NCBI GenBank assembly: GCA_963745965.1 | Contig: CAVUZC010000006.1 | Span: 148,895 to 212,894 of the forward strand | Origin: an uncultured Acidobacteriota bacterium | Lineage (GTDB): Bacteria > Acidobacteriota > Terriglobia > Terriglobales > Acidobacteriaceae | Direction of reading: 5' to 3' | Length of the DNA: 64,000 bases | In this document: positions 1-64,000 of the stretch, in pieces | Layout of the letters: every line of letters starts with the position of its first letter | Position numbering within the stretch: the stretch's first letter is position 1 | Made by a program: the position numbers and the translations under genes | Notes under the pieces: generated by a model | Seen by the model: only the letters and a program-made list of their open reading frames with translations | Databases searched by the model: none | What the model was told of the DNA's origin: nothing

Positions 1-1147
1 ACGATCTCATCTATCGGATTCGTCCCTATGAGATCGTGCCCGGCAGCACCGACCTCGCCGTTGATGAGGCGGTGGATAAACTCGCCCATTTTCTCGAGAA
101 CCGCCGGCACTTTGAGATTCTCGAGCGGCTGCCCAGGCCGGCCGCGAACATCGTGGCTCGAAGCCGCAGATTGAAAGGATTTCTCAATGTCACGGGGAAA
201 GTGCTCGATCATCTTTACAGCCGCACCTTTGTGGCGGAGATGCAAAGCGCGCGAGAGCGGCTCGGCGAGTTGGAAGTCGATCACACACGCGTGAAGCCGG
301 TGGTGAAGATTGTGGGCGAGTTTTGGGCGCAGCTCACCGAGGGCGACGGCAACTTCAACATGTTTGCGTTCCTCGAGCGTGAGGGCGCGCAGGTGCATAT
401 CGAGTCGATCTCGGGATGGATCAGCTATCTGCTCTACCAGTCGCGCGCGGGCATGGAAGCAAGGAAGGGGCTCGAGTACCGATATAACGATGCGCACTGG
501 TGGGAACTGCGCAAGATCGCCGCTAACCGTTGGGGATACCGGCGCAAATGGCTCTTGTTGCGGGGCAGCGAGATGGCATGGGAACGCCTCTATGCGCGAA
601 CGGCGCGGCGCATGGGCGGAATTACGCCTCCCCTGGTTTCCCAGCGCGAACTGGCGCGTCTCGCGCATCCCTTCTACCATTCGCTCGCGCGCGGCGGCGA
701 AGGACACCTTGAGGTGGGCAAGAACGTCTACTACACCACGAACAAGCTCTGTCACATGGTGCTCGCGCTGAAGCCATTTGGCTGCATGCCCTCCTCGCAA
801 TCCGACGGCGTGCAATCGGCGGTAGTCAACCGGTTTCCGGAGATGACGTTTCTGCCCATTGAAACCGCGGGAGAAGGCGAGATCAACGCTTACAGCCGCG
901 TGCAGATGGCTCTGGGCGAAGCGCGCGCGAGGGCTCGCGACGGAGTTCGAAGCGGCGCTCGATTCCACGGGCCACTCGCTGGATGCGATCAGCGAGTATG
1001 CCGGGGCGCATCGGCAACTTGCGCAGCCCCTTTTATCCTTTTCCCCGCCAGCCGGGAATTGCCGGCGCGGCGGCGAACTTTGTGATGCATGTGGGCAGGC
1101 TGATGGACGGAAGAGAACAAATGGCGCGGCTTCCGGGTGAACGTTGA
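1..1147 (+). CDS. 2-hydroxyacyl-CoA dehydratase (HGD-D)-like reductase subunit, PlsR/Ger C-terminal-like; 5' truncated by window edge, frameshifted near 940 and 1040
   Basis: Frame open from nt 3 (DLIYRIRPYE...). Motifs KIVGEFWAQLTEGDGN and LALKPFGCMPS are typical of activase-associated HGD-D domains. The C-terminus continues in shifted frames (...EFEAALDSTG..., ...AANFVMHVGRLM...GER*) to a TGA at about 1147. Confidence 0.7.
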
Positions 1148-4100
1148 AAGAGGCGGTTCTGCAGGCTCAAACACAACGCGGCGGCGATGAGAACGGCGGA
1201 GCCGGAGGCCGCGTCCGCTTCCTGGTGGGATTCGATGTAGGTTCAACGACCGTAAAAGCGGTGGCCGTCAAAAGGCCCGAGTGAGCAAGATCGTGTGGCG
1301 CGACTATCGGCGACACGAGACGCGGCAGGCGGAGACGGTGCATGAGTTTCTCGTGCGCATGGAGCGCGAAGTCGGCATAGCCGCGGGAAACAGCCGCGTC
1401 TTCATCACCGGCACGGGAGGCGGCGCGCTCGCCGCTCCCATCGGCGCGCGTTTTGTACAGGAAGTGAACGCCGTCGCATTGGCGGTAGAAAAACTGCACC
1501 CGGAAGTGCACTCGGTCATCGAACTCGGCGGACAGGACGCGAAGATCCTGCTCTTCAAGCAGGATGGCCAGGGACGGCGCAAAAAGATCGCCTCGATGAA
1601 CGACAAATGCGCAGGCGGAACCGGCGCGGTCATCGACAAAATTGCAGCGAAGCTGGGCATTTCCGCCGGTTGCCTGCAAAGCCAGCGCTACCACGGCATC
1701 CCGATCCATTCCGTGGCCGGCAAATGCGGCGTCTTTGCCGAGACTGACATCAATAGCCTGCAAAAGCTCGGCGTCCCCGCAGGCGAACTCATGGCTTCGC
1801 TCTTCGACGCGATCGTTTTGCAGAATCTGACAGTGCTCGCGCGCGGCCATACGCTGGCTCCCGAGGTTCTGCTGCTCGGCGGACCCAATGTCTTCCTTCC
1901 TGGAATGCGCGAAGCCTGGCAGCACAAGATTCCGCTGCTCTGGCAAGAGCGCGGAGTGAAACTGCCGTCCGGCGCCGCAGCCGAAGACCTGATTCGCGTG
2001 CCGGAGGATGCGTTGTATTATGGCGCGCTCGGCGCCATCGAGTTTGGCAGAACCGAGGATGAGGCAAGCGGTCTTTATGCCGGGCGCAGCGCGTTGGAGT
2101 GCCTGATGCGCGAGCGCCGCGGCGACGGATCCGAGGTTCTCGGTAGTCGCGGATTGTGCGCCTCCGACGAGGAACTGCGCGAGTTCGAGCGCAGGTATCG
2201 GCGGCCCGCGTTTCAGTCGCCCGACTTTCGCGCAGGCGAACGGGTGGATGCCTTTCTGGGAATCGACGGCGGCTCGACTTCTACCAAGGCTGTACTGCTT
2301 TCTGCGCACGGAAAGCTCCTGGCCAAGGCTTACCAGTTGTCGAAAGGCAATCCTATTCAGGACACGATCGAAGTGCTCCAGCGGCTGCGCGGCCAGGTGG
2401 AGGAAGATGGCGCGCAACTTGCCATTCTGGGCGTGGGCACGACCGGGTACGCCAAGGATCTCCTCCGCCAGGTGTTCAAGGCCGATGTGGCAATCGTGGA
2501 AACCGTGGCGCACGCGGAATCCGCAAAGCACTTCTTCGCCGATCCGCAGGTCATCGTCGACGTGGGCGGACAGGACATCAAGATCATTCTGCTGCGCGAC
2601 GGCGCAGTGAGGGATTTCAGGCTCAATACGCAGTGCTCGGCCGGGAACGGCTACTTTCTGCAATCGACGGCAGAGTGTCTGGGGATTCCACTGGAGAACT
2701 ATGCCGAAGCCGCATTCAGTGCGAGGGCGATGCCGACGTTCGGTTATGGATGCGCGGTCTTTCTGCAATCCGATATCGTGAACTTTCAGCGCCAGGGATG
2801 GCGCGCCCACGAGATCCTCGCGGGACTGGCGACGGTGCTTCCACGCAACGTCTTTCTGCACGTGGCTAAGGTGCCAAACCTGCCCGCGCTGGGCACGCGG
2901 TTCATCCTGCAGGGGGGAACGCAAAACAATCTTGCCGCAGTCAAGGCGGAGGTGGATTTTCTGCGGGCCTCCTTCCGTCATTCTGGCATAGAGCCCGAAA
3001 TCTCGATTCATCCTCACTGCGGGGAATCCGGAGCGATCGGCGCGGCCCTCGAGGCGATCCGGACCAGGCGCGCGGGAATAGCGACCAGCTTCATCGGCAT
3101 GGACGCGGTGGCAGACGATCCGCTACAAGACCGAGTGCGACGAGCAAACGCGATGCTGCTACTGCACGAATGCATGTCTGCGCACGTTTCTCAGCGTAGA
3201 AGGACGGAATGCAGCCGTCTCCAGGCGCTTCGCGGCGCATTGTGCTGGCGAATTGCGAGAAAGGGGCGGCGCAGGACGTCGATGAGTTGCGCGGACATTC
3301 GAGCAAGATTGGAAACCGTCAAGGCCGCGAACCCTAATCTGGTCGCAGTCGCGGCGCGCGAAGTGTGGCGCTCGCGGCGGCCGGAGCTTGTGGTCGATTC
3401 CGTTCCACGGCGCGCATGGAACCGCAAGGACAGTCAGAAGCTGGCGTTGCGCAGAAAACGTGGTGAGCTGCGCATTGGCATTCCACGCGTGCTCAGCATG
3501 TATGCGTACGCCCCGTTGTTCAGCGCCTATCTCGAAAGCCTGGGCGTAGCAGCGGAGAACATCGTGTATTCGAGCGTGACCTCCGGAGAGATGTACCGTT
3601 CCGGCTCCAGCCGAGGTTCGATCGATCCTTGCTACCCCTCAAAGATCGCCATCGCCCATGTGCACGATCTGCTGTTTAAGCAGCATCCGCGCGCGCCGTT
3701 GGACGTAATTCTCTTCCCGATGTTCGACGTTTTGGCTACGCGGCTCGCGCATACTCGCGCCAACAACGGCTGTCCAACGGCATCGATCACGCCGGAAACC
3801 GTCGAAGCCGCCTACACGAAAGAGACCGATCTGTTTGGCGAGCGCGGTATCCGCTACATTCACCCTCTGGTGAATCTCACGAACCGCCGGCTCTTTGCCC
3901 GCCAGCTTTATGAGGCGCTCGAACCGGTTCTGGGATTGAGCGAGGACGAAAATGCGCGGGCCGTCGAAGCCGGCTTCAGGGAATTAGAGCGATTCGAAGA
4001 GGACCTGCGCCGCCGCGGCCGCGAGGTGCTGGACCGGGTGGAGCAGGAAGGGCGGATTGCCGTTGTCATGCTGGGCAGGCCGTATCATCACGATCCCGGC

Positions 4101-4577
4101 ATTCACCAGGGCATTCCGGAAGAAATTCAGAAGCTCGGTTATCCCGTCCTTTCGCAGAGCACGCTGCCCGTGGACAGCGATCTTCTGGAGCGGCTGTTCG
4201 GCGAGGAGATTCGCGAAGGCGTCATCTCATCCGCTCTCGAAATCTCCGACGTGTGGAAGACCGCGTTTTCCGCCAACTCCAACCAGAAGTTATGGGCGGC
4301 GAAGTTCGTGGCGCGCCATCCTAATCTTGTTGCGGTGGAGTTCTCCAGCTTCAAATGCGGTCACGACGCCCCGATCTACAGCGTAGTCGAGCAGATCATG
4401 CAGTGCTCCGGCACACCGTACTTCGCTTTCAAGGATATGGATGAAAACCGCCCCGCGAACTCGATCAAACTGCGCATCGAGACCATGGATTACTTCCTCA
4501 AGCGCTACCGGAAGGAGCGATTCGGGACCGGAGCTGAGCCGCTGGAACAAGCTGAGGTCGATGCGGCCGTCTGCTAA
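1144..4577 (+). CDS. CoA-substrate-specific enzyme activase: two BadF/BadG/BcrA/BcrD ATPase domains plus a DUF2229-type reductase region (PlsA/Ger-like); frameshifts near 1280 and 3110-3290
   Basis: GFDVGSTTVKAV (frame 1, about 1225) and GIDGGSTSTKAV ASKHA motifs; ELGGQDAK...MNDKCAGGTG and DVGGQDIK...NTQCSAGNG; RCCYCTNACLRTF in a shifted frame; GIPRVLSMY, CYPSKIA, GRPYHHDPG, FKCGHD. The TTG start overlaps the upstream stop. Confidence 0.85.
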
Positions 4578-4595
4578 GGCAACGCACGAACGCCC

Positions 4596-6380
4596 TCAGG
4601 TTAACTCTGTTGCGCGAGCGCGATTCGCCAGAACCTGCGCGATCCTCTCGCGCGCATATTGAAATCCGGTCAAGCCTGCGCAGGCTTCAGCGCGAAGGGC
4701 GGTTAATTCCCTTCGCAGGCTTGTTTCCGCCGGCGTGCCACGCGAGCCGCCGCTGATCACGCTGATACTGGTTTGCACTGCACGGGACACCGCGCGTGCC
4801 GATGCCAGATGGACGAGATCCTCGACCACGCCGGCGTTTGCATCCGGCGTGGACACTTCGAGTTCCGCGGAATCGAGCAGCAAAGAACGCGCGGCAAGCA
4901 AGCCGCAGAGCGAATCCGCCATTGCAAAGCCCGCTGCCTGACGCAAGCCGTGAAAGGCTCCTTCCGGGCCGGAACTGGTTTCGCTGCGCAAAACGCCAAG
5001 TGTGCGCGACCAGAACCTTAATCCTGTGGCGAGGATATTCGCAGCGGCCGTGTTGTGTTTGCGGTTTTCGAGATCTTCGATCCAGGCGGAAGCGTTTGCA
5101 GCAAACGTATCCGTCGTCATCGCGGCGGAGATCAGGCGCCGTTGCGAGGCGTCCGGGCCCATGTAGACGGCTTCCACCTGCGCATCGGCGATGTGCCTGT
5201 GGAGTTCGGCGGCGCTGGCGCCTGCAGCCGCGGCAACCCGAGAGAGCGCTGGAATGATGCGCGTGCTTGCGAAGAGCTTGGCGGCTGGGGAGAACAGATT
5301 GGAGTGCGCAGCAGCCGCGCGGTCGCAGGCGCCCCGGAAGTCCAGTTCGTCGCAAGAGCGCGCCGCTGAAAAACCCAGCGAGGCCGCGGCCTCTGCGGCC
5401 GCCCAAAGGTCCGCCATGTCAAGCCAGAACGCCGGGCTGTCGCATGGGGGTGCGGGGAAGAAATCGGCGGTTACTGCCAGGGCTTTGGCTGCGGTCATCA
5501 GCGCAAGGAGCGCCCGCGCCCGGCGCAACGCAGGCTCGAGCAGGTGCCGATGATCGAAGTTGGGCACGAGTACGCCATGCTCTTTCGTGTAGCCGCCCAC
5601 GATCCGCGCCGCGGGCACGCGCAAGCGAAAGCCGGGATGAGTAGCCGACGCGATGCGATGACCGATCTTTCTTGCCGGCGCTCCGCGATCGAACTCCCCT
5701 GCGTCGTGCGGCTCCAGAACGACGAGAGCGCTGCCGCTCGCTCCGTCGATTCCCTGTACGGCGGCTACCGCGAAATCCGCAAACTCCATGTGACTGGTGA
5801 ACCGCCCGCGCTTTTCGACCTCGATCCAGAGACCGTTCGCATCGCCGCTGGGACGATACGTTCCCATCAGCAGAAGCGCTTCCGCTCCGGCGCCGGGAAT
5901 CGGCTCGGTGAGACAGAGCGCGCCGTGCAGCAGGCTATTCTCCGAAGCATAGCGTTCCTTCTGTTCAACCGTGCCGAAATCTGCGATCGGCATCTGCGCC
6001 AGAAATCGCGACAGAAACAACGTCGCCAGGCCTCCATCCCGCGCGGCCAATTCGAGCAGAACCAGCCCGAGCGGTACGGCCGCCGGCTGCCGCGCGGAAG
6101 CCATCGCAGAAAGCAAGTGTGTATTGTCCAACGCTGCGAGCAGTTCCGCCTTTTCAGCGTTCCAACCGCAGGCGTTGCGAGTGCGTGCGGATTCAAGCTG
6201 CTCCTGCATTGCAGCCGCAAGTTGCCGAGCGCCGTCTTGCGCGGCGCAGAGGGCAGCTTCGTCCGCCAGCCGCCAGAGCCGCCGGTGGGTTGCCCGCAGC
6301 CAGTTGACAGACTCTGCCGGCCTAGGGCAGACGGACGGATTGCGGGCTATCTGGGACACAGTATTCCGCCATGTAGGCAC
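4596..6380 (-). CDS. Acyl-CoA dehydrogenase family protein (divergent)
   Basis: GALCLTEPIPGAG, EKRGRFTSHMEFADFAV, KIGHRIASAT, AKLFAST, DAQVEAVYMGPD resemble ACAD motifs. Start may be the GTG near 6360. Confidence 0.75.
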   Translation of the reverse strand: MPTWRNTVSQIARNPSVCPRPAESVNWLRATHRRLWRLADEAALCAAQDGARQLAAAMQEQLESARTRNACGWNAEKAELLAALDNTHLLSAMASARQPAAVPLGLVLLELAARDGGLATLFLSRFLAQMPIADFGTVEQKERYASENSLLHGALCLTEPIPGAGAEALLLMGTYRPSGDANGLWIEVEKRGRFTSHMEFADFAVAAVQGIDGASGSALVVLEPHDAGEFDRGAPARKIGHRIASATHPGFRLRVPAARIVGGYTKEHGVLVPNFDHRHLLEPALRRARALLALMTAAKALAVTADFFPAPPCDSPAFWLDMADLWAAAEAAASLGFSAARSCDELDFRGACDRAAAAHSNLFSPAAKLFASTRIIPALSRVAAAAGASAAELHRHIADAQVEAVYMGPDASQRRLISAAMTTDTFAANASAWIEDLENRKHNTAAANILATGLRFWSRTLGVLRSETSSGPEGAFHGLRQAAGFAMADSLCGLLAARSLLLDSAELEVSTPDANAGVVEDLVHLASARAVSRAVQTSISVISGGSRGTPAETSLRRELTALRAEACAGLTGFQYARERIAQVLANRARATELT

Positions 6381-7758
6381 GAGGGTTCATCAGTTGTTGC
6401 GAGCGCGCAAGGATGCGCGCAAGTTGGCCGACGTGCCGTAGATCCACCTGCGGCAGCCACTGCCACCACTTCTTGCGCCCGGCCGCATTCAGCACGGTGC
6501 GGCGCCACGTTTCGCAGTAAAGCTCGAAGAAACGTTCGACGGGAAGACGGGGCTTCCAGAGCAGATGATGCAGATCGTATTGGTTCCAGTCGAAGACTTT
6601 GATCTTTTCCCGGGTCGATGCGAAGAACTCCGTGCCAGGCAGGGGAGTCAGAATCGTGAATCCCAGCCGGAACAGCTGATGCGTCTCCACAAAATCCCAG
6701 AGAGTGTGAAAATCCTCTTCGGTAAAATCCGGATCGACGATAAAGTTGCCGGTGACGCCGAAGCCGCAGTCTCTCGCCACGCGCACGGCCTCCAGAGTCT
6801 TGGAAATATCGCTTCCTTTGTGCAGGGAATTGAGCCCTTGGCGCGTGGGCGACTCGAATCCGAAAAAGATGTCGAAGTTTTTTGCCAGCGGACGCCATAG
6901 CCGCAGCAGGTCTGCATTTCTGCTCACCAGGTCGGCGCGGGACTGCACCAGAATCCAGTTCTTGCGGGCCGGGGATGCGAGCAATTCGCGGGCGAGTTCC
7001 TCGCTGCGCGCCGAATCCGCCCAAAACAGGTCGTCGATGATAAAAAGATTGCGGCCGATGGCCGTGAAATCCTGGCGCACGTGCTGCGCCGAATGGTAGC
7101 GGCAGTTTCCCTCGTAGAACTGCCAAACGGAACAAAACTTGCAGCGGTGGCGGCAGCCGCGCGTCGTCTCCAGCGTCCACAGAGGCATGTAATTCAGACA
7201 GACATAGTGCTTGCGATAACCGCGGACGGCGGCGCGATCCGGCGGCAGGACGCGCTCCATCTCCAGCCATGGTTGCGCGCCGGCGGTGGCAACAAAACGT
7301 CCGTCGCCGGCGGGCAGAAGCAGGGATGGAATCTCGTCGAGAGGCCGGCCAGCGGCCAGAGCGCGGCACAGTGCCGGCATAATGCTCTCACCTTCACCGG
7401 CGCAGATGGCATCGATATTCTTCGCTCCCTCCAGTGCCTGCGGATAGGATGCGATGGAGTGTCCGCCGACGGCCACGAAAACCGAAGCATCGGCGGCCTT
7501 GATCTCCGCGGCCTGGGCAAGCGTTCCATGCACGTCGAGAATGTGCAGGCAGGAAATGCCCACGAGCTGCGGCCGGAAAGAGCGGATGAAATGCGCCATG
7601 GGCCGCCGCTCGAAGCCCATATCGACAATGCGCGCCTCGTGGCCTTCGGCGGCAAGCGCTGAAGCAATGTACTCAAGTCCGAGAGGCTCGGCGCGAAAGA
7701 AAGGCGCGAGACCGAAATGGGCAGTCGCGTTGCGCGGCTTGACGAGCAGAACCCTCAA
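6322..7758 (-). CDS. Cobalamin-binding radical SAM protein, HpnR-like class B C-methyltransferase family
   Basis: N-terminal B12-binding-like domain (EPLGLEYIA, VAVGGH); TTRGCRHRCKFCSVWQFY CxxxCxxC; IIDD, FFGFES, GNFIVDPDF, LTPLPGTE, YDLHH resemble hopanoid C-3 methylase HpnR-family motifs. Confidence 0.85.
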   Translation of the reverse strand: MRVLLVKPRNATAHFGLAPFFRAEPLGLEYIASALAAEGHEARIVDMGFERRPMAHFIRSFRPQLVGISCLHILDVHGTLAQAAEIKAADASVFVAVGGHSIASYPQALEGAKNIDAICAGEGESIMPALCRALAAGRPLDEIPSLLLPAGDGRFVATAGAQPWLEMERVLPPDRAAVRGYRKHYVCLNYMPLWTLETTRGCRHRCKFCSVWQFYEGNCRYHSAQHVRQDFTAIGRNLFIIDDLFWADSARSEELARELLASPARKNWILVQSRADLVSRNADLLRLWRPLAKNFDIFFGFESPTRQGLNSLHKGSDISKTLEAVRVARDCGFGVTGNFIVDPDFTEEDFHTLWDFVETHQLFRLGFTILTPLPGTEFFASTREKIKVFDWNQYDLHHLLWKPRLPVERFFELYCETWRRTVLNAAGRKKWWQWLPQVDLRHVGQLARILARSQQLMNPRAYMAEYCVPDSPQSVRLP

Positions 7759-8033
7759 CGGGGACCACCTTCTCCGCTCAGCCGGGAGTGGCTGACGACG
7801 ATGTGCGTAATTGCTTTCTAAATCTTAGGCCGAGTTTTGCGGCCGGTAAAGGGCTTGCGTTTTCGGCGTTTTCCCGCGCGGTTCTTGTTGAACGGATTGT
7901 GACGCACGTCCTTCGCCAGCGCAGCCGGAATGCTGTACATTCGTCTTGTCGCCTCCCAAGCCTCCGTGGATCTGCGAACCACGCGATCGGCGTTTGCTTG
8001 CGTGGTGTGTGCTTGTACAGGAAAGAACGAACG

Positions 8034-8815
8034 ATGCTGCGGCCGTATCTCTTTATCGGTCTGTTTGTAGCGACCAACTGCACCCTTGCGTTGCTCTATC
8101 CGTTCTCTTTGGCCCGATTTCTTGCCTTCGCGGCCCTCTACGGTCTGGGAACGGGAGTCATGCTCTTCCTGCTCTTTTATCCCACCAACGATTGGCTGGT
8201 GACGAACCGCTCGCATGTCGAAGGCGACAAAGAGATGGCGCTGACCTTCGACGATGGGCCCGACCCGGTGGACACGCCGCGGCTGCTGGATTTACTGCGA
8301 GCAAAAGGGCATCAAGGCGACATTTTTCGTCGTTGGCCGCCGCGCCGACGCAGCATCCCGAGATCGTGCGCCGCACCTGGGAAGAAGGGCATCTGATCGG
8401 CAATCACACGTGGTCGCATCAACCGCTTTTTTGTTTTTTGCCGCCATGGCGGCTGCGTCTGCGAGATCGAGCGCGGCACGGAGAGCATCCGGCGCGCTCT
8501 GTGGCATTAAACCACGCTACTTCCGTTCCCCGGTCGGATTGCGCCATCCCTTTCTCCGCCCCTATCTGGCCAGGCCGGGCTGACGTTTGTCTCCTGGCGA
8601 TTGCGCAGCCGCGATACCAGCATCCGCAATGCGGAGAAGACTGGCAGCATCGCATCGTGGAGAATGCGGAAGGCGGCGATATTATCCTTCTGCACGACCA
8701 CCGGCCCTGCGGAGCGAAGCCGATGCTGGAGGCGCTGCCCGGCGTGATCGACAATTGCGGGCGCGCGGATTTCGAATTCGTTCTTGCCGGCTCACGCGAA
8801 GAAGCGGAATACTGA
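8034..8815 (+). CDS. Membrane-anchored polysaccharide deacetylase (NodB/CE4), several frameshifts
   Basis: Two N-terminal hydrophobic segments, then LTFDDGP, ATFFVVG, GNHTWSH, RYFRSPVG and IILLHD spread over three frames. Confidence 0.85.
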
Positions 8816-8825
8816 AAAGGACTGC

Positions 8826-9502
8826 ATGAAAACCTGCGCATTGATTCCGGCATACAACGAGGCCAGCCACATCGGCCAGGTCGTGAGCGGCGCAAGAGCG
8901 CACGTGGATTCCGTGGTGGTCATCGACGATGGTTCCACGGACGAAACGGCCGAACTGGCCAGAAGGGCCGGCGCGGTTTGCTTGCGCAACGCTGCAAACC
9001 GCGGCAAGGGTTCAGTGCTGCGCACGGGCATGAAACATGCTATCTCCGAAGGATTTACCCACGCCGTGACTCTGGATGGCGACGGCCAGCATCTTCCCGG
9101 CAGATATTTCCGCGCTGCTGCGCGTCGCCCGGGAAACAGAAGCCGACCTGGTGATTGGCGCGCGCAACTTCGAACGTTCGCGATGCCAAGCGGCGCGCTA
9201 TTACTCGAACACGGTGGGCAGCCGCTGGGCGTCGGCGCATGGTGGGCAGGAAAATCGCCGACAGCCAAAGCGGATTCCGAGTGTACAAACTGGAGAGAGT
9301 TTCGCCAGATCGTTTTGCGCAGCACGCGTTATGAATTCGAAATGGAAGCGCTGATCAAGATGGCGCGAGCGGGGCGGTCATTGTCCATGCCCCCATCCAA
9401 ATGATTTACCAGGGCAATCAGCCGCGATCGAAGATGAAGCCGATACGCGATACCGTGCGCATCTGCTTCTGTTCCCTGGCATTTCGGTTTTTGGGAGCTT
9501 GA
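8826..9502 (+). CDS. Glycosyltransferase family 2 (DPM-synthase-like), frameshifted
   Basis: IPAYNEA, VVVIDDGSTD, NRGKG, TLDGDGQH (DxD), RYEFEMEAL. Stop at 9502 is followed by the next ATG at 9504. Confidence 0.85.
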
Positions 9503-9503
9503 G

Positions 9504-10136
9504 ATGAAGCCTCATCTCAAATGGTTCGCTCGCGCTGCATGGCTTCTGCTGTCACCGGCGCTTTGCGCCCAGCAGAACGATCTTCTGGCGCGCATCTGGG
9601 ATGGTGTACAGCAGGCCCAAGCGCATACAACTACGGCCTGCGGAACCGTGGTGGAGACGCGCACGTCGCCGCTGATGGTAAAGCCTATCGTGCTGCACGG
9701 CAAGTTCTGCGCCGAAGGCGCTGTGCGTTTCTGGCTCGAGTATCTTCCGCCGCATGCAATGACAGTGCGCTTCAACACGGATGATCTGAATGCGACTGGA
9801 AGCGACGGAGAAACTGAGATCGTCGACATAGGCAGCGGCGTGCGCCGCGCCCAGGCTGCGTTTAGCCGCGAAGGATCGCTGGCGGGCCTCGAGAAGGACT
9901 TCACCATCGCAGTTCACGAAGACGATCGCGAGTACGAGTTGAAGTTCCTTCCCCGTGCCGATGTTTTCCGGAGGCGGCTGAATCTTCTCGTCATCAAGCT
10001 GAGCAAGCGCACGTTTCTCCCCCGGTCCATAGAAGTCGATGGAAAGAGCGGGGTCAGCAGCGTCTTTGCCATCGACATTACGGCGACCAACGAGAAGCTG
10101 CCCGCGGGAATCTTCGAGGTGAAAAAGCCCAAATGA
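9504..10136 (+). CDS. LolA-like periplasmic lipid/lipoprotein carrier
   Basis: Signal peptide, about 210 aa beta-rich pattern (G.F.....VRFWLEY..P; LKFLP; IEVDGKSGVSSVF), and location next to FabZ and MMPL genes. Confidence 0.65.
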   Translation: MKPHLKWFARAAWLLLSPALCAQQNDLLARIWDGVQQAQAHTTTACGTVVETRTSPLMVKPIVLHGKFCAEGAVRFWLEYLPPHAMTVRFNTDDLNATGSDGETEIVDIGSGVRRAQAAFSREGSLAGLEKDFTIAVHEDDREYELKFLPRADVFRRRLNLLVIKLSKRTFLPRSIEVDGKSGVSSVFAIDITATNEKLPAGIFEVKKPK

Positions 10137-10549
10137 TGGAACAAGCAGAGATCGAAAAGCTGATTCCGCACCGGCCGCCGTTTCTGTGGATCGATCGCGT
10201 GGTGGAACTGGAACCGGGCAGCCGTTGCGTAGCGATTCTCAACGTCAGCGCGGAGAACCCGGTCTTCGGCGGGCATTTCCCCGGCAGGCCGATCTTCCCC
10301 GGCGTTCTGATGATCGAGGCCGTGGCGCAGACCGCGGCCGTGATGCTGGGCGCGGAAGGCCCGGCGGCGAGCGCGTTGCTCGCGTCCGTCAACCGCTTCA
10401 AGTTTTTGCGGCCGGTCATTCCCGGTGAATGCCTGCGTATCGAGACAAAAAAGCTAACGCAGATGGCGGCGATGGCTTACATTGAGGGCACCATCGCAGT
10501 AAGCGGGGAAAGAGTGGCAAGCGGCGAACTATCGGTCGCCTGGGGCTGA
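10133..10549 (+). CDS. fabZ: 3-hydroxyacyl-ACP dehydratase (FabZ family)
   Basis: IPHRPPFLWIDRV and FGGHFPGRPIFPGVLMIEAVAQ hotdog-fold motifs; ATGA overlap with the upstream gene. Confidence 0.9.
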   Translation: MMEQAEIEKLIPHRPPFLWIDRVVELEPGSRCVAILNVSAENPVFGGHFPGRPIFPGVLMIEAVAQTAAVMLGAEGPAASALLASVNRFKFLRPVIPGECLRIETKKLTQMAAMAYIEGTIAVSGERVASGELSVAWG

Positions 10550-10605
10550 ACTGCGTCGATCTCCCTGGAAGCAGGAATCGTTATCGGATAGGAACGAGTC
10601 GGACA

Positions 10606-11721
10606 ATGATGAAATCCGGCAGGGCATACATCAAGAAACTGGGAGCGACCCTGTTGACGGAGGGCCTGGACCCGGGTCAGGCCGGCATGGCGGTCGGCTT
10701 GGGTATCTTCATCGGCATCGTACCCATCTACGGTTTGCAGTCTCTGGCTGCTATCGGCCTGGCGATCGTCTTTCGCCTCAACAAACCTTTGACGTTGGCC
10801 GCAACCTTCATCAACAATCCCATCCTTCAACCTTTTCTCGTCATCGCATCGGTCGAGTGCGGCAGCTTGCTGCGCACCGGCTCTCTCCACCCATGGCATC
10901 TGGCGGGCTTCACCACCGCTGCCTTGCGCAACGATCTGGTTTCGTGGGCGCTGGGCAGCGTGGTTCTGGGAGTGGTTGCGGGCGCTGCCGGGACCGTGAC
11001 CACGATGGTTACCGTCGCATGGCTGCGGCCATCGAACTCCGGGCTGCGACGGGGTCCCGGTTTGCGCGCGCGGGTCCGCTTTGTGAATGGCATTTACGCC
11101 GCCGCGCCGCGGTTCGATCGCGGATTCGTGCGCTGGAAGATGCGGCTGGACAAGATATTCTCCCTCCTTGCTGCGGAAGGAATGGGATCGGGTACTGCCG
11201 TGGACCTTGGCTGTGGCTATGGGATGGCCTTGTGCTTTGCCGCTTACGGCCAGGAGGGGCGGCAGCTTGCAGGCTGCGACCTCGACCGGCGGCGCATCGG
11301 CGTGGCGCAAAAGGCGCTGGCCGGCGTTCGACGCCAAGGTTGAGGTGTGCGATGTGCGGCAATACCCATTGCCTGGTGCCGGCTTGATTCTGATTCTCGA
11401 CGTACTGCAGTACCTGACCGCCGAGGAGCAGTTGGCCCTGTTGGCCCGCTGTTGCGTGGCTTTGGAACCGGGAGGAAAGTTCGTCTTTCGCGTGCATGAC
11501 CGGGAGCACGGCGTGCGTTCGGCCATCACCATCGCTTTCGACAAGCTGATCTTCAAGATCGGCAGCGCGTCCACTCGGCCTTTGGTGCTTTCGCCGGAGC
11601 ATACCGTGCGGCGCTCGAAGCGGCAGGGATGCAGGTGCGCATGAAGCGCTTCTGCAATCTTCTGCCTCTGGCGCACATTCTTTTTGTTGCCGAGAAGCCC
11701 CGGCCGGAGAGCGCCTTATGA
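10606..11721 (+). CDS. DUF2062 membrane domain fused to a class I SAM-dependent methyltransferase; frameshifted
   Basis: AVGLGIFIGIVPIYGLQ...FINNPI (DUF2062-like), then AVDLGCGYG, GCDLD, ILILDVLQYL and LEPGGKFV across frames; ends at the TGA overlapping the MMPL ATG. Confidence 0.75.
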
Positions 11722-14259
11722 TCGCCCGGCTCACGCGTCCCCTGGCGCAGCTAGTCATCCGTTGGCCCGGATGGATAGCGGCTGCGGCGCTTGTCCTGAC
11801 CGATCGTTCTTTACTCGCATATTCATGCTCTGCGCACCGGAACCGACCTGACCGGCATGTTCGGAAACAAGGATCCGCAATGGCAGGCGGTGAGCAAAAT
11901 CGGCAATGAGCTCGGCTACGGAAATCAGCTCTACGTGCTGGTGCTGGCGCCCGCCGGCGATGAAGATCGCAGCGACCAGATGGAGCAGGTTGCGGACCAG
12001 CTGACACAGGAGATGTCCGCAAGCGGACTCTTCAGGTCGGCGCGTTCGGGACTGTCGGAAGAGGAATTGCTCGGCATCGTCCGGCTGTTTTCCTGGAACT
12101 TTCCCGGCCTATGCGGACGCCGAAAACAGCCAGGCCATTCGCGACCGGCTCGATCCCAGGCAGATCCATGCCAACGTGCGCGCCGCTGCCACCGAATTAG
12201 TGACGCCTTTCTCGACTCTGGGCACAAACTACTTTGTTGCCGATCCTCTGGGGCTCACGGCGGCGGCGGCGCGAAACAAGCAAGGCTTGAGTGAGTTTGG
12301 CAACTTCGATTTCAACTGGGGCTCGGGAAACCGCTTCTTCAGCAAGGATCACAAGGCGTTGCTGATTATCGCCCAGCCGCGCCAACCTGCCGTCGATTAC
12401 CAGTTTGCTCACCAGGTGATGGACTGGACACGGCAGCACATCGCGTACGCCACATCCGGCTCGGTCGTCAGGGATTCAGGCGTGCATGCCGTCCCAGCCG
12501 GGGCCTATGTCTATTCCGAGGAAGACCATCTGTTCATCGAGAAGAACATCCGCCGCGTCTCGCTGGTAGCGATCGTCGGCAGCCTGCTGCTTTGCCTGGC
12601 GGTCTATCCCAATGTCCAGATCGTTGTTCTTGTCGCTTCTGCCCACGGGCCTGGGAATCCTTTGGACGACAGGAATTGCCAGCTACTATCCCGGCGAAGT
12701 GAATCTGATCAGCCTGTCGTTCATCGCCATTCTCGCCGGGCTTGGTGACGACCAGGTAGTGCATTTCTTCAACCGCTCGCCGCAGGAATGGGAGAAGGGC
12801 GGCAGCTTCAACGACGCCATGCTGCGCACCTTTGAAACCACGGGGACCAGCATCGTGCTCTGCATTCTGACTGCGGCTACTTCGACGGCCGCGCTGGCCT
12901 GTTCCGGTTTCAAGGCGCTGTCGGAGTTTGGCTTCATTCTCACGGTGGGCATGTTCATGACGGGATTGCACACCCTGCTGACGGTGCCCGCCCTGATGCA
13001 GTTGTGGGGACGATACATCAAGCCGCTCGCTCCCAAGGCCATCACCTTCCGTTTTCTGCCTTCCCTGGCGCGGGTCTCGGTGGATTTTGTCGGCCGCCAC
13101 GCCGCGCATGGTCGCCATCGCTGCCGGGGGCCTGTTTCTCGCGTCGTTGTGTCTGCTGCCTTCCATACGCTGGGGAGGTCATTTCGCCGTGACGAGCGGC
13201 ACGGACTCGCCCGGGTTGGCGGCGCAGAATCTGCTTTCGTCAAAGTACGGCATCGAAGGCAGCCCGGATGTGCTGCTGATGGCGGGCACCGAGGAGGAGG
13301 TTCTGCGCCGCGCCGAGAATCTGACCGCCGCACTAGGGGAATACCAGAGAAACGGCGTGATCAAATCGGTGTTTTCGCCATCGCAACTTTTTCCTTCGGT
13401 GGAGATGCAAGCGCAGCGCGCCGACTCCCTTAAGGGAGTCGATCTGGGCGCCACGGCGCGCGCACTCAAAGAGTCTTTAGACGAGAACGGCTTCCGTCCC
13501 GGCCCGTATGCATCCTACTTCGCGCGCCTTCGGGAGTTGAGCCAGAACGCGCAGCCGCTCACGCTCGAGAGCGCGAAGTCCTATCTGCCTGCCGACCTGA
13601 TGGAAAACAGCATCCGCCGGACGCAGGACGGCAATTACGTCGCCGCCATCGCCTTCTATGCCTCCGATCCCAACACTCCGCAGGTTATTCCCGATTCCGT
13701 GCTGAAGCAGTGGCGCATGCGATACGGTTCATTTGTCGATTTCTCGTTCAACAAAATCGACAGGGACCTCCAGAGCCGCGTCTCTCATGACAGCCGCCGC
13801 GCTCTCCTGTGGACGGCAGCGGCGATCTTCCTGATCGTGTACTTCACCTTTCGGCGTATGTCCACGGCTTTGCTGGTCCTCATGCCAATCGGCTTCGCCA
13901 TCGTGGTCACCTTTGGCATTTTGCAAATTGCCGGGCATCGTTTCAGCATGATGGCAATCACCGCGCTCCCGCTGATCGTGGGCATCGGCATCGACAATGG
14001 CATTCACCTGGTGCGCCGTTATCTTGAAAGCGATCGCGATCGCAACCGCATTCTCACGGTCGCCAAGGCTTCCGGCGCCGCGCTGATTCAGTCCAATTTG
14101 ACCACCATCGTGGGTTTTGGCGCTTTGATGACTGCCACCTTCAAGCCCCTGGCCGAGATGGGGTTGGTGACTTCGCTGGGCGTAGCTCTGACCCTGGCGG
14201 GAGGGTTCTGGTTGATTCCTGCCCTGCTGTACCTGAGGGAAACGCGCAGAGAATCTTAA
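11718..14259 (+). CDS. MMPL/RND family lipid exporter; several frameshifts
   Basis: Two repeated TM bundles with AGLGDDQVVHF and IVGIGIDNGIHLV, TGTSIVLCILT and SGAALIQSNLTTIVGFGAL, and F..L.EMG motifs, spread over ORFs 11857, 12176, 12612 and 13087. Confidence 0.85.
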
Positions 14260-14394
14260 CTTAGCTGGCCGCGAACCCCGGGATTCTCTTAGCTGCCGTT
14301 GGGGCGTTGAGTTACGATGCGCCCCAATTACAGACCTCCAGAGTGCGATTCGGTGTATACTTGCCACACATTCCAACACTGAGTTGAAGGACGT

Positions 14395-15966
14395 ATGTCC
14401 AGATCTGCTACGGGGGATTTGAACATCGATTTGGTAGCTTCTCTGTGCCCTGAGTGCGGGGCGCCGAGTACCGCGACCATCTTCGATCGTGCAGGAAAGG
14501 TCTACCAAAGGTCTCAGTGCGCTTGCCACGAGCCAGTTGAAGACCTGATTTTTTCCGACACAGCCCTCTACCGCAAACTCGACGAGTGGAACCGGCTGAT
14601 CTTTCCCTCTTCGCAGGTTGCCGGCAACCCTCCAGGAAATACGTATTGCCCGCAGGACATGAAAAGCGGGAACGAGCCTTGCCTGGCGGTGATCGATATC
14701 ACAAATCGCTGCAACTTTCGCTGTCCTGTCTGCTTTGCCGAAGCCAAGGGAGAAGGCAGCCATTACGCGCTTGATCCTGAGACCGTAAGAAAGATGCTGC
14801 AGGCCCTGCTGGACCGCCCCGTACCCTGCCGCAGCGTGCAGTTTTCAGGCGGCGAGCCTACCGTGCATCCGGAGTTTCCCAGCATTCTGCGCATGGCGCG
14901 GGAGATGGGCTTCACGCACATCCAGGTGGCCACCAACGGAAGCAAGTTTGCCGATCCCGATTACGCAAAACTCTGCGAGGATGCGGGACTCCACACGCTC
15001 TATCTGCAGTTCGACGGAATGAGCGACGAAGTCTACGTGAAGATGCGCGGCCAGCGCCTGCTCGACAAGAAGATCGCCGCGGTGCGCAGCATCGAGCAGA
15101 CCAACATGCGGCTGGTATTAGTGCCCACCATTATCGGCGGCATCAATGTCGATCAACTTGGGCCCATCTTCCGCTTTGCCCTCGAGCACAGCCGCTTTGT
15201 CACCGGCATCAGCGTGCAACCGGCGGCGCATGTAGGCCGCGTCGGTGTCGACGAAAATGGGGCCGAGCCCTTCAATCTTGCCGCCATGGCGAGGGAGTTC
15301 GGCGAGCAGACCGGGCTGACGCGCTTTCCCGACGACTGGTTTCCGCTTAATTCAATTGCTTTGCTGAGCCGGGCCATCGAACGCGTGCGCAACGAGCGCG
15401 TTCACCCCCCGCTCAGCGATGCGCATTGCTCCATTGGAACCTTCTTTTACATCGACGACAACAACCGGCCCTTCTGCCTGAGTAGCTTCTTCGATCTGGG
15501 CCGCTTCCTGCGCGGCATGGCGCAGGTGCAGTCCATGGCCACGCAGGGTTTGATCGGAAGGCAAATATCCAGGATCAGGCAGTTCGGCAGGTTTGCCACT
15601 TGTCTCAATCAGCGCAAGGCTCCTCCCGGGCTCACCTTCCAGCGCCTGATACGCAGTCTCGATGCCTGGGAGGACAAGGCGGACGGTCGTTCCGAAGGCT
15701 GGGATCGGCGCGGATTCAACGGCATCTTCGTGGCCGGTATGCACTTCATGGACGCGCACAGCTATAACCTGCGCCGGCTGCACCGCTGCATCATCCAGTA
15801 TGTCTCCACGGATGGAGAACTGATCCCGTTCTGTAGTTATAACGCAGGCGCACGGCTACGCGAGCAGGAAGAGTTGATTCGCATCAAGAACCGTCAGGCT
15901 GCAGCCCCGGCGCACCTGCCCGCCGCTGCCATGCCCGCCGGGAGCGGCGCGGCGCTCGACGATTAA
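14395..15966 (+). CDS. Radical SAM protein of the tetraether lipid synthase (Tes/GDGT-MAS, MJ0619) family
   Basis: N-terminal SLCPEC...QCACH metal site; DITNRCNFRCPVCFA; VQFSGGEPTVHP; IQVATNG; LYLQFDG; C-terminal HCSIG...GMHFMD...RCIIQY...LIPFCSYN matches the family as I recall it. ORF intact. Confidence 0.8.
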   Translation: MSRSATGDLNIDLVASLCPECGAPSTATIFDRAGKVYQRSQCACHEPVEDLIFSDTALYRKLDEWNRLIFPSSQVAGNPPGNTYCPQDMKSGNEPCLAVIDITNRCNFRCPVCFAEAKGEGSHYALDPETVRKMLQALLDRPVPCRSVQFSGGEPTVHPEFPSILRMAREMGFTHIQVATNGSKFADPDYAKLCEDAGLHTLYLQFDGMSDEVYVKMRGQRLLDKKIAAVRSIEQTNMRLVLVPTIIGGINVDQLGPIFRFALEHSRFVTGISVQPAAHVGRVGVDENGAEPFNLAAMAREFGEQTGLTRFPDDWFPLNSIALLSRAIERVRNERVHPPLSDAHCSIGTFFYIDDNNRPFCLSSFFDLGRFLRGMAQVQSMATQGLIGRQISRIRQFGRFATCLNQRKAPPGLTFQRLIRSLDAWEDKADGRSEGWDRRGFNGIFVAGMHFMDAHSYNLRRLHRCIIQYVSTDGELIPFCSYNAGARLREQEELIRIKNRQAAAPAHLPAAAMPAGSGAALDD

Positions 15967-16130
15967 ACAGAGTACCTGACGCTTTGAACTGCTGCGATTC
16001 CGGGCCCGCTCTTTAGTCGAAAGACTTCAACTTTGAGCCTTGAGGTCCACAGACCTGAGGAACAAACCTAAATCGGCGAAAAACTGGGGCCTGTGAACAG
16101 GCGCCGAAAGCAAGGAACTCCAGGAGCAAG

Positions 16131-19103
16131 ATGAGACCGTACGTCGTTCAAGGAAGCGGATCGCTCGCAACCAAGCGATACACTTTGTTGCTGGCTTGTT
16201 CAGCTCTTCTGATTTTGCCGGCGTTTGGGCAGGCCGGTCTGCCGCATCTTGCGGTCCCTATCTCCTCTTCCAACACCTCCGGTGAGTTAGCCGCCAACGT
16301 GGCGGCAGGCGTTGCCTGCGCGGCCCCTGGCTCTCCGGTAATCATGCCGGGCGCGGATTTCAACCTCGGCGCAAAAGCAGTTTCCGTCTCGCCGCTCGCC
16401 GGCCAGGCCGCAACTCTCGGCAATCTCCCATCGACCGCGGCGGTATGGCTGCATCTCCGCGTCGACTTCGCAGGACTGACCGGAAACGAATCGGAGCAGG
16501 AGCTCGCCGCGCGGGTCGACGCAGCCCTGAATCAGGCTCCGCTGGCAGCGCAGGGCGTTCGCGGACTGATTGTAGAAGTGAACGGCCCCGGCAAAGCTGG
16601 GGATCCGGTTGCCTATGCGCTCTTGCGCCTCGCCATCGGTGCGCGCTCGCTCAATCCAGGCCTGCGGATCGCATTCGCTTTTCCCGCCGGATTCGTCGCC
16701 GACCATGAATCTCTGGTCAAGCGCCTGGCCCCCTACTCCGATCTGCTGGGCATCGCTTTTTCGTCGCAATGGCGCGCCGAGGCCACATGGATTTCCGAAC
16801 AAGCCCTCAACAAGCCGCTGTTGCTCAAGCTGGACGCATCGGCCGATCCGGAAAAGGCATTTCTTGACGCCGCGATGGATTCCTCGGGCACCCAGGTGGA
16901 GATGCTGTGGACGGAGGCGGACCAAGCCTCTCTAACCGGCCGAATCTGCCGCCTCAGTAGCTTTCTTGTCCAGAACGTTCCCGCCGGCATGTTGCAGCTC
17001 GAAGGCTCAGCCGCGCCTTTGTCGCTCACGGTCGATGGCTCGCCTTCCGCCGGCGCGTTGTGGCTCACGAGTGGTCAATCGGCGGACTTCGTCGTACTGG
17101 CTCGTATCGGCGGCAGCCCGGATCATCCTCGCACCGCGCAGCTCCAATGGAAAAGCAACGCGCAGTACGATGCGGAGTGGTTCGATGCGGCTGCCGGCGC
17201 CTCTCTTGCTCCCGGCAAGCCCGTCGAATCCGCCGGCGAAACCACGCAAACAGCCTCTTCGATTACGGGCGCTTACGTTCTGATCGCTCTCCATCGCAAG
17301 AACCCTAATGAGACCGCGGTCTATAACCAGGTGGAAGTCAAAAGCGGTATCGAGCTCAACGTCCAGGAGATTATTGCTCGCTGGCAGCAATATCGAGACG
17401 CCCAGGATAGAAGACTCGAAAACTACCAGGCCTCCGTCTTCGTGAGCCTCCATTTTGAAACCGTCTCCATGGGCACGGGATTCGACGTCTCCATGAATAT
17501 GCGGCAGTTTTACCGCCGCGGCAAGCCGATGGAGCAGGCGCAGACAGGGTTCTATGTGAACGGCGTGCGGTTCGGCAACAACCACGCGTTTCCGCTGCCG
17601 CAGTTGGAGCCGGAAAAGGTGCTCACCCAGCCTCTGGTGCTCACGCTCAATGAGAGCTACAGTTACAAACTGCTCGGCACCGAGAAGATCGCCGGATCGC
17701 TCTGCTATGTCGTTGGCCTGGAGCCGAAGGTCGCCAGCGAGAACCTCTACAGCGGCAAGGTGTGGATCGACGGCGTCTCTTTCCGCGAGGTTCGCCAATC
17801 GCTCAGCGAGATGAGCAGTAAGAGCAACCTGGTTGTGAACGTGGAGACCGAAAACTTCGCCCTCGTCGACGACGGCAAGGGAGGCACGTTCAACCTGCCT
17901 CAGTCCTCCGCCGCGCAGCAGACGCTCAACGTCGCAAGCCGCGACTTTCACTTGCAGCGCACCGCCGTGTTTTCGGGCTATTCCATCAATGGCTCCAGCT
18001 TCGACCCCGATCTCGCGGCAGAACGCGCCTCGAACGATCCGATGTTCCAGGATACTGACCAGGGCCTGCGCTCGCTCAAGAAGGTCAGCGGCCAGCGGGT
18101 TCTCGAAACCGGCAGCGAGAAGAAGATTCGCTCTCTGGTCGGCGGCGCCATGTACTCGGGAACCTTCGATTTCCCGATTCCCTTCGCAGGCATCAGCATT
18201 GCCGACTTCGATTGGCGCCACACCGGCGCGCAACTCTCCATCTTCTTCGCGGGGCCTATCGCGGCCGTCAACTATTCCCGGCAACAGGGAACCAGATTCC
18301 GCTACGGAACAGACCTCGCGGTGTCGGCTCTTCCGGGCGAGAATCGCATCTACGTGGGCAACGTTGAGCAAACCGGTGAAGAGGTTTGGAGCTGGTCTGA
18401 GACCGTAGGCCAGCGCGCAACCTGGCTGGCTTCGGATCATCTCAGCCTCACCGCATACGCCTATCTCGAGGGCGACATCTACGCGGGAACCAGCGACACC
18501 TCCAGCCTGTACGTCTTGCCGCGCAACGGCGTCGCCCTGCTGCCCGGAACGCAAGTCCGCTTCACCGCAAAAGGCTACATTTTCACCGCCGACGGCACCC
18601 GCGGCCAGCGCATCGCGTGGAAGTCCTTCGGGTACCCCAACGCTCCGGAGCGCGCTGAGAGCGGATACACCCTCTACGATGGCGACCTCAACAAGGATTA
18701 CTATATCGGCAAATTCACCAAGGGCGGATGGGACATGGGCTACTACGGCGGCGACCAGCTCGACCGCTTCTCGCGCTACTTTCCGTGGCTCTTCTCCGAG
18801 CCGCACCTGCACGGCATCCCCGGCGGGACAGATTCCTTCGATGCCATCGCCATGAGCAGCGCGCATTATGGCTTCAACATCATGGATCTGTTCAAAATCG
18901 AAGGCCTCTACAGCTATGCCCGCGCGCGCAACCTGAGCGAGTCAAGCCACTTCAAGAAATTCGATGGCGCCGAGACCAACTTCAATATCGGTGGTCCCAA
19001 AGGCACGTTGATTCAAGGCACCGTCGGCTATGCCATCGACGGCAACATCGCCCGCTACAACTCCCGTTGGAGCTTTGACATGTTGATCTACAAGCCATTC
19101 TGA
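16131..19103 (+). CDS. Large secreted protein: N-terminal periplasmic domain, RseB/LolA-like middle domain and probable C-terminal outer-membrane beta-barrel
   Basis: Signal peptide; Y.Y.LLG.EKIAG..CYVVGLEP...YSGKVWID pattern of the LolA/RseB fold; aromatic and Gly-rich alternating strands; terminal Phe (LIYKPF). Confidence 0.55.
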   Translation: MRPYVVQGSGSLATKRYTLLLACSALLILPAFGQAGLPHLAVPISSSNTSGELAANVAAGVACAAPGSPVIMPGADFNLGAKAVSVSPLAGQAATLGNLPSTAAVWLHLRVDFAGLTGNESEQELAARVDAALNQAPLAAQGVRGLIVEVNGPGKAGDPVAYALLRLAIGARSLNPGLRIAFAFPAGFVADHESLVKRLAPYSDLLGIAFSSQWRAEATWISEQALNKPLLLKLDASADPEKAFLDAAMDSSGTQVEMLWTEADQASLTGRICRLSSFLVQNVPAGMLQLEGSAAPLSLTVDGSPSAGALWLTSGQSADFVVLARIGGSPDHPRTAQLQWKSNAQYDAEWFDAAAGASLAPGKPVESAGETTQTASSITGAYVLIALHRKNPNETAVYNQVEVKSGIELNVQEIIARWQQYRDAQDRRLENYQASVFVSLHFETVSMGTGFDVSMNMRQFYRRGKPMEQAQTGFYVNGVRFGNNHAFPLPQLEPEKVLTQPLVLTLNESYSYKLLGTEKIAGSLCYVVGLEPKVASENLYSGKVWIDGVSFREVRQSLSEMSSKSNLVVNVETENFALVDDGKGGTFNLPQSSAAQQTLNVASRDFHLQRTAVFSGYSINGSSFDPDLAAERASNDPMFQDTDQGLRSLKKVSGQRVLETGSEKKIRSLVGGAMYSGTFDFPIPFAGISIADFDWRHTGAQLSIFFAGPIAAVNYSRQQGTRFRYGTDLAVSALPGENRIYVGNVEQTGEEVWSWSETVGQRATWLASDHLSLTAYAYLEGDIYAGTSDTSSLYVLPRNGVALLPGTQVRFTAKGYIFTADGTRGQRIAWKSFGYPNAPERAESGYTLYDGDLNKDYYIGKFTKGGWDMGYYGGDQLDRFSRYFPWLFSEPHLHGIPGGTDSFDAIAMSSAHYGFNIMDLFKIEGLYSYARARNLSESSHFKKFDGAETNFNIGGPKGTLIQGTVGYAIDGNIARYNSRWSFDMLIYKPF

Positions 19104-19118
19104 TCGAGGACCGAGCCG

Positions 19119-19859
19119 ATGACGGCTAAGGACAAGACCGCGCTTGTAACCGGGGCATCGGGCACGCTGGGGGCAGAAATTGCCCTGGCTCTGGCGCGGA
19201 GCGGCTTTCGCGTGGCCGTGCATTACCACAGCAACCAAGCGGCCGCTGCGCGGGTGGTTCAGAGCATTCAGGCGGCGGATGGAGAAGCCGTCGCCGTGGC
19301 TGCCGACCTCTCGGAGCGCAACAGCGTGGCCCCGCTGTTTGCCGAAGTCGAAGCCCGTCTCGGTCCGGTCGATTGCCTGGTCAACAACGCGGGAATCAAT
19401 CGCGACGCCGTGCTGGCCCTTATGAGCGACGCGCAGTGGGACGAGGTGATCGACACCAACCTTCGCGCTGCGTACTTGTGTTCCAAATTGGCCGTCGTCG
19501 GCATGATGCGCGCCGGCGGCGGCAGCATCTGCAATATCGTTTCTCCCAGCGGAGTGCGCGGCCAGGCCGGCCAATGCAATTACTCCGCCGCCAAGGGAGG
19601 CGTGATTGCTCTGACTAAAGCTCTGGCCCGCGAGGCAGGCCGCTTCAATATCCGCGTCAACGCCGTTTGTCCCGGCGTGGTGCCCAGCCCCATGTCGGCC
19701 AGATACATCGAAAAGGAGGAACAGCGCCTGCTCGCCGAGATACCTCTGGGCCGCTTCGGTAAACCCGAAGAAATTGCGCCATTGATTGCGTTTCTCGCGT
19801 CGCCTCAGGCGAGTTACATCACTGGGCAGGTGATCGCCGTGGATGGCGGCTTGCTTTAG
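19119..19859 (+). CDS. fabG: 3-oxoacyl-ACP reductase (SDR)
   Basis: [45 protein letters not shown]. Confidence 0.9.
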
Positions 19860-19940
19860 CAGGGCACACCGTTTCGGTGGACGGTGCCTCATCGATTGCA
19901 TTTCGCCGGAAGACGCTTCCGGCGCGAAAGGAGACGAATC

Positions 19941-20339
19941 ATGAGAAGACTTGTTTACCTGACTTTGGCATTCGGCATATTCCTCGCATTTTCGGGCAGC
20001 CTTGCAGCACAAAGGCTGAAGACGAAGGGACACGCGTGGCTCGATTCTCACACCGATCCTGCCGCGATCAATGTCGCGGGCAATTGGTATGAGCACGATT
20101 GGGGAACGATCGCCCTCATCCAGGCAAAAGACAGCCGGGAGGTGACCGGCTCCGGCGACGGTTGGAATATAGTCGGCGTGGTGAGCGGAAACAAGGTCTA
20201 TCTCCTGTTTTCCGCGCACGGAGAAGTCATGTACTCGGCAATCCTCACCGCCGTGAGCAATTCCGATTTGAATGGAAGTTATGAACGCGGGCTGATGAAA
20301 CAAGAGGGTAAGGGCAAGCGGATGGATATGACCCGGTAG
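19941..20339 (+). CDS. Small secreted hypothetical protein (paralog of next gene)
   Basis: Signal peptide MRRLVYLTLAFG; shares GxAWLD, DPAxxNVxGxW, QxKDSRxVTG and GVVSG with the next ORF. Confidence 0.7.
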   Translation: MRRLVYLTLAFGIFLAFSGSLAAQRLKTKGHAWLDSHTDPAAINVAGNWYEHDWGTIALIQAKDSREVTGSGDGWNIVGVVSGNKVYLLFSAHGEVMYSAILTAVSNSDLNGSYERGLMKQEGKGKRMDMTR

Positions 20340-20425
20340 TTAGCGAATGCCACGGGGCCGTCCAGTTGCGGCACTTTCCGTAATGGGGCGTTGAGAGTTT
20401 GTATCAACGTAAAGGAGAACGAAGA

Positions 20426-20851
20426 ATGAAACCATCAACCTATCGATTCCTACTTGTGGGCGCCGTTCTTTCGGCGGCGACTCTGATGTTCGCGGCTTCG
20501 CTGGAAAAACAGGGCAAAGCCTGGTTGGACCAATACAAAGATCCCGCGCAAGTCAATGTCACCGGAACCTGGAGCTCCAGCTTTGGCGCCCTTCAACTGA
20601 CTCAGGTCAAGGATAGCCGGGACGTAACCGGCAACGGCGGAGGATATGAGTTAAATGGAGTAGTGAGCGGCAGGACGCTCTATCTGCTCTTTTCCAAGAA
20701 TGGCACGATCGGCTACTGCGGCATCGTAACTGCGAGCAATGATACGAGCCTTGTGGGTCAGTATCAATACCGGCTATCGCACCTGCGTTTCGGTGCTGGC
20801 TCGGGTGTTTGCCAAACTAAGGGATACCCGCTGAACCTCACCAGGAAATAG
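20426..20851 (+). CDS. Small secreted hypothetical protein (paralog of previous gene)
   Basis: RBS-like AAGGAG upstream, signal peptide, shared motifs with 19941-20339. Confidence 0.7.
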   Translation: MKPSTYRFLLVGAVLSAATLMFAASLEKQGKAWLDQYKDPAQVNVTGTWSSSFGALQLTQVKDSRDVTGNGGGYELNGVVSGRTLYLLFSKNGTIGYCGIVTASNDTSLVGQYQYRLSHLRFGAGSGVCQTKGYPLNLTRK

Positions 20852-21073
20852 CAACTGTGGCAAAGCGGTAGCTTCCCAACCGGACGCGGGGTTAACCTCC
20901 GGCAGATGTTTAGGTCTGGCCGCGGTTGAAAGTGCAAGAGATGCACCGCTGGAGCCCAAACGTGTACTGATGCCAGTAATTGCTTCCGTGGAGCCGATCG
21001 AAGAGCAGCGCTCTTGATTAGCTCCCCGAGCATCGTTCTGGCCTAATTCGTCACTGCAAAAAGGAGATCTCTC

Positions 21074-21619
21074 ATGAAGAAGATAGGGGTATTTCTCGCT
21101 GCGCTATTCCTATGCCTTACTTTTGTAACTCCGGCGTTCGCCGCTCGCCACAAGGTACCGGTCTTTCACAACAAGGAAACCACAGTCGATATGAGCAAGA
21201 TGAACCGCATCTTTATCGGTTGGGTGGATATGCACGAAGACGATTGGGGCGCGCATGGCTATGCGACGAAGCAGCAATGGATGGACATTATCGCGTCGCT
21301 GAATGCCAGTTTTAATTCCAATCTGATTGCCAGCGACCTGACCGGACGCACCCTCGTGTCTGCAAAAAACAAGGACGACGAGAACGCCAAGGACTGCGAT
21401 CTCTACGTTAAATTCACAGATGTGCACGTCGATTACGACAACTACCACCTGATTCTGGCAATCCACTTCATCGATCCGAAGACCGGCAAGGAGATTGGAT
21501 CGATTCCGGTGCGTCCTTATTACGGTAATGACTGGGGCCTGCGCGGCTATCTGAACGAGGCGCTGAAGCAGGTTGGGCAGAAGCTGCAGGTGGAGATTGC
21601 CGGCGAGCCTCAGAAGTAG
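21074..21619 (+). CDS. Secreted hypothetical protein
   Basis: AAGGAG RBS, signal peptide MKKIGVFLAALFLCL...AFA, coding-like codon usage. Confidence 0.7.
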   Translation: MKKIGVFLAALFLCLTFVTPAFAARHKVPVFHNKETTVDMSKMNRIFIGWVDMHEDDWGAHGYATKQQWMDIIASLNASFNSNLIASDLTGRTLVSAKNKDDENAKDCDLYVKFTDVHVDYDNYHLILAIHFIDPKTGKEIGSIPVRPYYGNDWGLRGYLNEALKQVGQKLQVEIAGEPQK

Positions 21620-21775
21620 CAATAGCCGCGCCGTCTCCCGCTTCTGCTTTTTATTGGGTATGAGTTTTCGGCCGGCAACAGAGTAGCGCACGTTGGCCGT
21701 GCAGCGCGAGCACGGCCAATTTGCGATCATTGAACCGAGCAAGTACGGCATCGACGCCGCCCCGGAGGACTGCCG

Positions 21776-22750
21776 ATGAACCGCCCATGGCATCGCTATC
21801 TGTTGTTCGCGTTCCTGGCCGGCATCGTTCTGCTTTCCGCTTTCGCCTTGGTTCTCTGGCTCAAACTCCGCGGAACTCCCGTTCCCCCGGTCCGCAACGC
21901 AATCATCTCTCCTGGCATAAGCGGGCCGCAGGAAATCCGTCTTTGGCCGGGCAAAGCGCCGGGCTCGGAAGGCTGGACCCAGCAGGAGACGGAAACCAAC
22001 CTTTTCGGCGAGCGCTACCTGCGCAATATCGTCGACCCAACGCTCACAGCCTACTTCCCTGCTCCCGGCACTTCCAACGGAACCGCGGTCATTGTCTGTC
22101 CCGGCGGCGGCTTTCACGCGCTCTTCATCGACTCGGAGGGCGCCGAGGTGGCACGTTACCTGAACTCCATCGGCGTCACGGCGTTTGTTCTCAAATACCG
22201 CCTGATCCGAACCGGCCCCGCATACTTCATCGATGAAATTCGCCGCTTCAAGACGCCCGGCGGAATGAAGCCGTTTCTCGACGAGCTGACACCCCTGGTC
22301 GTTGCCGACGGACGCCAAGCCATGCGCATCGTGCGCGCGCACGCATCGCAGTGGGGGCTCGACCCCGGGCGGATCGGCATGATCGGTTTCTCTGCCGGAG
22401 GCTACCTGGCGCTGAGTCTCACCTATGGTCCGCGCGACGATGCCGCACCCGACTTCGTCGCGCTTCTCTATCCTCTGGCGCCCAACCTGCCCAACCCGCG
22501 AATTCTTCCCATTCCGATGTTCGTTCTGTGCGCTGCAGATGACAGGCGAGTTCCTCCTGAAAAAAACTGCATCAAGGTTTATCGGCAGTGGCGCGCCGCC
22601 GGCCTTCCCGCCGAGCTGCACCTGATGAGTAAGGGCGGCCACGGCTTCGGAATGACGAAACAGAATCTGCCCACCGATGCCTGGCCCGATCTCTTTCGCA
22701 AGTGGCTTCAAAGCCAGGTCTCGCACTCGTCGGCAAAAGGCACCTTGTAG
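21776..22750 (+). CDS. Alpha/beta hydrolase (esterase, BD-FAE/xylan esterase-like)
   Basis: AVIVCPGGGF, GVTAFVLKYRL, IGMIGFSAGG nucleophile elbow, D...HGFG triad region. Confidence 0.85.
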   Translation: MNRPWHRYLLFAFLAGIVLLSAFALVLWLKLRGTPVPPVRNAIISPGISGPQEIRLWPGKAPGSEGWTQQETETNLFGERYLRNIVDPTLTAYFPAPGTSNGTAVIVCPGGGFHALFIDSEGAEVARYLNSIGVTAFVLKYRLIRTGPAYFIDEIRRFKTPGGMKPFLDELTPLVVADGRQAMRIVRAHASQWGLDPGRIGMIGFSAGGYLALSLTYGPRDDAAPDFVALLYPLAPNLPNPRILPIPMFVLCAADDRRVPPEKNCIKVYRQWRAAGLPAELHLMSKGGHGFGMTKQNLPTDAWPDLFRKWLQSQVSHSSAKGTL

Positions 22751-22795
22751 CGCCGGCTTCCTGGCCGGCTGTAACGCGGGTCTCGCAGCCCGCGT
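22746..22795. repeat. GTAG-tagged REP doublet (family A), copy 1
   Basis: TGTAGCGCCGGC-ttcctg-GCCGGCTGTAACGCGGG-tctcgcag-CCCGCG; two hairpins; similar to 31551 and 37964. Confidence 0.7.
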
Positions 22796-22901
22796 TCGCT
22801 ATACAGCAACGGGAGAGATGCTCAAGATCGGGGAAGCCACAGAAGATACTTCGTGAAATGCGACAGCGCTCGTGTGCAGACAGAAGCAGAGCAGCCCGTC
22901 T

Positions 22902-24224
22902 TTAGCTCACCCGCGAGCATTCCTCCACCGGAATCGGCACCTGCTCGACGATCTCGAGGCCGAAGCCTTCGAGCGCGGGAACGTGCATCGGCGTGTTGGA
23001 GAGCAGCCGGATACGCTGAATTCCCAAATCGGACAAAATCTGTCCGCCGAGACCGATGGCGCGCAGAATGCGCCCCGAGCGAGCCTGTGCGCCTTCGCGA
23101 GAGCGCAACTCCTGATGCAGAACGATGCGGCCGGAGTGCTCCTCGCGCTGCTCGGCGGGGACGGCGTTGCCCTCGGAGTCGAAAGCCGGTGCGGGCGTGC
23201 GATCGATCTCAAACCCGCGCGACGTATTGTGCAGGTACAAAATCACGCCGCATCCTGCTTCGGCGATCATGCGCATCGATTGATCGAGAATCTCGCGGCA
23301 GCGGCAGTCGGCGGCGAAAACATCGCCTGCAGTGCAGCGCGTGTGCACGCGAACGAGTACGGGATGCGGGCACGGCGTGCGCGGCGGAGTACAGGCGCCG
23401 TCTGCGCTCCCGTCAACATTCGGATTAGGAAACGAGCCCAGATGAAACGCCGGACAATCGGGGCAGAGATCGCCGCGGATGAGCGCGATGTGGCTCTCGC
23501 CGCCCTGCACCTCGCTCTCGTAGGCGATCATGCGGAACTCACCGTAGCGGGTTTGAATGCGGGACTCGCCGGTACGGACGACGGTGCGCTCGTGGCGCAG
23601 GCGGTAGCGAATCAGCTCGGCAACCGTGAGAATCTTGAGGCCATGCTCGCGGCAAAACGGGATCAGATCCGGAATGCGGGCCATTGTACCGTCGTCCTTC
23701 ATGATCTCGCAGAGGACGCCGGCAGGGGTGAGGCCGGCCAGCCTGGCCAAGTCGACCGAAGCCTCGGTTTGTCCGGCGCGCACCAGCACGCCGCCGCGGC
23801 GCGCGCGCAACGGGAAAACGTGGCCTGGGCGCGCAAGATCGGCCGCGGTAGAGCGGGCATCGACGGCGACGCGGATCGTGCGCGCGCGGTCGTAGGCCGA
23901 GATTCCCGTAGTCACGCCCTCGCGCGCTTCGATCGACTCGGTGAATGCCGTGCCGAAACGCGAGGTGTTTTGCTGCGTCATCGGCGGCAGCCGCAAGTAG
24001 TCGGCGCGCTCCTCCGTGAGCGTGAGACAGACGAGGCCGCGGCCGTAACGTGCCATGAAGTTGATGGCATCGGGAGTCACATGCTCGGCGGCCAAAACAA
24101 GGTCGCCTTCGTTCTCGCGGTCCTCGTCGTCGACCACCACCACCATACGCCCCGCCCGGATTTCGTCCAGAGCGCCAGGAACGTCGGTGAAGTGCGGTTC
24201 GGAATTGCGGGAGGGCTGAGTCAT
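22902..24224 (-). CDS. ribBA: Bifunctional 3,4-dihydroxy-2-butanone-4-phosphate synthase / GTP cyclohydrolase II-like
   Basis: [42 protein letters not shown] (RibB intact); C-terminal GCH-II-like RVHTRC...[21 protein letters not shown]. Confidence 0.92.
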
Positions 24225-24378
24225 CCAGATGCTGTTATTTTCGCCGAACGGACCGATGACGGCAAAGGCGGACGATCGAAATGACATAAATCAGATAACT
24301 CAGGAACGAATGGCGCGAATCCCATCCAGCAAAAACGCCGCCCGCGGGCGGCGTCTCTGCATTCAACTGGCGAAGATC

Positions 24379-24606
24379 CTACAACGTGGATTCAATCTCA
24401 AAACCCCAGGCCTCAAGCAGAGCCTCGGGGATGTACTTCGAATTCTTGTTACGCCGCGCCCACTCCCGCAGGCGAGTCGACCGGATGAACTGATCCGGCG
24501 GCAGCTTGAACTCCTTGGTGATCGTCTCGAAGGAGGTTACGGTGGGCACAACCGGCCCTATGGGCTCTGGTTTGCCCCAATTCGGATTTCCACGACGCTT
24601 TGCCAT
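24379..24606 (-). CDS. Small basic hypothetical protein (75 aa)
   Basis: Clean ORF MAKRRGNPNWGK...LREWARRNKNSKYIPEALLEAWG with an upstream RBS-like AAGGA. I recall similar proteins in Acidobacteria but could not verify this. Confidence 0.7.
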   Translation of the reverse strand: MAKRRGNPNWGKPEPIGPVVPTVTSFETITKEFKLPPDQFIRSTRLREWARRNKNSKYIPEALLEAWGFEIESTL

Positions 24607-24885
24607 CGATTTGTGTGTCCTTAAAGAAGGATTTGCGGTACGTCCTCGGCGGGGGCGGGCATGCAGTAGGCCCGAGGAGCATTTATTGTCATTTTACGTA
24701 TATTTGGTTCAGAAATCAATAGAAAAACGACGTCTTAAGAGACGCTCAATGCGAGATCAATCACTTGCTAACTTATTTATTGTGTGTAGTTTGACAGCAA
24801 AGTCCCTCTCAAATAAGCCACAAAATAAATGGCTTTCAAAACCGCAAGAACAGTGGAAAACGGTGGGAGTGAAAGAATAGTCCCC

Positions 24886-25146
24886 ATGACCTCCTCGCGT
24901 ACGACGTTTGTAGTAGCCTTGGTGCTTTTGGCGGGCGCGAGGTGGTGCCGCGCCGTCGAACTGACCGTGAGCCGCAACGCCCTGGAGCGGACGCTGAAAC
25001 AACAACTCTTCAGCGGGCCCGACGGCCAATACTACTCAAAGGTAACCTGCACTCCCCGTGTTTCATCTCCACCGAGGATCCCGCACCTTAGTTTCCGCTT
25101 GGTGCGCCTCAGGAATTGTATTGAAGCGGCTCCATGGCTTGGATGA
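24886..25146 (+). pseudogene. 5' fragment of a secreted hypothetical protein, frameshifted and truncated
   Basis: Signal peptide MTSSRTTFVVALVLLAG..AVEL, ordered coding-like sequence to about 25095 (continuing ..YLKGNLHSPCFISTEDPHLSF in a shifted frame), then AT-richer non-coding-like sequence. Confidence 0.4.
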
Positions 25147-25257
25147 TGCAGAAATAGCCTGGAATCTGCGCTTCTTCGAGGTCAGACCACCAATTTAGAA
25201 TGTCCTAAAGGAAACAAAATCCCGCAATGCTACACTTTTGACGTTTGGAGAGAAAAA

Positions 25258-26718
25258 ATGCCTGAAGCATCGTGCGATATCGGCCTCATCGGCCTTGCCG
25301 TGATGGGACAAAATCTGGTCCTCAACATGAATGACCACGGATTCAAGGTAGCGGTATTCAACCGCACGGTTTCCAAGGTCGACGATTTTCTGGCCAATGA
25401 AGCCAAGGGGACGCAGATTGTCGGTGCGCACTCCATCGAGGAGCTGGTCAGCCTGCTCAAGCGTCCGCGCCGCGTCATGCTGATGGTGAAGGCCGGCGAT
25501 GTCGTGGACACGATGATCGACGAGATTGCGCCGCATCTCGAAAAAGGCGACATCATTATCGACGGCGGCAACTCGCTGTTTTCCGATTCCACGCGCCGCA
25601 CCAAGGCGCTGGCCGCAAAAGGCATTCTCTTTATCGGCACCGGCGTGTCGGGCGGCGAAGAAGGCGCGCGCCGCGGCCCGTCGATCATGCCGGGCGGCAA
25701 TCCCGCCGCATGGCCGCACGTCAAGCCCATCTTCCAGGCCATCGCGGCCAAGGTGGAAGACGGAACGCCCTGCTGCGACTGGGTGGGCGAAGAAGGCGCG
25801 GGACACTTCGTCAAGATGGTGCACAACGGCATCGAGTACGGTGACATGCAGTTGATCTGCGAGGCCTACGACCTGCTTAAGCGCGGGCTGGGGCTCTCGG
25901 CCGACGAGCTGCACAACGTCTTCGCCGAGTGGAACAAGGGCGAACTCGACAGCTACCTGATCGACATCACGCAGCAGATCTTTTTGAAAAAAGACGACGA
26001 CGGCGCGCCGCTCGTCGATAAGATTCTCGACACCGCGGGACAAAAAGGCACGGGCAAATGGACCGTCATTAGCGCGCTCGACGAGGGCCAGCCGGTGACT
26101 CTGATCGGCGAATCTGTCTTCGCGCGCTGCCTGTCTGCGCTCAAAGACGAACGCCTCGAAGCCGAAAAAGTCCTGCGCGGACCAAAGACCGCTCCCAAAG
26201 TCGGCGACCGCGCCAAGTTCATTGAGGATGTGCGGCGCGCGCTCTTCTGCTCCAAAATCATCAGCTACGCACAGGGCTACATGCTGCTGCGCGCCGCGGG
26301 CAAGGAGTTCGGCTGGAATCTGAATATGGGCGGCATCGCGCTCATGTGGCGCGGCGGCTGCATCATCCGCAGCCAGTTCCTCGGCAAGATCAAAGACGCG
26401 TTCCGCAAAAACAAGAAGCTCGACAACCTGCTGCTCGACAAATATTTTTCGCGCCTCGTGAACAAGTACCAGGCGTCATGGCGCAAGGCTCTGGTACATG
26501 CGGTCAAGCTCGGAGTGCCCACGCCGGCGTTCTCCACGGCGCTCAACTTCTTCGACGGCTACCGCACCGGCCGCCTGCCGCAGAATCTGCTGCAAGCGCA
26601 GCGCGACTTCTTCGGCGCGCACACCTACGAGCGCATCGACAAACCCCGTGGCGAGTTCTTCCATACGGACTGGACAGGACACGGAGGGCGCGTTTCGTCG
26701 GGGACGTACAACGCGTAA
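25258..26718 (+). CDS. gnd: 6-phosphogluconate dehydrogenase, decarboxylating (NADP)
   Basis: GLAVMGQN, VMLMVKAG, IIDGGNS, GVSGGEEGA, KMVHNGIEYGDMQ, QKGTGKW, QAQRDFFGAHTY. Confidence 0.98.
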   Translation: MPEASCDIGLIGLAVMGQNLVLNMNDHGFKVAVFNRTVSKVDDFLANEAKGTQIVGAHSIEELVSLLKRPRRVMLMVKAGDVVDTMIDEIAPHLEKGDIIIDGGNSLFSDSTRRTKALAAKGILFIGTGVSGGEEGARRGPSIMPGGNPAAWPHVKPIFQAIAAKVEDGTPCCDWVGEEGAGHFVKMVHNGIEYGDMQLICEAYDLLKRGLGLSADELHNVFAEWNKGELDSYLIDITQQIFLKKDDDGAPLVDKILDTAGQKGTGKWTVISALDEGQPVTLIGESVFARCLSALKDERLEAEKVLRGPKTAPKVGDRAKFIEDVRRALFCSKIISYAQGYMLLRAAGKEFGWNLNMGGIALMWRGGCIIRSQFLGKIKDAFRKNKKLDNLLLDKYFSRLVNKYQASWRKALVHAVKLGVPTPAFSTALNFFDGYRTGRLPQNLLQAQRDFFGAHTYERIDKPRGEFFHTDWTGHGGRVSSGTYNA

Positions 26719-26759
26719 AGGCAGGGAGTAGGGAATAGTCAATAGGGAATAGAAAACGC

Positions 26760-26800
26760 GGCGGCGATTTCCGAGACGGAAATCGCCGCCACTCTTTCTT
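26760..26800 (+). terminator. Intrinsic terminator after gnd
   Basis: Perfect 14-bp stem GGCGGCGATTTCCG / CGGAAATCGCCGCC with a 3-nt loop, followed by a T-rich tract. Confidence 0.8.
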
Positions 26801-26867
26801 GCCGGCCGATTCGAATCTTCAGATCAGGTCTTCATTTGTCGATTCGCTCCGCCACTCCCAAAAGCAG

Positions 26868-27359
26868 TGTCATCCTGAGCGAGCGCAGCGAGTCGAAGGA
26901 TCTGCAGTTGCTCTTCGTATCGCCATCACTGCAACGAAGCTCCGCCTTGTCGTACTATGCAATCCATGCACGAGGGCAGCTACTTTACCTACATCATGGC
27001 CAGCCGGAGCCGCACGCTCTACGTGGGGGTCACAGGCGATCTGCTCAAACGCGCCTTCCAGCACAAGTGGAGAGAGCACGATGGCTTTACCGAGAAATAT
27101 AACTGCGATCGCCTAATGTGGTTTGAACGCTATCAAGACGTGTCAAGAGCAATCGCAAGAGAGAAACAGCTAAAGGGCTGGAGTCGCGCGAAGAAGATTA
27201 CGCTGCTCGAGAAGACGAATCCAGCGTGGATTGACTTGAGCCGGGAGTGGTATGACGTTGAGCCCGCCGATCTGAAACGCGCCACTGATCGAATGGACGC
27301 TTAAAAGCAACTGCGGATCCTTCGACTCGTCCGCCGCGGCGGACTCGCTCAGGATGACA
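26868..27359. mobile_element. GIY-YIG nuclease gene enclosed by inverted REP-like repeats (family B)
   Basis: Left TGTCATCCTGAGCGAG...GAGTCGAAGGATCTGCAGTTGCT (26868-26912); right copy inverted (27306-27359); nuclease ORF between them. Confidence 0.65.
26966..27304 (+). CDS. GIY-YIG nuclease (YhbQ/UPF0213-like)
   Basis: YFTYIMAS..RTLYVGVTGDLLKRAFQH...GFT.KY...L.WFE.....AI.REKQLKGWSR.KK. Confidence 0.9.
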   Translation: MHEGSYFTYIMASRSRTLYVGVTGDLLKRAFQHKWREHDGFTEKYNCDRLMWFERYQDVSRAIAREKQLKGWSRAKKITLLEKTNPAWIDLSREWYDVEPADLKRATDRMDA

Positions 27360-27419
27360 AACTCATTTATCTGCTCTCAAAACATTCCATCATCCGCCGA
27401 ATCTCACCTTCCCCGAACC

Positions 27420-28019
27420 CTACGGCCGCGCCGTCTGCGCGGCCTGTGCCTTGGCAAGCATCACTGCATTCCTGAAAGCCATAGCGAATGCATGTGCCTC
27501 GGCCGGATCGGAGAACGTGAGGCCGAAGGCTTCGGTGTCGTCGGGCGACTGGCCGTATTCGCTGCTGGAGTGCGGGCCCGGACCGAGGTGCTCGAACTTA
27601 TCGAGATCGTAGATGAGCGTATGGAACTGCTTGCCGGAAACGCCCGCGACAACCACCATCGTGCTGTCTCCCAGCTCGCCCGGCTTGTAGCTGCGCAGCG
27701 CGTCGGCATTCGAAAACACGCGATCCTCGGCAATCAACGTCTCATCCACCTGGGCCAGCGGCACAGTGATCGACGCCAGCGGAAACGTGTAGAAAGACCA
27801 GGTCGTCGTGCCGCCCTGATTTTTGGGCAGCGCGCAAAGCGGGGCCGGCATGTGCGGCTCGATCACAATGGTGTTGCGATTGAGCAGAATAATGCTGCCG
27901 GACGCGGCGTAGGCGCTCTGCATAGTCTGGACACTCGACGAAATGTCCTGGGCAATCGCAGGAGTCACAGCCAGAGTAAGGCCATATAGGACAACTGAGG
28001 GAAAACTCTTCATAAACAT
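27420..28019 (-). CDS. Secreted hypothetical protein
   Basis: 199-aa ORF with signal peptide (…LAVTPAIAQ). Confidence 0.6.
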   Translation of the reverse strand: MFMKSFPSVVLYGLTLAVTPAIAQDISSSVQTMQSAYAASGSIILLNRNTIVIEPHMPAPLCALPKNQGGTTTWSFYTFPLASITVPLAQVDETLIAEDRVFSNADALRSYKPGELGDSTMVVVAGVSGKQFHTLIYDLDKFEHLGPGPHSSSEYGQSPDDTEAFGLTFSDPAEAHAFAMAFRNAVMLAKAQAAQTARP

Positions 28020-28305
28020 CTAATTCAACCGGTAAGGCTAAAGGGTGCGCCCATCCTAGCAGGAAAAATGTGATCTAGAACACCACGAAAGTGGTAGAAA
28101 GCCTCAATCGCCGACCTGAGGCAATACGAAACAAGCGAGTTGCGCCGCACGCCCCCGAAATGCGATTGGCGGCAAACCAATGATGGGCGTGACCTTGCGG
28201 CGCGTTGCCTGCGTTGCGTCCGGAGACCTGCTCTGCTCCGGCCGGCAGCAGCCTGGCCAGCAAAGTTAACAGTGCCTTAAACTATCCCCATAGGGGACAA
28301 CTCAA

Positions 28306-30255
28306 GTGGTTCGGTTCGCCCGTCTTTTTTTCGCTTTCTTTTCGTTAGCGTTCGTCATGCTTTGCGCGATGCAGCCCTGCGCGATCTATGCGCAGCAGGG
28401 GGCACAGCAGCAGCAGCGAAAGCCGCAGCCCAGCGCAACCGGCGGCGGCATGGCCACAGGCGCAGTTGTGCCTCCGGTGTACGACGCAGAAAAACGCCCC
28501 ATCACCGCAGGCGGATTCGTCAAAACCGGACCCATCATTTTTGAGAACATCGCCGAGCAAGCCGGCCTCACCAAGTGGCATCACACGGCGGGCACGCCGG
28601 AAAAGAAACTCATCCTCGAAGCCAAAGGCCCAGGCGTCTGCCTCATCGATTACGACAATGACGGCTGGCTCGACATCTACCTGGTCAACGGTTCCACCTA
28701 CGATGCGCTGAGCGGAAAAGCCACCCCTCCGCACGCCGCGCTCTTCCACAACAATCACGACGGCACCTTCACCGACGTGACGGAAAAAGCCGGCGTGGCC
28801 AATGATCGCTGGGGCTACGGCTGTGCAGTCGGCGACTACGACAACGACGGCTGGCCCGATCTCTACGTCACCAACTACGGCAAGAACCGCCTCTACCACA
28901 ACAATCATGACGGCACCTTCACCGACGTAGCCGAGAAAGCCGGAGTCACCGTCGGCGGTTGGTCCACCGGCGCCACCTTCGGCGACTACGACGGCGACGG
29001 CCGCCTCGATCTTTTTACTGCCGCCTATGCGCAGATCGATCTCGACAATCCGCCGCTTCCCGGATCGAAGGCTGCCAGTCAGGCCACTTGCTTATATCGT
29101 GGCGTGCAGGTGATGTGCGGCCCGCGCGGCCTCAAAGGCGAGCACGATCACCTCTTCCACAACAATGGCGACGGCACCTTCACCGACGTGAGCAAAAAAC
29201 TCGGCGTCGACAATCCCAACGGCTACTACGGCCTCGGCGCGCTCTTTGCCGACGTCAACAATGACGGCAAGCCCGACCTTCTCGTGGCCAACGACTCCAC
29301 TCCCAACTATCTCTACATCAACAAGGGCAACGGCACGTTTGAAGACGTGAGCTACGAGAGCGGCTATGCGCTGAACGCGGACGGCCGCGAGGTGGCCAAC
29401 ATGGGCATCGCCGTGGGCGATTACGAAAACAACGGCCATCTCTCCATCGTCAATACCGATTTTGCCGACGACTACAACGTGCTTTTTCAAAACGACGGCA
29501 CGGGATTTTTCACCGACGTCAGTTATCAGGCCGGCATCGCCGTATCGTCGATTCCCTTTGTCAGCTTCGGCGACGGCTTCCTCGATTACGACAACGACGG
29601 ATGGAAAGATCTGCTGATTGTCAACGGACACGTTTATCCGCAAGTCGACAAGCATCCGGAGTGGGGCCAGAGCTACGCCCAGCGCGTGCTGCTCTATCAC
29701 AACCTCGGCAACGGCAAGTTCGCGCTGGTGCCGGCCGTCGATGGCACCGGCCTGGCCGTGGTCACGGTCGGCCGCGGAGCGGCCTTTGGCGACATCTTCA
29801 ACGATGGCAAGATCGACGTGGTCATCAACAGCATGGATGGCGTGCCCATCCTGCTGCGCAACGTGAACCCTGACCACCATCATTGGGTCGAGGCCAGGCT
29901 CGTCGGCGGTGTCGATACTAGAACAGGCAAGGCGAGCCCGCGCGACGCCGTGGGCGCAACGGCCTATCTGGTTGCGAATGGGATGCGCCAGCGCGAAGAC
30001 GTTCTAAGCGGCGGCAGCTATCTCTCGTCGAACGACCTGCGCATCCACTTCGGCCTTGGCGACGCCACGGACGCCGGCTCGCTGGAAATTCACTGGCCCT
30101 CCGGCGCAAAGGAAACGCTCAAGCTTCCCGCCGTCGACCGCATCTACACCATTGAAGAAGGCAAGGGCATCACCGGCGCAATGTGCGCAGGCAAACCGTG
30201 CGCGACGGAAGCAAAGAGCGGCTCTGCGAGTGGAGTTGCGACGCAATCGCATTGA
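28306..30255 (+). CDS. CRTAC1-like FG-GAP/VCBS repeat protein with C-terminal ASPIC/UnbV domain (paralog 1)
   Basis: Repeated DYDNDGWxD and NxDGTFTDV; C-terminal GGSYLSSND.RIHFGLG...IHWPSG. Confidence 0.9.
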   Translation: MVRFARLFFAFFSLAFVMLCAMQPCAIYAQQGAQQQQRKPQPSATGGGMATGAVVPPVYDAEKRPITAGGFVKTGPIIFENIAEQAGLTKWHHTAGTPEKKLILEAKGPGVCLIDYDNDGWLDIYLVNGSTYDALSGKATPPHAALFHNNHDGTFTDVTEKAGVANDRWGYGCAVGDYDNDGWPDLYVTNYGKNRLYHNNHDGTFTDVAEKAGVTVGGWSTGATFGDYDGDGRLDLFTAAYAQIDLDNPPLPGSKAASQATCLYRGVQVMCGPRGLKGEHDHLFHNNGDGTFTDVSKKLGVDNPNGYYGLGALFADVNNDGKPDLLVANDSTPNYLYINKGNGTFEDVSYESGYALNADGREVANMGIAVGDYENNGHLSIVNTDFADDYNVLFQNDGTGFFTDVSYQAGIAVSSIPFVSFGDGFLDYDNDGWKDLLIVNGHVYPQVDKHPEWGQSYAQRVLLYHNLGNGKFALVPAVDGTGLAVVTVGRGAAFGDIFNDGKIDVVINSMDGVPILLRNVNPDHHHWVEARLVGGVDTRTGKASPRDAVGATAYLVANGMRQREDVLSGGSYLSSNDLRIHFGLGDATDAGSLEIHWPSGAKETLKLPAVDRIYTIEEGKGITGAMCAGKPCATEAKSGSASGVATQSH

Positions 30256-30409
30256 GCGCCTTTGGGTAACAGTGCAGTTTCGGGTTTCTCGTGATACCAA
30301 CGTCGCGCGGAATTCTCGCTTCCAAATCCACTGTCCTTGACTAGAATTGCTTAGAGTGCATGTAAGCTAGGGCCACTTAGTTGAACACCTTCTCCTCTTA
30401 GGTGACGCG

Positions 30410-30834
30410 ATGCTACCCACGTTGAGTTCCGTTCGGACAGATTCCCCGCGCTCCCAGACGAAGAAGAACGTATCAACCCGGGTCTTTGGGGCAAGCAACT
30501 GGCAGACTTCTTGAGAGAAGGGCTGAAACAAGAAGGCTTCGAAACTCATGAACCTTGCCCGGAGGATTGGGGTTGGGCTGTCAAGGTTGACAACGACACT
30601 TTCTCTCTGTGGATCGGGTGCGGTCATTATCAAGAGTTCGAGGATAGCTATCTCTGTTTCATTGAGCCGCACAAACCATTTCTTCGAAGATTCTTCCGCC
30701 GGATTGATACGCGAGCACGAGTCAATGCGCTCCAAATCGCTATGGACAGAATTTTATCCGAGGCGACGGGAATCAGAGAGAAGCGTTGGTGGACATTCGA
30801 CGAATTCAATCATCCCTTCACCATTCGGCATTAA
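30410..30834 (+). CDS. Hypothetical protein, apparent frameshift just after the start codon
   Basis: Frame 1 is open from about 30412 (HVEFRSDRFP...INPGLWGKQLADFL...EDWGW) with no in-frame start; the ATG at 30410 is one base off. Confidence 0.55.
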
Positions 30835-30930
30835 CTCTCGAAGCGTGCCATCCTGACTTCGCACATGCCTTCTTTGGCCCACCCAAATCAATGCGCTATA
30901 CTCCGGGCAGTCAATACAGGAGGGTTTACC

Positions 30931-31452
30931 ATGCGTTTGCAGGCAATGGCGAAGGTGATCATGGGCGCGGCGATGATGGTCGCGCTGGGTATGTCCGGCT
31001 CAGCGGCGGCGCAATCCAAAGCGGACACCGTGCTGAAACCGGCCGATCTCGCAAAGGTGTTTCCGCCCAATGTCTATTACGACGGGCAGAGCGCGCCGGT
31101 GCAGATGCGCAACACCGGCGGCGTCAAGTTTGCCGATGGCCACGCCATGATGGCCGGCCTGGTTGACACCAGCGGATACTCGAACGGCATTGCGGCCAAG
31201 TACCAGGGCTATCTGATCACCGAAGTCCCGCTCAAGATCGGTGGCAAGCACCTGCCCTTTGGCGCGTATGGCTTCGGCTTCCTCGATGACGGAAAGTTTG
31301 TGGTGACGGACCTTGGCGGCAACGACGTGCTCTCGGTGCCTTCAGCGAAAGACGCGGTCATCGCGCGTCCGCGGCCCCTCGAAGTCACCACCGATCCTGC
31401 CGGCGGCTTCCGCCTCTACTCCGGCCGCACCTACGTTGAATTCAGCCGGTAG
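30931..31452 (+). CDS. Secreted hypothetical protein (paralog of 35379-35882)
   Basis: Signal peptide; AGLVDTSGYS...KY..YLI...P..IGG..L..G.Y.FG shared with the paralog. Confidence 0.7.
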   Translation: MRLQAMAKVIMGAAMMVALGMSGSAAAQSKADTVLKPADLAKVFPPNVYYDGQSAPVQMRNTGGVKFADGHAMMAGLVDTSGYSNGIAAKYQGYLITEVPLKIGGKHLPFGAYGFGFLDDGKFVVTDLGGNDVLSVPSAKDAVIARPRPLEVTTDPAGGFRLYSGRTYVEFSR

Positions 31453-31550
31453 GAAAGAGAAGCTGTGTACTTTCTCGGCGCGCGCGGATCGTCGGCAGCA
31501 TCGGACAGAATGACGGTCCAAAAAACGATCTGGCGTGCAGGGAATGAATT

Positions 31551-31601
31551 TGTAGCGCCGGTCTCCAGACCGGCTGTCGTGCGGGCGTCCACGCCCGCAC
31601 A
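31551..31601. repeat. GTAG-tagged REP doublet (family A), copy 2
   Basis: TGTAGCGCCGGTCTCCAGACCGGCTGTCGTGCGGGCGTCCACGCCCGCACA. Confidence 0.8.
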
Positions 31602-31659
31602 TTGGAATCTTGGGACGGCTAATCCCTTGCCAGGCCCCGCGCTCCGAACTTCGGCAATC

Positions 31660-34576
31660 TTGATTTCCTTCCTTGTCGCCTGCGCCGTGGCCCTCGCGCT
31701 CGAACCCTCCAATCCTCTCGCCAATTACGGACGGCAGCCCTGGGCCATGGAAAACGGCCTGCCGCAAAACACCGTCCAGGCCCTCGCGCAAACGCAGGAT
31801 GGATTCCTGTGGCTGGGCACGGAAGCGGGACTGGTCCGCTTCGACGGCGTCGAGTTTGAAACCTACGACCGCAACTCCAATCCCGCCCTGCCCGGCAACG
31901 ATATTCGTGCCCTGCTCGCATCCAAAGACGGAGCTTTGTGGATCGGGACGAATGCGGGCCTCGCGCGGTGGAAGGGCGGCGCGGTTCGTGTGTTCACGAC
32001 GAGCGACGGTCTGCCCGCGAACGGAATTCTGGCGCTCAGTGAAGAGGCGAACGGCGCTCTCGATATTTGGACCGAGCAGGGCGCGGCGCTGATGGAAGGA
32101 AACGCATTTGTGCCTTTGACGAATGCCGGCGGGTTTCCTCCGACTGCGTTTCCCTCGCCGGGAGAGTATCCCGCCGCGACGATTTTCGAGGCGCATATGG
32201 CGAACGGCATTTTGCTGATGGGCAATCGCAGCACTCTGCATTCTGCGCCGAACAAAAAATCTCAAAGCGACGCCATCCATCTGGCAGTTGGCAAGGAACT
32301 TCCCGGCACCCGCATCCAGGCCATTCTCACTGACCGCCAAGGCGCGCTCTGGATCGGCACCAATGCCGGCCTCGTACGTTGGGTCAACGGTAAAGTCGAG
32401 CGCTTTCCAGTCACCGATCCGCTGGCCACCGCATCCATCCTCGCGCTGATGGAAGACCGCGAAGGCAATCTGTGGGTCGGCACCGAAACCGCCGGCCTCG
32501 ACATCCTGCGCGATCAGCGCTTCCGCACCCTCGACACGCGCGACGGCCTGCCTTCCGATCGCATCACTACCGTCGTCGAAGACGCAGCCGGAATGCTCTG
32601 GGCAGGCACGCAATCGGATGGCGTAATCGCGCTGCGCCGCGACGAAAGCACTGCGTCAGGCTGGCGTGTCGTGCGCACTCTCACCGTCGAAAACGGAGTG
32701 GTCAGCAACGTCATCCTCTCGCTGGCCGCGGCGCCGAACGGCGATCTGTGGGTGGGCACGCCCGATGGCCTCAACCGCATCCACAGCAATCGTGTGGACG
32801 TCTTCACTTCGGCCGATGGATTGCCCGACGACTTCATCCGTTCGCTGCTCATCGATAAAGATGGCTCGCTCTGGATCGGCACGCGGCGCGGATTGACGCA
32901 TTGGATCATGGGCAGCGACGCTCAGCCCACGGCGCAGATGCAAACGTATACGCACGCGAATGGCCTGGGCAGCGACCTGGTAGGAGCGATGGTTCGCGAC
33001 ACAAGCGGCGATCTATGGATCGCGACTCTGGCCGGCCTCTCGCGGCTGCACCAAAATAAAATCTCCAACTTCACCACTGCGGACGGACTTTCGAGCAACG
33101 TAATCACGGCGCTTCTACCGCGCAGCGACGGCACGCTGCTGATCGGCACGCAAGACCACGGCTGGGACATGTGGGATGGGCACAAGTTCACGGCGGCGAT
33201 GCACAACGGACTCGACCAGACCACGATTCACGCCATTCTCGACGATGGCATTGGTCATCTCTGGTTCGCGACGGGCAACGGCATTGCACGATGCGATTGC
33301 AACGCCATGCGCGGAGCCGGTCCCGGTGAAATGTGCTCGCACTGGATGGAATTCAGCACCGCCGACGGGCTGCACAGCCGCGAGACCGCGACCAACAGCC
33401 ATCCATCGGCTTGGCGCGCGCACGACGGGCGCCTGTGGTTTGCCACGCCCAAGGGGCTGGTCGAAGTCGATCCCGCGCATTTTCCCGTGAATACGCTTCC
33501 GCCCGATGTCGCGCTTGAGAGATTTGCAGTAGACGACGTCGCCCAACCGCTGCGCGGAGCGGGCTTATGGTTGAGAGTCTCCGCAGGACACGTTCATTTT
33601 GAATTCGACTACGCTGGCCTGAGTTTCGTTGCGCCGCAAAAAGTGCGCTACCGCTATATGCTCGAGGGCTTCGACCGCAGCATGGACCGAAGCCGGCACG
33701 CGCCGCGCAGCGTATTACACCAACATTCCGCCGGGCCGCTACACCTTCCGCGTGCAGGCCGCAAACAACGACGGCGTGTGGAACACAACCGGCACGACGC
33801 TCAGCTTCGAGCTGCGCCCGCACTTCTATCAGACCCTGTGGTTTTACCTGTTGCTGCTGGCCATCGCAGCGGCTGCGGTCGTCACGCTCTTGCGGGGCCG
33901 GCTGCGGCGCGCGCAGCGCGAGTTCCAGGTGATGCTTGGCGAGCGCAGCCGAATCGCGCGGGAGATTCATGATACGCTGGCGCAGGGTTATGCCGGTGTG
34001 TCGGTGCAGTTGGAGGTCCTTGCTGAATTGCTGCGCCAACATAGAGTCGATGCCGCCGCCAGCCAGCTCGACAAAGCCCGCGATACCGTGCGCCATGGCC
34101 TCGCGGATGCGCGGCAATCGATTTGGGCGCTGCGCACGCAGGATGCGGGCGAGACCACGCTGCCTGTGAAGCTGCGGCGCATGGCGGAGGCAGCCGGAGG
34201 CAACGGCCTGACAGTCGAATTCAGTTTGTTTGGCGCCTATCGCGCGCTGCCCGCGGAGACAGAGAAGGAAGTGGCTCGCATCGCACAGGAAGCGATTCAT
34301 AATGTGAAGAAGCACGCCGGAGCCACGCGTATTTCCGTCCAACTGGAGTATGGAACGGAAACCATCGCGCTCGAAGTGAGCGACAATGGGCGCGGCGGCG
34401 CATCCGGGCACACGGCCGGCCCCGCACGCGGCCACTTCGGGCTGACCGGAATGAAGGAACGCGCAGCGGCAATCGGCGGAACGCTGGAAGTTGTGAGCGC
34501 GTCCGGCGAGGGAACCACTGTAAGATTAAACGCGCCGGCGCGGAGCAAAGTGCGCGAGCAGAGGTCGGAACGGTGA
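31660..34576 (+). CDS. Sensor histidine kinase with Reg_prop beta-propeller, Y_Y_Y, TM, HisKA_3 and HATPase domains; frameshift near 33680; start approximate
   Basis: GLPQNTVQALAQTQDGFLWLGTEAGLVRFDG, repeated DxxGxLWIGT, KVRYRYMLEGFD / YTNIPPGRYTFRVQAAN, ERSRIAREIHDTLAQG, EAIHNVKKHA, SDNGRG, GHFGLTGMKER. Confidence 0.9.
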
Positions 34577-35223
34577 CGACAAAATCAATTCGAGTCCTGG
34601 TTGTCGAAGACCACAACGTGGTGCGCGAAGGATTGGTGGCTCTGCTGAACGTTGCGGACGGCCTTGAAGTTGTGGGCCAGGCGGCCGATGGCGCGGAGGC
34701 CGTCGCGCAGTTCCGCAAGCATCATCCCGACATCACGCTGATCGATCTGCGGCTGCCACGGATGAGCGGCGTGGATGTGATCGAGCGCGTGCGCATGGAG
34801 ACGCCCCATGCGCGCTTCATCGTGCTTACCACCTACGACGGCGATGAAGACATCTACCGCGCACTCAAGGCCGGCGCGCGCGCGTACCTGCTCAAGGGCA
34901 TGACGAGCGAGGAGCTCATCGGCACCATTCGCTCGGTTCACGCGGGCAAATCGTATATTCCGCCGGCGATCGCCGAACGGCTGGCCGAGCGCATGGGCGC
35001 GCAGGATCTCACGCCGCGCGAGTTCGAAGTGCTGGAGCAAATCGTGCACGGCAAGAGCAACAAGGAGATTGCGGCCGCGCTCGAAGTTTCAGAGGCAACG
35101 GTGAAAACGCATATTAACAGCCTGCTTGGAAAGTTGGGCGTGACGGACCGGACACAGGCGGCCACAGCGGCGATTCAGCGCGGCATTGTTCCGCTGGAGT
35201 CGTTAAGAAAGCCGAAGTCATGA
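34573..35223 (+). CDS. NarL/LuxR family response regulator
   Basis: VLVVEDH, PDITLIDLRLP, LTTYDGDEDI, LTPREFEVL...SNKEIA...TVKTH HTH. Confidence 0.95.
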   Translation: MTTKSIRVLVVEDHNVVREGLVALLNVADGLEVVGQAADGAEAVAQFRKHHPDITLIDLRLPRMSGVDVIERVRMETPHARFIVLTTYDGDEDIYRALKAGARAYLLKGMTSEELIGTIRSVHAGKSYIPPAIAERLAERMGAQDLTPREFEVLEQIVHGKSNKEIAAALEVSEATVKTHINSLLGKLGVTDRTQAATAAIQRGIVPLESLRKPKS

Positions 35224-35255
35224 TGAGAGCGTGTTTCAAAAGCCGGTTTTGTAAC

Positions 35256-35314
35256 AAGGGCACGGCTTTAGCCGGGCCGAAGAACGCAGGGAAATCATGG
35301 GGCTTCAGCCCCTG
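35256..35314. repeat. Palindromic REP-like repeat (family C), copy 1
   Basis: AAGGGCACGGCTTTAGCCGGGCCG...GGGGCTTCAGCCCCTG; similar to 57954-58013. Confidence 0.65.
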
Positions 35315-35378
35315 CGAAACAATAACCGGAATCTACACAATCATTTTTGAAGGCCGCAAGAACACGATCAAGAGCGCG

Positions 35379-35882
35379 ATGGTCTGCGGAGTCCTTTTTT
35401 TTCTGGCGGCGCTACCGGCGCCAGCCCAGAAATCCACATGGCGTCAGGCCACGCCCGCGGAGCTGCAATCCGTGCTGCCCTCGCGTGCGCCCGTCGAAAG
35501 CGAGCACATCGAGACGGAGATGCGCACGGCTTCCGGGATTGTCGATGAGCACGGGCGCTTTATCGCCGGAGTCGTACTGATCACGGCGGGCTACTCGGCG
35601 GAGGGCAAATACTCGCACTACCTCATCGTGCAGGCCCCGGTGGAGATTGGCGGCGTCGCGCTCAAGCCCGGCGAATACGCCTTCGGATGGACCCGCGAGG
35701 ACGGCGGCGACACGCTGACCGTTCACTTCAATCAGGCGGCGACGGGCGCACTGGTGGGAACCACGGATGCGCACCGCATCGCCGGTCCGGGCCGCGTCGA
35801 GAGCCTGCGCATCTGGCCGCCGGAAGATAAGTCGATTATCCAGATCGGCCGCTTTGCGATTCCCTACAAGCTGGGCAAATAA
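35379..35882 (+). CDS. Secreted hypothetical protein (paralog of 30931-31452); start approximate
   Basis: Signal-like VLFFLAALPAPAQ; ITAGYSAEGKYSHYLIVQAPVEIGGVALKPGEYAFGW. Confidence 0.7.
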   Translation: MVCGVLFFLAALPAPAQKSTWRQATPAELQSVLPSRAPVESEHIETEMRTASGIVDEHGRFIAGVVLITAGYSAEGKYSHYLIVQAPVEIGGVALKPGEYAFGWTREDGGDTLTVHFNQAATGALVGTTDAHRIAGPGRVESLRIWPPEDKSIIQIGRFAIPYKLGK

Positions 35883-36035
35883 CTGGGGCAGACACGCGTT
35901 GTCCGCATTGCCAGCCCATACCTTTAGTCACTCTGTCCCGCCTTCTTGTTCCCTCGGTCCCTTGTTCCCTGGTTCCCTGCTTCTCCACCTTTCGGTCGAT
36001 CCTGCCATCCCTCCCCGCCTCGTATACTTTCTGCC

Positions 36036-37933
36036 ATGCGTCTTTCCCCGCGTGCTTCCCTCTTCCTAGTTCTGATTCTGACGACTGCCCCCGCGCTGCT
36101 CTTGTCACAGGCGGCAGATTCCGGCACTCCCGACTTCCGGCCATTCCAGCGCACCCACTGCGCAGGATGCGCAGTCGCCATCAACCGGCGGCGAGGCCAC
36201 CGGCCCGCCGCAGCCCGCGCAATTCGACGAGCAGCACCGGCCCATCACCGCAGGCGGATTTGTGAAGAGCGGCCCGGTGATCTTCGAGGACATCTCCGAG
36301 AAGGCCGGCCTCACGCACTGGACCCACAAGATGGGCACCAAGGAAAAGAAGTACATCATCGAGACCAACGGCTCGGGCGTTTGCCTCATCGATTACGACA
36401 ACGACGGATGGCTCGACATCTACGTCGTCAACGGCTCGACCTTCGATGCCCTCGACGGCAAGGAGACGCCGCCGCACGCCGCGCTCTTCCACAACAACCA
36501 CGACGGCACCTTCACCGACGTGAGCGCCAAGGCCGGCGTGACCAACGACCGCTGGGGATTTGGCTGCGCGGTGGCCGACTACGACAACGACGGCTGGCCC
36601 GATCTCTACGTGACGAACTGGGGCAAGAACCGCCTCTACCACAACAACCACAACGGCACCTTCACCGACGTTGCCGAAAAAGCTGGCGTGACGCTGGGTA
36701 ACTGGTCCACCGGGCCCACGTGGGGCGATTACGACGGCGACGGGCGGCTCGACTTGTTTGTGCCCGGCTACGTGCACTTCGACCGCGACAATCTTCCCTC
36801 AGGCGGCGCCAATGGAGTGCCGGATACGTTCTGCACCTTCCGCGGCGTCGCGGTCAATTGCGGGCCGCGCGGCCTGAAGGGCGAGCCCGATCATCTCTTC
36901 CACAACAATGGCGACGGCACATTTACCGACGTGAGCGAAAAGGCCGGCGTGGCCGACGATCCCGGCTACTACGGGTTGAGCTCGCTCTTTGTCGATATCA
37001 ACAACGACGGCAAGGTCGACCTGCTCGTCGCCGATGACTCCACTCCGAACTATCTCTACCTGAACAAGGGTGACGGAACCTTCGACGATGTGAGCTATCA
37101 GTCGGGCTATGCCGTGAACGAGGCGGGGCGCGAAACCGCATCGATGGGCATTGCCGCCGGCGACTTCCAGAACAACGGCATGGTCGACATCTTCAACACC
37201 ACTTTCTCCGACGATTACAAGCCGCTCTATCGCAACGAGGGCGACGCCAACCTTACTGACATCAGTTTCCAGTTGGGCATCGCCAGCATCTCGGTGCCCT
37301 TTCTCGGATGGGGCGACGCATTCTTCGATTACGACAACGACGGCTGGAAGGACCTGATGATGGCTGACGGCCATGTTTATCCGCAAGTGGACCAGCACCC
37401 GTGGGGCACAACGCTGGGCTCAACGGCCCATGCTCTTCCACAACGTCGCCGGCAAAAAGTTTGAAGCGGTTCCGGCCGTCGAAGGCTCCGGCCTTGCCGA
37501 TGTGATCTCCGGACGCGGCATGGCCGTGGGCGATCTGTTCAACGACGGCAAGCTCGACGTCGTCATCAACGTAATGGACGGCCACCCCGTGCTCCTGCGC
37601 AACGTGAGCCCCGACCACAATCACTGGCTGGAACTGAAGCTGGTGGGCGGCGCAGGCAGCCCGCGCGACGCCATCGGTGCCACGGTGTACCTGACGGCCA
37701 ACGGCATGAGGCAGCGCGAAGATGTACTGAGCGGCGGCAGCTACTGCTCATCCAGCGACCCGCGTCCGCACTTCGGGCTGGGCCAGGCCACAAAGGTCGA
37801 TGACATCGAAGTGCATTGGCCCAGCGGCAAGGTGGAGCACTTCACCGTGCCCGGCGTGGACCGTATCGTGACCATCACCGAAGGCACCGGCAAGGAGAAA
37901 ACCCCGGCTCCCTCAATAGCCGCGCAACAGTGA
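36036..37933 (+). CDS. CRTAC1-like FG-GAP + ASPIC/UnbV protein (paralog 2); frameshifts near 36150-36260 and 37420
   Basis: Closely similar to paralog 1 (GPVIFEDISEKAGLTHWTH, CGPRGLKGEPDHLFHNNGDG, GGSYCSSSDPRPHFGLG). Confidence 0.9.
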
Positions 37934-37963
37934 AGCTGGGCGCACGATCGGTGGTCGCATGAG

Positions 37964-38014
37964 TGTAGCGCCGGTCTCCTGACCGGCTGTCGTGCGGGCG
38001 TCCTCGCCCGCACA
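37964..38014. repeat. GTAG-tagged REP doublet (family A), copy 3
   Basis: TGTAGCGCCGGTCTCCTGACCGGCTGTCGTGCGGGCGTCCTCGCCCGCACA; two mismatches relative to copy 2; lies between convergent genes. Confidence 0.8.
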
Positions 38015-38040
38015 AGAAGACACGCGAATTGGCTAGGTAG

Positions 38041-38874
38041 CTAAAACAGCACCCGCGTCGTAATCGCGATCTCGTGGTTATAGGTGTGGAAGTGGGTGGC
38101 CGCGATCTGTTCGCCCGCGCCCATGCAAATTCCTAACCGGCTGTGAGCCTCGCCGGGATGAATCCTGCGCGCCACAAGCAATCCGGGCGTGGCGAAGGTC
38201 ATGTTCTTGCCGTCGTTCGCGCCACCCGCAAACCATGTGGAGTTAATTTCAACCTCCGGCCAAAAATATTTGGCCAGATGAACCTGACCCGCAGTGTTCG
38301 ACGCAATCGTGCGCCCCAATGTGGCCGTATCCATCACCGGCAGGTTCGCGCCCAGCGTGCTCTGCAAGTCGAAAATCCCGAAGCCTTTGCCGAAGCCTAC
38401 ATTCGGAGACACGGTCGCGTCGGCGCTGCCATTTTTGTAGCTCCCCGTAGGAATCGTGGACGACAGGAAGGCGCTGACGTCGTAATTTCCGTGCTCCGCG
38501 CCGCCGCAGAGCGGCCGGTACTTCAGCACGAACGACATATCGCCCGCCCCGTTCGCCACTGTCGCACGGCTGTGCTCAAAATAGCCCGGGAGATTGACGT
38601 CCAATTCAGTATTTGCCACGGGAATCAGGTTGAGCCCCTTGCTTCCGTCCAGATTCCAGGTCTCGACTCCGTTCGAAGCCGTCTGTCGAATGAAATCCGC
38701 TCGATACACCTGGATCAGGCCGACATAGGTTGTGATGAGAGGCGGCGGCCACGCGGGCTGCCGCGCCTGGGTCTGGCTCGCGCGCTGCTCCCATTGCGCA
38801 ATGAAGTTTTGTTGCGCAACCAGCGGAGCAGACAGAGTGAGAACTGCAAGGGTGGCGAAGAATTTCTTTTGCAT
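38041..38874 (-). CDS. Secreted probable outer-membrane beta-barrel protein
   Basis: Signal peptide MQKKFFATLAVL..., NGAGDMSFVLKY, IPTGS, alternating strands, terminal Phe (ITTRVLF). Confidence 0.6.
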   Translation of the reverse strand: MQKKFFATLAVLTLSAPLVAQQNFIAQWEQRASQTQARQPAWPPPLITTYVGLIQVYRADFIRQTASNGVETWNLDGSKGLNLIPVANTELDVNLPGYFEHSRATVANGAGDMSFVLKYRPLCGGAEHGNYDVSAFLSSTIPTGSYKNGSADATVSPNVGFGKGFGIFDLQSTLGANLPVMDTATLGRTIASNTAGQVHLAKYFWPEVEINSTWFAGGANDGKNMTFATPGLLVARRIHPGEAHSRLGICMGAGEQIAATHFHTYNHEIAITTRVLF

Positions 38875-39088
38875 GAGGCCTCGTTCGGGGAAAATGGACG
38901 AATTCAAGCGAAGATAACAAGCCGCGTGGGAACCAACAACCAACTTTAGGTGGAGAAAGCGGTCCATCCTGCCTTGAAAGCCCGAGGTGACCACCGCGCG
39001 GCGCGCCGTCTCCACCCTTCGGTGGAGATTTTCCCTCGCCCATTTCCCGATGCCTGGACCCTCCAATTAAACTTAAGCTGACTCAACG

Positions 39089-41332
39089 ATGCTTCCCCGC
39101 GTCTCCTTCCCACAATTCGTGCGCATTGCCGGCAGCATCACATTTGCCGCGGCATGTGCCTGTGCTCTCATGACGTGGTGCACGCGCCCAGCCCGCGCGC
39201 AGGACGATCCTGCCGGGGCCCGGGCAGCCTACTCCCAGAGCGTTGCCGAGCATTACAACCTTCCCTTCGGCACCGACAAGCCCTTCCTGCCGTCGTACGC
39301 CACTACGGATACCGGCCAGTTCATCGATCCCAAAAGTTTTCCTACGGCCGAGTATTGTGGCCACTGCCATCAACAGGCCTACGCCGAGTGGCGGCAAACC
39401 GTGCACGCCAATGCGTTCCGCAATCTGTGGTACAGAAAGAACGTCAATCTGCTCATCAATGAGCGCGGCATCGAATACACGCGCCACTGCGAGGGCTGCC
39501 ATAATCCCATTGCGCTCGTCTCCGGCGCGCTCACCACGGGCTCGCCCATCGACCGCCATTTCGATACCGACGCCATCACCTGCTCCGTCTGCCACTCCAT
39601 TCAGCAGGTGAATACCCGCGGCACAGGCAGTTATGTCCTCGCCCAGCCAGCCGTGATGGTCGACGCCGATGGCAAGCCCATCTACGGCCCAGTCTCCGAC
39701 AAGGACATCCTGACGCATCTAGATCGCCACTCCAAAGCGGTGATGAAGGACTTCTACCGCACCAGCGAGTTCTGCAGCGCGTGCCACAAAGCTGCTCTCC
39801 CTCGCATGTTGAATCACTACAAATGGCAGCGCGCGATCTTCCTCTACGACGAGTGGCAGCAAGCCTCGTTCTCCAAACAGAACCCCCTTCCCTTCTACGT
39901 GAAGGATCAGGTCTCCACCTGCCAGACCTGCCACATGCCGCGCGAAGCCGTCACCATGCAGGACTACGGCGCCGAAGACGGCAAGATCGCATCGCATCGC
40001 TGGCTCGGCGGCAACACGCTGCTTTACAAGTACTACGGCTACGACGAGCAGCTTCAGAAAGCCATCGACTTCTTGAAAAATGGCCCGCAAAAAATTGGCG
40101 TGCTCAACGTCGATCTCTTCGCGCTCCAGCGCAATGGCGGCAAGCTCATCGCTCCACTGGGTGGCGAGTCCTACGATGTTGCTGCAGGCGACGTGCTCAC
40201 AGTTTCAGTCGTCATCCAGAACAAGGGCATCGGGCACTCGCTCATCCCCGAGCAGCGCGACTTCTACGAGTGCTGGGTGGAGTTCGAGGCCAAGGACGCA
40301 GCCGGGCACACCCTGATGCATTCGGGAGGCCTTCTTCCCGACGGCTCACTCGATCCCACCGCGCACAGTTTCACCAACCGCCTCGTCAACGTGCACGGCA
40401 CACTCAACGATCTGCACCAGGTGTGGGACACGCGTGTCATCGCCTACAACAACACCATCGCCTCGGGCCGCTCGCAGATCGTGCGCTATCAATTCAAGGT
40501 TCCCGAAGACGCCGCCGGTCCCATCACGATCACCGCCAAAGTGAATTACCGCCGCTTCAATCAACACTTCATCGACTTTGTAATGGGACGGCACTACGAA
40601 GACATGCCCATCGTGGAGATGGCTTCGCGCACGCGTACCATTGCGCTCGGCACGAACGCCGCCGCTCCTCCCGATCCCGCGGACAATCCGGAGTGGATGC
40701 GCTGGAACAACTACGGTATCGGCTTGCTCGACGCACAGCAGTACGCCGAGAGCGACCAGGCATTCGAGCGCGTTGCCCAGTTGCGGCCCACCTATGCCGA
40801 TGCGCAGACCAACGTCGCCGTCGCTGACTTCTCATGGCAGCGCTACGGCGATGCCCGCGACCATCTCGGCAAGGCTCTAGTGTTGGCTCCGCACAATGCC
40901 CGCGCGCTTTACTATCTGGCGCTCGTGGAGCGAATCCAGGGCCATCCCGACGCCGCCATCGCCGACCTGCTCGAAGTCATTACGCAATTCCCGCGCTCGC
41001 GCGACGCGCACCGCGAACTCGGCTTCTCCTTCTATCAACAACACAAATATCAGGAAGCGCGCGCTGAGTACGAGGCGGTGCAATCGATCGACCCCGACGA
41101 TCTCTCCGCGCATTACATTCTCTCGATCGTCTACCGCCGTCTGCACATGAAAGACAAAGCCGCCATCGAAGCCGCCGCCTTCGCTGACCAGAAGGACGAT
41201 CCCACGGCGAACGTCTACGCGCTCGAATTCCTGCGCAAACATCCTGAAGTGACCGCCGAGAGCGTGCCCTGGCATATTCACAGCAACGTGGAGACCAAGC
41301 ACGCGGAACATGGAGAAGGAAGCGGTCAATGA
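39089..41332 (+). CDS. Pentaheme cytochrome c (c554/c552-like) fused to C-terminal TPR repeats
   Basis: Five CxxCH motifs: CGHCH, CEGCH, CSVCH, CSACH, CQTCH; SHRWLGGN; TPR-like WNNYGIGLL, ALYYLALV, AHRELGFSF; N-terminal signal. Confidence 0.88.
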   Translation: MLPRVSFPQFVRIAGSITFAAACACALMTWCTRPARAQDDPAGARAAYSQSVAEHYNLPFGTDKPFLPSYATTDTGQFIDPKSFPTAEYCGHCHQQAYAEWRQTVHANAFRNLWYRKNVNLLINERGIEYTRHCEGCHNPIALVSGALTTGSPIDRHFDTDAITCSVCHSIQQVNTRGTGSYVLAQPAVMVDADGKPIYGPVSDKDILTHLDRHSKAVMKDFYRTSEFCSACHKAALPRMLNHYKWQRAIFLYDEWQQASFSKQNPLPFYVKDQVSTCQTCHMPREAVTMQDYGAEDGKIASHRWLGGNTLLYKYYGYDEQLQKAIDFLKNGPQKIGVLNVDLFALQRNGGKLIAPLGGESYDVAAGDVLTVSVVIQNKGIGHSLIPEQRDFYECWVEFEAKDAAGHTLMHSGGLLPDGSLDPTAHSFTNRLVNVHGTLNDLHQVWDTRVIAYNNTIASGRSQIVRYQFKVPEDAAGPITITAKVNYRRFNQHFIDFVMGRHYEDMPIVEMASRTRTIALGTNAAAPPDPADNPEWMRWNNYGIGLLDAQQYAESDQAFERVAQLRPTYADAQTNVAVADFSWQRYGDARDHLGKALVLAPHNARALYYLALVERIQGHPDAAIADLLEVITQFPRSRDAHRELGFSFYQQHKYQEARAEYEAVQSIDPDDLSAHYILSIVYRRLHMKDKAAIEAAAFADQKDDPTANVYALEFLRKHPEVTAESVPWHIHSNVETKHAEHGEGSGQ

Positions 41333-41682
41333 AGTTGCGGTTTGCGGTTTTTCTCCTGGTGTTTGCCTGTGCTTCCTTTGCATTCGCATCCTCCCGCGGC
41401 AAGCGGGAACGCGGCGCCGCAGTTTTTCAGGCAACGGGCTGCCAGCACTGCCACACCATCAACAGGGTCGGCGGCCATAAAGGTCCCGACCTTTCTGATG
41501 TAGGCAGACGCCTGCCGAAATCCGCCATGCGAGAGCAAATCGTGCATGGCAGCAAGGTGATGCCGGCCTTCAAAGACGTTCTCGCGCCCGACGAAATCAA
41601 GGATCTAATCGCTTATCTGCACTCCTGCCGCAAAAAGCCGACCGAACCCCCGCCGAGTTCCAGCCAGTCTATGGGCAATTGA
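41329..41682 (+). CDS. Monoheme cytochrome c
   Basis: Signal peptide, GCQHCH, GPDLS, VMPAF, DLIAYL; ATGA overlap with the upstream gene. Confidence 0.9.
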   Translation: MKLRFAVFLLVFACASFAFASSRGKRERGAAVFQATGCQHCHTINRVGGHKGPDLSDVGRRLPKSAMREQIVHGSKVMPAFKDVLAPDEIKDLIAYLHSCRKKPTEPPPSSSQSMGN

Positions 41683-41688
41683 TTCGCA

Positions 41689-42801
41689 TTATTTCGCAGA
41701 CGCAATTACCGCGCGCAATGCCGCTGCTACTTCTTCCTGTTGCTCACCGGTAATGCTGTTGAAAAACGGCAGCGCCAATGTTCGCCGCGCAATTGATTCC
41801 GTGACCGCGAGATCTTCGCCGACGCGCCCGCGCGAGGCCGGCTGCAAATGAATCGGCGCAAAGTACCGGCCCGTAGCAATGCCCTGCGCAGCAAGCCGCT
41901 CGCAAACTTTGTCGCGATCCAAGCCCTCAGGCAGCCGCACCACATAAACGAACCAACTGATCTCGCGCCGCGGAAGACTGAGCGGCGGTCGCTCCAATCC
42001 AGGAATACCTTCGAGCAGCGCGTCGTAACGCTGGGCGGCTTTTCTCCGCATCTGAAGCATTGCGTCAATCCGCCGCAACTGCACGCGCCCTAGCGCACAG
42101 GCCAGCTCCGACAGCCGATAGTTGTAGCCCAGCTCAACTTGATCGAGCCAATCGAGATTCCCGTCACGCCCTTGATTGCTGAGCCGGCGCAAGCGCGTAG
42201 CGTGCGTCGCATCACGCGCAAGCACCGCGCCGCCCTCGCCCGTCGTCATCTGCTTGTTGGGATAGAAACCAAAAACTGCCAGGTCGCCGAAGCTCCCCGT
42301 TTTACGCCCATCGAATTGCGCGCCAATCGCCTCACATGCATCTTCAATGAGCGCTAGCCCGCACCTCTGCGCCAGTTCGCACAGCGCATCCATCTCCGCC
42401 GGCACTCCGAAGGTATGCACCACCAAAACCGCCCGTGTGCGCGGCGTGATCGCCCGCTCCACAGCCGCCGAATCGAGATTGAGCGTGACCGGATCGATCT
42501 CCGCGAACACCGGCCGTGCGCCTGCCTGGTGAACCACGCCGGCCACAGCCACGAATGCGAATGAAGGCACAATCACTTCGTCGCCCTCGCCAATACGCAA
42601 CGTCAGCAGCGCGAGATGCAGCCCTGCAGTCCCCGAGCTGACAGCAACCGCGTGTTCCACGCCGCAATACGCAGCCAGTTCCGATTCAAACGCGGCAAGC
42701 TCCGGGCCGAGGCAAAGATGCGGCGTCCGCAGAACAGCGGTGACGGCCGCGATCTCCTCTTCGCCCACGTCGGGAGCAGACAATGGAATGCGCGCTCTCA
42801 T
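41689..42801 (-). CDS. DegT/DnrJ/EryC1/StrS aminotransferase
   Basis: AVSSGTAGLHLAL, IEDACEAIG, FGFYPNKQMTTGEGG (PLP Lys), GYNYRL. Confidence 0.93.
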   Translation of the reverse strand: MRARIPLSAPDVGEEEIAAVTAVLRTPHLCLGPELAAFESELAAYCGVEHAVAVSSGTAGLHLALLTLRIGEGDEVIVPSFAFVAVAGVVHQAGARPVFAEIDPVTLNLDSAAVERAITPRTRAVLVVHTFGVPAEMDALCELAQRCGLALIEDACEAIGAQFDGRKTGSFGDLAVFGFYPNKQMTTGEGGAVLARDATHATRLRRLSNQGRDGNLDWLDQVELGYNYRLSELACALGRVQLRRIDAMLQMRRKAAQRYDALLEGIPGLERPPLSLPRREISWFVYVVRLPEGLDRDKVCERLAAQGIATGRYFAPIHLQPASRGRVGEDLAVTESIARRTLALPFFNSITGEQQEEVAAALRAVIASAK

Positions 42802-43979
42802 AGGCGCTCCAGCGGGACCGGCTGCTTGATCAGCAAGCCATCGAGCGGCACCGTCGCCAGCACGCGCGCGATCGTCTCCGCCGCAGTCCCGTCGCCGTAA
42901 GGATTCGTCATGCCAGCGAGGCTCGCGCGAAACGCAGGATCGAGCCCCCGATCGAACGCCGCGCCAATCGCCTCCGCCTCGGCTGGCACGTCAATCACAT
43001 TGCGTGCGCGCTCCCGGCCCTGCTGGCGCATCCCCACATTCACAACCGGCAGCGCAAACGACGCCGCCTCCATAATCCCACTCGATGAATTGCCAATCAT
43101 CAAATCGGCCTGCCCGAGCAGGCTCCAGTAGCTGACGGAGTCGAGATTGACGAAGACGTGGGTGTGGGTTCTTGCCTGAACCAGAGCTTTCAAACGTTCG
43201 CTCAGCGCGAAGCTGCCCGCGTCGGCGTTCGGATACACAAAAATAATCTGTCCCGGCCCATGTTCGATCGCTGCAAAAAAAGCGTCAGCCTCGGCATTCG
43301 TGTCACGCAGAATCGTCACAGGATGCCACGCGGCGACGATGGTGGGCGAAGTCAGCCGCAGGTTCAACCGCTCTTCGAGCGCCGCGCGATCCAAGAGCTT
43401 CGAACGGCGCAGGTGATCGAGCGACGGCGCGCCGGCACGATGTACGCGCCACGGCTCCTCGCCCATCGCAATCACGCGCCGCCGCGCCGTATCCGTCGAA
43501 GTAAAGTGTACGTGCGCAAGCTTGGTCAGAGCGTTGCGCACCTGGTCGTCGATCGCACCCTGGCTCACCTCGCCGCCCTCGATGTGCGCGATGGGAATGC
43601 GCAACGCTGTCGCCGTCGCGGCCGGGGCCAGCATCTCGTAGCGGTCGGCGATGAGCAGCAGCAGGTCGGGACGCCACGCAGTCAGTGCATCCGCAAGCCC
43701 CAGCATCGCAACACCAATGGTCTTTGCCATACCCGTATCCGTGTCGGAGCTGAGCAGGCATTCAATGCGCGCCTTCACGGGAAATCCGTCGCGCTCAATT
43801 TCCGAAATCGTGTTGCCGAACTGCGGCGCGAGATGCGCTGCCATTGCAAACACGCCCAGTTCGATCTCCGGATGAGTAGCCAATTCGCGCAGCGGCCAAT
43901 AAAGATGGCTGTAATCCGCGCGCGAAGTAGTCACCACGCCAATACGGCGTCGCGCAATGCTGTGAGTTTCTGCGCTCAT
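42798..43979 (-). CDS. neuC: UDP-N-acetylglucosamine 2-epimerase (hydrolysing, NeuC/LegG type)
   Basis: TTSRADYS, ADRYEML, HIEGGEVSQGAIDD.VR.ALTKLAH.HF, HPVT, GNSSSGIMEA, GMRQQGR, NPYGDG. Confidence 0.92.
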   Translation of the reverse strand: MSAETHSIARRRIGVVTTSRADYSHLYWPLRELATHPEIELGVFAMAAHLAPQFGNTISEIERDGFPVKARIECLLSSDTDTGMAKTIGVAMLGLADALTAWRPDLLLLIADRYEMLAPAATATALRIPIAHIEGGEVSQGAIDDQVRNALTKLAHVHFTSTDTARRRVIAMGEEPWRVHRAGAPSLDHLRRSKLLDRAALEERLNLRLTSPTIVAAWHPVTILRDTNAEADAFFAAIEHGPGQIIFVYPNADAGSFALSERLKALVQARTHTHVFVNLDSVSYWSLLGQADLMIGNSSSGIMEAASFALPVVNVGMRQQGRERARNVIDVPAEAEAIGAAFDRGLDPAFRASLAGMTNPYGDGTAAETIARVLATVPLDGLLIKQPVPLERL

Positions 43980-45082
43980 ACGTACACCCGTGGAGCGCGG
44001 TTTTGCGCCAGCGCCAACACGCTCTCGCTAGGGCGATAATCGGGAACCAGCGCGCAAAGATGCTTGAGCGCTGCAGCTAGGTCGCGCTCCTGCAAAGCAC
44101 CCCGCAACGCCGCAAGACCGCTTGCGAAGTCTTCTGGCTGGGGCCGGTTAGAGCGGATCAACAGCAGACCGTCCGCGGCAGAGCTGGCACACTCGCCATC
44201 ATCCCACAACCGCTCCACTAGCTTGTCGCCGGGCCGCAGCCCCGTGAAATGAATCGAAATTTCGCGGCCGGGCGCGAGCGTGCGCGCCATGAACCCCGCC
44301 AATTCCGCAATGCTGTGATCGGCTTCGAGAGCCGGGCCTAGCAACATCGCCGTAGCCGTGTTTTCCGAAAGGTGCGCCGCCGCAAGCAGCAGGTCCACGG
44401 CTTCCTCCATGGTTAGAAAATACCGGCGGGCCTCCGCATCGGTCACGGTCATTGGGCCCCCGTGCGCGATCTGTTGCGCAAAAGCCTCCGTCACGCCGCC
44501 GCTCGAACCAAGCACATTCGCCAACCGCAGAACCGTTCCGCCGCTCGCGAGGACAATCCTCTCGGCAACTCTTTTCGTTGCACCCATCACCGATGCAGGC
44601 TGGACCGCTTTATCGGTCGAGAGCAGCACAACACGCGCGCCATGTTTCGCGCCCGCGGCAACCAGCGCTTCCGTAGCGAACACATTATTCGCGATGGCGG
44701 CAAGCGGCTGCGTTTCGAGCAATGGAACATGCTTATGCGCGGCGGCATGAAAGATAATGCTCGGCTGGTAGACGGCAAAAAGCTCCTCCAGAGTAGCGCC
44801 GTCACCCGCGCTTCCAAGCACGAAGGTCGCGTCTGCATTCCCATTCGTGTCCGCCATAGCTTGCTTCAACTGATAAAGACGGGTTTCGCTAGCCTCAAGC
44901 AGAACCATGCGCGACGCGCCCGATTGCGCCAGGCGCGGCGCCAGCGCGGAACCGATGGAGCCGCCCGCGCCGGTGATGAGGATATGCGTATCGACAAAGG
45001 CGTCCAGTACCTCCGGCCAGGGCCGGGACAAGGGCGGGCGCGCCAAAAACTCGCGCCAGTCGATCTGATGATGATCTGCAAT
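43976..45082 (-). CDS. Nucleotide-sugar 4,6-dehydratase (PglF/CapD/LegB-like catalytic domain only); start approximate
   Basis: ITGAGGSIGS, FHAAAHKHVP, STDKAV.P..VMGATKR.AE, NVLGSSG, GGPMTVTD...RYF, TGLRPGDKL.E. Confidence 0.85.
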   Translation of the reverse strand: MADHHQIDWREFLARPPLSRPWPEVLDAFVDTHILITGAGGSIGSALAPRLAQSGASRMVLLEASETRLYQLKQAMADTNGNADATFVLGSAGDGATLEELFAVYQPSIIFHAAAHKHVPLLETQPLAAIANNVFATEALVAAGAKHGARVVLLSTDKAVQPASVMGATKRVAERIVLASGGTVLRLANVLGSSGGVTEAFAQQIAHGGPMTVTDAEARRYFLTMEEAVDLLLAAAHLSENTATAMLLGPALEADHSIAELAGFMARTLAPGREISIHFTGLRPGDKLVERLWDDGECASSAADGLLLIRSNRPQPEDFASGLAALRGALQERDLAAALKHLCALVPDYRPSESVLALAQNRAPRVYV

Positions 45083-45193
45083 CACACGAGCAGTATAAAT
45101 TCGAACTACTGTTCCCCGCGTGCGCACTGCCACATGCGATCGACCTGCTCCTACGTATACTGTTCTGTTCCGCAGCGTAGGAGAATTGCCGTT

Positions 45194-48100
45194 GTGAGTA
45201 CGGGAACGACACGAAAGACCTGGTCTTTTCTATTCGCCGTCCTGATTTGCACGCCGCTCATAGGCGCGCAGACCCCAACTGGCGCCGAGGCAATCCGCCT
45301 GAACAATCGCGGCGTCGCCTTGATGGGCCAGCAGTCGACCCAGCGCGCGGCCGATACCTTCGCCGCAGCCCTCCAAAAAGACCCAAAGCTGGCGCAGGCC
45401 GCAATCAACGAGGGCATCGCGCTGCTTGTCCTCGAAAAACTGGACGACGCCAAACCATATCTGCGCAAGGCGATCGCGCTCGATCCTAACAACCCTCAGG
45501 CGTGGTACAACCTCGGCCTCGCGCAACATGCGAGCAACGATCTGCCAAATGCGCTGGCCAGCTTTCAGCAGGCGGCGAAGCTCGATCCCAAAGACGTGGA
45601 CTCGCTCTATTTCGAGGGCGCGTGCTATCAGGAAATGGGCCAGTACGATCGGGCGATCGCAATTTTCAAGAAGACGCTCGCAATCAACCCGCTTCATGCT
45701 TCGGCCGAGTTCGCACTGGCGCGCTCGCTGCAACGCACCGGGCACACGGCGGAAGCGCGCGAGCACCTCAAAATCTTTCAGCACTTAACCAGCACAAAAA
45801 TCTCGTCGCCTATCGGCCTGTCCTACGGCGAGCGAGGCCGCTACTCCACAGTGACTCCGATCGAGGAACCTGAGTCCATTCAGCGTCCGATGATCCCGGT
45901 AAGGCTCGTTGCGCAGCCGATGGTTTCTGCCGCCGAGGCGCGCACATTCTTCACCACCGGCGGCGCGTGCATGATGGACGTCACCGGCTCGGGACAGATG
46001 GATCTGATCCTGATGCAGTCTGGCCCGCAAGCCATCCGCATCTTGCACAATCGGGGTGGCGGCAGCTTTGAGGTGTTGGATGTCGAAGCGGCCGGGCTGA
46101 AAGCGAGCGGCCATGCCGTCGCCTGCGCGGTGGGCGACTATGATCGCGACGAGATGAACGACCTTGCCGTGGCCATGGATGACCGCGTGCTTCTGTTCCG
46201 CAATCTGGGGCACGGCAAGTTCAAGGATGTAACGGCAACTTCCGGCATCGTCCCGCGCAATCGGCCCACCGGCATCACGTTTGTGGATTACGACCACGAC
46301 GGCAATCTCGATCTGCTGCTCACAGGCGCACCGGTACGCGCGGGCGGACCCTCCAACGTGCTGTGGCGCAACAACGGCGATGGGAGCTTCACCGAAAAGA
46401 CCGAGGAGACCGGCATCGGCGGAAGCGGCAAAACCGAGGCAGCAATTCTCACCGACTTTAACAACGATCGTGCCGTCGATCTTGCGGTGACAGGCGACGG
46501 GGCCGCGCCGATTCTCTATATAAATCCCCGCGAAGGCAAATATCCGACGCAGCCGCTGTACGAAGGTGTTGCGCTGCCGCCGACGACGGGCATCGCGGTG
46601 CTCGACTACAACAAAGACGGCTGGATGGATATAGCCGTGACCCACGCGGGAGCACCGGGCCTCACGCTGTGGCGCAACGTCGAAGGCCCCAACCACATCG
46701 GCCGCCGCTTCGAGCGCGTCGATCTGCCGCTCCACGGCGCATTGCGTGGATGGGGCGTGACACCCATCGATATCGACAACGATGGATGGATCGACCTTGC
46801 CGCGATTGTCGAAACGCGGGCCGGCCCGCGCGTGCGCGTCTTTCGCAACCGCGGTGACGGCGCCTTTGAAGACATGAGCCATGCGCTGGGCCTGGACAGT
46901 ATCCGCCTGACTGCGCCGCGCGGGCTGATCGCCGCCGACGTAGACGGCGACGGCGCTCCCGATCTGATCGTGACCCAGCTAAACGCGCCGCCGCTGCTGC
47001 TGCGCAACCTGGGAGCGAACAAGAACCACTTCGTCCGTCTCGACCTGACCGGCTTCGCAGACAATAAGACCGCCCTGGGCGCGAAGGTCGAAGTCTTCGC
47101 CAACGGGCTCTGGCAAAAATGGGAGCTTGCCGGAGCATCGGGCTACCAGACGCAGGCGCCGCCGCAGATTCTCGTCGGCCTTGGCCAAGCGCCGGGCATC
47201 GACCTGTTGCGCATCCTGTGGCCCACCGGCGTCCTCCAGGATGAAATTGACTTGCCGCAGACGCGGGTGATCGCCATGAAAGAAGCCGACCGGCGCGGCA
47301 GTTCCTGTCCGGTGCTCTTCGTCTGGAATGGGCACCGCTACAAATTCGTCACTGACGTCATCGGCGCAGCGGTTGTCGGCCACTGGTTCACGCCCACGCG
47401 TCGCAACACGCCGAATCCCGGCGAATGGGTGAAGGTGGACGGCGCAGATGTCGCGCTCGTGAACGGCAAAATCAGCGCGCGCTTTATGGAGCCCATGGAA
47501 GAGGTGAACTACATCGATCAGTTGCGCATGATCGCCGTCGATCACCCCGAAGACGTCGAGGTCAATCCCGATGAGCGCTTTCTCGACGATCCACCGTTCG
47601 CTTCTGGCCGCGTGATCGCAAGCAAAGGCACGCGCCTGCCCCTCGGCGCTTGGGACGGCGAAGGACGCAATGTGCTCGACCTGCTCAGCCGGCGGGATCA
47701 CAACTTTGCCAGTGGATTCACCGCTCTGCCCTACGATGGTTTCGCCAGTCTGCACGCGCTCACACTCGATCTGGGCCCGCTCGACGCGCATGCCTCGCTG
47801 CGTCTGCTGATGACCGGCTACGTGAACTACTTCAGCGCGACCTCGCTCTATGCCGCTTGGCAGGCGAATGTGAAGGAGATTCCGCCGTACGTTGAAGCCG
47901 AGCTTCCTGACGGCGTCTGGCAGCGCATTCCGGGCGACGCAGGATTTCCCGCCGGTCTCGATCGCACCATCGTCATCGACCTGACGGGCAAGCTGCCGCC
48001 AGGCACGCGCCGCATCCGCCTGATGACGAATTTGCAAATCTATTGGGACCAGGTGCTCATCGACCAAAGTTCCGATGCAGAATCGCGCACGACAGAGATT

Positions 48101-48637
48101 CCCCTGGCCAGCGCGACGCTCCACTTCCGCGGCTACCCCAAGCAGATCGACCTCGCGAGTCCCGGCGATCTCGATTACAACTACGATCTCGTCAGTTTGA
48201 CCGGCCCCTTCCAGCACGAGCGCGGCAGTTACACGCGCATGGGCGAGGTGACGCCGCTCTTAAGAAATATTAGCGACCGCTTTGTGGTCTTCGGCAGCGG
48301 CGAAGAAATTCGCGCAGAGTTCGACGCATCACACTTGCCCGCGCTGCCCCCGCACTGGAAGCGCGACTACTTCTTCTACGCCAACGGTTATGTCAAAGAC
48401 ATGGACTGGTGGGACGCGTCGCCCTTCACCGTGGCGCAAATGCCATCGCATCGAATGTCCACATACCCTTATCCAAAATTAGAAGAAAATGTGCGGTCCC
48501 TCGACTATCAGTTGAACTGGAACGACCGTTTCGACTCGGGCGAACCAGTTCGCTCCTACCGCTTCGACTACAAACTGCTGCCTTCAACGCCGAGCGACGA
48601 TCGCGAGCTGCAGACCGCGCCGGAGACACAGCCATGA
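45194..48637 (+). CDS. TPR + FG-GAP/VCBS + ASPIC/UnbV multidomain secreted protein (paralog 3)
   Basis: GTG start with signal peptide; TPRs (NNRGVALM, AWYNLGLA); DYDHDGNLD, DIDNDGWID; LGAKVEV...SGYQTQ...ILWPTGVLQDE; GSSCPVLFVWNG C-terminal extension. Confidence 0.88.
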   Translation: MSTGTTRKTWSFLFAVLICTPLIGAQTPTGAEAIRLNNRGVALMGQQSTQRAADTFAAALQKDPKLAQAAINEGIALLVLEKLDDAKPYLRKAIALDPNNPQAWYNLGLAQHASNDLPNALASFQQAAKLDPKDVDSLYFEGACYQEMGQYDRAIAIFKKTLAINPLHASAEFALARSLQRTGHTAEAREHLKIFQHLTSTKISSPIGLSYGERGRYSTVTPIEEPESIQRPMIPVRLVAQPMVSAAEARTFFTTGGACMMDVTGSGQMDLILMQSGPQAIRILHNRGGGSFEVLDVEAAGLKASGHAVACAVGDYDRDEMNDLAVAMDDRVLLFRNLGHGKFKDVTATSGIVPRNRPTGITFVDYDHDGNLDLLLTGAPVRAGGPSNVLWRNNGDGSFTEKTEETGIGGSGKTEAAILTDFNNDRAVDLAVTGDGAAPILYINPREGKYPTQPLYEGVALPPTTGIAVLDYNKDGWMDIAVTHAGAPGLTLWRNVEGPNHIGRRFERVDLPLHGALRGWGVTPIDIDNDGWIDLAAIVETRAGPRVRVFRNRGDGAFEDMSHALGLDSIRLTAPRGLIAADVDGDGAPDLIVTQLNAPPLLLRNLGANKNHFVRLDLTGFADNKTALGAKVEVFANGLWQKWELAGASGYQTQAPPQILVGLGQAPGIDLLRILWPTGVLQDEIDLPQTRVIAMKEADRRGSSCPVLFVWNGHRYKFVTDVIGAAVVGHWFTPTRRNTPNPGEWVKVDGADVALVNGKISARFMEPMEEVNYIDQLRMIAVDHPEDVEVNPDERFLDDPPFASGRVIASKGTRLPLGAWDGEGRNVLDLLSRRDHNFASGFTALPYDGFASLHALTLDLGPLDAHASLRLLMTGYVNYFSATSLYAAWQANVKEIPPYVEAELPDGVWQRIPGDAGFPAGLDRTIVIDLTGKLPPGTRRIRLMTNLQIYWDQVLIDQSSDAESRTTEIPLASATLHFRGYPKQIDLASPGDLDYNYDLVSLTGPFQHERGSYTRMGEVTPLLRNISDRFVVFGSGEEIRAEFDASHLPALPPHWKRDYFFYANGYVKDMDWWDASPFTVAQMPSHRMSTYPYPKLEENVRSLDYQLNWNDRFDSGEPVRSYRFDYKLLPSTPSDDRELQTAPETQP

Positions 48638-50055
48638 AGGAGAAGGAGCGCGATCTGGTGCTCGCTCCAGCCGCGCAGCAGTTGGAATGGTTGCGCGCTG
48701 GCCGAATCTCAGTGGCTGAGCTGGCCGAAGCCCACATCCGTCAAATCGAGCGCCTCAATCCGCAACTGAACGTCTTTGCAGACTTTGACGCGGAACGCGT
48801 TCGCGAGCGGGCGCGGAAGCACGATGAGTGGCGCGGCACCCGGTCCCGCAGGCCATTGTTCGGTTTGCCGGTGACGGTGAAGTCGTCAATCGCAACGCGT
48901 GGATTTAAGTGCGAAATCGGCAGCCTGCTGCATAAAGGCGACGTGCCAGCTGAAGATGCGGTCGTCGTCGCGCGCTTGCGCGCCGCCGGAGCCTTGATTC
49001 TCGGCACCACCAACTGTCCCGAATTCCTGATGGCCTACGAAACCGCCAACCTGCTGCATGGCCGCACGAGCAATCCGTGGGATCTTGCCCGCTCTCCCGG
49101 CGGATCGAGCGGCGGCGAATCGGCCGCCATTGCCGCGGGAATGTCGGCGGGCGGATTGGGCTCGGACAGCGGCGGATCGGTGCGCGTGCCCGCGCACTTC
49201 ACAGGCATTTGCTCGCTCAAACCCACGCCGGGCCGCATTTCCGGGCGCGGGCATCTGCCGCCGTGCGTGGGGCCGTTCTCCACTCTCGGCGCCATCGGGC
49301 CTATGGCGCGCACCATCGGTGACGTCGCATTGTTCTTCCGCACCCTCAGCGGTCAGGACCCGCTCGATCCCGCCAGTCCCCCGATCACGTACCGCGAGCC
49401 CTGCCTCGAAGAGCTGCGCTCCCATCGCATCGGATTCTTCGAAGACGACGGTCTCGTTCCCGTGACAACAGAGACGCGCGCCGCGGTGAATGCCGCAGCC
49501 GCGGCCCTCCGTGACGCCGGTTTTCGCGTCGAGCCGTTCCGGCCGCGCACCCTCGAGCCGCTGCGCAAGTTGTGGTGGACATTCTTCGTGCAATGCGGCG
49601 CCATGTTTTACGAGCCGGAGATTCGCGGCCGGCGTCACCAACTCAGCCCTATCTTCAGCGAATTCCTCTCCATCGCCGAAGCCTCCGCTCCGCTCACCGC
49701 GACGGAGTTGCTCAATGCCTGGGCCGAGCTGGACCTTCTGCGCTCCAAAATGCTCGCGGAGATGAAGGATTATCCCGTCCTCCTCTGCCCGGTAGCCGCA
49801 ATTCCTGCGTTCCGTCACGGAGAGCGCAGTTGGACCATCGACGGCGCAGAAGTTGCCTACCTCGACGCGGTCCGCTACACGCAGTGGTTCAACACGCTCG
49901 GTGCACCGGCAGCGGTGGTTCCCGTGGGCCGCTCGCCGGAAGGCTTGCCGATCGGCGTGCAGATTGCCGCCCGCCCATTCGAGGATGAAGTAGCGCTGGG
50001 CGTCGCCGCCGTCGTCGATGCGGCCTTCGGCTTCCGCCCTCCCGCCCTCGCCTGA
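48634..50055 (+). CDS. Amidase signature family enzyme
   Basis: GLPVTVKSSI, PGGSSGGESAA, GSDSGGSVRVPA (Ser-cisSer-Lys triad), GLPIGVQI; ATGA overlap with the upstream gene. Confidence 0.93.
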   Translation: MKEKERDLVLAPAAQQLEWLRAGRISVAELAEAHIRQIERLNPQLNVFADFDAERVRERARKHDEWRGTRSRRPLFGLPVTVKSSIATRGFKCEIGSLLHKGDVPAEDAVVVARLRAAGALILGTTNCPEFLMAYETANLLHGRTSNPWDLARSPGGSSGGESAAIAAGMSAGGLGSDSGGSVRVPAHFTGICSLKPTPGRISGRGHLPPCVGPFSTLGAIGPMARTIGDVALFFRTLSGQDPLDPASPPITYREPCLEELRSHRIGFFEDDGLVPVTTETRAAVNAAAAALRDAGFRVEPFRPRTLEPLRKLWWTFFVQCGAMFYEPEIRGRRHQLSPIFSEFLSIAEASAPLTATELLNAWAELDLLRSKMLAEMKDYPVLLCPVAAIPAFRHGERSWTIDGAEVAYLDAVRYTQWFNTLGAPAAVVPVGRSPEGLPIGVQIAARPFEDEVALGVAAVVDAAFGFRPPALA

Positions 50056-50187
50056 TCCTTCGTCTCCACGTTTCGCCTCCACCTTTAGGTTGAGGCGCAC
50101 GGCAAGCAATCTCGATAGACTGAATCTTCCCTAATAGATGGAGGTCGCACGGAGAGCCCTGCGTGCGCGCAAGTTGGCAACAGCAGT

Positions 50188-51084
50188 TTGCCGAAAGCCC
50201 CGGCGTTCTTGGTCGGCGCGAGCCGTCGGCGAACGCTCGTTCCGGTGCGCGATTTCTTCGTCGGCGGAGACGAATTCGTCATCATGGCCGGGCCGTGCTC
50301 GGTTGAAACCGAAAGCCAGCTCATGGCCACGGCCCGTCATGTACGCCAGGCAGGCGCGCGCATCCTGCGCGGCGGCGCATTCAAGCCGCGCACCTCTCCG
50401 TATGCTTTCCAGGGTCTTGGTCTCGAAGGTCTGAAGCTTCTTGCCCGCGCGAGCGAAGCCACCGGGCTGGCAGTAGTCACCGAGGTGCTGTCGGAGACCG
50501 ACGTCGCGCTCGTCGCCGAATACGCCGACATCCTGCAAATCGGCTCGCGCAGCATGGAGAACTACGCTCTTCTCGAAGCCGCCGCACGATCCGGGCTTCC
50601 CATCCTCCTCAAGCGCGGCATGATGGCGACGATCGCGGATTTCCTCCGCGCGGCCCAGATCATCCTCGACCATGGCAACCCCAACGTCATTCTCTGCGAG
50701 CGCGGCATCCGTACCTTTGAAACCGCGATGCGCAACACCTTCGATGCGGCCGGCATCGCGCTCCTCAAGCAAGTCACGCACCTGCCCGTCATCGCCGATC
50801 CCAGCCATGCCTGCGGCTGCCGCGAGCTGGTTCCCGCGCTGGCGCGCATCGGCGTGGCTGCCGGTGCCGACGGCCTCATCGTCGAAGTGCATCCCGATCC
50901 CGACAATGCGTGGAGCGACGGCGAGCAGTCGCTCGATTTCCCCGCATTCGATGCCATGATGAACGCGTTGGAACCGTGGATCGAAGGTCGCGCCACGGCC
51001 CTCAATGGCGCCGCGGCGGTCTTGGAAGACAAGCTGGAACAGCACGAATTCGCCGGCCTCCGCATGGCGGGGGCATCGCGATGA
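50188..51084 (+). CDS. aroF: 3-deoxy-7-phosphoheptulonate (DAHP) synthase, class I-beta, lacking an N-terminal regulatory domain
   Basis: [58 protein letters not shown]. Confidence 0.9.
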
Positions 51085-52496
51085 CGTTTCATTCTCGGAA
51101 GGCTGCCGCAACCGTAGCCATTGCACTCCTGATTCTGGCCGGCGGTTTTGCACTCAGCAGAGCCAACGCGCCGGTTCCACTAATTGAAAGCGACATCATC
51201 GTGACCGCCGCGCCCGTTTACGTGCCCCTCGCCGAACTGCATGGACAGGAGCGATTTCCCAAGGGCGCGCAGTTGCTGCTGATTCATGCGGGCAAGGCGG
51301 AACCTCTCGTCACCGGCTTCGCGGCAACAGCGGATGCAAATGTTTCGTTCGACGCACAGACCGTGCTCTTCGCCGGACAACAAAATGAAAAAGACCCCTG
51401 GCAGATTTGGGAGCTCTCGCTCAGAGATCGCTCCGTGCGCAAAGTAATTGCGAGCGAAGGCAATGCGGAACGCCCGCTCTATCTGCCCGGCGGGCGGATG
51501 GTCTGGGCCGAGCGCACGCCCTCAGGATTTCAATTGCAATCCGCTGCGGATGGCCATCCAGCCGACGGCACCCAGTGGAATCCCACCGCCGGCCCCGGCG
51601 TGCTGCCGCTCAGCTACATCCAAGGCAACGCGTTTCCCGCCGACGTCCTGCGCGACGGCAGAATTCTGTTTGAGTCCGATTACCCGCTCGGCGCAGGCTC
51701 GACACCGGAGCTGTATCTCGTCTACGCCGATGGATCGGGCATCGAGTCGGTGCGCTGCGATCATGGCCGCCCGCGCTGGGGCGGAGCGCAGCTCTCGACT
51801 GGCGACATCGTATTCACGCACGGAACTTCGCTTGCCCGGTTCACTTCCCCTCTCGCGCGCGAAGTGCCGCTCCCCTCACCTCCCGCACACTACGCCGGGT
51901 CCATCGCGGAAACCGCATCGGGCACATGGCTCGTGAGCGCGCGCACAGCGACCGACGCACACTATGCCATCAGGATGTGGCAACCCGGTTCAGCGGCACT
52001 GCGCACAGTCTTTGCTCAAACCCGCGTGGATCTCGTCGAGCCGGTCGTCGTTGCGCCGCGTCCTCGTCCCAATCGCCACCCCTCCGGCCTGCACCCCTGG
52101 AACTACGCAAATCTGCTGGCTCTCGATGTGCGCATCTCGCGCGATGGCGCTCTGCGCGGTGTGCCCGCCAGCGTGCGGCTTGAAGTGCAAGATGCGACCG
52201 GAAAAATCAGCACTACAGGAGCCGCGCCCATCGAAAGCGACGGTTCGTTCTTTGTGCAGGTTCCGTCCGACCGGCCCATCCGCTTCGCAATCCTCAATGC
52301 CAAAGGCACGGTTCTGCGTCAGGAACACGGCTGGTTCTGGAGCCGCAGCGGCGAGCAGCGCATCTGCGTCGGCTGCCATGCCGGCCCGGAGCGCGCGCCG
52401 GAAAATCGCGTGCCAGCGGTGCTGCTGCGCACCATCACGCCATTCGACCTCACCGGAAAACCTCCGGCAGTCGCAGCAGGAGGGCTCTCCAAATGA
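51081..52496 (+). CDS. Hydrazine synthase alpha-subunit-like secreted protein (TolB-like propeller + HZS-alpha middle domain, one CxxCH)
   Basis: [12 protein letters not shown]...[43 protein letters not shown]...PIRF..L...G, W...[10 protein letters not shown]. Confidence 0.7.
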
Positions 52497-54310
52497 ATCT
52501 GCGCGCGGCCATTTTCACCGCGATCCTTTCTCTTACCTCGGCACATGCGCAAACCGCCGCGCCAGCAGCGGCTGCCGCCCCGCCCGCGCCGAGTTCTTCA
52601 GAACATCTACAGCCGGCGGCCAGCGTTCCCGCATCCAACGAGCAAACCGCATCTCCAGCCGCCATCGCGCCCACGAACGCGCCCGCCGGAAGCACCAACG
52701 CAAATGTTCCCGCCATCCGCTTTGAAGACACCACCGATTCCGCCGGCATCGACTTCGTGCACAGCTTCGGTTCGGCGCAGTTGGGATCGCTCCTCGAGGG
52801 CACCGGCGCCGGCTGCGTCTGGTTCGACTACGACAATTCGGGCCTGCCTTCGCTCTACGTCGCCAACGGCCGCCCGCTCGACAATTCCATGCATCCGCAT
52901 CCGCTCAAGGTGAAGCCCAATCCGCCGCCGCACAATCATCTCTACCGCAACGACGGCAACGGACACTTCACCGACGTAACCGACAAGGCCGGCCTCAACC
53001 CGGACATGTACTCGATCGCGGTCACTGCCGGCGATTACGACAATGACGGCAACGAAGATTTGCTCGTCACCGGCTACGGCAAGGTTGTTCTCTACCACAA
53101 CGACGGCGACGGCCACTTCACCGACGTTACCGAAAAAGCCGGCATCAAGGTCAGCGGCTGGGCCATCAGCTCCACATGGATCGACTACGACAGGGACGGC
53201 TGCCTGGATCTGTTCGTCGGCCGCTACGTCAAATTCGATCCCAAGTACCGCGCCTACTACGCCGCCGACAACTATCCCGGTCCGCTCGATTACGCGGGCG
53301 AAACCAACATGCTCTTCCACAACAACTGCAACGGCACTTTTACCGATGTAACTGACAAGTCGGGCATCGGCAGCTACGTCGGCCGCACCATGGGCGTCAC
53401 CATCGGCGATTTCACCGGCGACGGCTGGGACTCGATCTACGTTGCCAACGATCGCACGGAAAACTTTCTCCTCCACAACAAGCACGACGGAACCTTCGAA
53501 GACATCGCTTCCGACACCGGTACGGCCTTCGGCCAGAACGGCGAGTCCACCTCCGCCATGGGCCCCGTGTTTGCGGACTTCGGCAATCGCGGCGTGCTCG
53601 ATCTGTGGGTCTCCGATGCGCGTTACAACCGCATGTTGAAAAACACCGGCCAGATGAGCTTCGACGACATGGGCGCAACCAACGGCATCTCGCAGGCCAA
53701 CGCGCAATACACGAGCTGGGGTTCGGGCGTGTACGACTTCGATAACGACGGCAATCTCGACATCCTCATCTTCCACGGCGGCCTCATTCACCTCATTCCC
53801 GAAGAACATACGCTCTTCCGCGGATTGGGCAACGGAAAGTTCGAGGACGATTCGCTTGCCGCCGGTCCGGCACTCAGCACGCGCACCGTCGCCCGCGGCG
53901 CATGTTTCGCCGACTACATGAACGACGGCAAAGTGGGAGCCTTCGTCGTCAACCTCGGCGCGCGCGGCACGCTCCTGCGCAACGTCTCCACAAGCACCGG
54001 CCACTGGATCGACATAAATCTCGTGGGCGCCATGCGCGCCGGCGATCATGGCGCCCCTCCCGGCCCAACTTCCAAAAGCAACCGCGACGGCATCGGCGCG
54101 CGCGTTGAGGTCTTCGCTGGAAACTGGCATTCGCTTGAGGAGCGAGTGGCCGCATCGGGCTACCTTTCGCAGAACGATGGCCGCCTGCACTTCGGTCTCG
54201 GCGCGGCAACACAAGTGGACAAGATCGTAGTGCACTGGCCCAGCGGGCGCGAGCAGACGCTCGAACACCAGAGCGTAGACCGCGTGCTCACCATCGAGGA
54301 GCCGAAATGA
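52493..54310 (+). CDS. CRTAC1-like FG-GAP + ASPIC/UnbV protein (paralog 4)
   Basis: DYDNDGNED, DYDRDGCLD, DFDNDGNLD; GIGARVEV...ASGYLSQNDGRLHFGLG...VHWPSG. Confidence 0.9.
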   Translation: MNLRAAIFTAILSLTSAHAQTAAPAAAAAPPAPSSSEHLQPAASVPASNEQTASPAAIAPTNAPAGSTNANVPAIRFEDTTDSAGIDFVHSFGSAQLGSLLEGTGAGCVWFDYDNSGLPSLYVANGRPLDNSMHPHPLKVKPNPPPHNHLYRNDGNGHFTDVTDKAGLNPDMYSIAVTAGDYDNDGNEDLLVTGYGKVVLYHNDGDGHFTDVTEKAGIKVSGWAISSTWIDYDRDGCLDLFVGRYVKFDPKYRAYYAADNYPGPLDYAGETNMLFHNNCNGTFTDVTDKSGIGSYVGRTMGVTIGDFTGDGWDSIYVANDRTENFLLHNKHDGTFEDIASDTGTAFGQNGESTSAMGPVFADFGNRGVLDLWVSDARYNRMLKNTGQMSFDDMGATNGISQANAQYTSWGSGVYDFDNDGNLDILIFHGGLIHLIPEEHTLFRGLGNGKFEDDSLAAGPALSTRTVARGACFADYMNDGKVGAFVVNLGARGTLLRNVSTSTGHWIDINLVGAMRAGDHGAPPGPTSKSNRDGIGARVEVFAGNWHSLEERVAASGYLSQNDGRLHFGLGAATQVDKIVVHWPSGREQTLEHQSVDRVLTIEEPK

Positions 54311-56217
54311 ACCGCGTCGCCAAAGCCGGTCTGCTGGCCGCCTCATTTCTTGCAGCGGTTTTCATCGCTGCCGCGCCGTGGGCCGCAAAATCGGTTCACG
54401 CGGCGGCGCGCGCACGCACCGGCGAACCTCTCGTCTACGCCTCTCCCGTCGAGACCTTGTTTTCGCCCGACGGCGCGCGGCTTTACGTGCTTTGCCAGCA
54501 AAGCAACGACGTCCGCGTGCTCGACGCAACAACCTACAAAGTAATCGCCACAGTAGCCGTAGGCCGCGTCCCGCGCGGATTCGCGCTCTCGCCCGACGGT
54601 TCGCGTCTCTTCGTGGCCAACTCCTGGGACGACACGATCTCGGTCATCGACACGCAATCGTTGCAAGTCAGCATCACCTGGCCGGTCAGCGCGGAGCCGT
54701 CGAGCGTAGCCCAGGACCCAGCCGGCAAGTACATCTTCGTCGCCAATCGCATCTCGAACGACGTAGCCGTTCTCGACGCTCGCACCGGCGCGGAACTAAA
54801 GCGTCTCGCCGCCGGCCGCGGCGCGAGTTACATGACGCTCTCCCCCGACAGCCGACGCCTTTACGTTACGCATGTGTACCCGAACCTGCCCGCGCACGCC
54901 AGCGAACAGGGCAACCGGCTTCCGCCGGAGTCCGAGATCACCATCATCGACACCGCGCGCGCCGTAGTCGCCGATCGCATTCCCCTCCACAGCATCGCCG
55001 GCGTCTTTCACGTCGCCTTCACCGCAGACGGACGCTTAGGCGCAGTCGCCGAACTGCACCCCAAAAACCTTGTCCCGCTCGCGCATCTCGAGCACGGCTG
55101 GGCCTTCGCGGACACGCTGACTCTTTTTGGCGCTGACGTCGGTCCAAAACCAGTAGAAATACCTCTCGACGAGCTGGAGCGCTACGCCGCGCGACCCTTT
55201 GGCGTCGCCATCACGCCGGATAAATCACGCCTCTACGTCACCAGCGGCGGTTCCGAAATCGTGACCGCGATCGACGTTCGGCGTCTGCTCTCCACCGTGC
55301 GCGCGCGGCGCAAATCCTTCACCGAGGATCTATCGGCCAGCGCGAATTACGTCGTAACCCGCATCGACGTAGGCCACGATCCCCGCGGCGCAACCATCTC
55401 TCCTGACGGCCGCAAGCTCTTCGTCGCCAACCGTCTCGATGACACCATCAGCGTCATCGACACTCGCACCAATCGCGTGGCCGCAACCATCCCTCTGGAC
55501 GGACCGAAAGAGCTCTCGGTCCTGCGCTACGGCGAGCAAACTTTCTACACCGCCCGCTATTCCTTCCAGGGCCAGATCGGCTGCGCCAACTGCCACATCG
55601 ATTCCACCTTCGACGGCCTCGCCTGGGACCTCGAACCCGATGGCTTCGGCGTGGACATCGTGGAAAACAAACTGCTCGAGGGCGTCAAGAACGTCGCTCC
55701 CTACAAGTGGAACGGCGGCAATCCCAACCTGCCCACCGAGTGCGGCCCGCGCACGGAAAAATACTTCTGGCGCTCGGAGAGCTTCGACGATCTGACGCTG
55801 GCCGACCTCGTCACCTACATCCGCAGCCTGCAGCCCAGACCCAATCGCTGGCGTCTTCCGAATGGCGAATTGACCCCGGCACAGGAACGCGGCAAAGAAC
55901 TCTTCGAGCGCGCAACCGACAAACTTGGGGCGCCCATCCCGATCGAGAATCGCTGCTCCTATTGCCACAGCGGCCCCGAGGGCACTGATCGCAAACTCTC
56001 CGACGTGGGTACCAAGAAGCCCACCGACCGTTCCGGCATTTTGAAGACTCCTCAACTCACCAACATCGCGCTCATGGCGCCCTATCTGCACGACGGCTCC
56101 GCGCCATCGCTCGAAGAAATCTGGACCGTATTCAATCCCGCGGACAAGCATGGCCGCACCAACGACCTGACCAAAGACGAGCTTAATGACTTAATTGAGT
56201 ATTTGAGGACGCGATGA
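54307..56217 (+). CDS. YVTN beta-propeller fused to a diheme cytochrome c (CCP/MauG-like) domain; HzsB-HzsC-like architecture
   Basis: Repeated SPDGxRLYV/VAN...DTISVID; CANCH and CSYCH; PYKWNG; TPQLTNIALMAPYLHDGSA; DLIEYLRT. Confidence 0.85.
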   Translation: MNRVAKAGLLAASFLAAVFIAAAPWAAKSVHAAARARTGEPLVYASPVETLFSPDGARLYVLCQQSNDVRVLDATTYKVIATVAVGRVPRGFALSPDGSRLFVANSWDDTISVIDTQSLQVSITWPVSAEPSSVAQDPAGKYIFVANRISNDVAVLDARTGAELKRLAAGRGASYMTLSPDSRRLYVTHVYPNLPAHASEQGNRLPPESEITIIDTARAVVADRIPLHSIAGVFHVAFTADGRLGAVAELHPKNLVPLAHLEHGWAFADTLTLFGADVGPKPVEIPLDELERYAARPFGVAITPDKSRLYVTSGGSEIVTAIDVRRLLSTVRARRKSFTEDLSASANYVVTRIDVGHDPRGATISPDGRKLFVANRLDDTISVIDTRTNRVAATIPLDGPKELSVLRYGEQTFYTARYSFQGQIGCANCHIDSTFDGLAWDLEPDGFGVDIVENKLLEGVKNVAPYKWNGGNPNLPTECGPRTEKYFWRSESFDDLTLADLVTYIRSLQPRPNRWRLPNGELTPAQERGKELFERATDKLGAPIPIENRCSYCHSGPEGTDRKLSDVGTKKPTDRSGILKTPQLTNIALMAPYLHDGSAPSLEEIWTVFNPADKHGRTNDLTKDELNDLIEYLRTR

Positions 56218-57386
56218 GAAATCTTGCGCATCTGAGAGGTTTCGCAATGGCGCTTGCTCTGGCCGCCGCAGCGGCCGTGCAAGTCTCCAGCGCGCAACAT
56301 GCGCCCACCGTGCGGGCAGCGGCTCGGGCAACTAAAGCACAGATCTCGAAGACTTCCGCCTCAACTCAATCGCTTCCGCGTTTCCGCTTCCAGAACTTCA
56401 CCACCGCCGATGGCCTTCCCGACAATCACGTCTACGCGGTGCTGGTCGACGGAGATCGCATCTGGGCGGGCACAGACAACGGCGTCGGTCTCTACGAGAA
56501 CGGCAAATGGAAAACCTTCACCACGAAAGACGGCCTGGCCCAGCGCGCCGTGCTTTCGCTGGCCCTCGACAAGCGCACCGGCGCGGTGTGGGCCGGCACC
56601 ATGGGCGGGTTGAGCCGCATTTCTGCGGGTCGCATCGATACCTACACGCAACTCAACTCCGGCCTCAGCAACGATGTGGTCTACGGCGTCTCCGTGCAAG
56701 GCGACAACGTCTGGGTGGCAACAGCCGCCGGCGCATGCAGGCTGAACACCCGCACCGGCCAGTGGTCGCTCTGGAACGAACGCAACACGCCCATGCGCGA
56801 GATATGGGTCTATGGCGTCTCAGCCCAGCCGGACAAAGTCTACTTCGCGGTGTGGGGCAGCGGCCTGCTCGAGTACACGCAAAAGACCGGCGCATGGGAC
56901 ATCTACAAGGACCCCGACGGAGAAACCGAGGTCGTCGTGCTCAAGGATCAAGGTCTGATTCACGACATCACCAGTTCGGTCAGCTATGTCAACGGCATCG
57001 TCTGGGTCTCCACTTACTTCGGTGACAGTCGATACGACGGCCGCTACTGGCACAACTTCATGACCAAGGACAGCGGCCTGCCCTCCAACTTTACGAACTT
57101 CATCAAGGGCGTCGACGCGAACCGTGCCTGGTTCTGCACCGACAAAGGTCTGGCCTACTACGACGGCGCAAACTGGGCCGTCTATCGCCCTTCGCTCACC
57201 ACCGGCAAGCCGGAGATGACAGTCCGCGATGCACAGGGACGCGTCTCGGCAATCCCCGTCACCACAGCTCCGGCCCACAACTACATTCTCGGAATCGACT
57301 TTCAGGGCGACGACATCTGGGTCGCCACAGCCAAAGGATTGAGCCACGGAATTCGTCAACGATTCGCCAAGGAGGCATCACGATGA
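56214..57386 (+). CDS. Stand-alone secreted beta-propeller (Reg_prop-like repeats)
   Basis: FTTADGLPDNHVY, IWAGTDNGV, VWAGTMGGLS, GLSNDVVY, GLPSNF, IWVATAKGLS; no kinase domain. Confidence 0.8.
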   Translation: MRNLAHLRGFAMALALAAAAAVQVSSAQHAPTVRAAARATKAQISKTSASTQSLPRFRFQNFTTADGLPDNHVYAVLVDGDRIWAGTDNGVGLYENGKWKTFTTKDGLAQRAVLSLALDKRTGAVWAGTMGGLSRISAGRIDTYTQLNSGLSNDVVYGVSVQGDNVWVATAAGACRLNTRTGQWSLWNERNTPMREIWVYGVSAQPDKVYFAVWGSGLLEYTQKTGAWDIYKDPDGETEVVVLKDQGLIHDITSSVSYVNGIVWVSTYFGDSRYDGRYWHNFMTKDSGLPSNFTNFIKGVDANRAWFCTDKGLAYYDGANWAVYRPSLTTGKPEMTVRDAQGRVSAIPVTTAPAHNYILGIDFQGDDIWVATAKGLSHGIRQRFAKEASR

Positions 57387-57874
57387 GTGCATTTGCAGAA
57401 ATTCTTGAAGCCATCGCCCACGCGCCGGTAAAAAAACGTGCGATCACCAACCACAACGTCCTTAACGAGGCCTTCGCATACGCTAAGCCCAGCTCGTTCT
57501 CGCGCGGCATGAGAATCGATCTGGGCAGCGTAACCATTCTCCTGATCTCAGGCACGGCTTCCATCGACGAAACCGGCCAGAGCGTGCACATCGGCGATTT
57601 CCGCGCGCAGATGCGGCGCACGCTCTCCAACATCACCGGACTGCTGGCCGCCGAGGGCTGCACCTGGCACGACATCGTGCGCACCACCTGCTACCTCCGC
57701 GACATCGAGCGCGACTACGAAGCCTTCAACGAAGAGCGCACCACTTTCTTCAAGGAACAGGGGCTCGATCCGCTGCCGGCATCCACCGGCATTCAGGCCA
57801 TCCTTTGCCGTCCCGAGCTGCTCATCGAGATCGAGGCCATCGCAATGTTCCGCAACCAGAAGAGCAGCTCCTAG
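57383..57874 (+). CDS. Rid/YjgF family protein (non-RidA type, resembling the FkbO/Hyg5 C-terminal domain)
   Basis: LISGTASID..G...H.GD..AQ..RTL.NI; PASTGIQA.LCRPELLIEIEAIA; no Arg at the RidA PAR position. Confidence 0.8.
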   Translation: MSAFAEILEAIAHAPVKKRAITNHNVLNEAFAYAKPSSFSRGMRIDLGSVTILLISGTASIDETGQSVHIGDFRAQMRRTLSNITGLLAAEGCTWHDIVRTTCYLRDIERDYEAFNEERTTFFKEQGLDPLPASTGIQAILCRPELLIEIEAIAMFRNQKSSS

Positions 57875-57908
57875 TGACCTGTCTCGCGCAACGTTTGCGC
57901 CGAGGACT

Positions 57909-58013
57909 TGAAAGGCACGACTTTGCATCTCGCCGAAACAACCCGATGCTTTGAAAGGGCACGACTTCAGTCGTGCCGTGGAACGTTGGAATCGACTGGG
58001 CTTTAGCCCCTGA
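57909..58013. repeat. Palindromic REP-like repeat (family C), copy 2 plus a partial upstream copy
   Basis: AAGGGCACGACTTCAGTCGTGCCG...GGGCTTTAGCCCCTG, preceded by AAAGGCACGACTTT. Confidence 0.65.
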
Positions 58014-58095
58014 GGGATGGTTCTTCCGGAACATGAACCTCTGCCGTAGGCGGCTGGGCTCTGGCCGGCAAGTGCTCCAGACGGAGAGAAACACA

Positions 58096-60177
58096 ATGCG
58101 CAAACGTTGGATGATTTCGGCGACATGTCTATGGGTGCTATGCGTTGCACCTGCTCTCATGAGCCAAACTCCCGCACAAACCGGCCACATCTGCCAGTGC
58201 GGTGCTCATCCCCCCGGCCCGCCGCAGGACCGCACAGTCGAACCCTACGCCAACACCCCTCCTGACCTCGAGCCATACGAGCATTTTGTTAAGCCGTACT
58301 ACTTGAATTACACGCACCCAAACATCTACACCGGCGCGGCACGCGATATTCCCGATCCGATAGACGTGAAGGAAGTGCGTATAGGCTTTCTTGGCCCCAT
58401 CGCGAAGCAAGCCGACCAGGTCTACGGCCTGCGCATGTTACACGGCGCGCAAATGGCCATCGACGACGCCAACGCGCGCGGCGGCTACGGCGGCAAGCCA
58501 TTCCGCCTCATGGTGCACGACGACTATTCAAACTGGCAGTTCACCGCGGAAGGTGGCGAGCAACGGCCCACCGATCCCGCCATCTGGGGCGCGCCTCTCG
58601 ACGAATCCGTGAAGATGGTCTACGACGAAAACGTGTGGGCTGTCTTCGGCTCCATCAGCTCCGAGTCTACGCACATGATGCTGCGCCTTGCGCTCAAAGC
58701 GGAGTTCCCCATCGTCAACTCGGCTTCCACCGATCCCACGATTCCTGAAACCTCCGTCCCGTGGTACTTCACCGATCTACAGGACGATCGCGTGCAAGCC
58801 TACACTCTGGCGCGGCGCGTTTTCACTGAGCTCCGGCTCAAGCGTGTCGCGCTTCTGCGCGTCAACAATCGCTACGGCCGAATGGCAGCGGAAAAATTCC
58901 GTGATGCGGCCATACGCCTCGGCCGTCCGGTCGTCATCGAGCAGAAATTCATGCCAGGCGATACGGATTTCGCGCGTGAACTGGGCATCATTCGCGACTC
59001 GCGCGTCGACGCGGTCGTAATTTGGGCCGATCAGTCTGAAGCCGCCGGCATTCTCAAGCAGATGCGCGCCATGGGCATGAAGCAGCGCGCGTTTGGCGCC
59101 TATCGCACGCTTGGGTCCGATCTCGCCACCGAGGCTGGACCTGCCGCCGAGGGATTTGAAGCCGTCTTTCCCTACGATCCCACGCGCAACGATCCGCGCT
59201 GGCTCGATTTCAACCGCCGCTTCCAGGCGCGCTACCACGAGCCGCCGGAGCAGTTCGCCTCGCTGGCCTACGACGCCATGAACATTCTTCTGGATTCCAT
59301 CTGCAAAGCGGGATTGAACAGGGCGCGCATTCAGGACGCGCTGGATCAGGTCTATCAGTACGACGGCGTCACCGGCCACATGGTTTTCGATCCCAATAAC
59401 AAAAATGTAGCGCCCATGTTTCTCGGCACGGTGCACAACGGCGCAATCACCTACCGGTCGGCCACCATGAACAAAGCCCGCGCCGCCTCTGAGCAACCCG
59501 CAGCCGTGCCCGCTGCCAGGTCGACTGCGCCGCCGTCCACGCCCGAATCAGCCGTGCCGCCAACTCCCTACGCGCGCGTCGGTGAAGACAGCGTAGAGTT
59601 CCTTGGCCCGCACACCGCGAATCTGCCGGCGGGAACTGCGCGCGTAATCGTTTTCGGCCGCGGCGCAGAACAAGTCGCGCACAGCCCTGAAGTCCTTGCC
59701 ACATTGCGTGCAGCATCTCCACAAAATCCCAAATTGTCGCTTGTGCCCGTCGAGAGCGGCCAAAACTGGGGCGCGGCCTCAACCCAGCTGGTTCACGCGC
59801 TCATGGACGGCCACGCGCTGGCCATCCTCGCGCTCGATCGCGACGCCGCGCACCTGTCCGAGCAGCTGGCCCTCAAATGTTTCGTTCCCGTAATCGCCCT
59901 CAGCGACGACCAAACGCTCACCTCGGCCAATATCCCGTGGATCTTCCGCCTGCCCGCCGAAACCACGCCCGCCGCGGCGCTCCGCATCATTGAGCAAGCG
60001 TCCTCCCGCGATGGCGCAAATCCCGAGCGTCTCCGCGATCTGCTCGCCTCAGGAAAAGAAATCGCCGAGGCACAGCCTTCCTCCCCACCGGCGAGCCCCG
60101 CCGCCAATAGAGCGACCTCCGCCACCTTCGAAATTTACTTCGAGATTGATCTGCTGCCTCCCACGACCGCGCCGTAG
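58096..60177 (+). CDS. LivJ-like (type 1) periplasmic solute-binding protein with a second degenerate binding domain; C-terminal frameshift likely (true stop near 60110)
   Basis: VRIGFLGP, GAQMAIDDANARGG, VFGSISSES, GVTGHMVFD; second ALDRDAAHLSEQLALK...SANIPWIFRLP unit. Confidence 0.75.
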   Translation: MRKRWMISATCLWVLCVAPALMSQTPAQTGHICQCGAHPPGPPQDRTVEPYANTPPDLEPYEHFVKPYYLNYTHPNIYTGAARDIPDPIDVKEVRIGFLGPIAKQADQVYGLRMLHGAQMAIDDANARGGYGGKPFRLMVHDDYSNWQFTAEGGEQRPTDPAIWGAPLDESVKMVYDENVWAVFGSISSESTHMMLRLALKAEFPIVNSASTDPTIPETSVPWYFTDLQDDRVQAYTLARRVFTELRLKRVALLRVNNRYGRMAAEKFRDAAIRLGRPVVIEQKFMPGDTDFARELGIIRDSRVDAVVIWADQSEAAGILKQMRAMGMKQRAFGAYRTLGSDLATEAGPAAEGFEAVFPYDPTRNDPRWLDFNRRFQARYHEPPEQFASLAYDAMNILLDSICKAGLNRARIQDALDQVYQYDGVTGHMVFDPNNKNVAPMFLGTVHNGAITYRSATMNKARAASEQPAAVPAARSTAPPSTPESAVPPTPYARVGEDSVEFLGPHTANLPAGTARVIVFGRGAEQVAHSPEVLATLRAASPQNPKLSLVPVESGQNWGAASTQLVHALMDGHALAILALDRDAAHLSEQLALKCFVPVIALSDDQTLTSANIPWIFRLPAETTPAAALRIIEQASSRDGANPERLRDLLASGKEIAEAQPSSPPASPAANRATSATFEIYFEIDLLPPTTAP

Positions 60178-60190
60178 GCGCAGTGTATCG

Positions 60191-60258
60191 TTAGCCCCGC
60201 GCTTCAGCGTGGGGTAAATGGCTTCAAAGAGTGATTCCGGAGTCCCGTAGGGACGGCG
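60191..60258. repeat. REP-like palindromic element (family D)
   Basis: TTAGCCCCGCGCTTCAGCGTGGGG...AGTCCCGTAGGGACGGC; two short hairpins in an intergenic region; single copy in the window. Confidence 0.45.
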
Positions 60259-60332
60259 CAAAGACATTTCCTTATCGGAGTCAACTTCGCCTGCGATTAC
60301 GCCCGCATCTTTGAGTCAATCCCTCTAGTACC

Positions 60333-61917
60333 ATGGTCAACATGCATCCGCAGTCCACCATCAACGGTGCGCAGAGCGATCGCGCGCCTTCCTCACCCGC
60401 CGGCCAGCAGATGGTCGCAAGCCTGGGCCTCTTCAGCGCCACCACCATCGTCGTCGGCTCCATGATCGGCAGCGGCATCTTCATCGTCGACTGCGACATC
60501 GCGCGCCTCACCGATTCTCCGGCGCTGTACCTCGGCGCGTGGATCGTCACCGCCGTCATGACCATGATCTGCGCCCTCAGCTACGGCGAACTCGCCGCCA
60601 TGATGCCCAAAGCCGGCGGCCAATACGTCTACCTGCGCGAATCGCTCGGCCCCCTCTGGGGATTTCTCTACGGCTGGACGCTCTTCCTCGTCATCGAGAC
60701 CGGAACCATCGCCGCGGTCTGCGTGGCCTTCGGCAAATTTCTCGGCGTCTTCTTTCCCGTCGGTATCGAGCACGCACTGGCTCTGGCACATCGCGCACGT
60801 TCCGGCCATTCCCGTCGGCCCCATGCTGCTCGGCAACATGGACATCGGCGTCAGCACCGCGAATCTCGCCGGCATTCTCGTCGTTCTGCTTCGTCGCCGC
60901 CGTCAACATCTGCGGTGTGCGCTTCGGCGCGCTCGTGCAAAACGTCTTCACCGTGGCCAAGGCGCTCTCGCTCGCCGCGCTCGTGCTTCTGGGATTCACC
61001 ATCGGCCGCAACGCCGCGGCCATCGCGGCCAACTTCGGCAGCCACTGGCACGAGTTCTGGCGCAACGCGGGCTGGCATTCGCTTCATCCCGTGCAGGTGG
61101 GCGCGCAGGGCCCCATCGTCATGGTGGGCACTCTCGCCATCCTCGCCGTGGTGCAGGTCGGCTCGCTCTTCTCCGCCGACGCGTGGAACAACGTCACCTT
61201 CACCGCCGGCGAAATCAAGAATCCCCGCCGCAACGTGCCGCTCTCGCTCGCCCTCGGCGTCGGCTTCGTGCTGGTGGTCTATTTCCTCGCCAGCGCGGCA
61301 TACATCCTCGTGCTTGCCGCTGCACGGCGATCCGCACGGCGCAACGGTCTTCGCGCGCGGCGTGCAATACGCCTCCGAGGACCGCATCGGTGCCGCCGTG
61401 CTGCAGCAGATCTTTCCCGGAGTGGGTGGCTACCTGATGGCCGCGGCGATCCTCATCTCCACCTTCGGCTGCGCCAACGGCATCACGCTCTCCGGCGCAC
61501 GCGCCTACTACGCCATGGCGCAGGACGGCCTCTTCTTTGGTTTTGTAGGCAAAGCTGCATCCACGCTATAAAACTCCGGCCGCCGGCCTCGTCGTCCAGG
61601 CCGTGTGGACGACCATCCTCTGCGTCTCCGGCTCCTACGGCCAGTTGCTCGACTACATCATCTTCGCCGAGCTGGTCTTTTACATCCTCACCATCGTCGG
61701 CCTCTTCATCCTGCGCCAAAAGCAGCCCAACGCCCCGCGCCCCTACAAAGCCTTCGGCTATCCCGTGCTGCCCATTCTCTACATCGTGATGGCCGCAGGC
61801 ATCTGCGCCGCGCTGCTCCGCTACAAGCCGCAATACACCTGGCCCGGCCTGATCCTCGTGCTGCTGGGCATTCCCGTCTATCTTTATTGGTCGCGGAAAG
61901 ATCCAGCAAGGGTGTAG
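60333..61917 (+). CDS. APC family amino acid permease; multiple frameshifts
   Basis: GSMIGSGIF, YGELAAMMPKAGGQYVYL, LFSADAWNNVTF..GE.KNP.RNVP, GARAYYAMA.DG, RPYKAFGYPVLP across three frames. Confidence 0.9.
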
Positions 61918-61947
61918 CCCACGGAAATACGTAACCCGCAACGAAAT

Positions 61948-62001
61948 TGTCATCCTGAGCGAGGTCGCCGCAGCGACCGAGTCGAAGGATCTGCGGTTGC
62001 T
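61948..62001. repeat. Solo copy of the family B repeat that flanks the GIY-YIG gene
   Basis: TGTCATCCTGAGCGAG-GTCGCCGCAGCGACC-GAGTCGAAGGATCTGCGGTTGCT. Confidence 0.8.
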
Positions 62002-62068
62002 TTTCTCTCTGCTGAACAGTGCGCCAATTGTGGAATAGCCGCCGTCCTCTTAGGACTAGAATTTCGTC

Positions 62069-62239
62069 ATGGCGCAAAGCGACAAAAAATCCGAAGCGGA
62101 ATTGCACGAATCCGCACTGGCCGCCCCCGAGATCGACGAATCCAAGTTCCCCTACGGCTATGGCGATGAGAGAGGCGGATCGGGTCACTCAGTCCGGACG
62201 GTGAGCGCCGCTGGGATACCTGAAGAGAGGGATAAGTAA
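62069..62239 (+). CDS. 56-aa small ORF (below the ORF-track cutoff)
   Basis: MAQSDKKSEAELHESALAAPEIDESKFPYGYGDERGGSGHSVRTVSAAGIPEERDK*; its stop overlaps the next ATG (TAATG). Confidence 0.45.
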   Translation: MAQSDKKSEAELHESALAAPEIDESKFPYGYGDERGGSGHSVRTVSAAGIPEERDK

Positions 62240-62550
62240 TGTCTTCATTCGGTCTACCTAATCAAACTCCCGGCGAGACGGGGGCAAACGCGCCAAACCC
62301 GCTGCCACCGTCAGGGACAGCCAATGTAGCTCTCTGCAACTTCACAGGCCAGCATGTGAAATTCAAGATTTCTGGCGTCTTGGCCGGAAGAGCCGTGACG
62401 AAGGAGGTTGACGTGCCTCCTTTCACTTACATCTGGTCGACGGGGTGGGCAGCCGGAGATGGCTGTGTGCTCACCGTGAGCGCCCCCTGCGTCACGAGGA
62501 CGTTTTGTCCCTTTGTCACCTCTGATCTGGTGGCAATTTTTCAGAAATAA
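62239..62550 (+). CDS. Hypothetical protein, 103 aa, four Cys
   Basis: Clean ORF coupled to the 56-aa ORF, GAGGGA RBS-like sequence upstream. Confidence 0.5.
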   Translation: MSSFGLPNQTPGETGANAPNPLPPSGTANVALCNFTGQHVKFKISGVLAGRAVTKEVDVPPFTYIWSTGWAAGDGCVLTVSAPCVTRTFCPFVTSDLVAIFQK

Positions 62551-62633
62551 GTAAAACAGGTTCCGTAAGGTGTAGCGCCAAGTATCTCAAGCCTCGGCAT
62601 GGAGACTTGATGCGCTTCGCCGGATGCGCAACT

Positions 62634-64000
62634 CTACTGCAGCAGCGTCCCCTGCTCGCCCTCGTGATCGCCGTTCCCATTCCCGTTCAGCTCTTCTGGC
62701 GGAATGATCACCGCGGCGGCAACCTTATCTTCGGGATCGAGATTCAACAGCCGCACGCCCTGCGTGGCGCGGCCTGCCGAGCGGATGGTCTTGGTATCGA
62801 TGCGAATGATCTTGCCGAACTGGCTGATCACCATCAGCTCGCTGTTGTCGTCGACAAGCTGGATCGAGCTCACGCGGCCCACGCGCTCGGTGACGGAAAG
62901 ATTCTTCACGCCCTTGCCGCCGCGCGTTTGCAGGCGGTACTCCTCGACGTCGGTGCGCTTGCCGAAGCCGTTCTCGGTGACGGAAAGAATGCGGTACGCG
63001 CCCGCCGCGTGCTCCTTGGGCGTAACAGCGACGCCGATCACGTAGTCATTCTTCACCAGGGCAATGCCGCGCACGCCATAAGCCGGCCGGCCCATCGAGC
63101 GCACGTCGCTCTCTTCAAAGCGAATCGCCAAGCCCAAATGCGTAGCCAGGAAGATGACCTGCGAGCCATCCGTAATGCGTGCCGCAACCAGCTCATCGTC
63201 GGTGTCGATACCGATGGCAATAATGCCCCTCGACATCACGTTCGAGAAGTCCTTGAGCGGCGTCTTCTTTACCGTGCCTTTTTGCGTGGCGAAGAAGATG
63301 TACTTCCCCTCTTCCTCAAGATCGCGCAGGCCCAGAATCGCGCAGACCTTTTCGCCCTGCTGCAAATCGAGCAGGCTCTGCATCGACTTGCCCTTGCCCG
63401 CCGCGCTCACGTCGGGAATCTCGTAAACCTTGAGCCAGTAGACGCGCCCCGTGTTGGTGAAGCACAGCAGGTAGGCGTGCGTGGATTCGATGATGAGCTG
63501 CGAGACAAAATCCTCCTCGCGCGTCTTCATGCCCATGCGTCCTGTGCCGCCGCGCCGCTGTTGGCGATAAATAGAAATCGGAGTCCGCTTCAGGTAGCCC
63601 TGGTGGCTCACCGTCACCGCAACTTGCTCGTCGGCGATCAGGTCTTCGAGCTGGATCTCCGCGCTCTCGTCGATGATCTCCGTGCGCCGCTTGTCACCGT
63701 ACTTTTCCTTGACTTCCTCAAGCTCCTTCACGATCACCGAGCGCAGTTTCTTCTCGCTGCCAAGGATCTCTTCGTACTCGGCAATCTTCGCGCGGATTTC
63801 ATTGAGCTCGTTCAGGATCTCATCGACGGAGAACTGAGTGAGGCGATAGAGTTGCAGTTCTAGGATGGCGTCTACCTGGCGCAGCGTTAAACCTTTTTCC
63901 TCGTGCGGCAGGCGCTCGCGGCCCAGGTTGATAACAATGTCTTTGCCCTTGCCCCACGCATAGAGGTTCTCTCTCGCGTCGACTCGCGAGTTCGATCCGC
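62634..64000 (-). CDS. gyrA: DNA gyrase subunit A, C-terminal part (continues beyond window)
   Basis: Six beta-pinwheel repeats; GyrA box QRRGGTG; LLCFTNTGRVY, AYGVRGI, QTRGGKG, RATQGVRL. Confidence 0.97.
   Translation of the reverse strand, partial: GSNSRVDARENLYAWGKGKDIVINLGRERLPHEEKGLTLRQVDAILELQLYRLTQFSVDEILNELNEIRAKIAEYEEILGSEKKLRSVIVKELEEVKEKYGDKRRTEIIDESAEIQLEDLIADEQVAVTVSHQGYLKRTPISIYRQQRRGGTGRMGMKTREEDFVSQLIIESTHAYLLCFTNTGRVYWLKVYEIPDVSAAGKGKSMQSLLDLQQGEKVCAILGLRDLEEEGKYIFFATQKGTVKKTPLKDFSNVMSRGIIAIGIDTDDELVAARITDGSQVIFLATHLGLAIRFEESDVRSMGRPAYGVRGIALVKNDYVIGVAVTPKEHAAGAYRILSVTENGFGKRTDVEEYRLQTRGGKGVKNLSVTERVGRVSSIQLVDDNSELMVISQFGKIIRIDTKTIRSAGRATQGVRLLNLDPEDKVAAAVIIPPEELNGNGNGDHEGEQGTLLQ

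Follow-up and report, generated by a model that had tools for sequence, protein, structure and literature searches.

A conserved, rare gene cluster of peat and soil Acidobacteria as a candidate locus for an exported, tail-coupled lipid

The locus described here raises the question of whether an uncultured acidobacterium keeps, side by side, the enzymes needed for a membrane-spanning lipid and, if so, what kind of lipid they would make. In the preliminary description of the window (the whole stretch of 64,000 nt that was analysed), a PlsA/Ger-like activase pair, a B12 radical SAM enzyme and a Tes-family radical SAM enzyme were noted together with head-group tailoring and export genes, and a branched-GDGT-like product was considered. 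No published description of the cluster was found in the literature.

Gene content and intactness

All the gene types listed earlier were recovered at positions 1-19859 by Pfam and NCBIfam scans of the window, in the following arrangement.

1-~1147, + strand: g01, Red2/PlsR-like activase partner, 619 aa in full, of which the window holds the C-terminal two thirds
~1144-4577, + strand: g02, two BcrAD_BadFG domains and DUF2229, 1142 aa in the intact copy
4596-6209, - strand: divergent acyl-CoA-dehydrogenase-like protein, 537 aa, weak Acyl-CoA_dh_1 and Acyl-CoA_dh_N matches
6322-7758, - strand: B12a, class B (cobalamin-binding) radical SAM, 478 aa, best family HpnR
~8030-8815, + strand: NodB-type polysaccharide deacetylase, 258 aa when intact, frameshifted in the window's assembly
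~8826-9503, + strand: GT2 glycosyltransferase, 224 aa when intact, frameshifted in the window's assembly
9504-10136, + strand: LolA-like periplasmic lipid carrier, 210 aa, weak NCBIfam LolA2_flexi match, position conserved
10133-10549, + strand: FabZ / ApeI-ApeP-like dehydratase, 138 aa
10606-~11700 (end approximate), + strand: fusion of a DUF2062 membrane domain and a SAM methyltransferase, ~365 aa, frameshifted
~11700-14259 (start approximate), + strand: MMPL/RND-type exporter, ~850 aa, in four frames here and intact in relatives
14395-15966, + strand: Tes/GDGT-MAS-superfamily radical SAM, clade A, 523 aa
16131-19103, + strand: predicted acidobacterial outer-membrane protein, 990 aa
19119-19859, + strand: FabG-type 3-oxoacyl-ACP reductase, 246 aa

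The acyl-CoA-dehydrogenase-like gene was found to precede the adjoining B12 radical SAM gene, not to follow it as described, both lying on the minus strand; its place beside the B12 gene was conserved in Acidobacteriaceae loci only. An ATGA overlap, reported for several junctions, was found in the window between the LolA-like and FabZ genes, but the overlap of the g02 start with the g01 stop was TTGA in the intact copy. The 990-aa gene, which always follows the Tes-like gene, appears to encode a LolA/RseB-like segment and an Omp85/TamA/ShlB-like barrel, a lead taken from language-model and structure look-alikes. The export line proposed earlier (MMPL, the LolA-like carrier and the Omp85-like 990-aa protein) was found to be conserved.

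The cluster extends ~11.3 kb upstream of nt 1 and was estimated at ~31 kb and ~23 genes in full, the window holding its downstream two thirds. The upstream stretch was found to contain a ketosynthase/CLF pair, a KASIII-like gene and an ACP, as well as an adenylation domain of the amino-acid type with a carrier protein, an LpxL-type acyltransferase, a PHP-like gene and two further B12 radical SAMs, so that the ACP and ketosynthases predicted upstream of nt 1 were both present there. FabZ was matched by both the ApeI and the ApeP model. The cluster has no recognisable enoyl reductase or thioesterase.

The window's assembly was found to contain ~40 single-base indels, which break or garble the NodB, GT2, DUF2062-methyltransferase and MMPL genes (the last into four frame pieces) as well as g01 and g02. 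The frameshifts of g01, which starts ~0.7 kb upstream of the window, were placed at about -519, -69, 942 and 1019, and the extra bases of g02 at 1281, 1292, 3116, 3200 and 3292, with short stretches garbled. Two independent short-read assemblies, L049 and L050 (99.1% and 98.9% identical), were free of these indels, and every covered gene was intact in them up to window position 11183, where both loci end; the intactness of the rest of the DUF2062-methyltransferase gene and of MMPL rests on relatives, which keep single open frames. A short-read contig of 36,955 nt spanning 1-19900 confirmed the indels listed between 942 and 8025, 12 of 67 indels being listed in that comparison. As the indels are absent from two 99%-identical short-read assemblies, the frameshifts are artefacts and not signs of pseudogenes.

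Distribution and conserved linkage

More than 25 MAG loci from Acidobacteriaceae, Terracidiphilus and Sulfotelmatobacter keep the core set together, in several gene orders, so that the synteny sought in related genomes was found. The linkage was also kept in L051, L053 and L060, where the Tes-like protein is only 56-61% identical, and clustering that persists through rearrangement and in such distant copies is beyond chance. The gene cluster is real and conserved, yet rare, in peat and soil Acidobacteria; the carriers are mostly peat and bog MAGs, and the clade A Tes-like gene was present in one of 81 genera in a sample of the family and in two of 401 genomes of the phylum. A variant of the cluster in G466 has neither the clade A nor the B12 enzymes but holds an additional, duplicated copy of the clade C Tes homologue; in this case the cluster family recruited a Tes-type enzyme for a second time and independently.

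RNA-library contigs of 200-670 nt from relatives (~81-90% identity, with DNA carry-over possible) were found in three metatranscriptomes, of which two bear the label peat and the third is unspecified, and map on g01, g02, B12a, NodB, LolA, MMPL, Tes, the 990-aa gene and FabG. The many frameshifts of the window copy might suggest a decaying pseudogene remnant, or the genes might be unrelated and juxtaposed by chance. This reading was rejected as extremely improbable on the intact short-read copies and the linkage in distant copies, which survives rearrangement down to 56% identity; the single open frames and the RNA contigs of relatives also stand against it.

Radical SAM enzymes and the PlsA/Ger-like pair

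The Tes-like radical SAM was found to be a full-length homologue of GDGT-MAS (7TOL, E 4e-83), which upholds its description as a Tes relative. Its placement within Tes itself did not hold, since it falls outside the Tes equivalog, scoring 350 bits in the NCBIfam model NF045702 (cut-off 450), and has lost the [4Fe-4S]N site, whereas clade B, another acidobacterial clade, scored 556-560 bits. The archaeal enzyme (Tes/GDGT-MAS, MJ0619, PDB 7TOL/7TOM; Zeng 2022, PMC8941075; Lloyd 2022, PMC9433317) and the window protein have in common the rubredoxin-like CxxC...CxxH site, the radical SAM CX3CX2C motif, the C-terminal [4Fe-4S] ligands and the equivalents of Met439 and Tyr459. In place of the [4Fe-4S]N ligands C73, C77 and His the window protein has other residues, and the ligand motif was found in none of the 103 clade A members. 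MHFMD and RCxxxY were each conserved in 103/103 members, followed by HC in 101/103, PFC in 100/103 and the radical SAM motif in 99/103. With a score under the Tes cut-off and no [4Fe-4S]N cluster, clade A could catalyse another radical reaction. Clade A was seen exclusively inside the cluster whereas clades B and C stand alone, clade C being present in 33/33 family genomes. Unlike archaeal Tes, the window protein is bacterial and embedded in a FAS/PKS and export cluster, and it presumably acts on a non-isoprenoid acyl lipid.

The cluster has a conserved set of three B12 radical SAMs. The one described earlier was confirmed as integral, but their number is three and not one; an ortholog of B12a lies inside the distant copies and is 59% identical in L051. 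B12a scored 226 bits against the HpnR family (cut-off 650), and the B12 enzymes were nearest, weakly, to the HpnR, BchE and ApyD models. Lipid-tail methylases and ring synthases are known among B12 radical SAMs, which cluster with tail-coupling enzymes (PMC11214058). By description, the cluster's enzymes may be likened to Mss, Gms, Gmm and Grs, radical SAMs that act on lipid tails by coupling, bridging, methylation or cyclisation and are often clustered together.

The identification of the activase pair as PlsA/Ger-like was upheld: g02 has the BBD architecture of the plasmalogen synthase PlsA/PlsR (C. perfringens) and of the glycerol ester reductase Ger (T. maritima Tmari_0479; Sahonero-Canavesi 2022, PMC13159169), with two activation domains and DUF2229, and g01 is homologous to their C-terminal reductase/dehydratase module (hhalign against fused BBD proteins, 97.9%, E 3.8e-13). 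The homologues of g01 are ~591 aa long, the intact copy in L049/L050 has 619 aa, and Cys135, 174, 177, 489 and 500 are invariant. A Pfam HGD-D match was not found for g01, and its structure model was poor (pLDDT 57), the best fold matches (double-cubane cluster protein, E 0.036) being not significant. To judge by homology and architecture, the two genes form a genuine split enzyme of BBD plus a separate Red2 module. They resemble plsA-plsR in being a translationally coupled two-gene unit and differ in the reversed order (Red2 first), in the length of g01 and in forming a family of their own in Acidobacteria, with or without the cluster, the activity of which is a prediction. The pair stands alone in about one in three related genera, and the cluster contig of a distant carrier lacks it; it is a lineage-specific neighbour and not a core part of the cluster.

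Candidate product and competing readings

The reading given a little better than an even chance is that of an accessory lipid cluster of the aryl-polyene/flexirubin kind, which would yield a methyl-branched, tail-coupled, exported lipid; its steps and product are deduced from family assignments. A private type II machine (adenylation domain with carrier protein, KASIII-like enzyme, KS/CLF pair, ACP, FabG and FabZ) would assemble the acyl chain on an ACP dedicated to it, the three cobalamin radical SAMs would methylate or cyclise unactivated chain carbons, and the LpxL-type acyltransferase would transfer the chain to an acceptor, either a lipid or a sugar. GT2, the NodB deacetylase, the DUF2062-methyltransferase and the PHP-like phosphoesterase may tailor the head group. 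The Tes-superfamily radical SAM may couple chain termini by a C-C bond, giving a bolaform (membrane-spanning) or macrocyclic lipid, and the product would reach the outer membrane through MMPL, the LolA-like carrier and the Omp85-like protein. The g01-g02 pair is a candidate ATP-driven ester-to-(vinyl)ether reductase, a separate module probably brought beside the cluster in the window's lineage. The private type II FAS/PKS, acyltransferase and glycosyltransferase suggest that an exported lipid is made for its own sake and that bulk membrane lipid is not what is tailored, and the cluster offers a testable lead on bacterial membrane-spanning lipids.

A dedicated pathway of uncultured peat Acidobacteria for a brGDGT-like, methylated membrane-spanning ether (glyco)lipid, with Tes-like coupling of iso-fatty acyl chains, B12 methylation at C5/C6 (perhaps also ring formation) and PlsA/Ger reduction of ester to ether, is regarded as improbable. 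All three enzyme types are indeed present, as first described, including the three conserved B12 enzymes; they are unequally linked, with the PlsA-like pair outside the core. The peat and bog carriers, the relatives' transcripts in peat RNA libraries, the fit of oxygen-sensitive enzymes to brGDGT production under low O2 (PMC13274423) and an acidobacterial pathway still incompletely worked out are in its favour. However, clade A scores below the Tes cut-off that clade B exceeds, and its rarity contrasts with iso-diabolic acid in almost all SD1 strains (PMC13159169) and with the ubiquity of clade C in the family genomes. The published producers S. usitatus and E. aggregans were picked through homologues sharing 40% and 32% identity with archaeal Tes (PMC8941075), and from this published similarity the homologues of known brGDGT producers would fit clades B/C better than clade A. 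Private chain building, acyltransferase, glycosyltransferase and outer-membrane export are also not needed for a bulk membrane lipid. The evidence does not make the cluster a general branched-GDGT pathway.

An aryl-polyene/flexirubin-like pigment lipid is unlikely as the product, though less so than a brGDGT. The cluster has one-to-one counterparts of ApeH/E, ApeO/C, ApeQ, ApeI/P, ApeD, ApeJ, ApeL and ApeM. It has in common with apeA-R (E. coli CFT073 / Xenorhabdus doucetiae) and with flexirubin clusters a KS/CLF pair, ACP(s), an adenylating enzyme with carrier, FabG- and FabZ-type KR and DH, an LPLAT/LpxL-type acyltransferase, GT2, a methyltransferase, a LolA-like carrier and an MMPL exporter. 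To these sets it adds the Tes-like and three B12 radical SAMs, NodB, and the PHP-like, KASIII-like and 990-aa Omp85-like genes. The ApeI and ApeP matches of FabZ agree with this, and with neither an enoyl reductase nor a thioesterase recognised, the chain could be a polyene, which would suit Tes-type sp3-sp3 coupling poorly; the chemistry of clade A may also differ with one Fe-S cluster missing. Against a pigment, neither an aryl-starter supply nor an ApeK-type thioesterase was recognised in the acidobacterial cluster, and the adenylation domain belongs to the amino-acid type. All 103 clade A members also retain, from GDGT-MAS, the catalytic Met and Tyr and the C-terminal cluster, and a second Tes clade was independently recruited in G466.

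Gene content, extent and assembly of the cluster

The gene map was drawn from the listing of open reading frames together with Pfam and NCBIfam scans, and all the gene types that the preliminary description had named for 1-19859 were found to be present.

Genes of the cluster in the window (position, strand, gene)
1 to about 1147, plus strand, g01, partner gene of the activase
about 1144 to 4577, plus strand, g02, 'BBD' activase protein with two BcrAD_BadFG domains and DUF2229 (Pfam)
4596-6209, minus strand, acyl-CoA-dehydrogenase-like gene (weak match)
6322-7758, minus strand, B12-binding radical SAM gene, B12a (top family HpnR)
8030-14259, plus strand, NodB, GT2, LolA-like, FabZ, DUF2062-methyltransferase and MMPL genes (Pfam/NCBIfam)
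14395-15966, plus strand, radical SAM gene with HMPTM zinc ribbon (top family tetraether synthase Tes)
16131-19103, plus strand, gene for a 990-aa protein
19119-19859, plus strand, FabG gene

The acyl-CoA-dehydrogenase-like and B12-binding genes (4596-6209 and 6322-7758) were both found on the minus strand, which differs from the order and strand in which they had been listed. The overlap by ATGA, described earlier for several junctions, was found between the LolA-like and FabZ genes, and the intact g01 stop and g02 start were found to overlap by TTGA instead. B12a scored 225.6 bits against the hopanoid C-3 methylase HpnR (TIGR04367), under the 650-bit cut-off, and no hpn or shc genes were found among the cluster genes scanned. 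The acyl-CoA-dehydrogenase-like gene was kept in Acidobacteriaceae copies only. The 990-aa protein was found to be a member of an acidobacterial family, and its nearest look-alikes, given here as a lead, are TamA/Omp85/ShlB-type barrels and DUF5686, together with a weak LolA/RseB-like segment.

The cluster was found to continue upstream of nt 1, on contig C6 of the source genome (G000), in an arm on the minus strand. The earlier guess that an ACP and a ketosynthase would lie there was correct, the arm being found to contain an 87-aa ACP and CLF-like and FabF-like ketosynthases.

Genes of the upstream arm (G000:C6, about 137.6-148.9 kb)
minus strand, B12c radical SAM gene
minus strand, 102-aa carrier protein
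minus strand, adenylation domain (TIGR01733, 341 bits, exceeding the cut-off)
minus strand, KASIII-like gene
minus strand, CLF-like and FabF-like ketosynthases
minus strand, LpxL/Lip_A-type acyltransferase
minus strand, B12b radical SAM gene
minus strand, 87-aa ACP
minus strand, PHP-like 311-aa protein

Past FabG, small open reading frames without family matches were found, followed by an alpha/beta hydrolase and then ribBA, which places the end of the cluster near 19859-22750; the total size was about 31 kb with about 23 genes. Three small open reading frames and the alpha/beta hydrolase occupy 19884-22750, before ribBA (22902-24287, minus strand).

The NodB, GT2, DUF2062-methyltransferase and MMPL genes of the window were each found to be broken across 2-4 frames, and about 15 surplus single bases were found at 8300-13104 against the closest MAG locus. 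In g02, surplus bases at 3116, 3200 and 3292 garble about 60 residues. The window g01 was found to be cut short, its relatives in the protein search being about 591 aa long, and a 100%-identical 619-aa version was found in two independent assemblies of short reads, one from Logan (L049) and one a metagenome assembly in GenBank (L050). L049 was 99.1% identical to the window genome over -10716 to 11183 (negative positions lie upstream of nt 1) and L050 98.9% identical over -3819 to 11183; all the covered genes were intact in both, and about 40 one-base indels of the window assembly were absent. A 36,955-nt short-read contig was found to cover all of 1-19900, with the same left-out bases among the indels listed (942-8025). 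The reading of the frameshifts as pseudogenes was rejected, since the indels are absent in the two 99%-identical short-read assemblies, where the genes covered (up to 11183) are intact, and in relatives; as the indels are artefacts, the intact copies are preferable for protein analyses.

The indels, about 40 single bases in 22 kb (window -7745 to 11060; G000:C6 about 141.1-160.0 kb), often adjoin mismatches and are bunched in 7868-9370 and 11037-11057. The G000 genome comprises 4.59 Mb in 16 contigs, and from the contig number and the indel pattern our guess is that it was assembled from long reads. Gene calls elsewhere in it may be split likewise.

Conservation of the gene set and likeness to aryl polyene clusters

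A total of 34 loci with the Tes-like protein were recovered, nearly all from peat, bog, fen and soil MAGs, the hosts being Acidobacteriaceae, Terracidiphilus or Sulfotelmatobacter. By tblastn, nearly all of these loci were found to contain the block NodB-GT2-LolA-FabZ-methyltransferase-MMPL-Tes-990-aa protein-FabG, each gene in one unbroken frame. The upstream modules were also present in relatives, at varied places and orientations, the PHP-B12b-LpxL-KS-CLF module often lying immediately past FabG and the B12c-carrier protein-adenylation domain module often 3-4 kb beyond, on the opposite strand. The same gene set was found in L051, L053 and the genome G050, where the identity of the Tes-like protein was just 56-61%, and L051 was found to contain orthologs of all three B12 enzymes. 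The synteny expected elsewhere was therefore borne out, and the linkage goes far beyond chance, since it survives repeated rearrangement and divergence to 56-61%.

The hallmark set of aryl polyene clusters (KS/CLF, ACP, KR, DH, LPLAT-type acyltransferase, GT2, LolA-like protein and MMPL) was found complete in the locus, the roles of the ape genes used for this matching being those of published work. Aryl polyene/flexirubin clusters were matched nearly gene for gene, with an adenylating enzyme with carrier and a methyltransferase also in common, whereas the Tes-type enzyme, the three cobalamin radical SAMs and the NodB, PHP-like, KASIII-like and Omp85-like proteins are additions of the present cluster. 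The adenylation domain fits the amino-acid adenylation model TIGR01733. As to aryl-acid starter supply and an ApeK-type thioesterase, neither a starter gene derived from chorismate metabolism nor any thioesterase was recognised among the genes of the locus.

The mechanism with the best support is one in which the product would be a dedicated, exported, methyl-branched lipid with its chains coupled end to end by a C-C bond, the putative activity of the Tes-type enzyme of clade A, the group to which the window protein belongs. Cobalamin radical SAMs acting as lipid methylases or ring synthases and clustered with tail-joining enzymes have precedent (PMC11214058).

Tes-type and PlsA-type enzymes and the branched GDGT reading

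The earlier assignment of the window protein to the Tes family was found to hold for full-length homology to GDGT-MAS (7TOL, E 4.4e-83, query 15-493 against chain 26-502), but the protein scored 349.7 bits on the Tes model NF045702, under the 450-bit curated cut-off, and its N-terminal auxiliary site was lost. An exact database look-up of the protein returned no record. The Fe-S ligand positions were taken from Lloyd et al. (PMC9433317), where the N-terminal auxiliary [4Fe-4S] ligands of GDGT-MAS are C73, C77, C80 and a conserved His; in the window protein these ligands align with P, N, C and D. The C-x3-C-x2-C...H motif was found in none of the 103 full-length clade A relatives compared (53-100% identical), whereas the site is present in GDGT-MAS and kept in clade B. 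The rubredoxin-like site and the radical SAM CX3CX2C motif were kept, in 99-102 of the 103 clade A members, and the window protein also retains the C-terminal [4Fe-4S] region, including equivalents of the labile Met439 and the conserved Tyr459. The C-terminal motifs MHFMD and RCxxxY were found in 103/103 clade A members, PFC in 100/103 and HC in 101/103.

Three acidobacterial Tes clades were delimited by identity bands, HMM scores and motifs in a survey covering 401 phylum genomes and 81 family genera; the phylum tally takes in one unpublished genome (G029), on which no claim rests. Clade A scored 314-350 bits on the Tes model and was found in 2/401 phylum genomes and 1/81 family genera, a distribution on which its role as a general iso-diabolic acid synthase was rejected. 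Clade B (40-43% identical to clade A, about 550-600 aa, N-terminal cluster motif kept) scored 556-560 bits, which exceeds the Tes cut-off; it was found in 12/80 genera and absent from the G000 genome. Clade C (31-33% identical to clade A, frames of about 700 aa, N-terminal motif missing) scored 310-322 bits and was found in 33/33 family genomes of the phylum sample; as a candidate for traits shared by the whole family, iso-diabolic acid among them, it would therefore be preferable to the cluster gene. The clade C gene of G000 (C11:303389-304954, in a 738-aa open frame) was 31% identical to clade A and scored 322 bits on the Tes model, and no cluster-gene homologue was found within 10 kb of it except a distant FabG-like SDR. 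Clade A was always found inside the cluster, whereas clades B and C stand alone beside unrelated genes.

A variant cluster in the genome G466 (L073/L074, G466:C2:80000-115000) was found to contain neither clade A nor B12 radical SAMs, and a duplicated second clade C copy was present, with the PHP-like gene on one side and LolA on the other; the usual copy lay on another contig. One cluster family has thus taken up two different Tes clades, clade C in G466 independently of clade A.

Clade B and clade C genes were found about 4-6 kb apart in one family genus (L061, G389:C29:230000-249999, and also G152 and G244), the clade B gene being above the Tes cut-off. In L061 the intervening gene was an unrelated BNR/sortilin-like gene.

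The g02 protein was found to have the BBD architecture, PF01869 twice followed by PF09989, and this core of two BcrAD_BadFG activation domains and DUF2229 is conserved across all the Ger/PlsA homologues of ether-lipid producers (Sahonero-Canavesi et al., PMC13159169). A Pfam scan of g01 gave no match, including none to HGD-D, and BLASTP against a fused PlsA-like protein gave co-linear matches that were non-significant (E 0.2-0.4). BLASTP was replaced by profile-profile comparison, in which the g01 family, with five invariant cysteines, matched, over 358 columns, the C-terminal part of acidobacterial BBD proteins that are fused and 1414-1451 aa long (hhalign 97.9%, E 3.8e-13). The second reductase/dehydratase module of PlsA/PlsR-Ger thus has its counterpart in g01, and the pair is a PlsA/PlsR-like enzyme split over two genes, which stand in reversed order; it is a candidate for sn-1 ester to alkyl/alkenyl ether conversion. 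The AlphaFold model of g01, of low confidence (pLDDT 57), gave the double-cubane cluster protein 7YYL/6ENO as top Foldseek matches, non-significant at E 0.04-0.08, a hint of such a fold. Fused BBD-plus-Red2 proteins of canonical PlsA/Ger-like length (1414-1451 aa) were found in L042 (G004:C17), L070 and L071 (G050), and the G000 genome was found to contain the split pair and no fused form.

The pair adjoins the cluster in 5/6 close relatives, in two orientations, and lies 300 kb away in the sixth; it was absent from the G050 cluster contig and, in L051 and L053, from the gene lists of the flanking 10 kb. Orthologs of 52-64% identity were found in about 25/80 other genera sampled, none of them with clade A, and in the six genera inspected the pair stood by itself, the flanks of about 5-9 kb containing nothing else from the cluster. 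The pair was therefore rejected as a core cluster gene.

A role in brGDGT synthesis has been proposed for acidobacterial Tes homologues (PMC8941075; bioRxiv 10.1101/2022.04.07.487437). No description of the cluster was found in the literature searched on brGDGT or Tes in connection with gene clusters, methyltransferases or Acidobacteria. The cluster as a brGDGT route is possible, and this reading is weakened by the rarity of clade A against the near-universal iso-diabolic acid of the family (PMC13159169), by the separation of clade A from the Tes-equivalog clade and by an ether enzyme that is merely a neighbour of the cluster. Its fullest form seems improbable to us: a dedicated route of uncultured low-oxygen peat Acidobacteriaceae to the abundant branched tetraether or membrane-spanning lipids of peat type, in which the clade A enzyme would join the tails, the three B12 radical SAMs would account for the long-sought C5/C6 methylases and the ring synthase, and the split PlsA/Ger pair would form the ethers.

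Significance and apparent transcription

Few terrestrial palaeothermometers are used as widely as branched GDGTs. To our knowledge, no bacterial enzyme has been proven to carry out the coupling, methylation or etherification of their chains, and we know of no demonstrated activity of a bacterial Tes homologue. In the cluster, a defined and conserved set, a Tes-type enzyme is tied to genes for lipid synthesis, for tailoring by cobalamin radical SAMs and for export to the outer membrane. Were the product a bolaform outer-membrane lipid, bacterial envelope lipids would gain a new class; were it brGDGT-like, the methylases behind the MBT proxy would be named. The three-clade split bears on any use of Tes homologues as markers of brGDGT potential. 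The present analysis contributes intact reference copies, the survey of the three clades, the split PlsA-type pair and the duplicated clade C copy in the variant cluster.

No RNA runs holding the window strain were found. In three metatranscriptomes picked via a related Tes protein, two labelled peat and one unspecified, contigs of 200-670 nt with about 81-90% identity were found on g01, g02, B12a, NodB, LolA, MMPL, the Tes-like gene, the 990-aa gene and FabG, with DNA carry-over possible. The gene set seems to be transcribed, and the contigs fit transcription of relatives' clusters in peat.

The clade A copy of L051, a Logan contig, was 60% identical to the window protein, and the same protein was found on a 5.56-Mb contig, possibly a closed genome; if its carrier is an isolate, it would be an organism suited to testing the cluster.

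Follow-up and report, generated by a model that had tools for sequence, protein, structure and literature searches.

Two adjacent genes at the start of the window (the whole 64,000-nucleotide stretch of DNA analyzed here) are best read as encoding the two subunits of one ATP-driven Fe-S reductase of the PlsA/PlsR-Ger kind, both intact in nature, a reading to which we give slightly better than even confidence. As an earlier note on this DNA had recognized, the pair combines the domains found in PlsA/PlsR and Ger: two activases, a Cys linker, DUF2229 and another reductase-like subunit. Homology and lipid-gene context suggest that the enzyme may reduce lipid esters to ethers. The host is a Terracidiphilus-like acidobacterium of soil or peat, again in keeping with that note.

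Domain organization of the gene pair

1–1147, + strand: gene 1, 3′ part of a PlsR-like second reductase module ('X'), placed by tblastn with the intact 584-aa orthologue L003:6250-8004
1144–1147, + strand: TTGA, the gene 2 TTG start overlapping the gene 1 TGA, from the sequence
1144–4577, + strand: gene 2, PlsA-like 'BBD', 1142 aa minus five inserted letters, with two ASKHA ATPases, a Cys linker and DUF2229 (read-through, Pfam)
1207–2045, + strand: activase domain 1 (ASKHA), cluster Cys pair NDKC / GKCGVF, aligned to the DCCP-R activase 7yyl_E
2256–3056, + strand: activase domain 2 (ASKHA), cluster Cys pair NTQC / GYGCAVF; Pfam BcrAD_BadFG, residues 326-592 of window:1281-3110
3154–3256, + strand: linker with CxxCxxxC (CCYCTNAC-LRTF) and a distal Cys in ANCEKG, in three reading frames in the record because of inserted letters
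3471–4160, + strand: DUF2229 (PF09989), first reductase module, Pfam 3.9e-48

The product of gene 2 is 86% identical to a 1141-aa relative (P0003), and a profile search of the genome found no other DUF2229 gene; DUF2229 matches were seen in the control genomes of T. maritima and L. lactis. The earlier note had listed two ASKHA activase domains, a Cys cluster (RCCYCTNAC, located at 3151-3177) and reductase-type regions (CYPSK at 3630 and FKCGHD at 4350-4367). Pfam searches bear this out, with BcrAD_BadFG found twice (1.6e-63) in addition to DUF2229; HGD-D (PF06050) is unmatched in gene 2 of this lineage. Both tandem BcrAD_BadFG domains retain two cluster-binding Cys, which in alignments fall on the cluster-ligating residues of HgdC and DCCP-R. 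These Cys are conserved in 100% of 119 homologues, and the second domain aligns to HgdC (1hux) with both cluster-binding Cys included. The linker motif is present in all double-activase plus DUF2229 proteins examined, the fused 1414-1500-aa type among them, and is invariant across 40 diverse proteins; as judged from its sequence, CxxCxxxC...C is likely to form an extra Fe-S site. Three further Cys are invariant in the DUF2229 module, at 3630 (DPCYPSK), 3771 (NNGCPTA) and 4356 (FKCGHD, just past the Pfam match). Over the whole protein, 11 Cys are conserved in 119 of 119 homologues and 1 more in 99%.

Gene 1 begins at an ATG 629 nt upstream of the window (L002:9371 = G000:C6:148265) and ends at a TGA at 1145-1147, so that its 3′ 1147 nt lie inside. 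Once inserted letters are taken out, read-through translation gives 590 aa with 86% identity to the intact orthologue. Its 4 invariant or near-invariant Cys sit in GQCNPTYF, GSCGPCRFG and KPFGCMPS. Sequence searches of Pfam, NCBIfam and the PDB returned no match to gene 1, neither HGD-D (PF06050) nor DUF2229 being detected. The gene 1 family can nonetheless be aligned over 402 columns to the module at the C-terminus of fused BBD-X proteins (hhalign probability 100%, E 1e-48). Against the DUF2229 module the same comparison was not significant (probability 5%), and BLASTP gave no match between gene 1 and the C-terminal half of gene 2.

Structure models connect the two modules. The AF2 model of gene 1 (pLDDT 86) matches DCCP, MbdO/N and BzdNO, and that of the DUF2229 module (pLDDT 91) matches DCCP, HadB/C, MbdO/N and BzdN/O; for both, the best 8-10 PDB fold matches all belong to the HAD/BCR/DCCP superfamily, with DCCP among them. 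The gene 1 product is thereby modeled with the dehydratase/benzoyl-CoA-reductase/DCCP fold. Its earlier description as HGD-D-like stands at the level of fold and profile and fails at the level of Pfam, and it may be a paralogue of the DUF2229 module, judged solely by fold and Cys pattern.

These fold matches, and those of the ATPase domains to HgdC, HadI and MbdQ/P, are also what one would expect of a class I benzoyl-CoA reductase or of a classical 2-hydroxyacyl-CoA dehydratase and its activator, the modules HadB/C, BzdNO and MbdON being members of such systems. We assign very little probability to an enzyme of that type serving amino-acid fermentation or anaerobic aromatic degradation. Those systems use separate activators of ~260 aa or four subunits, together with Pfam HGD-D subunits, but here DUF2229 is joined to the ATPases in one chain, and HGD-D is unmatched. 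The HgdABC/HadIBC layout, in which a free-standing activator of ~260 aa goes with two PF06050 subunits amid CoA-transferase or fermentation genes, was not found, and neither were the four separate subunits of BcrABCD / BzdNOPQ at cut-off, the subunits here being fused. NCBIfam benzoyl-CoA reductase models score far under their cut-offs (115 vs 578 bits for subunit A, 79 vs 313 for subunit D and 87 vs 380 for BzdQ). Near the pair we found no CoA-transferase, fermentation or aromatic-pathway genes. The earlier note had named an amino-acid-fermentation dehydratase as the finding that would speak against its proposal; there is no sign of that context, and the neighbors are lipid and radical SAM genes.

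Origin of the frameshifts

As had been suspected, the record is frameshifted. DNA alignment to an 85%-identical relative (L003) reveals nine single-base insertions in 5.2 kb, which break both genes.

About -513, -64, 941, 1016, 1274, 1287, 3113, 3224 and 3296, no strand: insertions by DNA alignment to L003
About 942, 1019, 1281, 1292, 3116, 3200 and 3292, no strand: seven single inserted letters within the window, from Logan contigs, absent from public-run contigs

Nine frame-breaking insertions in the deposited sequence could signify a decaying pseudogene pair in the host, with every frameshift real. We regard this as highly improbable. The seven insertions within the window are left out in the covering Logan contigs of soil metagenome runs from four studies (X1, X2, X3 and X5), the one at 1292 in 2 of the 4; these independent contigs otherwise match the window exactly for kilobases at a time, and one from X1 spans the entire 1-12500. 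The two upstream insertions (-513 and -64) are placed by alignment to the relative alone. All nine are insertions, none lies in a long homopolymer, and they are accompanied by no stop codons or deletions. Differences are patchy and strike other genes too, at 7841-9300 and 10584-12100. Removing all nine letters, the repair that had been called for, opens both frames, and the read-through proteins (590 and 1142 aa) retain every conserved Cys and 86% identity to intact orthologues. Because the run contigs lack the seven insertions and both frames open once all nine are removed, the breaks are assembly errors and not decay. The pseudogene reading is rejected on the inserted letters missing from public-run contigs: the frameshifts are artefacts, and both genes are intact in nature. 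Gene loss should not be concluded from the broken frames of this record, and surveys of genes in long-read metagenome bins can overlook the locus or call it wrongly.

Gene order and overlap

The partner gene precedes the BBD gene, the opposite of what is seen in C. perfringens plsA-plsR and in fused BBD-X enzymes. The order with activase-DUF2229 first and the second module last is absent here, the partner being upstream, and the reversal that the earlier note described extends well beyond the window: partner-first order was found in 78 of 80 related loci, and the remaining 2 end too soon to tell. In 65 of the 80 the partner lies next to the BBD gene in the same orientation, and in 13 a whole radical SAM gene stands between the two. 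Natural fusions are known in both orders within the same clade, X-BBD (P0165) and BBD-X (P0171 and others). The reversed order is an organizational difference, not a catalytic one.

In frame 1, a stop codon at 1138-1140 lies upstream of the first ASKHA strand of gene 2, RVRFLVGFDVGST, and the TTG at 1144-1146 is the sole canonical start between the two. Gene 1 and gene 2 therefore overlap by TTGA. The orthologous locus L003, the closest relative, has GTGA at the equivalent place. Apart from the window and L003, a 4-nt overlap was seen in 3 of the 65 adjacent pairs under a first-start rule, and most are spaced by gaps of 3-130 nt. Partner-first order is thus kept across Acidobacteriota, but the overlap is not. 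Translational coupling, as originally proposed, fits the TTGA in the window and its counterpart in L003; elsewhere such overlaps are rare, and gaps or a radical SAM gene mostly intervene. A sigma-54 promoter scan upstream of gene 1 gave fewer matches than chance in total and none on the + strand of the intergenic region, and sigma-70 and terminator counts equaled chance.

Lipid-gene context and relatives of the pair

In the window, the pair sits in an aryl-polyene-like fatty acid cluster, next to genes for ketoacyl synthases, ACP, a lipid acyltransferase, two B12 radical SAM proteins and an MMPL protein, and a Tes homologue (NF045702, E 2e-104) is encoded 10 kb downstream. Linkage of the pair to Tes within 10-14 kb was seen in this genus only (G000, G166 and G196). 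Across genomes of the host's order, the partner gene is present in 29 of 36 with a close Tes homologue vs 75 of 264 others, counts in which related genomes are not independent. Close homologues were defined as the clearly separate group at >=40% identity, a cut picked after the scores were seen; it was used because a threshold of E 1e-60 splits a second, 32%-identical group of Tes paralogues.

In a tree built without the characterized PlsA, PlsR and Ger proteins (CPE1194/1195, EF1327, Tmari_0479, SHJ90043), the Terriglobales proteins cluster with other split forms and with fused forms of 1580-1730 aa. A long branch with 100% support parts the Terriglobales-containing clade from the fused 1414-1500-aa type, to which its members are 25-33% identical. 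Some relatives carry a partner joined to a GltD-like NADPH oxidoreductase that bears ferredoxin domains. Among the organisms with relatives are aerobes, for example Evansella and Agarilytica, neither of which, to our knowledge, is known for ether lipids. Relatives' proteins also appear in metatranscriptomes from wetland, peat and permafrost; none of the RNA runs examined contains the window's DNA.

Several of these results count against an ether-forming role: the long, fully supported branch and low identity to the fused type, a partner that lacks a Pfam HGD-D or DUF2229 match and is about 170 aa longer than PlsR, the occurrence of relatives in aerobes, and the placement of the pair away from adjoining lipid genes in other Terriglobales (L007, L008). 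Most Terriglobales are themselves aerobes, and the family members we know of are active only without oxygen. The same ATP-driven Fe-S radical machine could act on a different substrate, such as an acyl-CoA or acyl-ACP thioester, a 2-hydroxyacyl intermediate of the neighboring fatty-acid-type pathway, or an unrelated carbonyl or unsaturated compound, and we rate this as a serious if less probable alternative. It would account for a distinct clade and for pairs without lipid neighbors; the GltD-like fusions say nothing of lipids, the pair in the window lies in an aryl-polyene-like cluster, and the family also takes in dehydratases, reductases of aromatic rings and DCCP, a small-molecule reductase. 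Against it, the four-module layout and the linker Cys motif are common to the fused enzymes, and characterized PlsA and Ger belong there by architecture. Genomes with close Tes homologues tend to hold the partner gene as well, and in the loci examined the pair shows no coupling to a CoA-transferase or CoA-ligase.

Comparison with known systems and a proposed model for ether formation

The pair is not new, since Halamka et al. 2022 (PMC10087280, Table S5) named its counterpart in Solibacter usitatus Ellin6076, Acid_0921/Acid_0922 (589 + 1188 aa), and proposed it for the brGDGT ether step; the window adds little on the enzyme. Both belong to the same phylum and consist of two adjacent genes, split into PlsR-like and PlsA-like parts of 589/1188 aa there and 590/1142 aa here, a likeness drawn from published sizes and description. 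S. usitatus is of the order Bryobacterales, and the function there is also a proposal only. Acid_0921/0922 are 20.9% and 30.2% identical to C. perfringens PlsR/PlsA (PMC10087280, Table S5).

Clostridium perfringens PlsA/PlsR (CPE1195, 1004 aa; CPE1194, 420 aa; Jackson et al. 2021, as cited in PMC12838417 and PMC9702350) are likewise split into a double activase plus DUF2229 subunit and a second reductase/dehydratase-like subunit of the BCR/HAD superfamily. Identity to the window pair is about 30% and 21%, judged via the S. usitatus counterpart, and the host here, unlike C. perfringens, is not a strict anaerobe. PlsA/PlsR convert esters to vinyl ethers, and Ger converts esters to alkyl ethers (PMC13159169, PMC9702350). 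Ger of Thermotoga maritima (Tmari_0479) and Desulfatibacillum alkenivorans (SHJ90043) makes saturated sn-1 alkyl ethers (PMC13159169), the kind of product known from subdivision 1 Acidobacteria. It carries the same modules, BBD then HGD-D/DUF2229-like pieces, but in a single polypeptide with the second module C-terminal, and is active only anaerobically.

An Edaphobacter aggregans 'Ger homologue' and BBD-only 'ger architecture 2' matches in Acidobacteriota have been described (PMC13159169; preprint 10.64898/2026.06.23.733905), and share PF01869 twice plus PF09989 with gene 2. The preprint reads the BBD-only matches as lacking a second reduction domain, whereas here, and in 78 of 80 loci, that module is the upstream gene. 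Pfam-based architecture calls therefore mislead, because the second module is a Pfam-invisible gene directly upstream: Acidobacteriota 'BBD-only' Ger homologues do have a second reduction module, encoded just upstream.

More distant systems, HadBC/HgdAB with HadI/HgdC, Bzd/Mbd and DCCP:DCCP-R, share ATP-driven electron injection, an ASKHA activase with a bridging cluster, and the catalytic fold. They differ in subunit layout, and the window pair has neither a CoA-pathway context nor a Pfam HGD-D match. DCCP has six Cys, an [8Fe-9S] cluster and a separate DCCP-R; the conserved Cys here, counted by sequence, number 4 in gene 1 and 3 in DUF2229.

In the proposed mechanism, the two HgdC-like ATPase domains of the 1142-aa subunit would jointly hold one bridging [4Fe-4S] cluster, loaded by a reduced ferredoxin-type donor. 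The CxxCxxxC...C site after the ATPases would probably serve as a further Fe-S relay, followed by the DUF2229 module with its three Cys, while the second module, in the PlsR position and with a Cys set of its own, would come from the 590-aa subunit. ATP hydrolysis would push a low-potential electron into the DUF2229/partner heterodimer, where reduction and dehydration of a glycerolipid ester carbonyl would yield an ether. The most likely substrate would be the sn-1 ester of iso-C15 or iso-diabolic-acid lipids.

Branched GDGTs are widely used as temperature and pH proxies, and we know of no proven biosynthetic genes for them in Acidobacteria. The pair is the leading candidate for the brGDGT ester-to-ether step, an idea already in print. 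We advance only tentatively, as something we doubt more than we credit, the further suggestion that the clade forms the ether bonds of iso-diabolic-acid ether lipids and brGDGTs, and that in this genus its genes belong to one contiguous tetraether-lipid cluster along with the Tes homologue, candidate B12 radical SAM methylases, a fatty-acid synthase set of its own and an export line. If this is true, the whole brGDGT pathway could be tested from a single locus, and the 10-14 kb that separate the pair from Tes in this genus offer a compact one for expression tests.

The pair as a two-gene unit

Window positions 1-4577, which map to G000:C6 from position 148895 onward, are filled by two genes on the + strand:

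ATG 629 nt before the window (L002:9371, in the 10 kb upstream of it) to TGA at window 1145-1147, +: gene 1, 590 aa after correction
TTG at window 1144-1146 to 4577, +: gene 2, 1142 aa after correction

A stop in the frame of gene 2 lies at 1138-1140, and the TTG at 1144 is the sole canonical start between this stop and the first ASKHA strand (RVRFLVGFDVGST). This confirms that the TGA of gene 1 and the TTG of gene 2 overlap in TTGA, as an earlier note had proposed. Since the upstream neighbor of gene 1 is divergent and the downstream neighbor of gene 2, only 18 nt away, is convergent, the pair constitutes its own two-gene unit.

Both genes switch reading frame repeatedly in the deposited record, and we considered decay and consensus error as sources of these breaks. 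Alignment of the DNA with L003, an 85%-identical syntenic locus with intact orthologues, revealed nine single-base insertions in the window copy (at about -513, -64, 941, 1016, 1274, 1287, 3113, 3224 and 3296), and further insertions in other genes at 8300-9300 and 11300-12100. Public contigs from four soil metagenome runs, belonging to four different studies, were then compared over window positions 1-12500; one run, X1, may be the source sample, and other studies produced X2, X3 and X5. At every one of the seven insertion sites within 1-4577, runs that cover it lack the extra base, two of the four doing so at site 1292; the sites at -513 and -64 lie outside the compared stretch and were called from the L003 alignment alone. 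An X1 contig of 36,955 bases spans all of 1-12500 with 125 other letters and 52 gaps. Differences from the public contigs are patchy (660-1712, 2780-3296, 7841-9300 and 10584-11471), and 1704-2437, 3241-4098 and 4281-7471 are among the stretches that match run contigs with at most one difference. Removal of the nine letters, a repair the earlier note had called for, opened both frames at 590 and 1142 aa with no stop, and each corrected protein is 86% identical to its intact L003 counterpart and keeps all conserved Cys motifs. The frame breaks are very probably consensus errors and not decay, and in nature the pair is real and unbroken.

The error patches (660-1712, 2780-3296, 7841-9300 and 10584-12100) combine substitutions with single-base insertions relative to L003 and the contigs of all four runs, and between them the record shows at most one difference from the public contigs. 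Four other genes are interrupted by them as well: those for the polysaccharide deacetylase, glycosyltransferase, methyltransferase/DUF2062 and MMPL proteins. The pattern suggests a long-read metagenome bin that was not fully polished.

Gene 2 carries two ATPase domains and a reductase half

Pfam matched BcrAD_BadFG twice (1.6e-63) and DUF2229 (3.9e-48) in the gene 2 protein, in agreement with the two ASKHA activase domains first recognized from the sequence alone. NCBIfam matched an acyl-CoA dehydratase activase domain, and its benzoyl-CoA reductase subunit models scored far under their cut-offs. PDB sequence matches were to HgdC (1hux), HadI, MbdQ/P and the DCCP-R activase (7yyl_E), and alignment showed that both ASKHA domains retain the Cys pair that in HgdC binds the bridging [4Fe-4S] cluster. 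Among 119 homologues, twelve Cys residues are conserved, eleven of them in 100% and the other in 99%. The ATPase domains hold four, the segment after the second ATPase domain one, a CxxCxxxC...C linker four, and the DUF2229 half three (DPCYPSK, NNGCPTA and FKCGHD). The Cys cluster and the reductase-type regions CYPSK and FKCGHD singled out earlier are among these conserved motifs, and the linker was found in all double-activase plus DUF2229 proteins examined, including the fused 1414-1500-aa type, which has the PlsA/Ger architecture. For a predicted model of the C-terminal half (pLDDT 91.4), the ten best PDB matches were DCCP, HadB/C, MbdO/N and BzdN/O (E 2e-5 to 3e-3, TM-scores 0.29-0.49). 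Gene 2 is the sole DUF2229 gene in its genome.

Gene 1 supplies the second reductase module

The intact 584-aa orthologue of gene 1 gave no match in Pfam, NCBIfam or PDB sequences, lax thresholds included, so that its description as HGD-D-like failed at this level but held by profile alignment and predicted fold. A profile search of 1.84 billion representatives recovered 2103 relatives. Among them are natural fusions to the double-activase/DUF2229 protein in both orders, with the gene 1 module first in P0165 (1623 aa) and last in P0171 (1579 aa), and a further search added proteins of 1600-1730 aa, some from Myxococcales, with the module last. A 40-sequence family profile aligned with the ~430-aa module that ends the fused proteins of 1414-1500 aa at 100% probability (E 1e-48, 402 columns), with the Cys motifs in register; the invariant or near-invariant Cys of gene 1 are C100, C139, C142 and C465. 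The eight best PDB matches of its predicted model (pLDDT 86.4, pTM 0.87) were DCCP, MbdO/N and BzdNO, with modest scores (E 2e-3 to 0.1, TM-scores 0.25-0.45). Together, the natural fusions, the profile alignment and the fold show that gene 1 encodes the second reductase module. A 2026 preprint reads acidobacterial hits consisting of the gene 2 architecture only as lacking a second reduction domain (10.64898/2026.06.23.733905); that domain is instead supplied by the upstream, Pfam-less gene.

A second, shorter and much more distant PlsR-like relative of ~510 aa occurs in some genomes of the order (G060, G121, G258, G290 and G271), beside the main type or in place of it.

Gene order is conserved, and the overlap is not

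In each of the four loci retrieved through protein identity, the partner (584-595 aa) precedes the 1116-1185-aa protein. Among 80 loci from species-level genomes, the large gene follows within 400 nt on the same strand in 65, and in 13 others a 435-aa radical SAM/SPASM-like gene intervenes; the remaining 2 end too early for gene order to show. With the partner first in these loci, the order is conserved. It is opposite to plsA-plsR in C. perfringens, where the first ORF with an N-terminal tag gave a PlsA-sized band (PMC12838417), and to the module order of the fused enzymes in which the gene 1 module comes last. Translational coupling had also been proposed. The 4-nt start/stop overlap is present here and in L003 but in only 3 of the 65 adjacent pairs (first-start rule), the others having short gaps; coupling is plausible in this lineage and is not a family-wide feature.

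The intervening gene (L041:7778-9085; also L039, L043, L047, L057, L061, L063, L065, L068, L069, L073, L084 and L088) occurs in bins of Korobacteraceae and other Acidobacteriaceae, and has the radical SAM core alone in common with the window's homologue of Tes, the tetraether lipid synthase.

Relationships and distribution

Identity of the gene 2 protein is 64-84% with more than 100 Terriglobales proteins of like length, 44-60% with relatives, split or fused, in Myxococcota, Latescibacteria, Chrysiogenetes, Evansella and Agarilytica, and 25-33% with the fused type of 1414-1500 aa. In a quick, unrooted maximum-likelihood tree of the Terriglobales proteins and such split and fused relatives, with several long-branch rows, the Terriglobales proteins form one clade (support 100) nested in a larger clade that mixes split and fused forms, and a long, fully supported branch divides the latter from the 1414-1500-aa proteins.

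Among named relatives, Terracidiphilus metagenome bins from peat and soil are the nearest, which fits the habitat suggested earlier. Of 301 high-quality genomes in the order, 105, spread over 34 of 60 genera, carry the partner gene; in the window's own genus only 4 of 33 other genomes do. A close Tes homologue (at least 40% identity) occurs in 36 of 300 genomes; the partner is found in 29 of these 36 versus 75 of the remaining 264, counts that include related, non-independent genomes and a 40% cut picked after the scores were seen. The denominators take in G223, an unpublished genome that lacks both the partner gene and a close Tes homologue and on which no claim is based.

A proposed reaction

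Onto the observed modules, Cys sets, folds and pairing we place a reaction sequence by analogy with the HgdC/HAD, BCR and DCCP systems and with the PlsAR and Ger papers. A ferredoxin-type donor would reduce the cluster bridging the two ATPase domains, and ATP hydrolysis would lower its potential. The electron would then reach the clusters in the DUF2229/partner heterodimer, perhaps by way of the CxxCxxxC...C site. Reduction of an ester carbonyl there would give a radical, and its protonation and dehydration would yield a vinyl ether, which may be reduced further to an alkyl ether.

In other genomes, P0167 and P0279-P0296 (~1270 aa) fuse a PlsR-like module to a GltD-like NADPH flavin oxidoreductase and two ferredoxin-type domains. 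These fusions may give the enzyme family an electron supply of its own, and they hint at NAD(P)H as a possible ultimate electron donor.

That Acidobacteria form ether bonds through PlsAR/Ger homologues is already a published proposal, put forward in PMC13159169 for E. aggregans and H. foetida and in PMC10087280 for S. usitatus. In the latter species, Acid_0922 (1188 aa) is 30.2% identical to C. perfringens PlsA (1004 aa; 1.5e-126), and Acid_0921 (589 aa) is 20.9% identical to PlsR (420 aa; 2.3e-14) (PMC10087280, Table S5). These sizes and identities fit the gene 1/gene 2 family, and we infer that Acid_0921/0922 are orthologous to the window pair. The pair belongs to a known branch, with a predicted function.

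Gene neighborhood

The pair itself is of modest interest, and the wider gene cluster is the more interesting object:

Upstream, opposite strand: an unknown 349-aa gene, an ACP gene (seen in the syntenic relative L003), a B12 radical SAM gene, a lipid A-type acyltransferase, two ketoacyl synthases, a KAS III-like gene and an AMP-binding enzyme
Downstream: an acyl-CoA-dehydrogenase-like gene, a second B12 radical SAM gene, a deacetylase, a glycosyltransferase, a FabA-like dehydratase, a methyltransferase and an MMPL protein
Window 14395-15963: Tes homologue, radical SAM (NCBIfam NF045702, E 2e-104, 350 bits against a cut-off of 450)

The Tes homologue lies 10 kb downstream of the pair and is followed by genes for a LolA-like protein and a FabG-type reductase. 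Tes falls within 10-14 kb of the pair only in G000, G166 and G196, all of one genus, and in the relatives' loci L007 and L008 the pair has no lipid gene neighbors.

The 349-aa gene (L002:8024-9070, -), 930-1976 nt upstream of the window and divergent from the pair, is placed identically in L003 and in L007, a locus unrelated in other respects; it matches no Pfam family and gives only a faint PHP_C hint (E 0.01-0.02). On the other side, window 4596-7758 (-) encodes a 594-aa protein with a weak acyl-CoA dehydrogenase C-terminal match and then the B12-binding radical SAM gene, both convergent to the pair. A B12 radical SAM gene also follows the pair in L003 and in L009, another relative's locus.

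Follow-up and report, generated by a model that had tools for sequence, protein, structure and literature searches.

A bacterial Tes-like radical SAM subfamily that has lost the N-terminal cluster ligands, a candidate for lipid-tail coupling in uncultured Acidobacteriaceae

Introduction

Can a radical SAM enzyme of the Tes/GDGT-MAS family still join lipid tails once the ligands of its N-terminal [4Fe-4S] cluster are gone? The question is raised by a gene in a 64,000-nucleotide stretch of acidobacterial DNA (hereafter, the window), which encodes a homologue of MJ0619 from Methanocaldococcus jannaschii, a protein shown to be GDGT-MAS (PMC9433317). It bears on the origin of brGDGTs, which were first found in peat and are among the most-used terrestrial palaeotemperature and pH proxies. 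The producers of these lipids and the enzymes involved are not established; bacterial Tes homologues have been a hypothesis since 2022 (PMC8941075, PMC10087280), when Zeng et al. (2022) proposed them as brGDGT synthases (PMC8941075), and the published candidates for brGDGT synthesis comprise these homologues, PlsAR and B12 radical SAM proteins (PMC8941075, PMC10087280). Demonstrated activity was found in the literature for no bacterial Tes homologue, including the members of the clade described here, and the clade, the loss of the N-terminal cluster in bacterial homologues and the gene cluster are all undescribed in the papers found.

Results and discussion

A distinct bacterial subfamily of Tes/GDGT-MAS

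The gene (14395..15966, + strand) is an intact open reading frame encoding 523 amino acids. The preliminary description regarded the product as a bacterial member of the Tes/GDGT-MAS family, and this assignment holds. The protein is homologous over its whole length to MJ0619 (PDB 7TOL), at about 30% identity, and matches 7tol_A with E=4e-83 in a single-sequence phmmer search (residues 15–493) and with E=1.6e-107 when the clade profile serves as the query. In a Foldseek comparison, the AF2 model (pTM 0.79) aligned with 7TOM and 7TOL at TM scores of 0.74 and 0.78, respectively (E about 1e-35, about 511 columns), the next fold scoring about 0.3, and the four-domain GDGT-MAS fold is predicted to be present. 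The model NF045702, the NCBI Tes equivalog with a whole-protein curated cut-off of 450 bits, scores the protein at 349.7 bits; members of its clade score 314–356 bits, as against 545–593 bits for bacterial relatives that bear the N-terminal motif. The TrsS model (NF045646) yields 275.7 bits against a cut-off of 490 and covers model positions 4–296 of 441 only. Overall, sequence comparison places the protein within the Tes/GDGT-MAS radical SAM family as a bacterial member of a distinct subfamily and the clade as a whole outside the NCBI Tes equivalog.

The coupling site is retained

All the motifs quoted in the preliminary description (CPEC, CACH, CxxxCxxC, HC, MHFMD, RC and PFC) are present. 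The rubredoxin-like mononuclear iron site (14446..14529, + strand; Pfam Zn_ribbon_HMPTM) consists of C18 and C21 in CPEC and C42 and H45 in CACH, and its CX2CX20CX2H spacing is identical to that of C9X2C12X20C33X2H36 in MJ0619; each of the four residues is found in 104–111 of 115 homologues, the remainder being gaps, plus one Arg at H45. The radical SAM motif CNFRCPVC (14710..14733, + strand; Pfam Radical_SAM PF04055, 3e-23), with C106, C110 and C113 in CX3CX2C arrangement, is invariant in all 115.

The C-terminal auxiliary, or coupling, cluster site (15427..15834, + strand; alignment to MJ0619) comprises C345 (HC), M449 (GMHFMD), C465 (RC), Y469 and C480 (PFC). M449 aligns with Met439 and Y469 with Tyr459 of MJ0619, the roles of which were described by Lloyd et al. 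(2022); in that work, the C-terminal auxiliary [4Fe-4S] cluster has a labile Met439, and its three Cys ligands are not listed. From their conservation, we infer that C345, C465 and C480 are the three cluster-ligating cysteines. As anticipated in the preliminary description, the C-terminal ligands are equivalent to those of MJ0619 and its homologues: the site is invariant within the clade and nearly so across a superfamily alignment of 134 sequences; C345, M449, C465 and C480 are kept in all homologues aligned at these positions in the 115-row alignment (gaps otherwise), and Y469 is invariant in clade alignments of 28 and 13 sequences. The residues that contact 5'-dAH in MJ0619 include Phe106, Arg210, Gln268 and Arg275, and these correspond to the invariant F114, R218, Q275 and R282. 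The shared set of rubredoxin-like, radical SAM and C-terminal cluster ligands and 5'-dAH contacts has one exception, Ser271 of MJ0619, which is replaced by an invariant Ala278 in the clade. A further peculiarity is the presence of C361 and C403, which are clade-invariant and elsewhere in the superfamily are Cys in only three rows and one row, respectively.

The N-terminal cluster ligands are missing throughout the clade

In MJ0619, the surface-exposed [Fe4S4]N cluster is ligated by C73, C77, C80 and a His (Lloyd et al., 2022), contained in the segment CPYDCGLCPNH. In the present protein, the corresponding stretch just ahead of the radical SAM motif is NTYCPQDMKSGNEPC, within a hypervariable linker of residues 68–97 (14596..14685, + strand). 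The CPxxCGxCxxH motif is missing, as had been noticed at the outset: in the 134-sequence alignment, the three Cys columns are occupied by G81, C85 and D88, with no His after them. A frameshift concealing the motif was considered, and no CPxxCGxC was found in any of the three forward frames between 14545 and 14740.

The preliminary description called the motif eroded. The ligands are indeed absent, but this is not the decay of a single gene, the absence being fixed in a clade under purifying selection: CX3CX2C occurs in the linker of none of the 111 homologues. The only cysteines left in the segment are C85 and C96, present in 61/115 and 51/115 homologues, respectively. Twenty-nine of the 111 linkers have no Cys at all and 35 of the 111 have three or four, with the patterns CC-X9-C and CXC-X8-C recurring in the nearest subclade. 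The spacing between His45 and the first Cys of the radical SAM motif (median, 60 residues) is about that in MJ0619, and residues 75–87 are modelled with pLDDT < 50. We conclude that the N-terminal [4Fe-4S] ligand set was lost clade-wide rather than in this gene in particular, and that the former cluster segment has become a relaxed linker. Thus, the earlier reading of a Tes variant with the coupling site kept and the N-terminal auxiliary ligands gone agrees with the alignments to both MJ0619 and the superfamily. As to a new compensating cluster formed by C145, C194, C361 and C403, C145 and C194 are not tied to the loss of the motif because they are present in relatives that keep it, such as P0122 and P0126, which leaves C361 and C403 as the only clade-specific members of the set.

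The loss is derived

In the tree (FastTree, with midpoint rooting in place of an archaeal root), the clade has 100% local support, its stem measures 1.05 changes per site, and it falls, at 100% support, in a group with bacterial homologues that bear the motif. The latter (P0122, P0123, P0126 and L015–L024, from Acidobacteriota and others) are the nearest in the tree, with 38–42% identity, and share the phylum and domain order with the Tes-like clade; they contain CPxxCGxCxxH and pass the NF045702 cut-off, whereas the clade does neither and is separated from them by the long stem. The motif persists in these closest neighbours and across most of the superfamily (all three Cys in 108 of the 134 aligned sequences), and the loss is therefore derived.

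The same genome encodes a Tes-like paralogue of about 700 amino acids (contig C11, L002:1321-3441), located outside the lipid gene cluster described below, with N- and C-terminal extensions. It, too, lacks the N-terminal cluster ligands while the C-terminal site is preserved, and its NF045702 score of 322 bits lies below the Tes cut-off. The ~700-aa type forms a separate, 100%-supported clade and therefore probably lost the motif on its own, so that two independent losses are likely.

A conserved lipid gene cluster in peat and soil Acidobacteriaceae

In contrast to MJ0619, the bacterial gene is part of a fatty-acid/polyketide-type lipid cluster and does not adjoin isoprenoid ether-lipid genes. 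It is followed directly by a gene for a 990-aa protein (16131..19103, + strand) with weak LolA_like, DUF5686 and TP_0789-like matches, and then by a gene for an SDR/FabG-like ketoreductase (19119..19859, + strand; Pfam adh_short_C2, 2e-60). The order of these three genes recurs in about 30 loci of peat and soil Acidobacteriaceae MAGs; among the loci long enough to show the next position, only L025 departs from the pattern of a 990-aa gene directly behind the Tes-like gene, no match having been found there between the Tes-like gene and the SDR gene. Members of the clade come from bog, fen, peat and soil MAGs of uncultured Acidobacteriaceae and Terracidiphilus, about 30 in all.

Directly upstream of the Tes-like gene is an MMPL exporter gene (11718..14259, + strand; Pfam MMPL). 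Farther upstream, the window contains genes for a PlsA/Ger-like activase-type protein (1281..4577, + strand; two Pfam BcrAD_BadFG domains and DUF2229), which also adjoins the cluster in locus L046, and for a B12-binding radical SAM protein (6322..7758, − strand; Pfam B12-binding and Radical_SAM), which is 72% identical to its L007 orthologue and conserved in position. The entire cluster, in which the Tes-like gene of the clade invariably lies, is conserved and spans about 31 kb, at C6:137.6-168.7 kb in this genome, and the gene has lipid-gene neighbours in every locus; its FAS/PKS-like half is located on the same contig, just upstream of the window. It encodes KS/CLF/KASIII, ACPs, an AMP-ligase, DH, KR and an LpxL-like acyltransferase, along with B12 radical SAMs, PlsA/R-like proteins, GT2, MMPL and the 990-aa envelope protein. 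By its Pfam content, the cluster core resembles aryl-polyene-type clusters, the products of which are outer-membrane, not bulk membrane, lipids.

Selection and sequence integrity

Comparison of the Tes-like gene with its orthologues gave a dN/dS of 0.08–0.18 (about 0.1), with 0.06–0.16 outside the linker and 0.2–1.0 inside it, consistent with purifying selection on the gene and relaxation confined to the 30-residue former cluster segment; a pseudogene was rejected on this ratio. The gene is also spanned by contigs of four public soil-metagenome runs, independent of one another, which show a few substitutions and no listed indels. Therefore, the sequence is not an assembly artefact, and an assembly error in the gene was likewise rejected.

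In the deposited assembly, four neighbouring genes, encoding a deacetylase, GT2, a DUF2062-methyltransferase and MMPL, are frameshifted by about 19 one-base indels. For instance, the MMPL gene is broken into five frame pieces (frames 3, 1, 2, 3, 1; tblastn against the intact 848-aa L007 orthologue), with one-base indels relative to the orthologous locus L048. Between 14.4 and 20 kb, the public-run contigs are nearly identical to the window. One full-length contig (X1) lacks the extra bases at all of the listed sites in the neighbours, and contigs X2 and X8 also lack the one at 9102; hence, an intact cluster exists, and the frame breaks are probably artefacts of assembly or strain mixture. Orthologous loci that are intact include L026, L027 and L057. 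Both the aryl-polyene-like core and the four frameshifted neighbours in the deposited assembly were weighed against the functional proposal that follows.

A proposed function and its alternatives

On balance, we lean towards the view that the Tes-like protein is an intact, selected member of its subfamily that lost the N-terminal cluster and couples lipid tails, acting on the lipid made by its own cluster. In archaeal Tes, the first lipid radical is retained on the C-terminal cluster in the form of a C–S adduct. By analogy, the enzyme would use two 5'-deoxyadenosyl radicals in succession to remove hydrogen from alkyl carbons that are not activated, and would create a C(sp3)–C(sp3) bond via the C-terminal cluster. 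The substrate would be an acyl or alkyl lipid produced by the ~31-kb cluster and the product a tail-to-tail joined lipid, membrane-spanning or macrocyclic and brGDGT-like. With the N-terminal relay gone, the radical SAM cluster might receive its electrons through the rubredoxin-like site or straight from a reductant. An altered redox route or product, as put forward in the preliminary description, is likewise hypothetical.

An unlikely competitor is that, following a burst of change on the stem branch, the same fold has ceased to couple two tails and performs another radical step on the lipid of the cluster, for example, intramolecular ring closure or a sulfur insertion that halts at the C–S adduct. 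The long stem, the NF045702 score below the cut-off, the clade-specific C361 and C403, and the replacement of Ser271 by Ala278 would all fit an altered reaction or substrate. Furthermore, the ~700-aa paralogue could carry out general coupling in the same genome, and macrocyclic archaeol was produced only in trace amounts by one archaeal homologue, MA_1114 (PMC8941075). Against this, all the known reaction-centre residues of Tes are kept (three C-terminal Cys, the Met, the Tyr459 equivalent and the 5'-dAH contacts), and the sequence offers no positive pointer to another reaction. Less probable still is a re-ligated N-terminal site, in which C85 and C96, together with Asp88 or other residues, would bind an Fe–S cluster or another metal, with CC-X9-C or CXC-X8-C serving likewise in sister sequences. 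The cysteine-rich linkers of 35 homologues, those patterns in the nearest subclade and the preserved linker length speak for it, but adjacent cysteines rarely ligate one cluster, only two Cys are present here, in unconserved columns, 29 homologues have none, and the linker evolves under relaxed constraint and is modelled with low confidence.

We consider it highly improbable that the gene is a decaying relic in a dying cluster: the indels in the four neighbours would fit, but the gene itself is open, with a low dN/dS and all catalytic ligands intact, and the neighbours' extra bases are missing from the public-run contigs. Scarcely credible, finally, is a pterin- or molybdopterin-type radical SAM protein (HMPTM or MoaA-like) rather than a lipid enzyme. 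This reading draws on names, given that the N-terminal Pfam domain is called Zn_ribbon_HMPTM and some JGI records label homologues '7,8-dihydro-6-hydroxymethylpterin dimethyltransferase'; HMPTM was, however, the first annotation of MJ0619, which itself is GDGT-MAS. No MoaA/pterin-type identity emerges: MoaA models match only the radical SAM core (residues 100–277), with about 67–72 bits against cut-offs of 231–325, and lipid genes adjoin the gene in every locus.

Wider implications and related systems

The role of the N-terminal cluster of Tes was only suggested in the Nature paper of 2022, as electron transfer or redox tuning, and a natural Tes relative that lacks [Fe4S4]N but has an intact coupling cluster is a ready test of its purpose.

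A bolder extension, which we regard as possible but doubtful, is that the clade and its cluster form a dedicated pathway for brGDGT-type lipids in uncultured peat Acidobacteriaceae (Terracidiphilus and relatives). A dedicated FAS/PKS-type synthesis would make the chains and the PlsA/R-like proteins would carry out the ester-to-ether step; B12 radical SAM proteins would act as methylases or cyclases and a glycosyl step would add the head group; the Tes-like enzyme would join the tails, and MMPL, LolA-like and 990-aa proteins would form an export line. On this reading, the N-terminal cluster of Tes would also prove dispensable for C–C coupling. The protein is, in any case, a candidate for making membrane-spanning bacterial lipids. 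In peat Acidobacteriaceae, the clade is physically linked to genes for ether formation, B12 radical SAM, head-group and export functions, so that all the hypothesized activities constitute a defined gene set that can be expressed and tested.

Mss of Thermotoga and Thermoanaerobacter, a radical SAM enzyme that joins two fatty-acyl tails, provides a functional analogy for the proposed tail joining but belongs to a different radical SAM lineage; no Tes homologue was reported in Mss-bearing strains and no mss in Acidobacteria (Sahonero-Canavesi et al., 2022). Within the Acidobacteriaceae, searches of three genomes of the same genus and 15 of the same family found no cluster-type Tes-like gene, which also weighs against the proposed function; these genomes carry only the ~700-aa type, detected in 15/15 of the same-family genomes. 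Because only that type is present in these relatives, the ~700-aa paralogue is a stronger candidate than the cluster-type protein for the role of general iso-diabolic-acid synthase in these bacteria.

Family assignment and metal sites

The Tes-like gene (14395..15966, + strand) is an open reading frame of 523 aa, the sequence of which is backed by contigs from four public soil-metagenome runs. The encoded protein matches the Pfam Radical_SAM domain (3e-23) and an N-terminal Zn_ribbon_HMPTM domain. A PDB search returned GDGT-MAS of M. jannaschii (7tol_A, MJ0619; E=4e-83, residues 15-493), and the profile of the clade to which the window's protein belongs hit the same structure with E=1.6e-107. 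Consistently, an AF2 model (pLDDT 75, pTM 0.79) matched 7TOM and 7TOL with TM scores of 0.74 and 0.78, respectively, the next-best folds being at ~0.3. An affiliation with MoaA or pterin-related radical SAM proteins, which the preliminary description had named as one outcome that would speak against its assignment to the Tes/GDGT-MAS family, was not observed, as MoaA models cover only the radical SAM core (~70 bits). Taken together, the assignment is very likely correct. The top NCBIfam model is the Tes equivalog NF045702, with a score of 349.7 bits that does not reach the cut-off of 450, followed by TrsS (275.7 versus a cut-off of 490, likewise not reached). Because the N-terminal cluster ligands are missing and the curated score is not attained, we file the protein as a distinct subfamily of the Tes kind rather than as a Tes equivalog. 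Nevertheless, GDGT-MAS/Tes is the closest known protein, and every conserved catalytic feature is common to both.

GDGT-MAS contains four metal sites (Lloyd et al. 2022, PMC9433317): a rubredoxin-like iron (C9X2C12X20C33X2H36), the [Fe4S4]N cluster ligated by C73, C77, C80 and a conserved His, the radical SAM cluster, and the [Fe4S4]C coupling cluster, held by three Cys and the labile Met439 and adjoined by the strictly conserved Tyr459. Three of these sites, which the preliminary description had considered retained, were all recovered upon alignment to MJ0619: the rubredoxin-like site (C18, C21, C42, H45, with the MJ0619 spacing), the radical SAM motif (C106, C110, C113) and the C-terminal site (C345, M449, C465, Y469, C480). 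Across a 115-row alignment of full-length homologues, these ligands are kept at every aligned residue, the only departures being gaps and one Arg at H45. The 5'-dAH contacts F114, R218, Q275 and R282 are conserved as well. MJ0619 Ser271, which hydrogen-bonds the ribose of 5'-dAH (PMC9433317), corresponds to Ala278 (window 15226-15228), an invariant Ala in the clade. In the alignment, the Tes reaction centre is thus shown to be conserved, including the SAM cluster, the 5'-dAH contacts except for the Ser271 to Ala278 replacement, the C-terminal ligands and the Tyr. The clade also keeps four further cysteines with little or no variation, namely C145, C194, C361 and C403 (window 14827-14829, 14974-14976, 15475-15477 and 15601-15603). 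At two of these positions Cys is very rare in the rest of the superfamily (three rows at 361 and one at 403), which usually has Pro at 361 and Tyr, Arg or Phe at 403.

Loss of the N-terminal cluster motif is a clade trait

The segment preceding the radical SAM motif, which the preliminary description had singled out as altered, reads NTYCPQDMKSG versus CPYDCGLCPNH in MJ0619. G81, C85 and D88 occupy the three cluster Cys columns when 134 superfamily sequences are aligned, and none of the other reading frames of the gene carries the motif. The earlier reading of an eroded motif holds insofar as the ligands are absent, but the erosion is not private to this protein. Our homologue search recovered >4,850 relatives, the best 120 of which are 53-100% identical, and CX3CX2C was found between His45 and the radical SAM motif in 0 of 111 homologues. 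The number of Cys in this stretch varies among the 111 (0 in 29, 1 in 9, 2 in 38, 3 in 32 and 4 in 3), and C85 and C96 are present in 61 and 51 of 115 homologues, respectively. The count has dropped to two in the window's protein, as in the four or five sequences closest to it, and to none in more distant members. The nearest subclade (P0007-P0054) mostly displays CC-X9-C or CXC-X8-C, in some cases with His, in place of the ancestral CX3CX2CX2H; these patterns may represent a remnant or modified metal site, lost further in the window's protein. When the clade profile is aligned with 7tol_A, the segment consists of unconserved, largely acidic columns, and residues 75-87 of the AF2 model have pLDDT <50. 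Comparison with seven orthologues yielded dN/dS of 0.2-1.0 for residues 68-97 and 0.06-0.16 for the rest of the protein, indicating a maintained gene in which relaxation is confined to the former cluster segment.

To place the clade, we searched a library of 50%-identity representatives, which gave 365 matching proteins at E<=1e-30. The whole clade collapses to one full-length representative, P0025, and approximately four fifths of the representatives with a readable pre-motif segment carry CPxxCGxCxxH. In a midpoint-rooted FastTree phylogeny with linker columns removed, the clade (13 rows; 100% local support; stem of 1.05 changes per site) is nested in a 100%-supported group with bacterial homologues from the same phylum (L015-L024, P0122, P0123), which are 38-42% identical and, unlike the window's protein, keep the N-terminal motif. 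The same group contains a separate motif-less clade with the second Tes-like copy found in the source genome (contig C11:303389-304954; L002:1321-3441), a 706-aa paralogue with N- and C-terminal extensions that also lacks the N-terminal ligands and has GMWFQD instead of GMHFMD. According to this topology, the loss is derived and probably occurred at least twice. The motif-bearing relatives pass the NF045702 cut-off (545-593 bits), whereas the clade (314-356) and the paralogue clade (299-322) fail.

A conserved lipid gene cluster

Downstream of the Tes-like gene, the loci that extend past it encode, with a single exception, a ~990-aa protein and then an SDR; in the exception, L025, no match to the 990-aa protein was found between the Tes-like gene and the SDR. 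Upstream, most loci extending that way share the order ACAD-like, B12 radical SAM, deacetylase, GT2, 209-aa protein, FabA/ApeI-like dehydratase, DUF2062-methyltransferase and MMPL, and some loci hold only the downstream half. The flanks encode ACPs, further B12 radical SAMs, an LpxL-like acyltransferase, KS, CLF, KASIII and an AMP-ligase. In the source genome, the remaining cluster genes are encoded on the minus strand immediately upstream of the window (contig C6:137593-147973), adjoining a PlsR/PlsA-like pair (window 36-4577), and comprise a B12 radical SAM, ACP, AMP-ligase, KASIII, CLF, KS, LpxL-like acyltransferase, second B12 radical SAM, second ACP and a 360-aa protein. Given these recurring neighbours, the Tes-like gene belongs to a conserved lipid cluster of ~31 kb and ~24 genes, the core of which appears, judging from Pfam content, to be similar to aryl-polyene-type clusters, supplemented by radical SAM and ether-lipid genes. 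Two MAGs, bog_373 (L029, L048) and SPRUCE 16 (L039, L040), carry the gene and cluster twice, on different contigs, which could reflect real duplication or a strain mix in the bin.

Four neighbouring genes (deacetylase, GT2, DUF2062-methyltransferase and MMPL; window 8034-14253) contain ~19 one-base indels between 8300 and 13104 relative to intact orthologues; beyond the window, KASIII is matched in three pieces and KS is without its N-terminal part. All other cluster genes within the window are intact, including those between and after the four broken ones. The extra bases at 8307, 8349, 8460, 8499, 8640, 8646, 8773 and 9102, among others, are absent from a full-length contig from a public soil-metagenome run (X1), and the one at 9102 also from contigs of two further runs (X2 and X8), so the intact cluster exists in nature. 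Between 14.4 and 20 kb, the match of all three to the window is almost perfect. Assembly or strain mixture is the probable source of the breaks, which would then be artefacts.

Proposed reaction and distribution

By analogy with Tes, the protein would join unactivated alkyl termini through a C(sp3)-C(sp3) bond, via a cluster-bound C-S intermediate, the substrate presumably being a lipid built by its own gene cluster. The suggested role of the surface [Fe4S4]N is electron transfer or redox tuning only (PMC9433317); this cluster may be dispensable here, with electrons supplied by the rubredoxin-like site, which is retained, or by an external reductase. We give tail-to-tail coupling roughly even chances of being the actual reaction. 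That one accessory cluster has been lost is mildly surprising, and the idea of bacterial Tes dates from 2022. Tes homologues, PlsAR and Grs-like B12 radical SAMs have been proposed as candidates for brGDGT synthesis (PMC8941075, PMC10087280), and E. aggregans encodes one Tes homologue with 32% identity to MA_1486 (E=4e-61; Zeng et al., PMC8941075).

A scan of species-representative genomes identified the Tes-like gene in ~30 MAGs (62-87% identity), none of them from a cultured strain, namely Terracidiphilus sp. from the SPRUCE peat experiment, Acidobacteriaceae 'bog_' and 'fen_' MAGs, Ca. Sulfotelmatobacter, Granulicella and Danish soil MAGs. The linkage of Tes-like, PlsAR-like and B12 radical SAM genes in peat Acidobacteria is consistent with the brGDGT proposal, and together with the ecology of the clade renders the question directly testable. 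Within a 201-genome sample of the phylum, this type occurs only in the source genome and one other (G045); the tally takes in one unpublished genome (G024), on which no claim depends. The Tes-like genes of the three same-genus and 15 same-family genomes searched are all of the ~700-aa paralogue type, apart from a single motif-bearing copy. Since the paralogue type is present in all 15 of the same-family genomes searched, it is the stronger candidate for a general synthase of iso-diabolic acid in this family.

Follow-up and report, generated by a model that had tools for sequence, protein, structure and literature searches.

The window, by which we mean the entire 64,000-nucleotide stretch of DNA analysed, comes from a peat-soil Terracidiphilus-like bacterium and carries a conserved operon for predicted exported heme proteins. 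Its genes and other features are as follows.

45194..48637, + strand: g1, predicted exported CRTAC1-like protein of 1147 aa with TPR and FG-GAP/UnbV_ASPIC domains (Pfam; signal-like N-terminus)
48634..50055, + strand: g2, predicted cytoplasmic amidase-signature enzyme (PF01425, E 5e-102; no signal peptide)
50188..51084, + strand: g3, type I-beta DAHP synthase without the N-terminal regulatory domain (DAHP_synth_1, E 5e-73)
51081..52496, + strand: g4, short HzsA-like subunit (PF18582, 5c2v_A, Foldseek)
52493..54310, + strand: g5, predicted exported CRTAC1-family FG-GAP propeller with a UnbV_ASPIC C-terminus (Pfam FG-GAP_3 and UnbV_ASPIC)
54307..56217, + strand: g6, HzsB-like 7-blade propeller fused to an HzsC-like diheme domain (5c2v_B, 5c2v_C, NCBIfam)
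56214..57386, + strand: g7, predicted exported single Reg_prop beta-propeller (Pfam, synteny)
57383..57874, + strand: g8, predicted cytoplasmic Rid/YjgF-family protein with Ser in place of RidA Arg105 (PF01042, Ribonuc_L-PSP)
57905..57980, no strand: REP-like hairpin repeats between g8 and g9 (repeated word, predicted hairpin)
about 58096..60177, + strand: g9, predicted exported LIVBP-type binding protein (Peripla_BP_6; Pfam)
60333..61917, + strand: frameshifted pseudogene of an APC-family permease (matches split over three frames)

The six genes from 50188 to 57874, in the order DAHP synthase, HzsA-like protein, CRTAC1/FG-GAP propeller, HzsB/HzsC fusion, Reg_prop propeller and Rid protein, are chained by five ATGA overlaps (at 51081, 52493, 54307, 56214 and 57383), as an earlier, sequence-only reading had noticed. 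That reading had also placed the TPR-CRTAC1 gene g1 and the amidase gene g2 upstream on the same strand, where we found them coupled to each other by a sixth ATGA overlap at 48634. The operon it observed is confirmed, and the gene unit is more than a chance arrangement. At the downstream end, the solute-binding protein that had been noted is indeed present as g9, but the APC permease said to follow it is not part of the unit. Matches to the permease lie in three reading frames, implying at least three frameshifts, and no counterpart turned up in the Acidobacteriales sets (96 related loci) or in the distant loci; we thus regard it as a pseudogene outside the unit. The end of the operon was placed at g9 because of the neighbouring genes in locus L029. 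RNA-library contigs from related organisms covered all genes and spanned g5 to g7. Signal peptides were predicted for g1, g4, g5, g6, g7 and g9 and not for g2, g3 or g8, and the genome contains genes for cytochrome c maturation; all of these count in favour of the interpretation that we prefer below.

The g4 protein (471 aa) is composed of an N-terminal signal or anchor, a beta-propeller and a middle domain assigned to HZS_alpha (PF18582; 57.8 bits against the Pfam cut-off of 26.6). Its single CxxCH motif is located at residue 429, and C429, C432 and H433 were invariant among 43 diverse homologues. Relatedness to the alpha subunit of hydrazine synthase (HZS) was detected in both sequence (5c2v_A, E 4e-9) and structure, as the top Foldseek match of the AF2 model (pLDDT 89) was HZS-alpha (5c2v_D, E 4.9e-22, TMq 0.74), followed by TolB (4e-11). 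Heme alphaI of HZS uses Tyr591 as a ligand, its CxxCH histidine being diverted to zinc, and heme alphaII is a bis-His heme in a C-terminal cytochrome domain. The phmmer alignment places Glu437 of g4 at the position of alphaTyr591, and the heme motif lacks a Tyr; the alpha heme would therefore be canonically His-ligated. The cytochrome domain for heme alphaII is absent as well, g4 having one CxxCH and 471 aa against the 782 aa of the 5c2v_A chain. Tyr591 is likewise missing from the non-anammox clades I-III (PMC12758564).

The N-terminal part of g6 was aligned with HZS-beta over residues 15-350 of 352 (5c2v_B, E 1.6e-41), and the same chain was the top Foldseek match (TMt 0.85); the blade-6 loop insertion of the HZS-beta propeller is also present. 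The C-terminal part matched HZS-gamma (5c2v_C, E 3.5e-24), and the two CxxCH motifs are at 426 and 550. A fusion of the beta and gamma subunits is known from the HZS of Scalindua, and the best NCBIfam family of g6 was hydrazine_BC, at 194 bits and under its cut-off. HZS-gamma residue numbers were mapped from the chain with an offset of 39, set by the heme motif. On this numbering, gammaCys165, the third Cys link of heme gammaI, corresponds to Cys479, which is kept in the host genus; the position is occupied by Asp in clusters of other families, which counts against our preferred interpretation. The positions of gammaHis144 and gammaAsp168 are occupied by Trp468, invariant in 21 sequences, and Thr483, respectively. 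The C-terminal 240 aa exceeded the cut-off of Pfam CCP_MauG (PF03150; 32.3 vs 25.6 bits), albeit over profile positions 23-79 only. The Pfam searches recovered HZS_alpha in g4 and both a YVTN propeller and CCP_MauG in g6, the domains for which the sequence-only reading had proposed a search. The electron-transfer heme is ligated by His/Met in CCP and by His/Tyr in MauG. In the PYLHDG motif of g6 (PY-x-HDG), the position of the CCP Met ligand is Leu594 in 20 of the 21 sequences, with no Met after it, and the invariant His615, common to HzsC, points to bis-His ligation of the kind seen in HZS gammaII. As the diheme domain was poorly folded in the model (pLDDT below 50), these ligand assignments rest on alignments. 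The best match of this domain to a CCP, MauG or MbnH structure was at E 6e-9 or weaker.

Both halves of an HZS-like architecture are thus co-encoded, as had been proposed, in g4 (PF18582 and Foldseek match to HZS-alpha) and g6 (5c2v_B and 5c2v_C), and the likeness goes beyond a generic propeller, since HZS chains were by far the best structural match for the two proteins. On sequence and fold, g4 and g6 are true but distant relatives of anammox HZS. With the enzyme of Kuenenia stuttgartiensis (5C2V) they share, for all three subunits, the folds and the order of domains, and in addition the CxxCH pocket motifs of heme alphaI, the blade-6 loop insertion, two gamma hemes and, in the host genus, the third cysteine by heme gammaI. 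In contrast, identity is only 17-28%, the Tyr proximal ligand and the heme alphaII domain are missing, gammaHis144 and gammaAsp168 are replaced by Trp and Thr, and the gene order is reversed with a CRTAC1 gene inserted. NCBIfam scores remained far below the cut-offs (hydrazine_alpha 48/800; hydrazine_BC 194/1250; hydrazine_beta 164/560; hydrazine_gamma 88/625). Because residues specific to HZS are absent and the scores fall well short of the cut-offs, the locus is, as judged from sequence, not a hydrazine synthase. No hydrazine dehydrogenase was found to be co-distributed either: the sole octaheme HAO/HDH-like protein of the genome scored 57 against the cut-off of 900 on hydrazine_HDH, and octaheme HAO-like proteins occur in 5/41 relatives vs 24/41 for the g6 cluster.

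HZS-like operons in non-anammox bacteria were already described in 2023 and 2025 (PMC10732223; PMC12758564), including hzsA-like/hzsBC-like pairs in Phycisphaerae UBA1845 (PMC10732223) and the clusters assigned to clades I-IV by Hagglund et al. 2025 (PMC12758564). The view that the gene set is undescribed is outdated, as both papers contain alpha-CRTAC1-betagamma clusters. Clade II is defined by the order of alpha, CRTAC1/FG-GAP and fused beta-gamma genes, with an alpha subunit lacking heme alphaII and about 100 C-terminal residues and a beta-gamma subunit without extra heme motifs, and Terracidiphilus proteins are present in the table of hits (PMC12758564). Our locus shows clade II features in gene order (g4, g5, g6), heme counts (one in g4, without alphaII, and only two in g6) and residues (Trp for gammaHis144; no alphaTyr591). 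Clade-I-like relatives, by comparison, carry eight extra hemes, and 10-heme and 3-heme forms exist. The core arrangement of the locus was already known from these papers. Binding-protein genes have been reported for clade III only (PMC12758564; PMC10732223). In the accessible portions of these two papers, DAHP does not occur in the main text, nor RidA or 3-deoxy-7 in the supplements, and the Reg_prop propeller, the Rid protein and the DAHP synthase go unmentioned. What is new here is the Reg_prop propeller and binding protein(s) after beta-gamma, the co-distributed Rid protein and the recurrent extra DAHP synthase.

The order g1 to g9 was essentially invariant in 80 Terracidiphilus/Acidobacteriaceae loci, and the core recurs, rearranged, in other families; the two heme genes were found together across genera and families. 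A cluster of another family (39% g6 identity) has the order alpha-CRTAC1-betagamma-Reg_prop-Rid-DAHPS-SBP, and distant clusters (26-28% g4 identity) have CRTAC1-alpha-betagamma-Reg_prop-Rid-SBP-DAHPS-SBP. Eleven further loci (L116-L126) were recovered from a phylum sample. The CRTAC1 gene of the g5 type is present in nearly all clusters. In every locus whose sequence reaches that far, the Reg_prop propeller gene follows beta-gamma, and one or two LIVBP-type binding-protein copies lie downstream. The TPR-CRTAC1 gene g1 was syntenic in 67 of the 80 close loci and in G102, and other families lack it; g2 was found in 74 of the 80 and elsewhere only in G102. Both are family-specific additions, and the amidase, which had been counted among the parts of the system, is thus lineage-specific.

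The DAHP synthase g3 is a genuine enzyme of its family, exceeding the curated NCBIfam cut-offs (NF006421, 391 vs 335 bits; TIGR01361, 354 vs 268) and bearing the KPRT and GPCSVE (Cys metal-site) motifs. It matches profile positions 78-327 only, the regulatory N-domain being absent. It is the third DAHP synthase of the genome, with paralogues on contigs C16 (I-alpha) and C1 (I-beta); the latter retains the regulatory domain and is 47.5% identical to g3. The proposed wiring to chorismate supply holds insofar as an extra DAHP synthase without the regulator recurs in distant clusters, but many clusters lack it: it was not in the cluster in 8 of the 11 phylum-sample loci or in any clade-I-like locus but one. 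The extra enzyme is thus recurrent and not universal. The Rid protein g8 is the best-conserved protein of the module (57-78% identity across families, 39% in L126), and was found in 23/24 relatives with g6 vs 0/17 without it, a tight co-distribution. It resembles RidA/YjgF as a single-domain PF01042 protein. Arg105 of RidA binds the substrate carboxylate; g8, when aligned to HI0719, has Ser at this position, as do nine g8 homologues and hence the subfamily throughout, and it scored 51.6 against the cut-off of 106 on the RidA model TIGR00004. Its similarity to FkbO/Hyg5 chorismatases, which share the RidA fold, is marginal.

For the remaining proteins, relatives were sought in structure and family databases. 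The sole PDB relative of g5 is human CRTAC1 (9etn, E 5e-12), those of g7 are periplasmic sensor propellers of Bacteroides hybrid two-component systems (4a2l, E 6e-24), and those of g9 are branched-chain amino-acid binding proteins (4gnr, E 5e-29). No family match was found for the C-terminal stretch of g1 (about 450 aa) or for the genus-specific C-terminal extension of g9 (about 240 aa), and g2 fell under every NCBIfam equivalog cut-off. Of the uptake genes that had been proposed, the g9-type binding protein is kept in clusters and the permease is the pseudogene described above. No ABC permease or ATPase gene adjoins g9, and its role as a substrate presenter is therefore conjectural.

Taken together, the interpretation of the sequence-only reading is partly supported. 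We consider the locus, with a probability of roughly 0.6, to be a non-anammox HZS-homologue operon with clade II features that encodes an exported alpha/beta-gamma two-site redox complex acting on a small substrate and is not a hydrazine synthase. The module most likely functions as an exported two-site c-heme oxidoreductase whose small ligand is delivered by the binding protein. This proposal builds on the observed homology, export signals, heme motifs, synteny and co-distribution. The putative exported parts are the one-heme alpha-like g4, the beta-gamma g6, the CRTAC1 protein g5, the Reg_prop propeller g7 and the LIVBP-type g9; the putative cytoplasmic parts are the Arg105-less Rid protein g8 and, in the host lineage, the unregulated DAHP synthase g3 and the amidase g2. 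By homology with HZS, g4 and g6 would form an exported complex, possibly with a tunnel, in which a presumed bis-His heme relays electrons via the conserved Trp468 to a five-coordinate gammaI-like heme; the electrons would probably flow in this direction. A second, canonically His-ligated heme would reside in the alpha middle domain. A complex with both a gammaI-like heme and an alpha heme would therefore convert a small substrate by redox chemistry at two sites. This substrate, probably nitrogenous or amino-acid-like, would be presented by the binding protein, and the product may be handled in the cytoplasm by the Rid protein and the amidase. Among the points that count against this proposal are the poorly folded diheme model, the lack of a transporter gene beside g9, the location of DAHP synthase and Rid genes outside the cluster or their absence in several lineages, and the difficulty of fitting a cytoplasmic DAHP synthase into a catabolic scheme.

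It is attractive, if improbable, to speculate further that the cluster, conserved across Acidobacteriota, is a sister system of HZS in aerobic soil bacteria, in which two tunnel-coupled sites convert nitrogen species into an N-N or N-C product processed by the Rid protein. For instance, the binding protein may bring an amino or aromatic co-substrate with which the reduction of NO or hydroxylamine is coupled. The parts may comprise the alpha-like, CRTAC1, beta-gamma and Reg_prop proteins, one or two LIVBP-type proteins, the Arg-less Rid protein and often the extra DAHP synthase. If true, this would add a new reaction to the nitrogen cycle of soils.

Alternatively, the diheme domain would act like MauG: once activated by H2O2 or O2, it would oxidatively modify a residue in a co-encoded propeller and so make a protein-derived cofactor. 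The quinoprotein-like enzyme that results would oxidise an amine delivered by the binding protein, with the Rid protein acting on imines. We regard this as unlikely. The inter-heme Trp of MauG and bacterial CCPs is invariant here as Trp468 (PMC12758564), the C-terminal domain of g6 is matched by the models for CCP_MauG, the MbnH family and MauG, and several exported, non-catalytic-looking propellers are always co-encoded. Nevertheless, while g6 shares two CxxCH motifs, this Trp and PY-x-HDG with the diheme CCP/MauG/MbnH proteins, it differs from them in its fusion to an HzsB-type propeller and in being closer to HzsC (E 3.5e-24) than to any of them (E 6e-9 or weaker), and from CCP in having Leu at the Met-ligand position and the HzsC-type His615. 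A candidate precursor motif was not found, and the eight extra hemes of clade-I-like relatives fit electron transport to a catalytic site better.

Also doubtful is an aromatic-metabolite system. Here the DAHP synthase, together with a Rid protein resembling a chorismatase, would produce a compound of the hydroxybenzoate type. The exported heme complex would oxidise or couple this compound, which would serve as a mediator, pigment or chelator and be taken up again through the binding proteins. In favour of it are the additional DAHP synthase without a feedback domain, the linkage of which survives changes of gene order in three cluster types, the loss of the RidA arginine and the weak matches of g8 to the FkbO/Hyg5 chorismatase catalytic domain (TIGR04444, E 9e-8; 4bps, E 0.009), and aromatic-acid-binding LIVBP-family proteins among the weaker g9 matches. 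However, the DAHP synthase is off the cluster in most L116-L126 and clade-I-like loci, g8 matches ordinary Rid proteins far better (E 1e-11) than chorismatases, the best g9 relatives bind branched-chain amino acids, and the operon contains neither an exporter nor other shikimate or tailoring genes.

It is quite improbable that the DAHP synthase, the amidase and perhaps the Rid protein are unrelated passengers sharing a transcript with the exported heme/propeller module. The first two are lineage-restricted, the products reside in another compartment than the heme proteins, and no pathway logic links the three to them; against this stand the ATGA translational coupling through g3 to g8 and from g1 to g2, the reappearance of the DAHP synthase at different positions in clusters of 26-39% identity, and the near-absence of g8-type Rid proteins without the cluster. 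Least probable is the N-N bond formation suggested by the sequence-only reading (a cryptic hydrazine synthase, or coupling of NO/NH2OH to an amine or aromatic amine): the true homology with each of the three HZS subunits, Cys479 in the host genus, the blade-6 loop insertion and N-related neighbours (Rid, amidase, amino-acid-type binding protein) speak for it, but alphaTyr591 (Glu437 here, with a presumably His-ligated alpha heme; PMC12758564), gammaHis144, gammaAsp168 and the heme alphaII domain are missing, the scores on the NCBIfam HZS models lie 6 to 16 times under the cut-offs, and the only octaheme protein is neither a convincing dehydrogenase nor co-distributed. The lifestyle of the host, an aerobic peat heterotroph judging by its genus, counts against N-N bond formation as well.

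As a minor observation, the word GAAAGGGCACGAC of the repeats between g8 and g9 is present in 34 copies in the genome and is predicted to form a hairpin, and these REP-like repeats were covered at very high depth in the RNA libraries.

The studied locus consists of nine co-directional genes (g1-g9), and we regard it as an operon of hydrazine synthase (HZS) homologues with a probability of about 0.9.

45194-48637, +: g1, TPR, FG-GAP and UnbV_ASPIC domains, signal peptide
48634-50055, +: g2, amidase-signature enzyme, cytoplasmic
50188-51084, +: g3, DAHP synthase
51081-52496, +: g4, HzsA-like (alpha-like) protein, single CxxCH motif at residue 429
52493-54310, +: g5, CRTAC1-type FG-GAP/ASPIC protein
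54307-56217, +: g6, YVTN propeller and diheme domain (fused beta-gamma-like), CxxCH motifs at residues 426 and 550
56214-57386, +: g7, Reg_prop propeller
57383-57874, +: g8, Rid family protein
about 58096-60177, +: g9, Peripla_BP_6 binding protein

The gene row and the chaining of g3 to g8 by ATGA overlaps (at 51081, 52493, 54307, 56214 and 57383), both proposed in the sequence-only reading, were confirmed by the gene calls, domains and overlaps; a further ATGA overlap at 48634 joins g1 and g2. Signal-like N-termini were found in g1, g4, g5, g6, g7 and g9, and g2, g3 and g8 are without one. Three c-heme motifs in total are carried by g4 and g6. No Pfam family was found in the C-terminal extensions of g9 and g1, protein atlas matches of g7 and g8 gave family names only, and a sequence search for a sigma-54 promoter returned no match. 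The source genome was assembled from a soil metagenome, and its closest relatives among the matches listed, named Terracidiphilus or Acidobacteriaceae, came from peat, bog, fen and palsa samples.

The likeness of g4 and g6 to HZS is real. The alignment of g6 with the beta chain of the anammox enzyme covers residues 15-350 of 352 (5c2v_B; E 1.6e-41), and the gamma chain (5c2v_C) was matched at E 3.5e-24, as against E 6e-9 or weaker for the best CCP/MauG-type structures; among NCBIfam families, g6 scores highest with the hydrazine synthase beta-gamma fusion. In its AlphaFold model the propeller is confident and the diheme domain poorly modelled, and Foldseek placed HZS-beta first (E 1.6e-30, TMt 0.85). 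g4 scored above the Pfam HZS_alpha cut-off, and its model (pLDDT 89) retrieved HZS-alpha first (E 4.9e-22, TMq 0.74), with TolB, the next fold, eleven orders of magnitude behind. As these sequence and structure matches are specific to HZS, the likeness goes beyond that of generic propellers, the limitation that the sequence-only reading had named as fatal to its proposal, and both halves of HZS are indeed co-encoded. The position of gammaHis144 is occupied in g6 by Trp468, which is invariant and corresponds to the Trp of CCP and MauG. This residue would be consistent with a MauG-like maturase that modifies a co-encoded propeller, a reading we consider unlikely beside the far stronger matches to the HZS chains.

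As far as we are aware, HZS was long believed to have no relatives. It has since emerged that distant homologues occur widely; at 50% identity, the alpha-like family alone divides into about 2100 clusters. In a search of GTDB, Hagglund et al. (2025; PMC12758564) found HZS homologues in non-anammox bacteria, with alpha-like and fused beta-gamma-like genes co-located, and divided them into clades I-IV. According to that study, clades I and II have a CRTAC1/FG-GAP gene between alpha and beta-gamma, and clade III has it upstream of alpha; heme alphaII is missing in clades II and III; beta-gamma gains eight hemes in clade I and one in clade III but has no extra heme in clade II; gammaHis144 is replaced by Trp, and the Tyr591 region is deleted. 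All the stated features of clade II are present in our locus, and Terracidiphilus proteins are listed in the hit table of the same paper. The locus joins a known, functionally uncharacterised kind of operon, and the initial impression that no such system had been described does not hold, as alpha/beta-gamma clusters were already in PMC12758564 and PMC10732223. Hagglund et al. concluded that the homologues are unable to make hydrazine and left their function open; a broader enzyme family with other substrates was proposed by Suarez et al. Our literature search returned no functional study of CRTAC1 proteins from bacteria, nor one that links Terracidiphilus with the cluster genes. In one related acidobacterial locus (L117, 7693-9498 and beyond), a beta-gamma-like ORF has six heme motifs, four of them extra and placed at the C-terminus rather than the N-terminus, an arrangement not among the forms listed in the 2025 paper.

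The conservation survey suggested at the outset found the unit well kept. A closer alignment search, which returned close relatives only, yielded among the matches listed 80 Terracidiphilus/Acidobacteriaceae loci in which the order from g1 to g9 is essentially invariant, departures being mostly contig ends; of 24 genomes sampled from the genus, 19 have g6. The best 120-150 matches listed were all from Acidobacteria, with no anammox sequence among them. The core extends to other families. Within the order, a second family, whose g6 is 39% identical, has three of four loci reading alpha-CRTAC1-betagamma-Reg_prop-Rid-DAHPS-SBP(-SBP), the fourth (L027) being without the DAHP synthase. Two metagenomic contigs, on which g4 is 26-28% identical, read (CRTAC1-)alpha-betagamma-Reg_prop-Rid-SBP-DAHPS-SBP. 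Of 301 genomes sampled evenly over the phylum, 13, from seven families, have a full-length g4 relative. Eleven informative loci were fetched around these matches; they include all three published beta-gamma architectures (10-heme, 2-heme and 3-heme), and each locus reaching that far has, 3' of beta-gamma, a Reg_prop propeller gene along with genes for one or two LIVBP-type binding proteins. Some genomes of the genus have extra, solo paralogues of the beta-gamma-like gene (L028, 9476-11800; L023, 8156-10075), with g1-g9 not found within about 10 kb on each side; one solo paralogue, of 774 aa, has two more heme motifs at its N-terminus. In metatranscriptome assemblies of permafrost and wetland samples, contigs 80-90% alike were found on all genes, one RNA-library contig of 5.7 kb spanning g5-g7 and another of 11 kb lying on g5. 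This suggests that related clusters are expressed, albeit without proof, because DNA can occur in RNA libraries.

No protein of the module is better conserved than the Rid protein g8 (57-78% identity between families, versus 26-35% for g4), and RidA Arg105 is Ser throughout the g8 subfamily. Its distribution tracks the cluster: a g8-type Rid was found in 23 of 24 relatives with g6 and in none of 17 without it, as well as in 11 of the 13 phylum-sample genomes that have a g4 relative of full length; in that sample, genomes with such a Rid but no clear g4 relative number only about three. g3 is a true DAHP synthase of type I-beta that has no regulatory domain, and it is the third DAHP synthase of the genome. 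Such a gene recurs, at shifting positions, in clade-II-like and clade-III-like clusters, but 8 of 11 phylum-sample loci have none in the cluster, and the proposed link to chorismate supply holds only in part. Together with a chorismatase-like g8, g3 could form an aromatic-metabolite system. Nevertheless, the chorismatase matches of g8 were only marginal; we rejected that assignment, and the system built on it is improbable. The best PDB relatives of g9 are branched-chain amino-acid binders and those of g7 ligand-binding sensor propellers; no ABC permease or ATPase gene was found 3' of g9. Among the loci compared, the amidase and TPR-CRTAC1 genes were seen in this family alone. There is a small chance that the cytoplasmic genes are passengers; the confinement of the amidase speaks for this and the distribution of the Rid gene against it.

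Judged from its sequence, the locus does not encode a hydrazine synthase. The unusual heme ligand alphaTyr591 has no counterpart in g4, where Glu437 is aligned, and since g4 ends about 40 residues past its single heme motif, the heme alphaII domain is missing. gammaAsp168, the proposed proton donor in hydroxylamine formation (PMC12607021), is aligned with Thr483 of g6; the equivalent of gammaCys165 is Cys479 in this genus and Asp in second-family clusters. Scores for all four NCBIfam HZS models were far under the cut-offs. The initial interpretation finds partial support: the HZS-like architecture is confirmed, gammaHis144 is lost as well, and genuine N-N chemistry, for which the homology itself would speak, is very improbable. 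The sole octaheme HAO/HDH-like protein of the genome reached 57 bits against a cut-off of 900 for the HDH model, and as only 5 of 41 relatives carry one (24 of 41 have g6), it was rejected as a cluster partner. This protein (contig C5, 53494-54888, outside the window; locus L129) has a membrane-anchor-like N-terminus, and ORFs with 10, 11 and 12 heme motifs occur on contigs C10 and C13 of the same genome.

For the operon of HZS homologues, we can offer a tentative mechanistic outline, which as a whole is rather doubtful. [quoted passage not shown] Heme 2 of g6 would be bis-His ligated, because the Met position of CCP is Leu and His615 is invariant and common to HzsC; electrons could be transferred between the g6 hemes via Trp468, as in CCP and MauG, and the alpha heme would have canonical His ligation. 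The LIVBP-type protein might then present a small substrate for conversion at two sites. The 10-heme relatives indicate that an electron-transfer chain can be connected to the catalytic pair; the 2-heme form here would need a separate electron donor or use H2O2. Strict coupling of the cytoplasmic Rid protein to the system points to a product that enters the cell and is processed there.

HZS homologues are part of a strongly conserved module in abundant peat Acidobacteria, which bears on HZS evolution and on unrecognised heme chemistry in soil. The Reg_prop propeller, the binding protein and Rid are constant companions of the heme proteins and limit the range of substrates to look for; with the recurrent DAHP synthase, they provide a useful experimental lead. 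Neither PMC12758564 nor PMC10732223 (on Phycisphaerae UBA1845 pairs) mentions Reg_prop, Rid or the DAHP synthase, and binding-protein genes are reported there for clade III only. As RefSeq (GCF) assemblies are among the hits of PMC12758564, including Granulicella sp. L46 and one GTDB-assigned to Terracidiphilus, the function may be open to experiment.

The APC-family amino-acid permease at 60333-61917 (+), included in the operon by the sequence-only reading, lies in segments in three reading frames with at least three frameshifts, the frames of the 15 kb 5' of it being intact, and no related locus compared has a counterpart beside the cluster. It is therefore probably a pseudogene outside the unit and was ruled out as a member. 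A divergent trio at 41689-45133 (-), comprising a DegT-type aminotransferase, a UDP-GlcNAc 2-epimerase and a Polysacc_synt_2 dehydratase, adjoins g1 in most close relatives and probably serves unrelated cell-envelope sugar synthesis. Farther upstream lie exported proteins with domain types as in the cluster, namely a twin Reg_prop propeller (31465-33972, 835 aa) and an FG-GAP protein (36262-37464, 400 aa), and an exported pentaheme cytochrome c554-like protein with TPR repeats (39089-41332, 747 aa); the last was rejected as the electron donor because it is out of synteny with the cluster in four of five relatives. A sub-threshold Rfam match to Acido-Lenti-1 at 60168-60214 (-) (29.3 bits, gathering score 37, E 0.003) coincides exactly with the 3' end of g9, and RNA-library contigs have loose ends at 60167. 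Finally, the gap between g8 and g9 holds two repeat copies (57905-57980), the second a perfect hairpin, GGCACGAC-TTCA-GTCGTGCC; the word GAAAGGGCACGAC of this repeat occurs 34 times in the genome. Depth in the four RNA libraries is highest over this stretch by a wide margin, at up to about 5500, and the repeats could represent a REP-like element or a small-RNA family.
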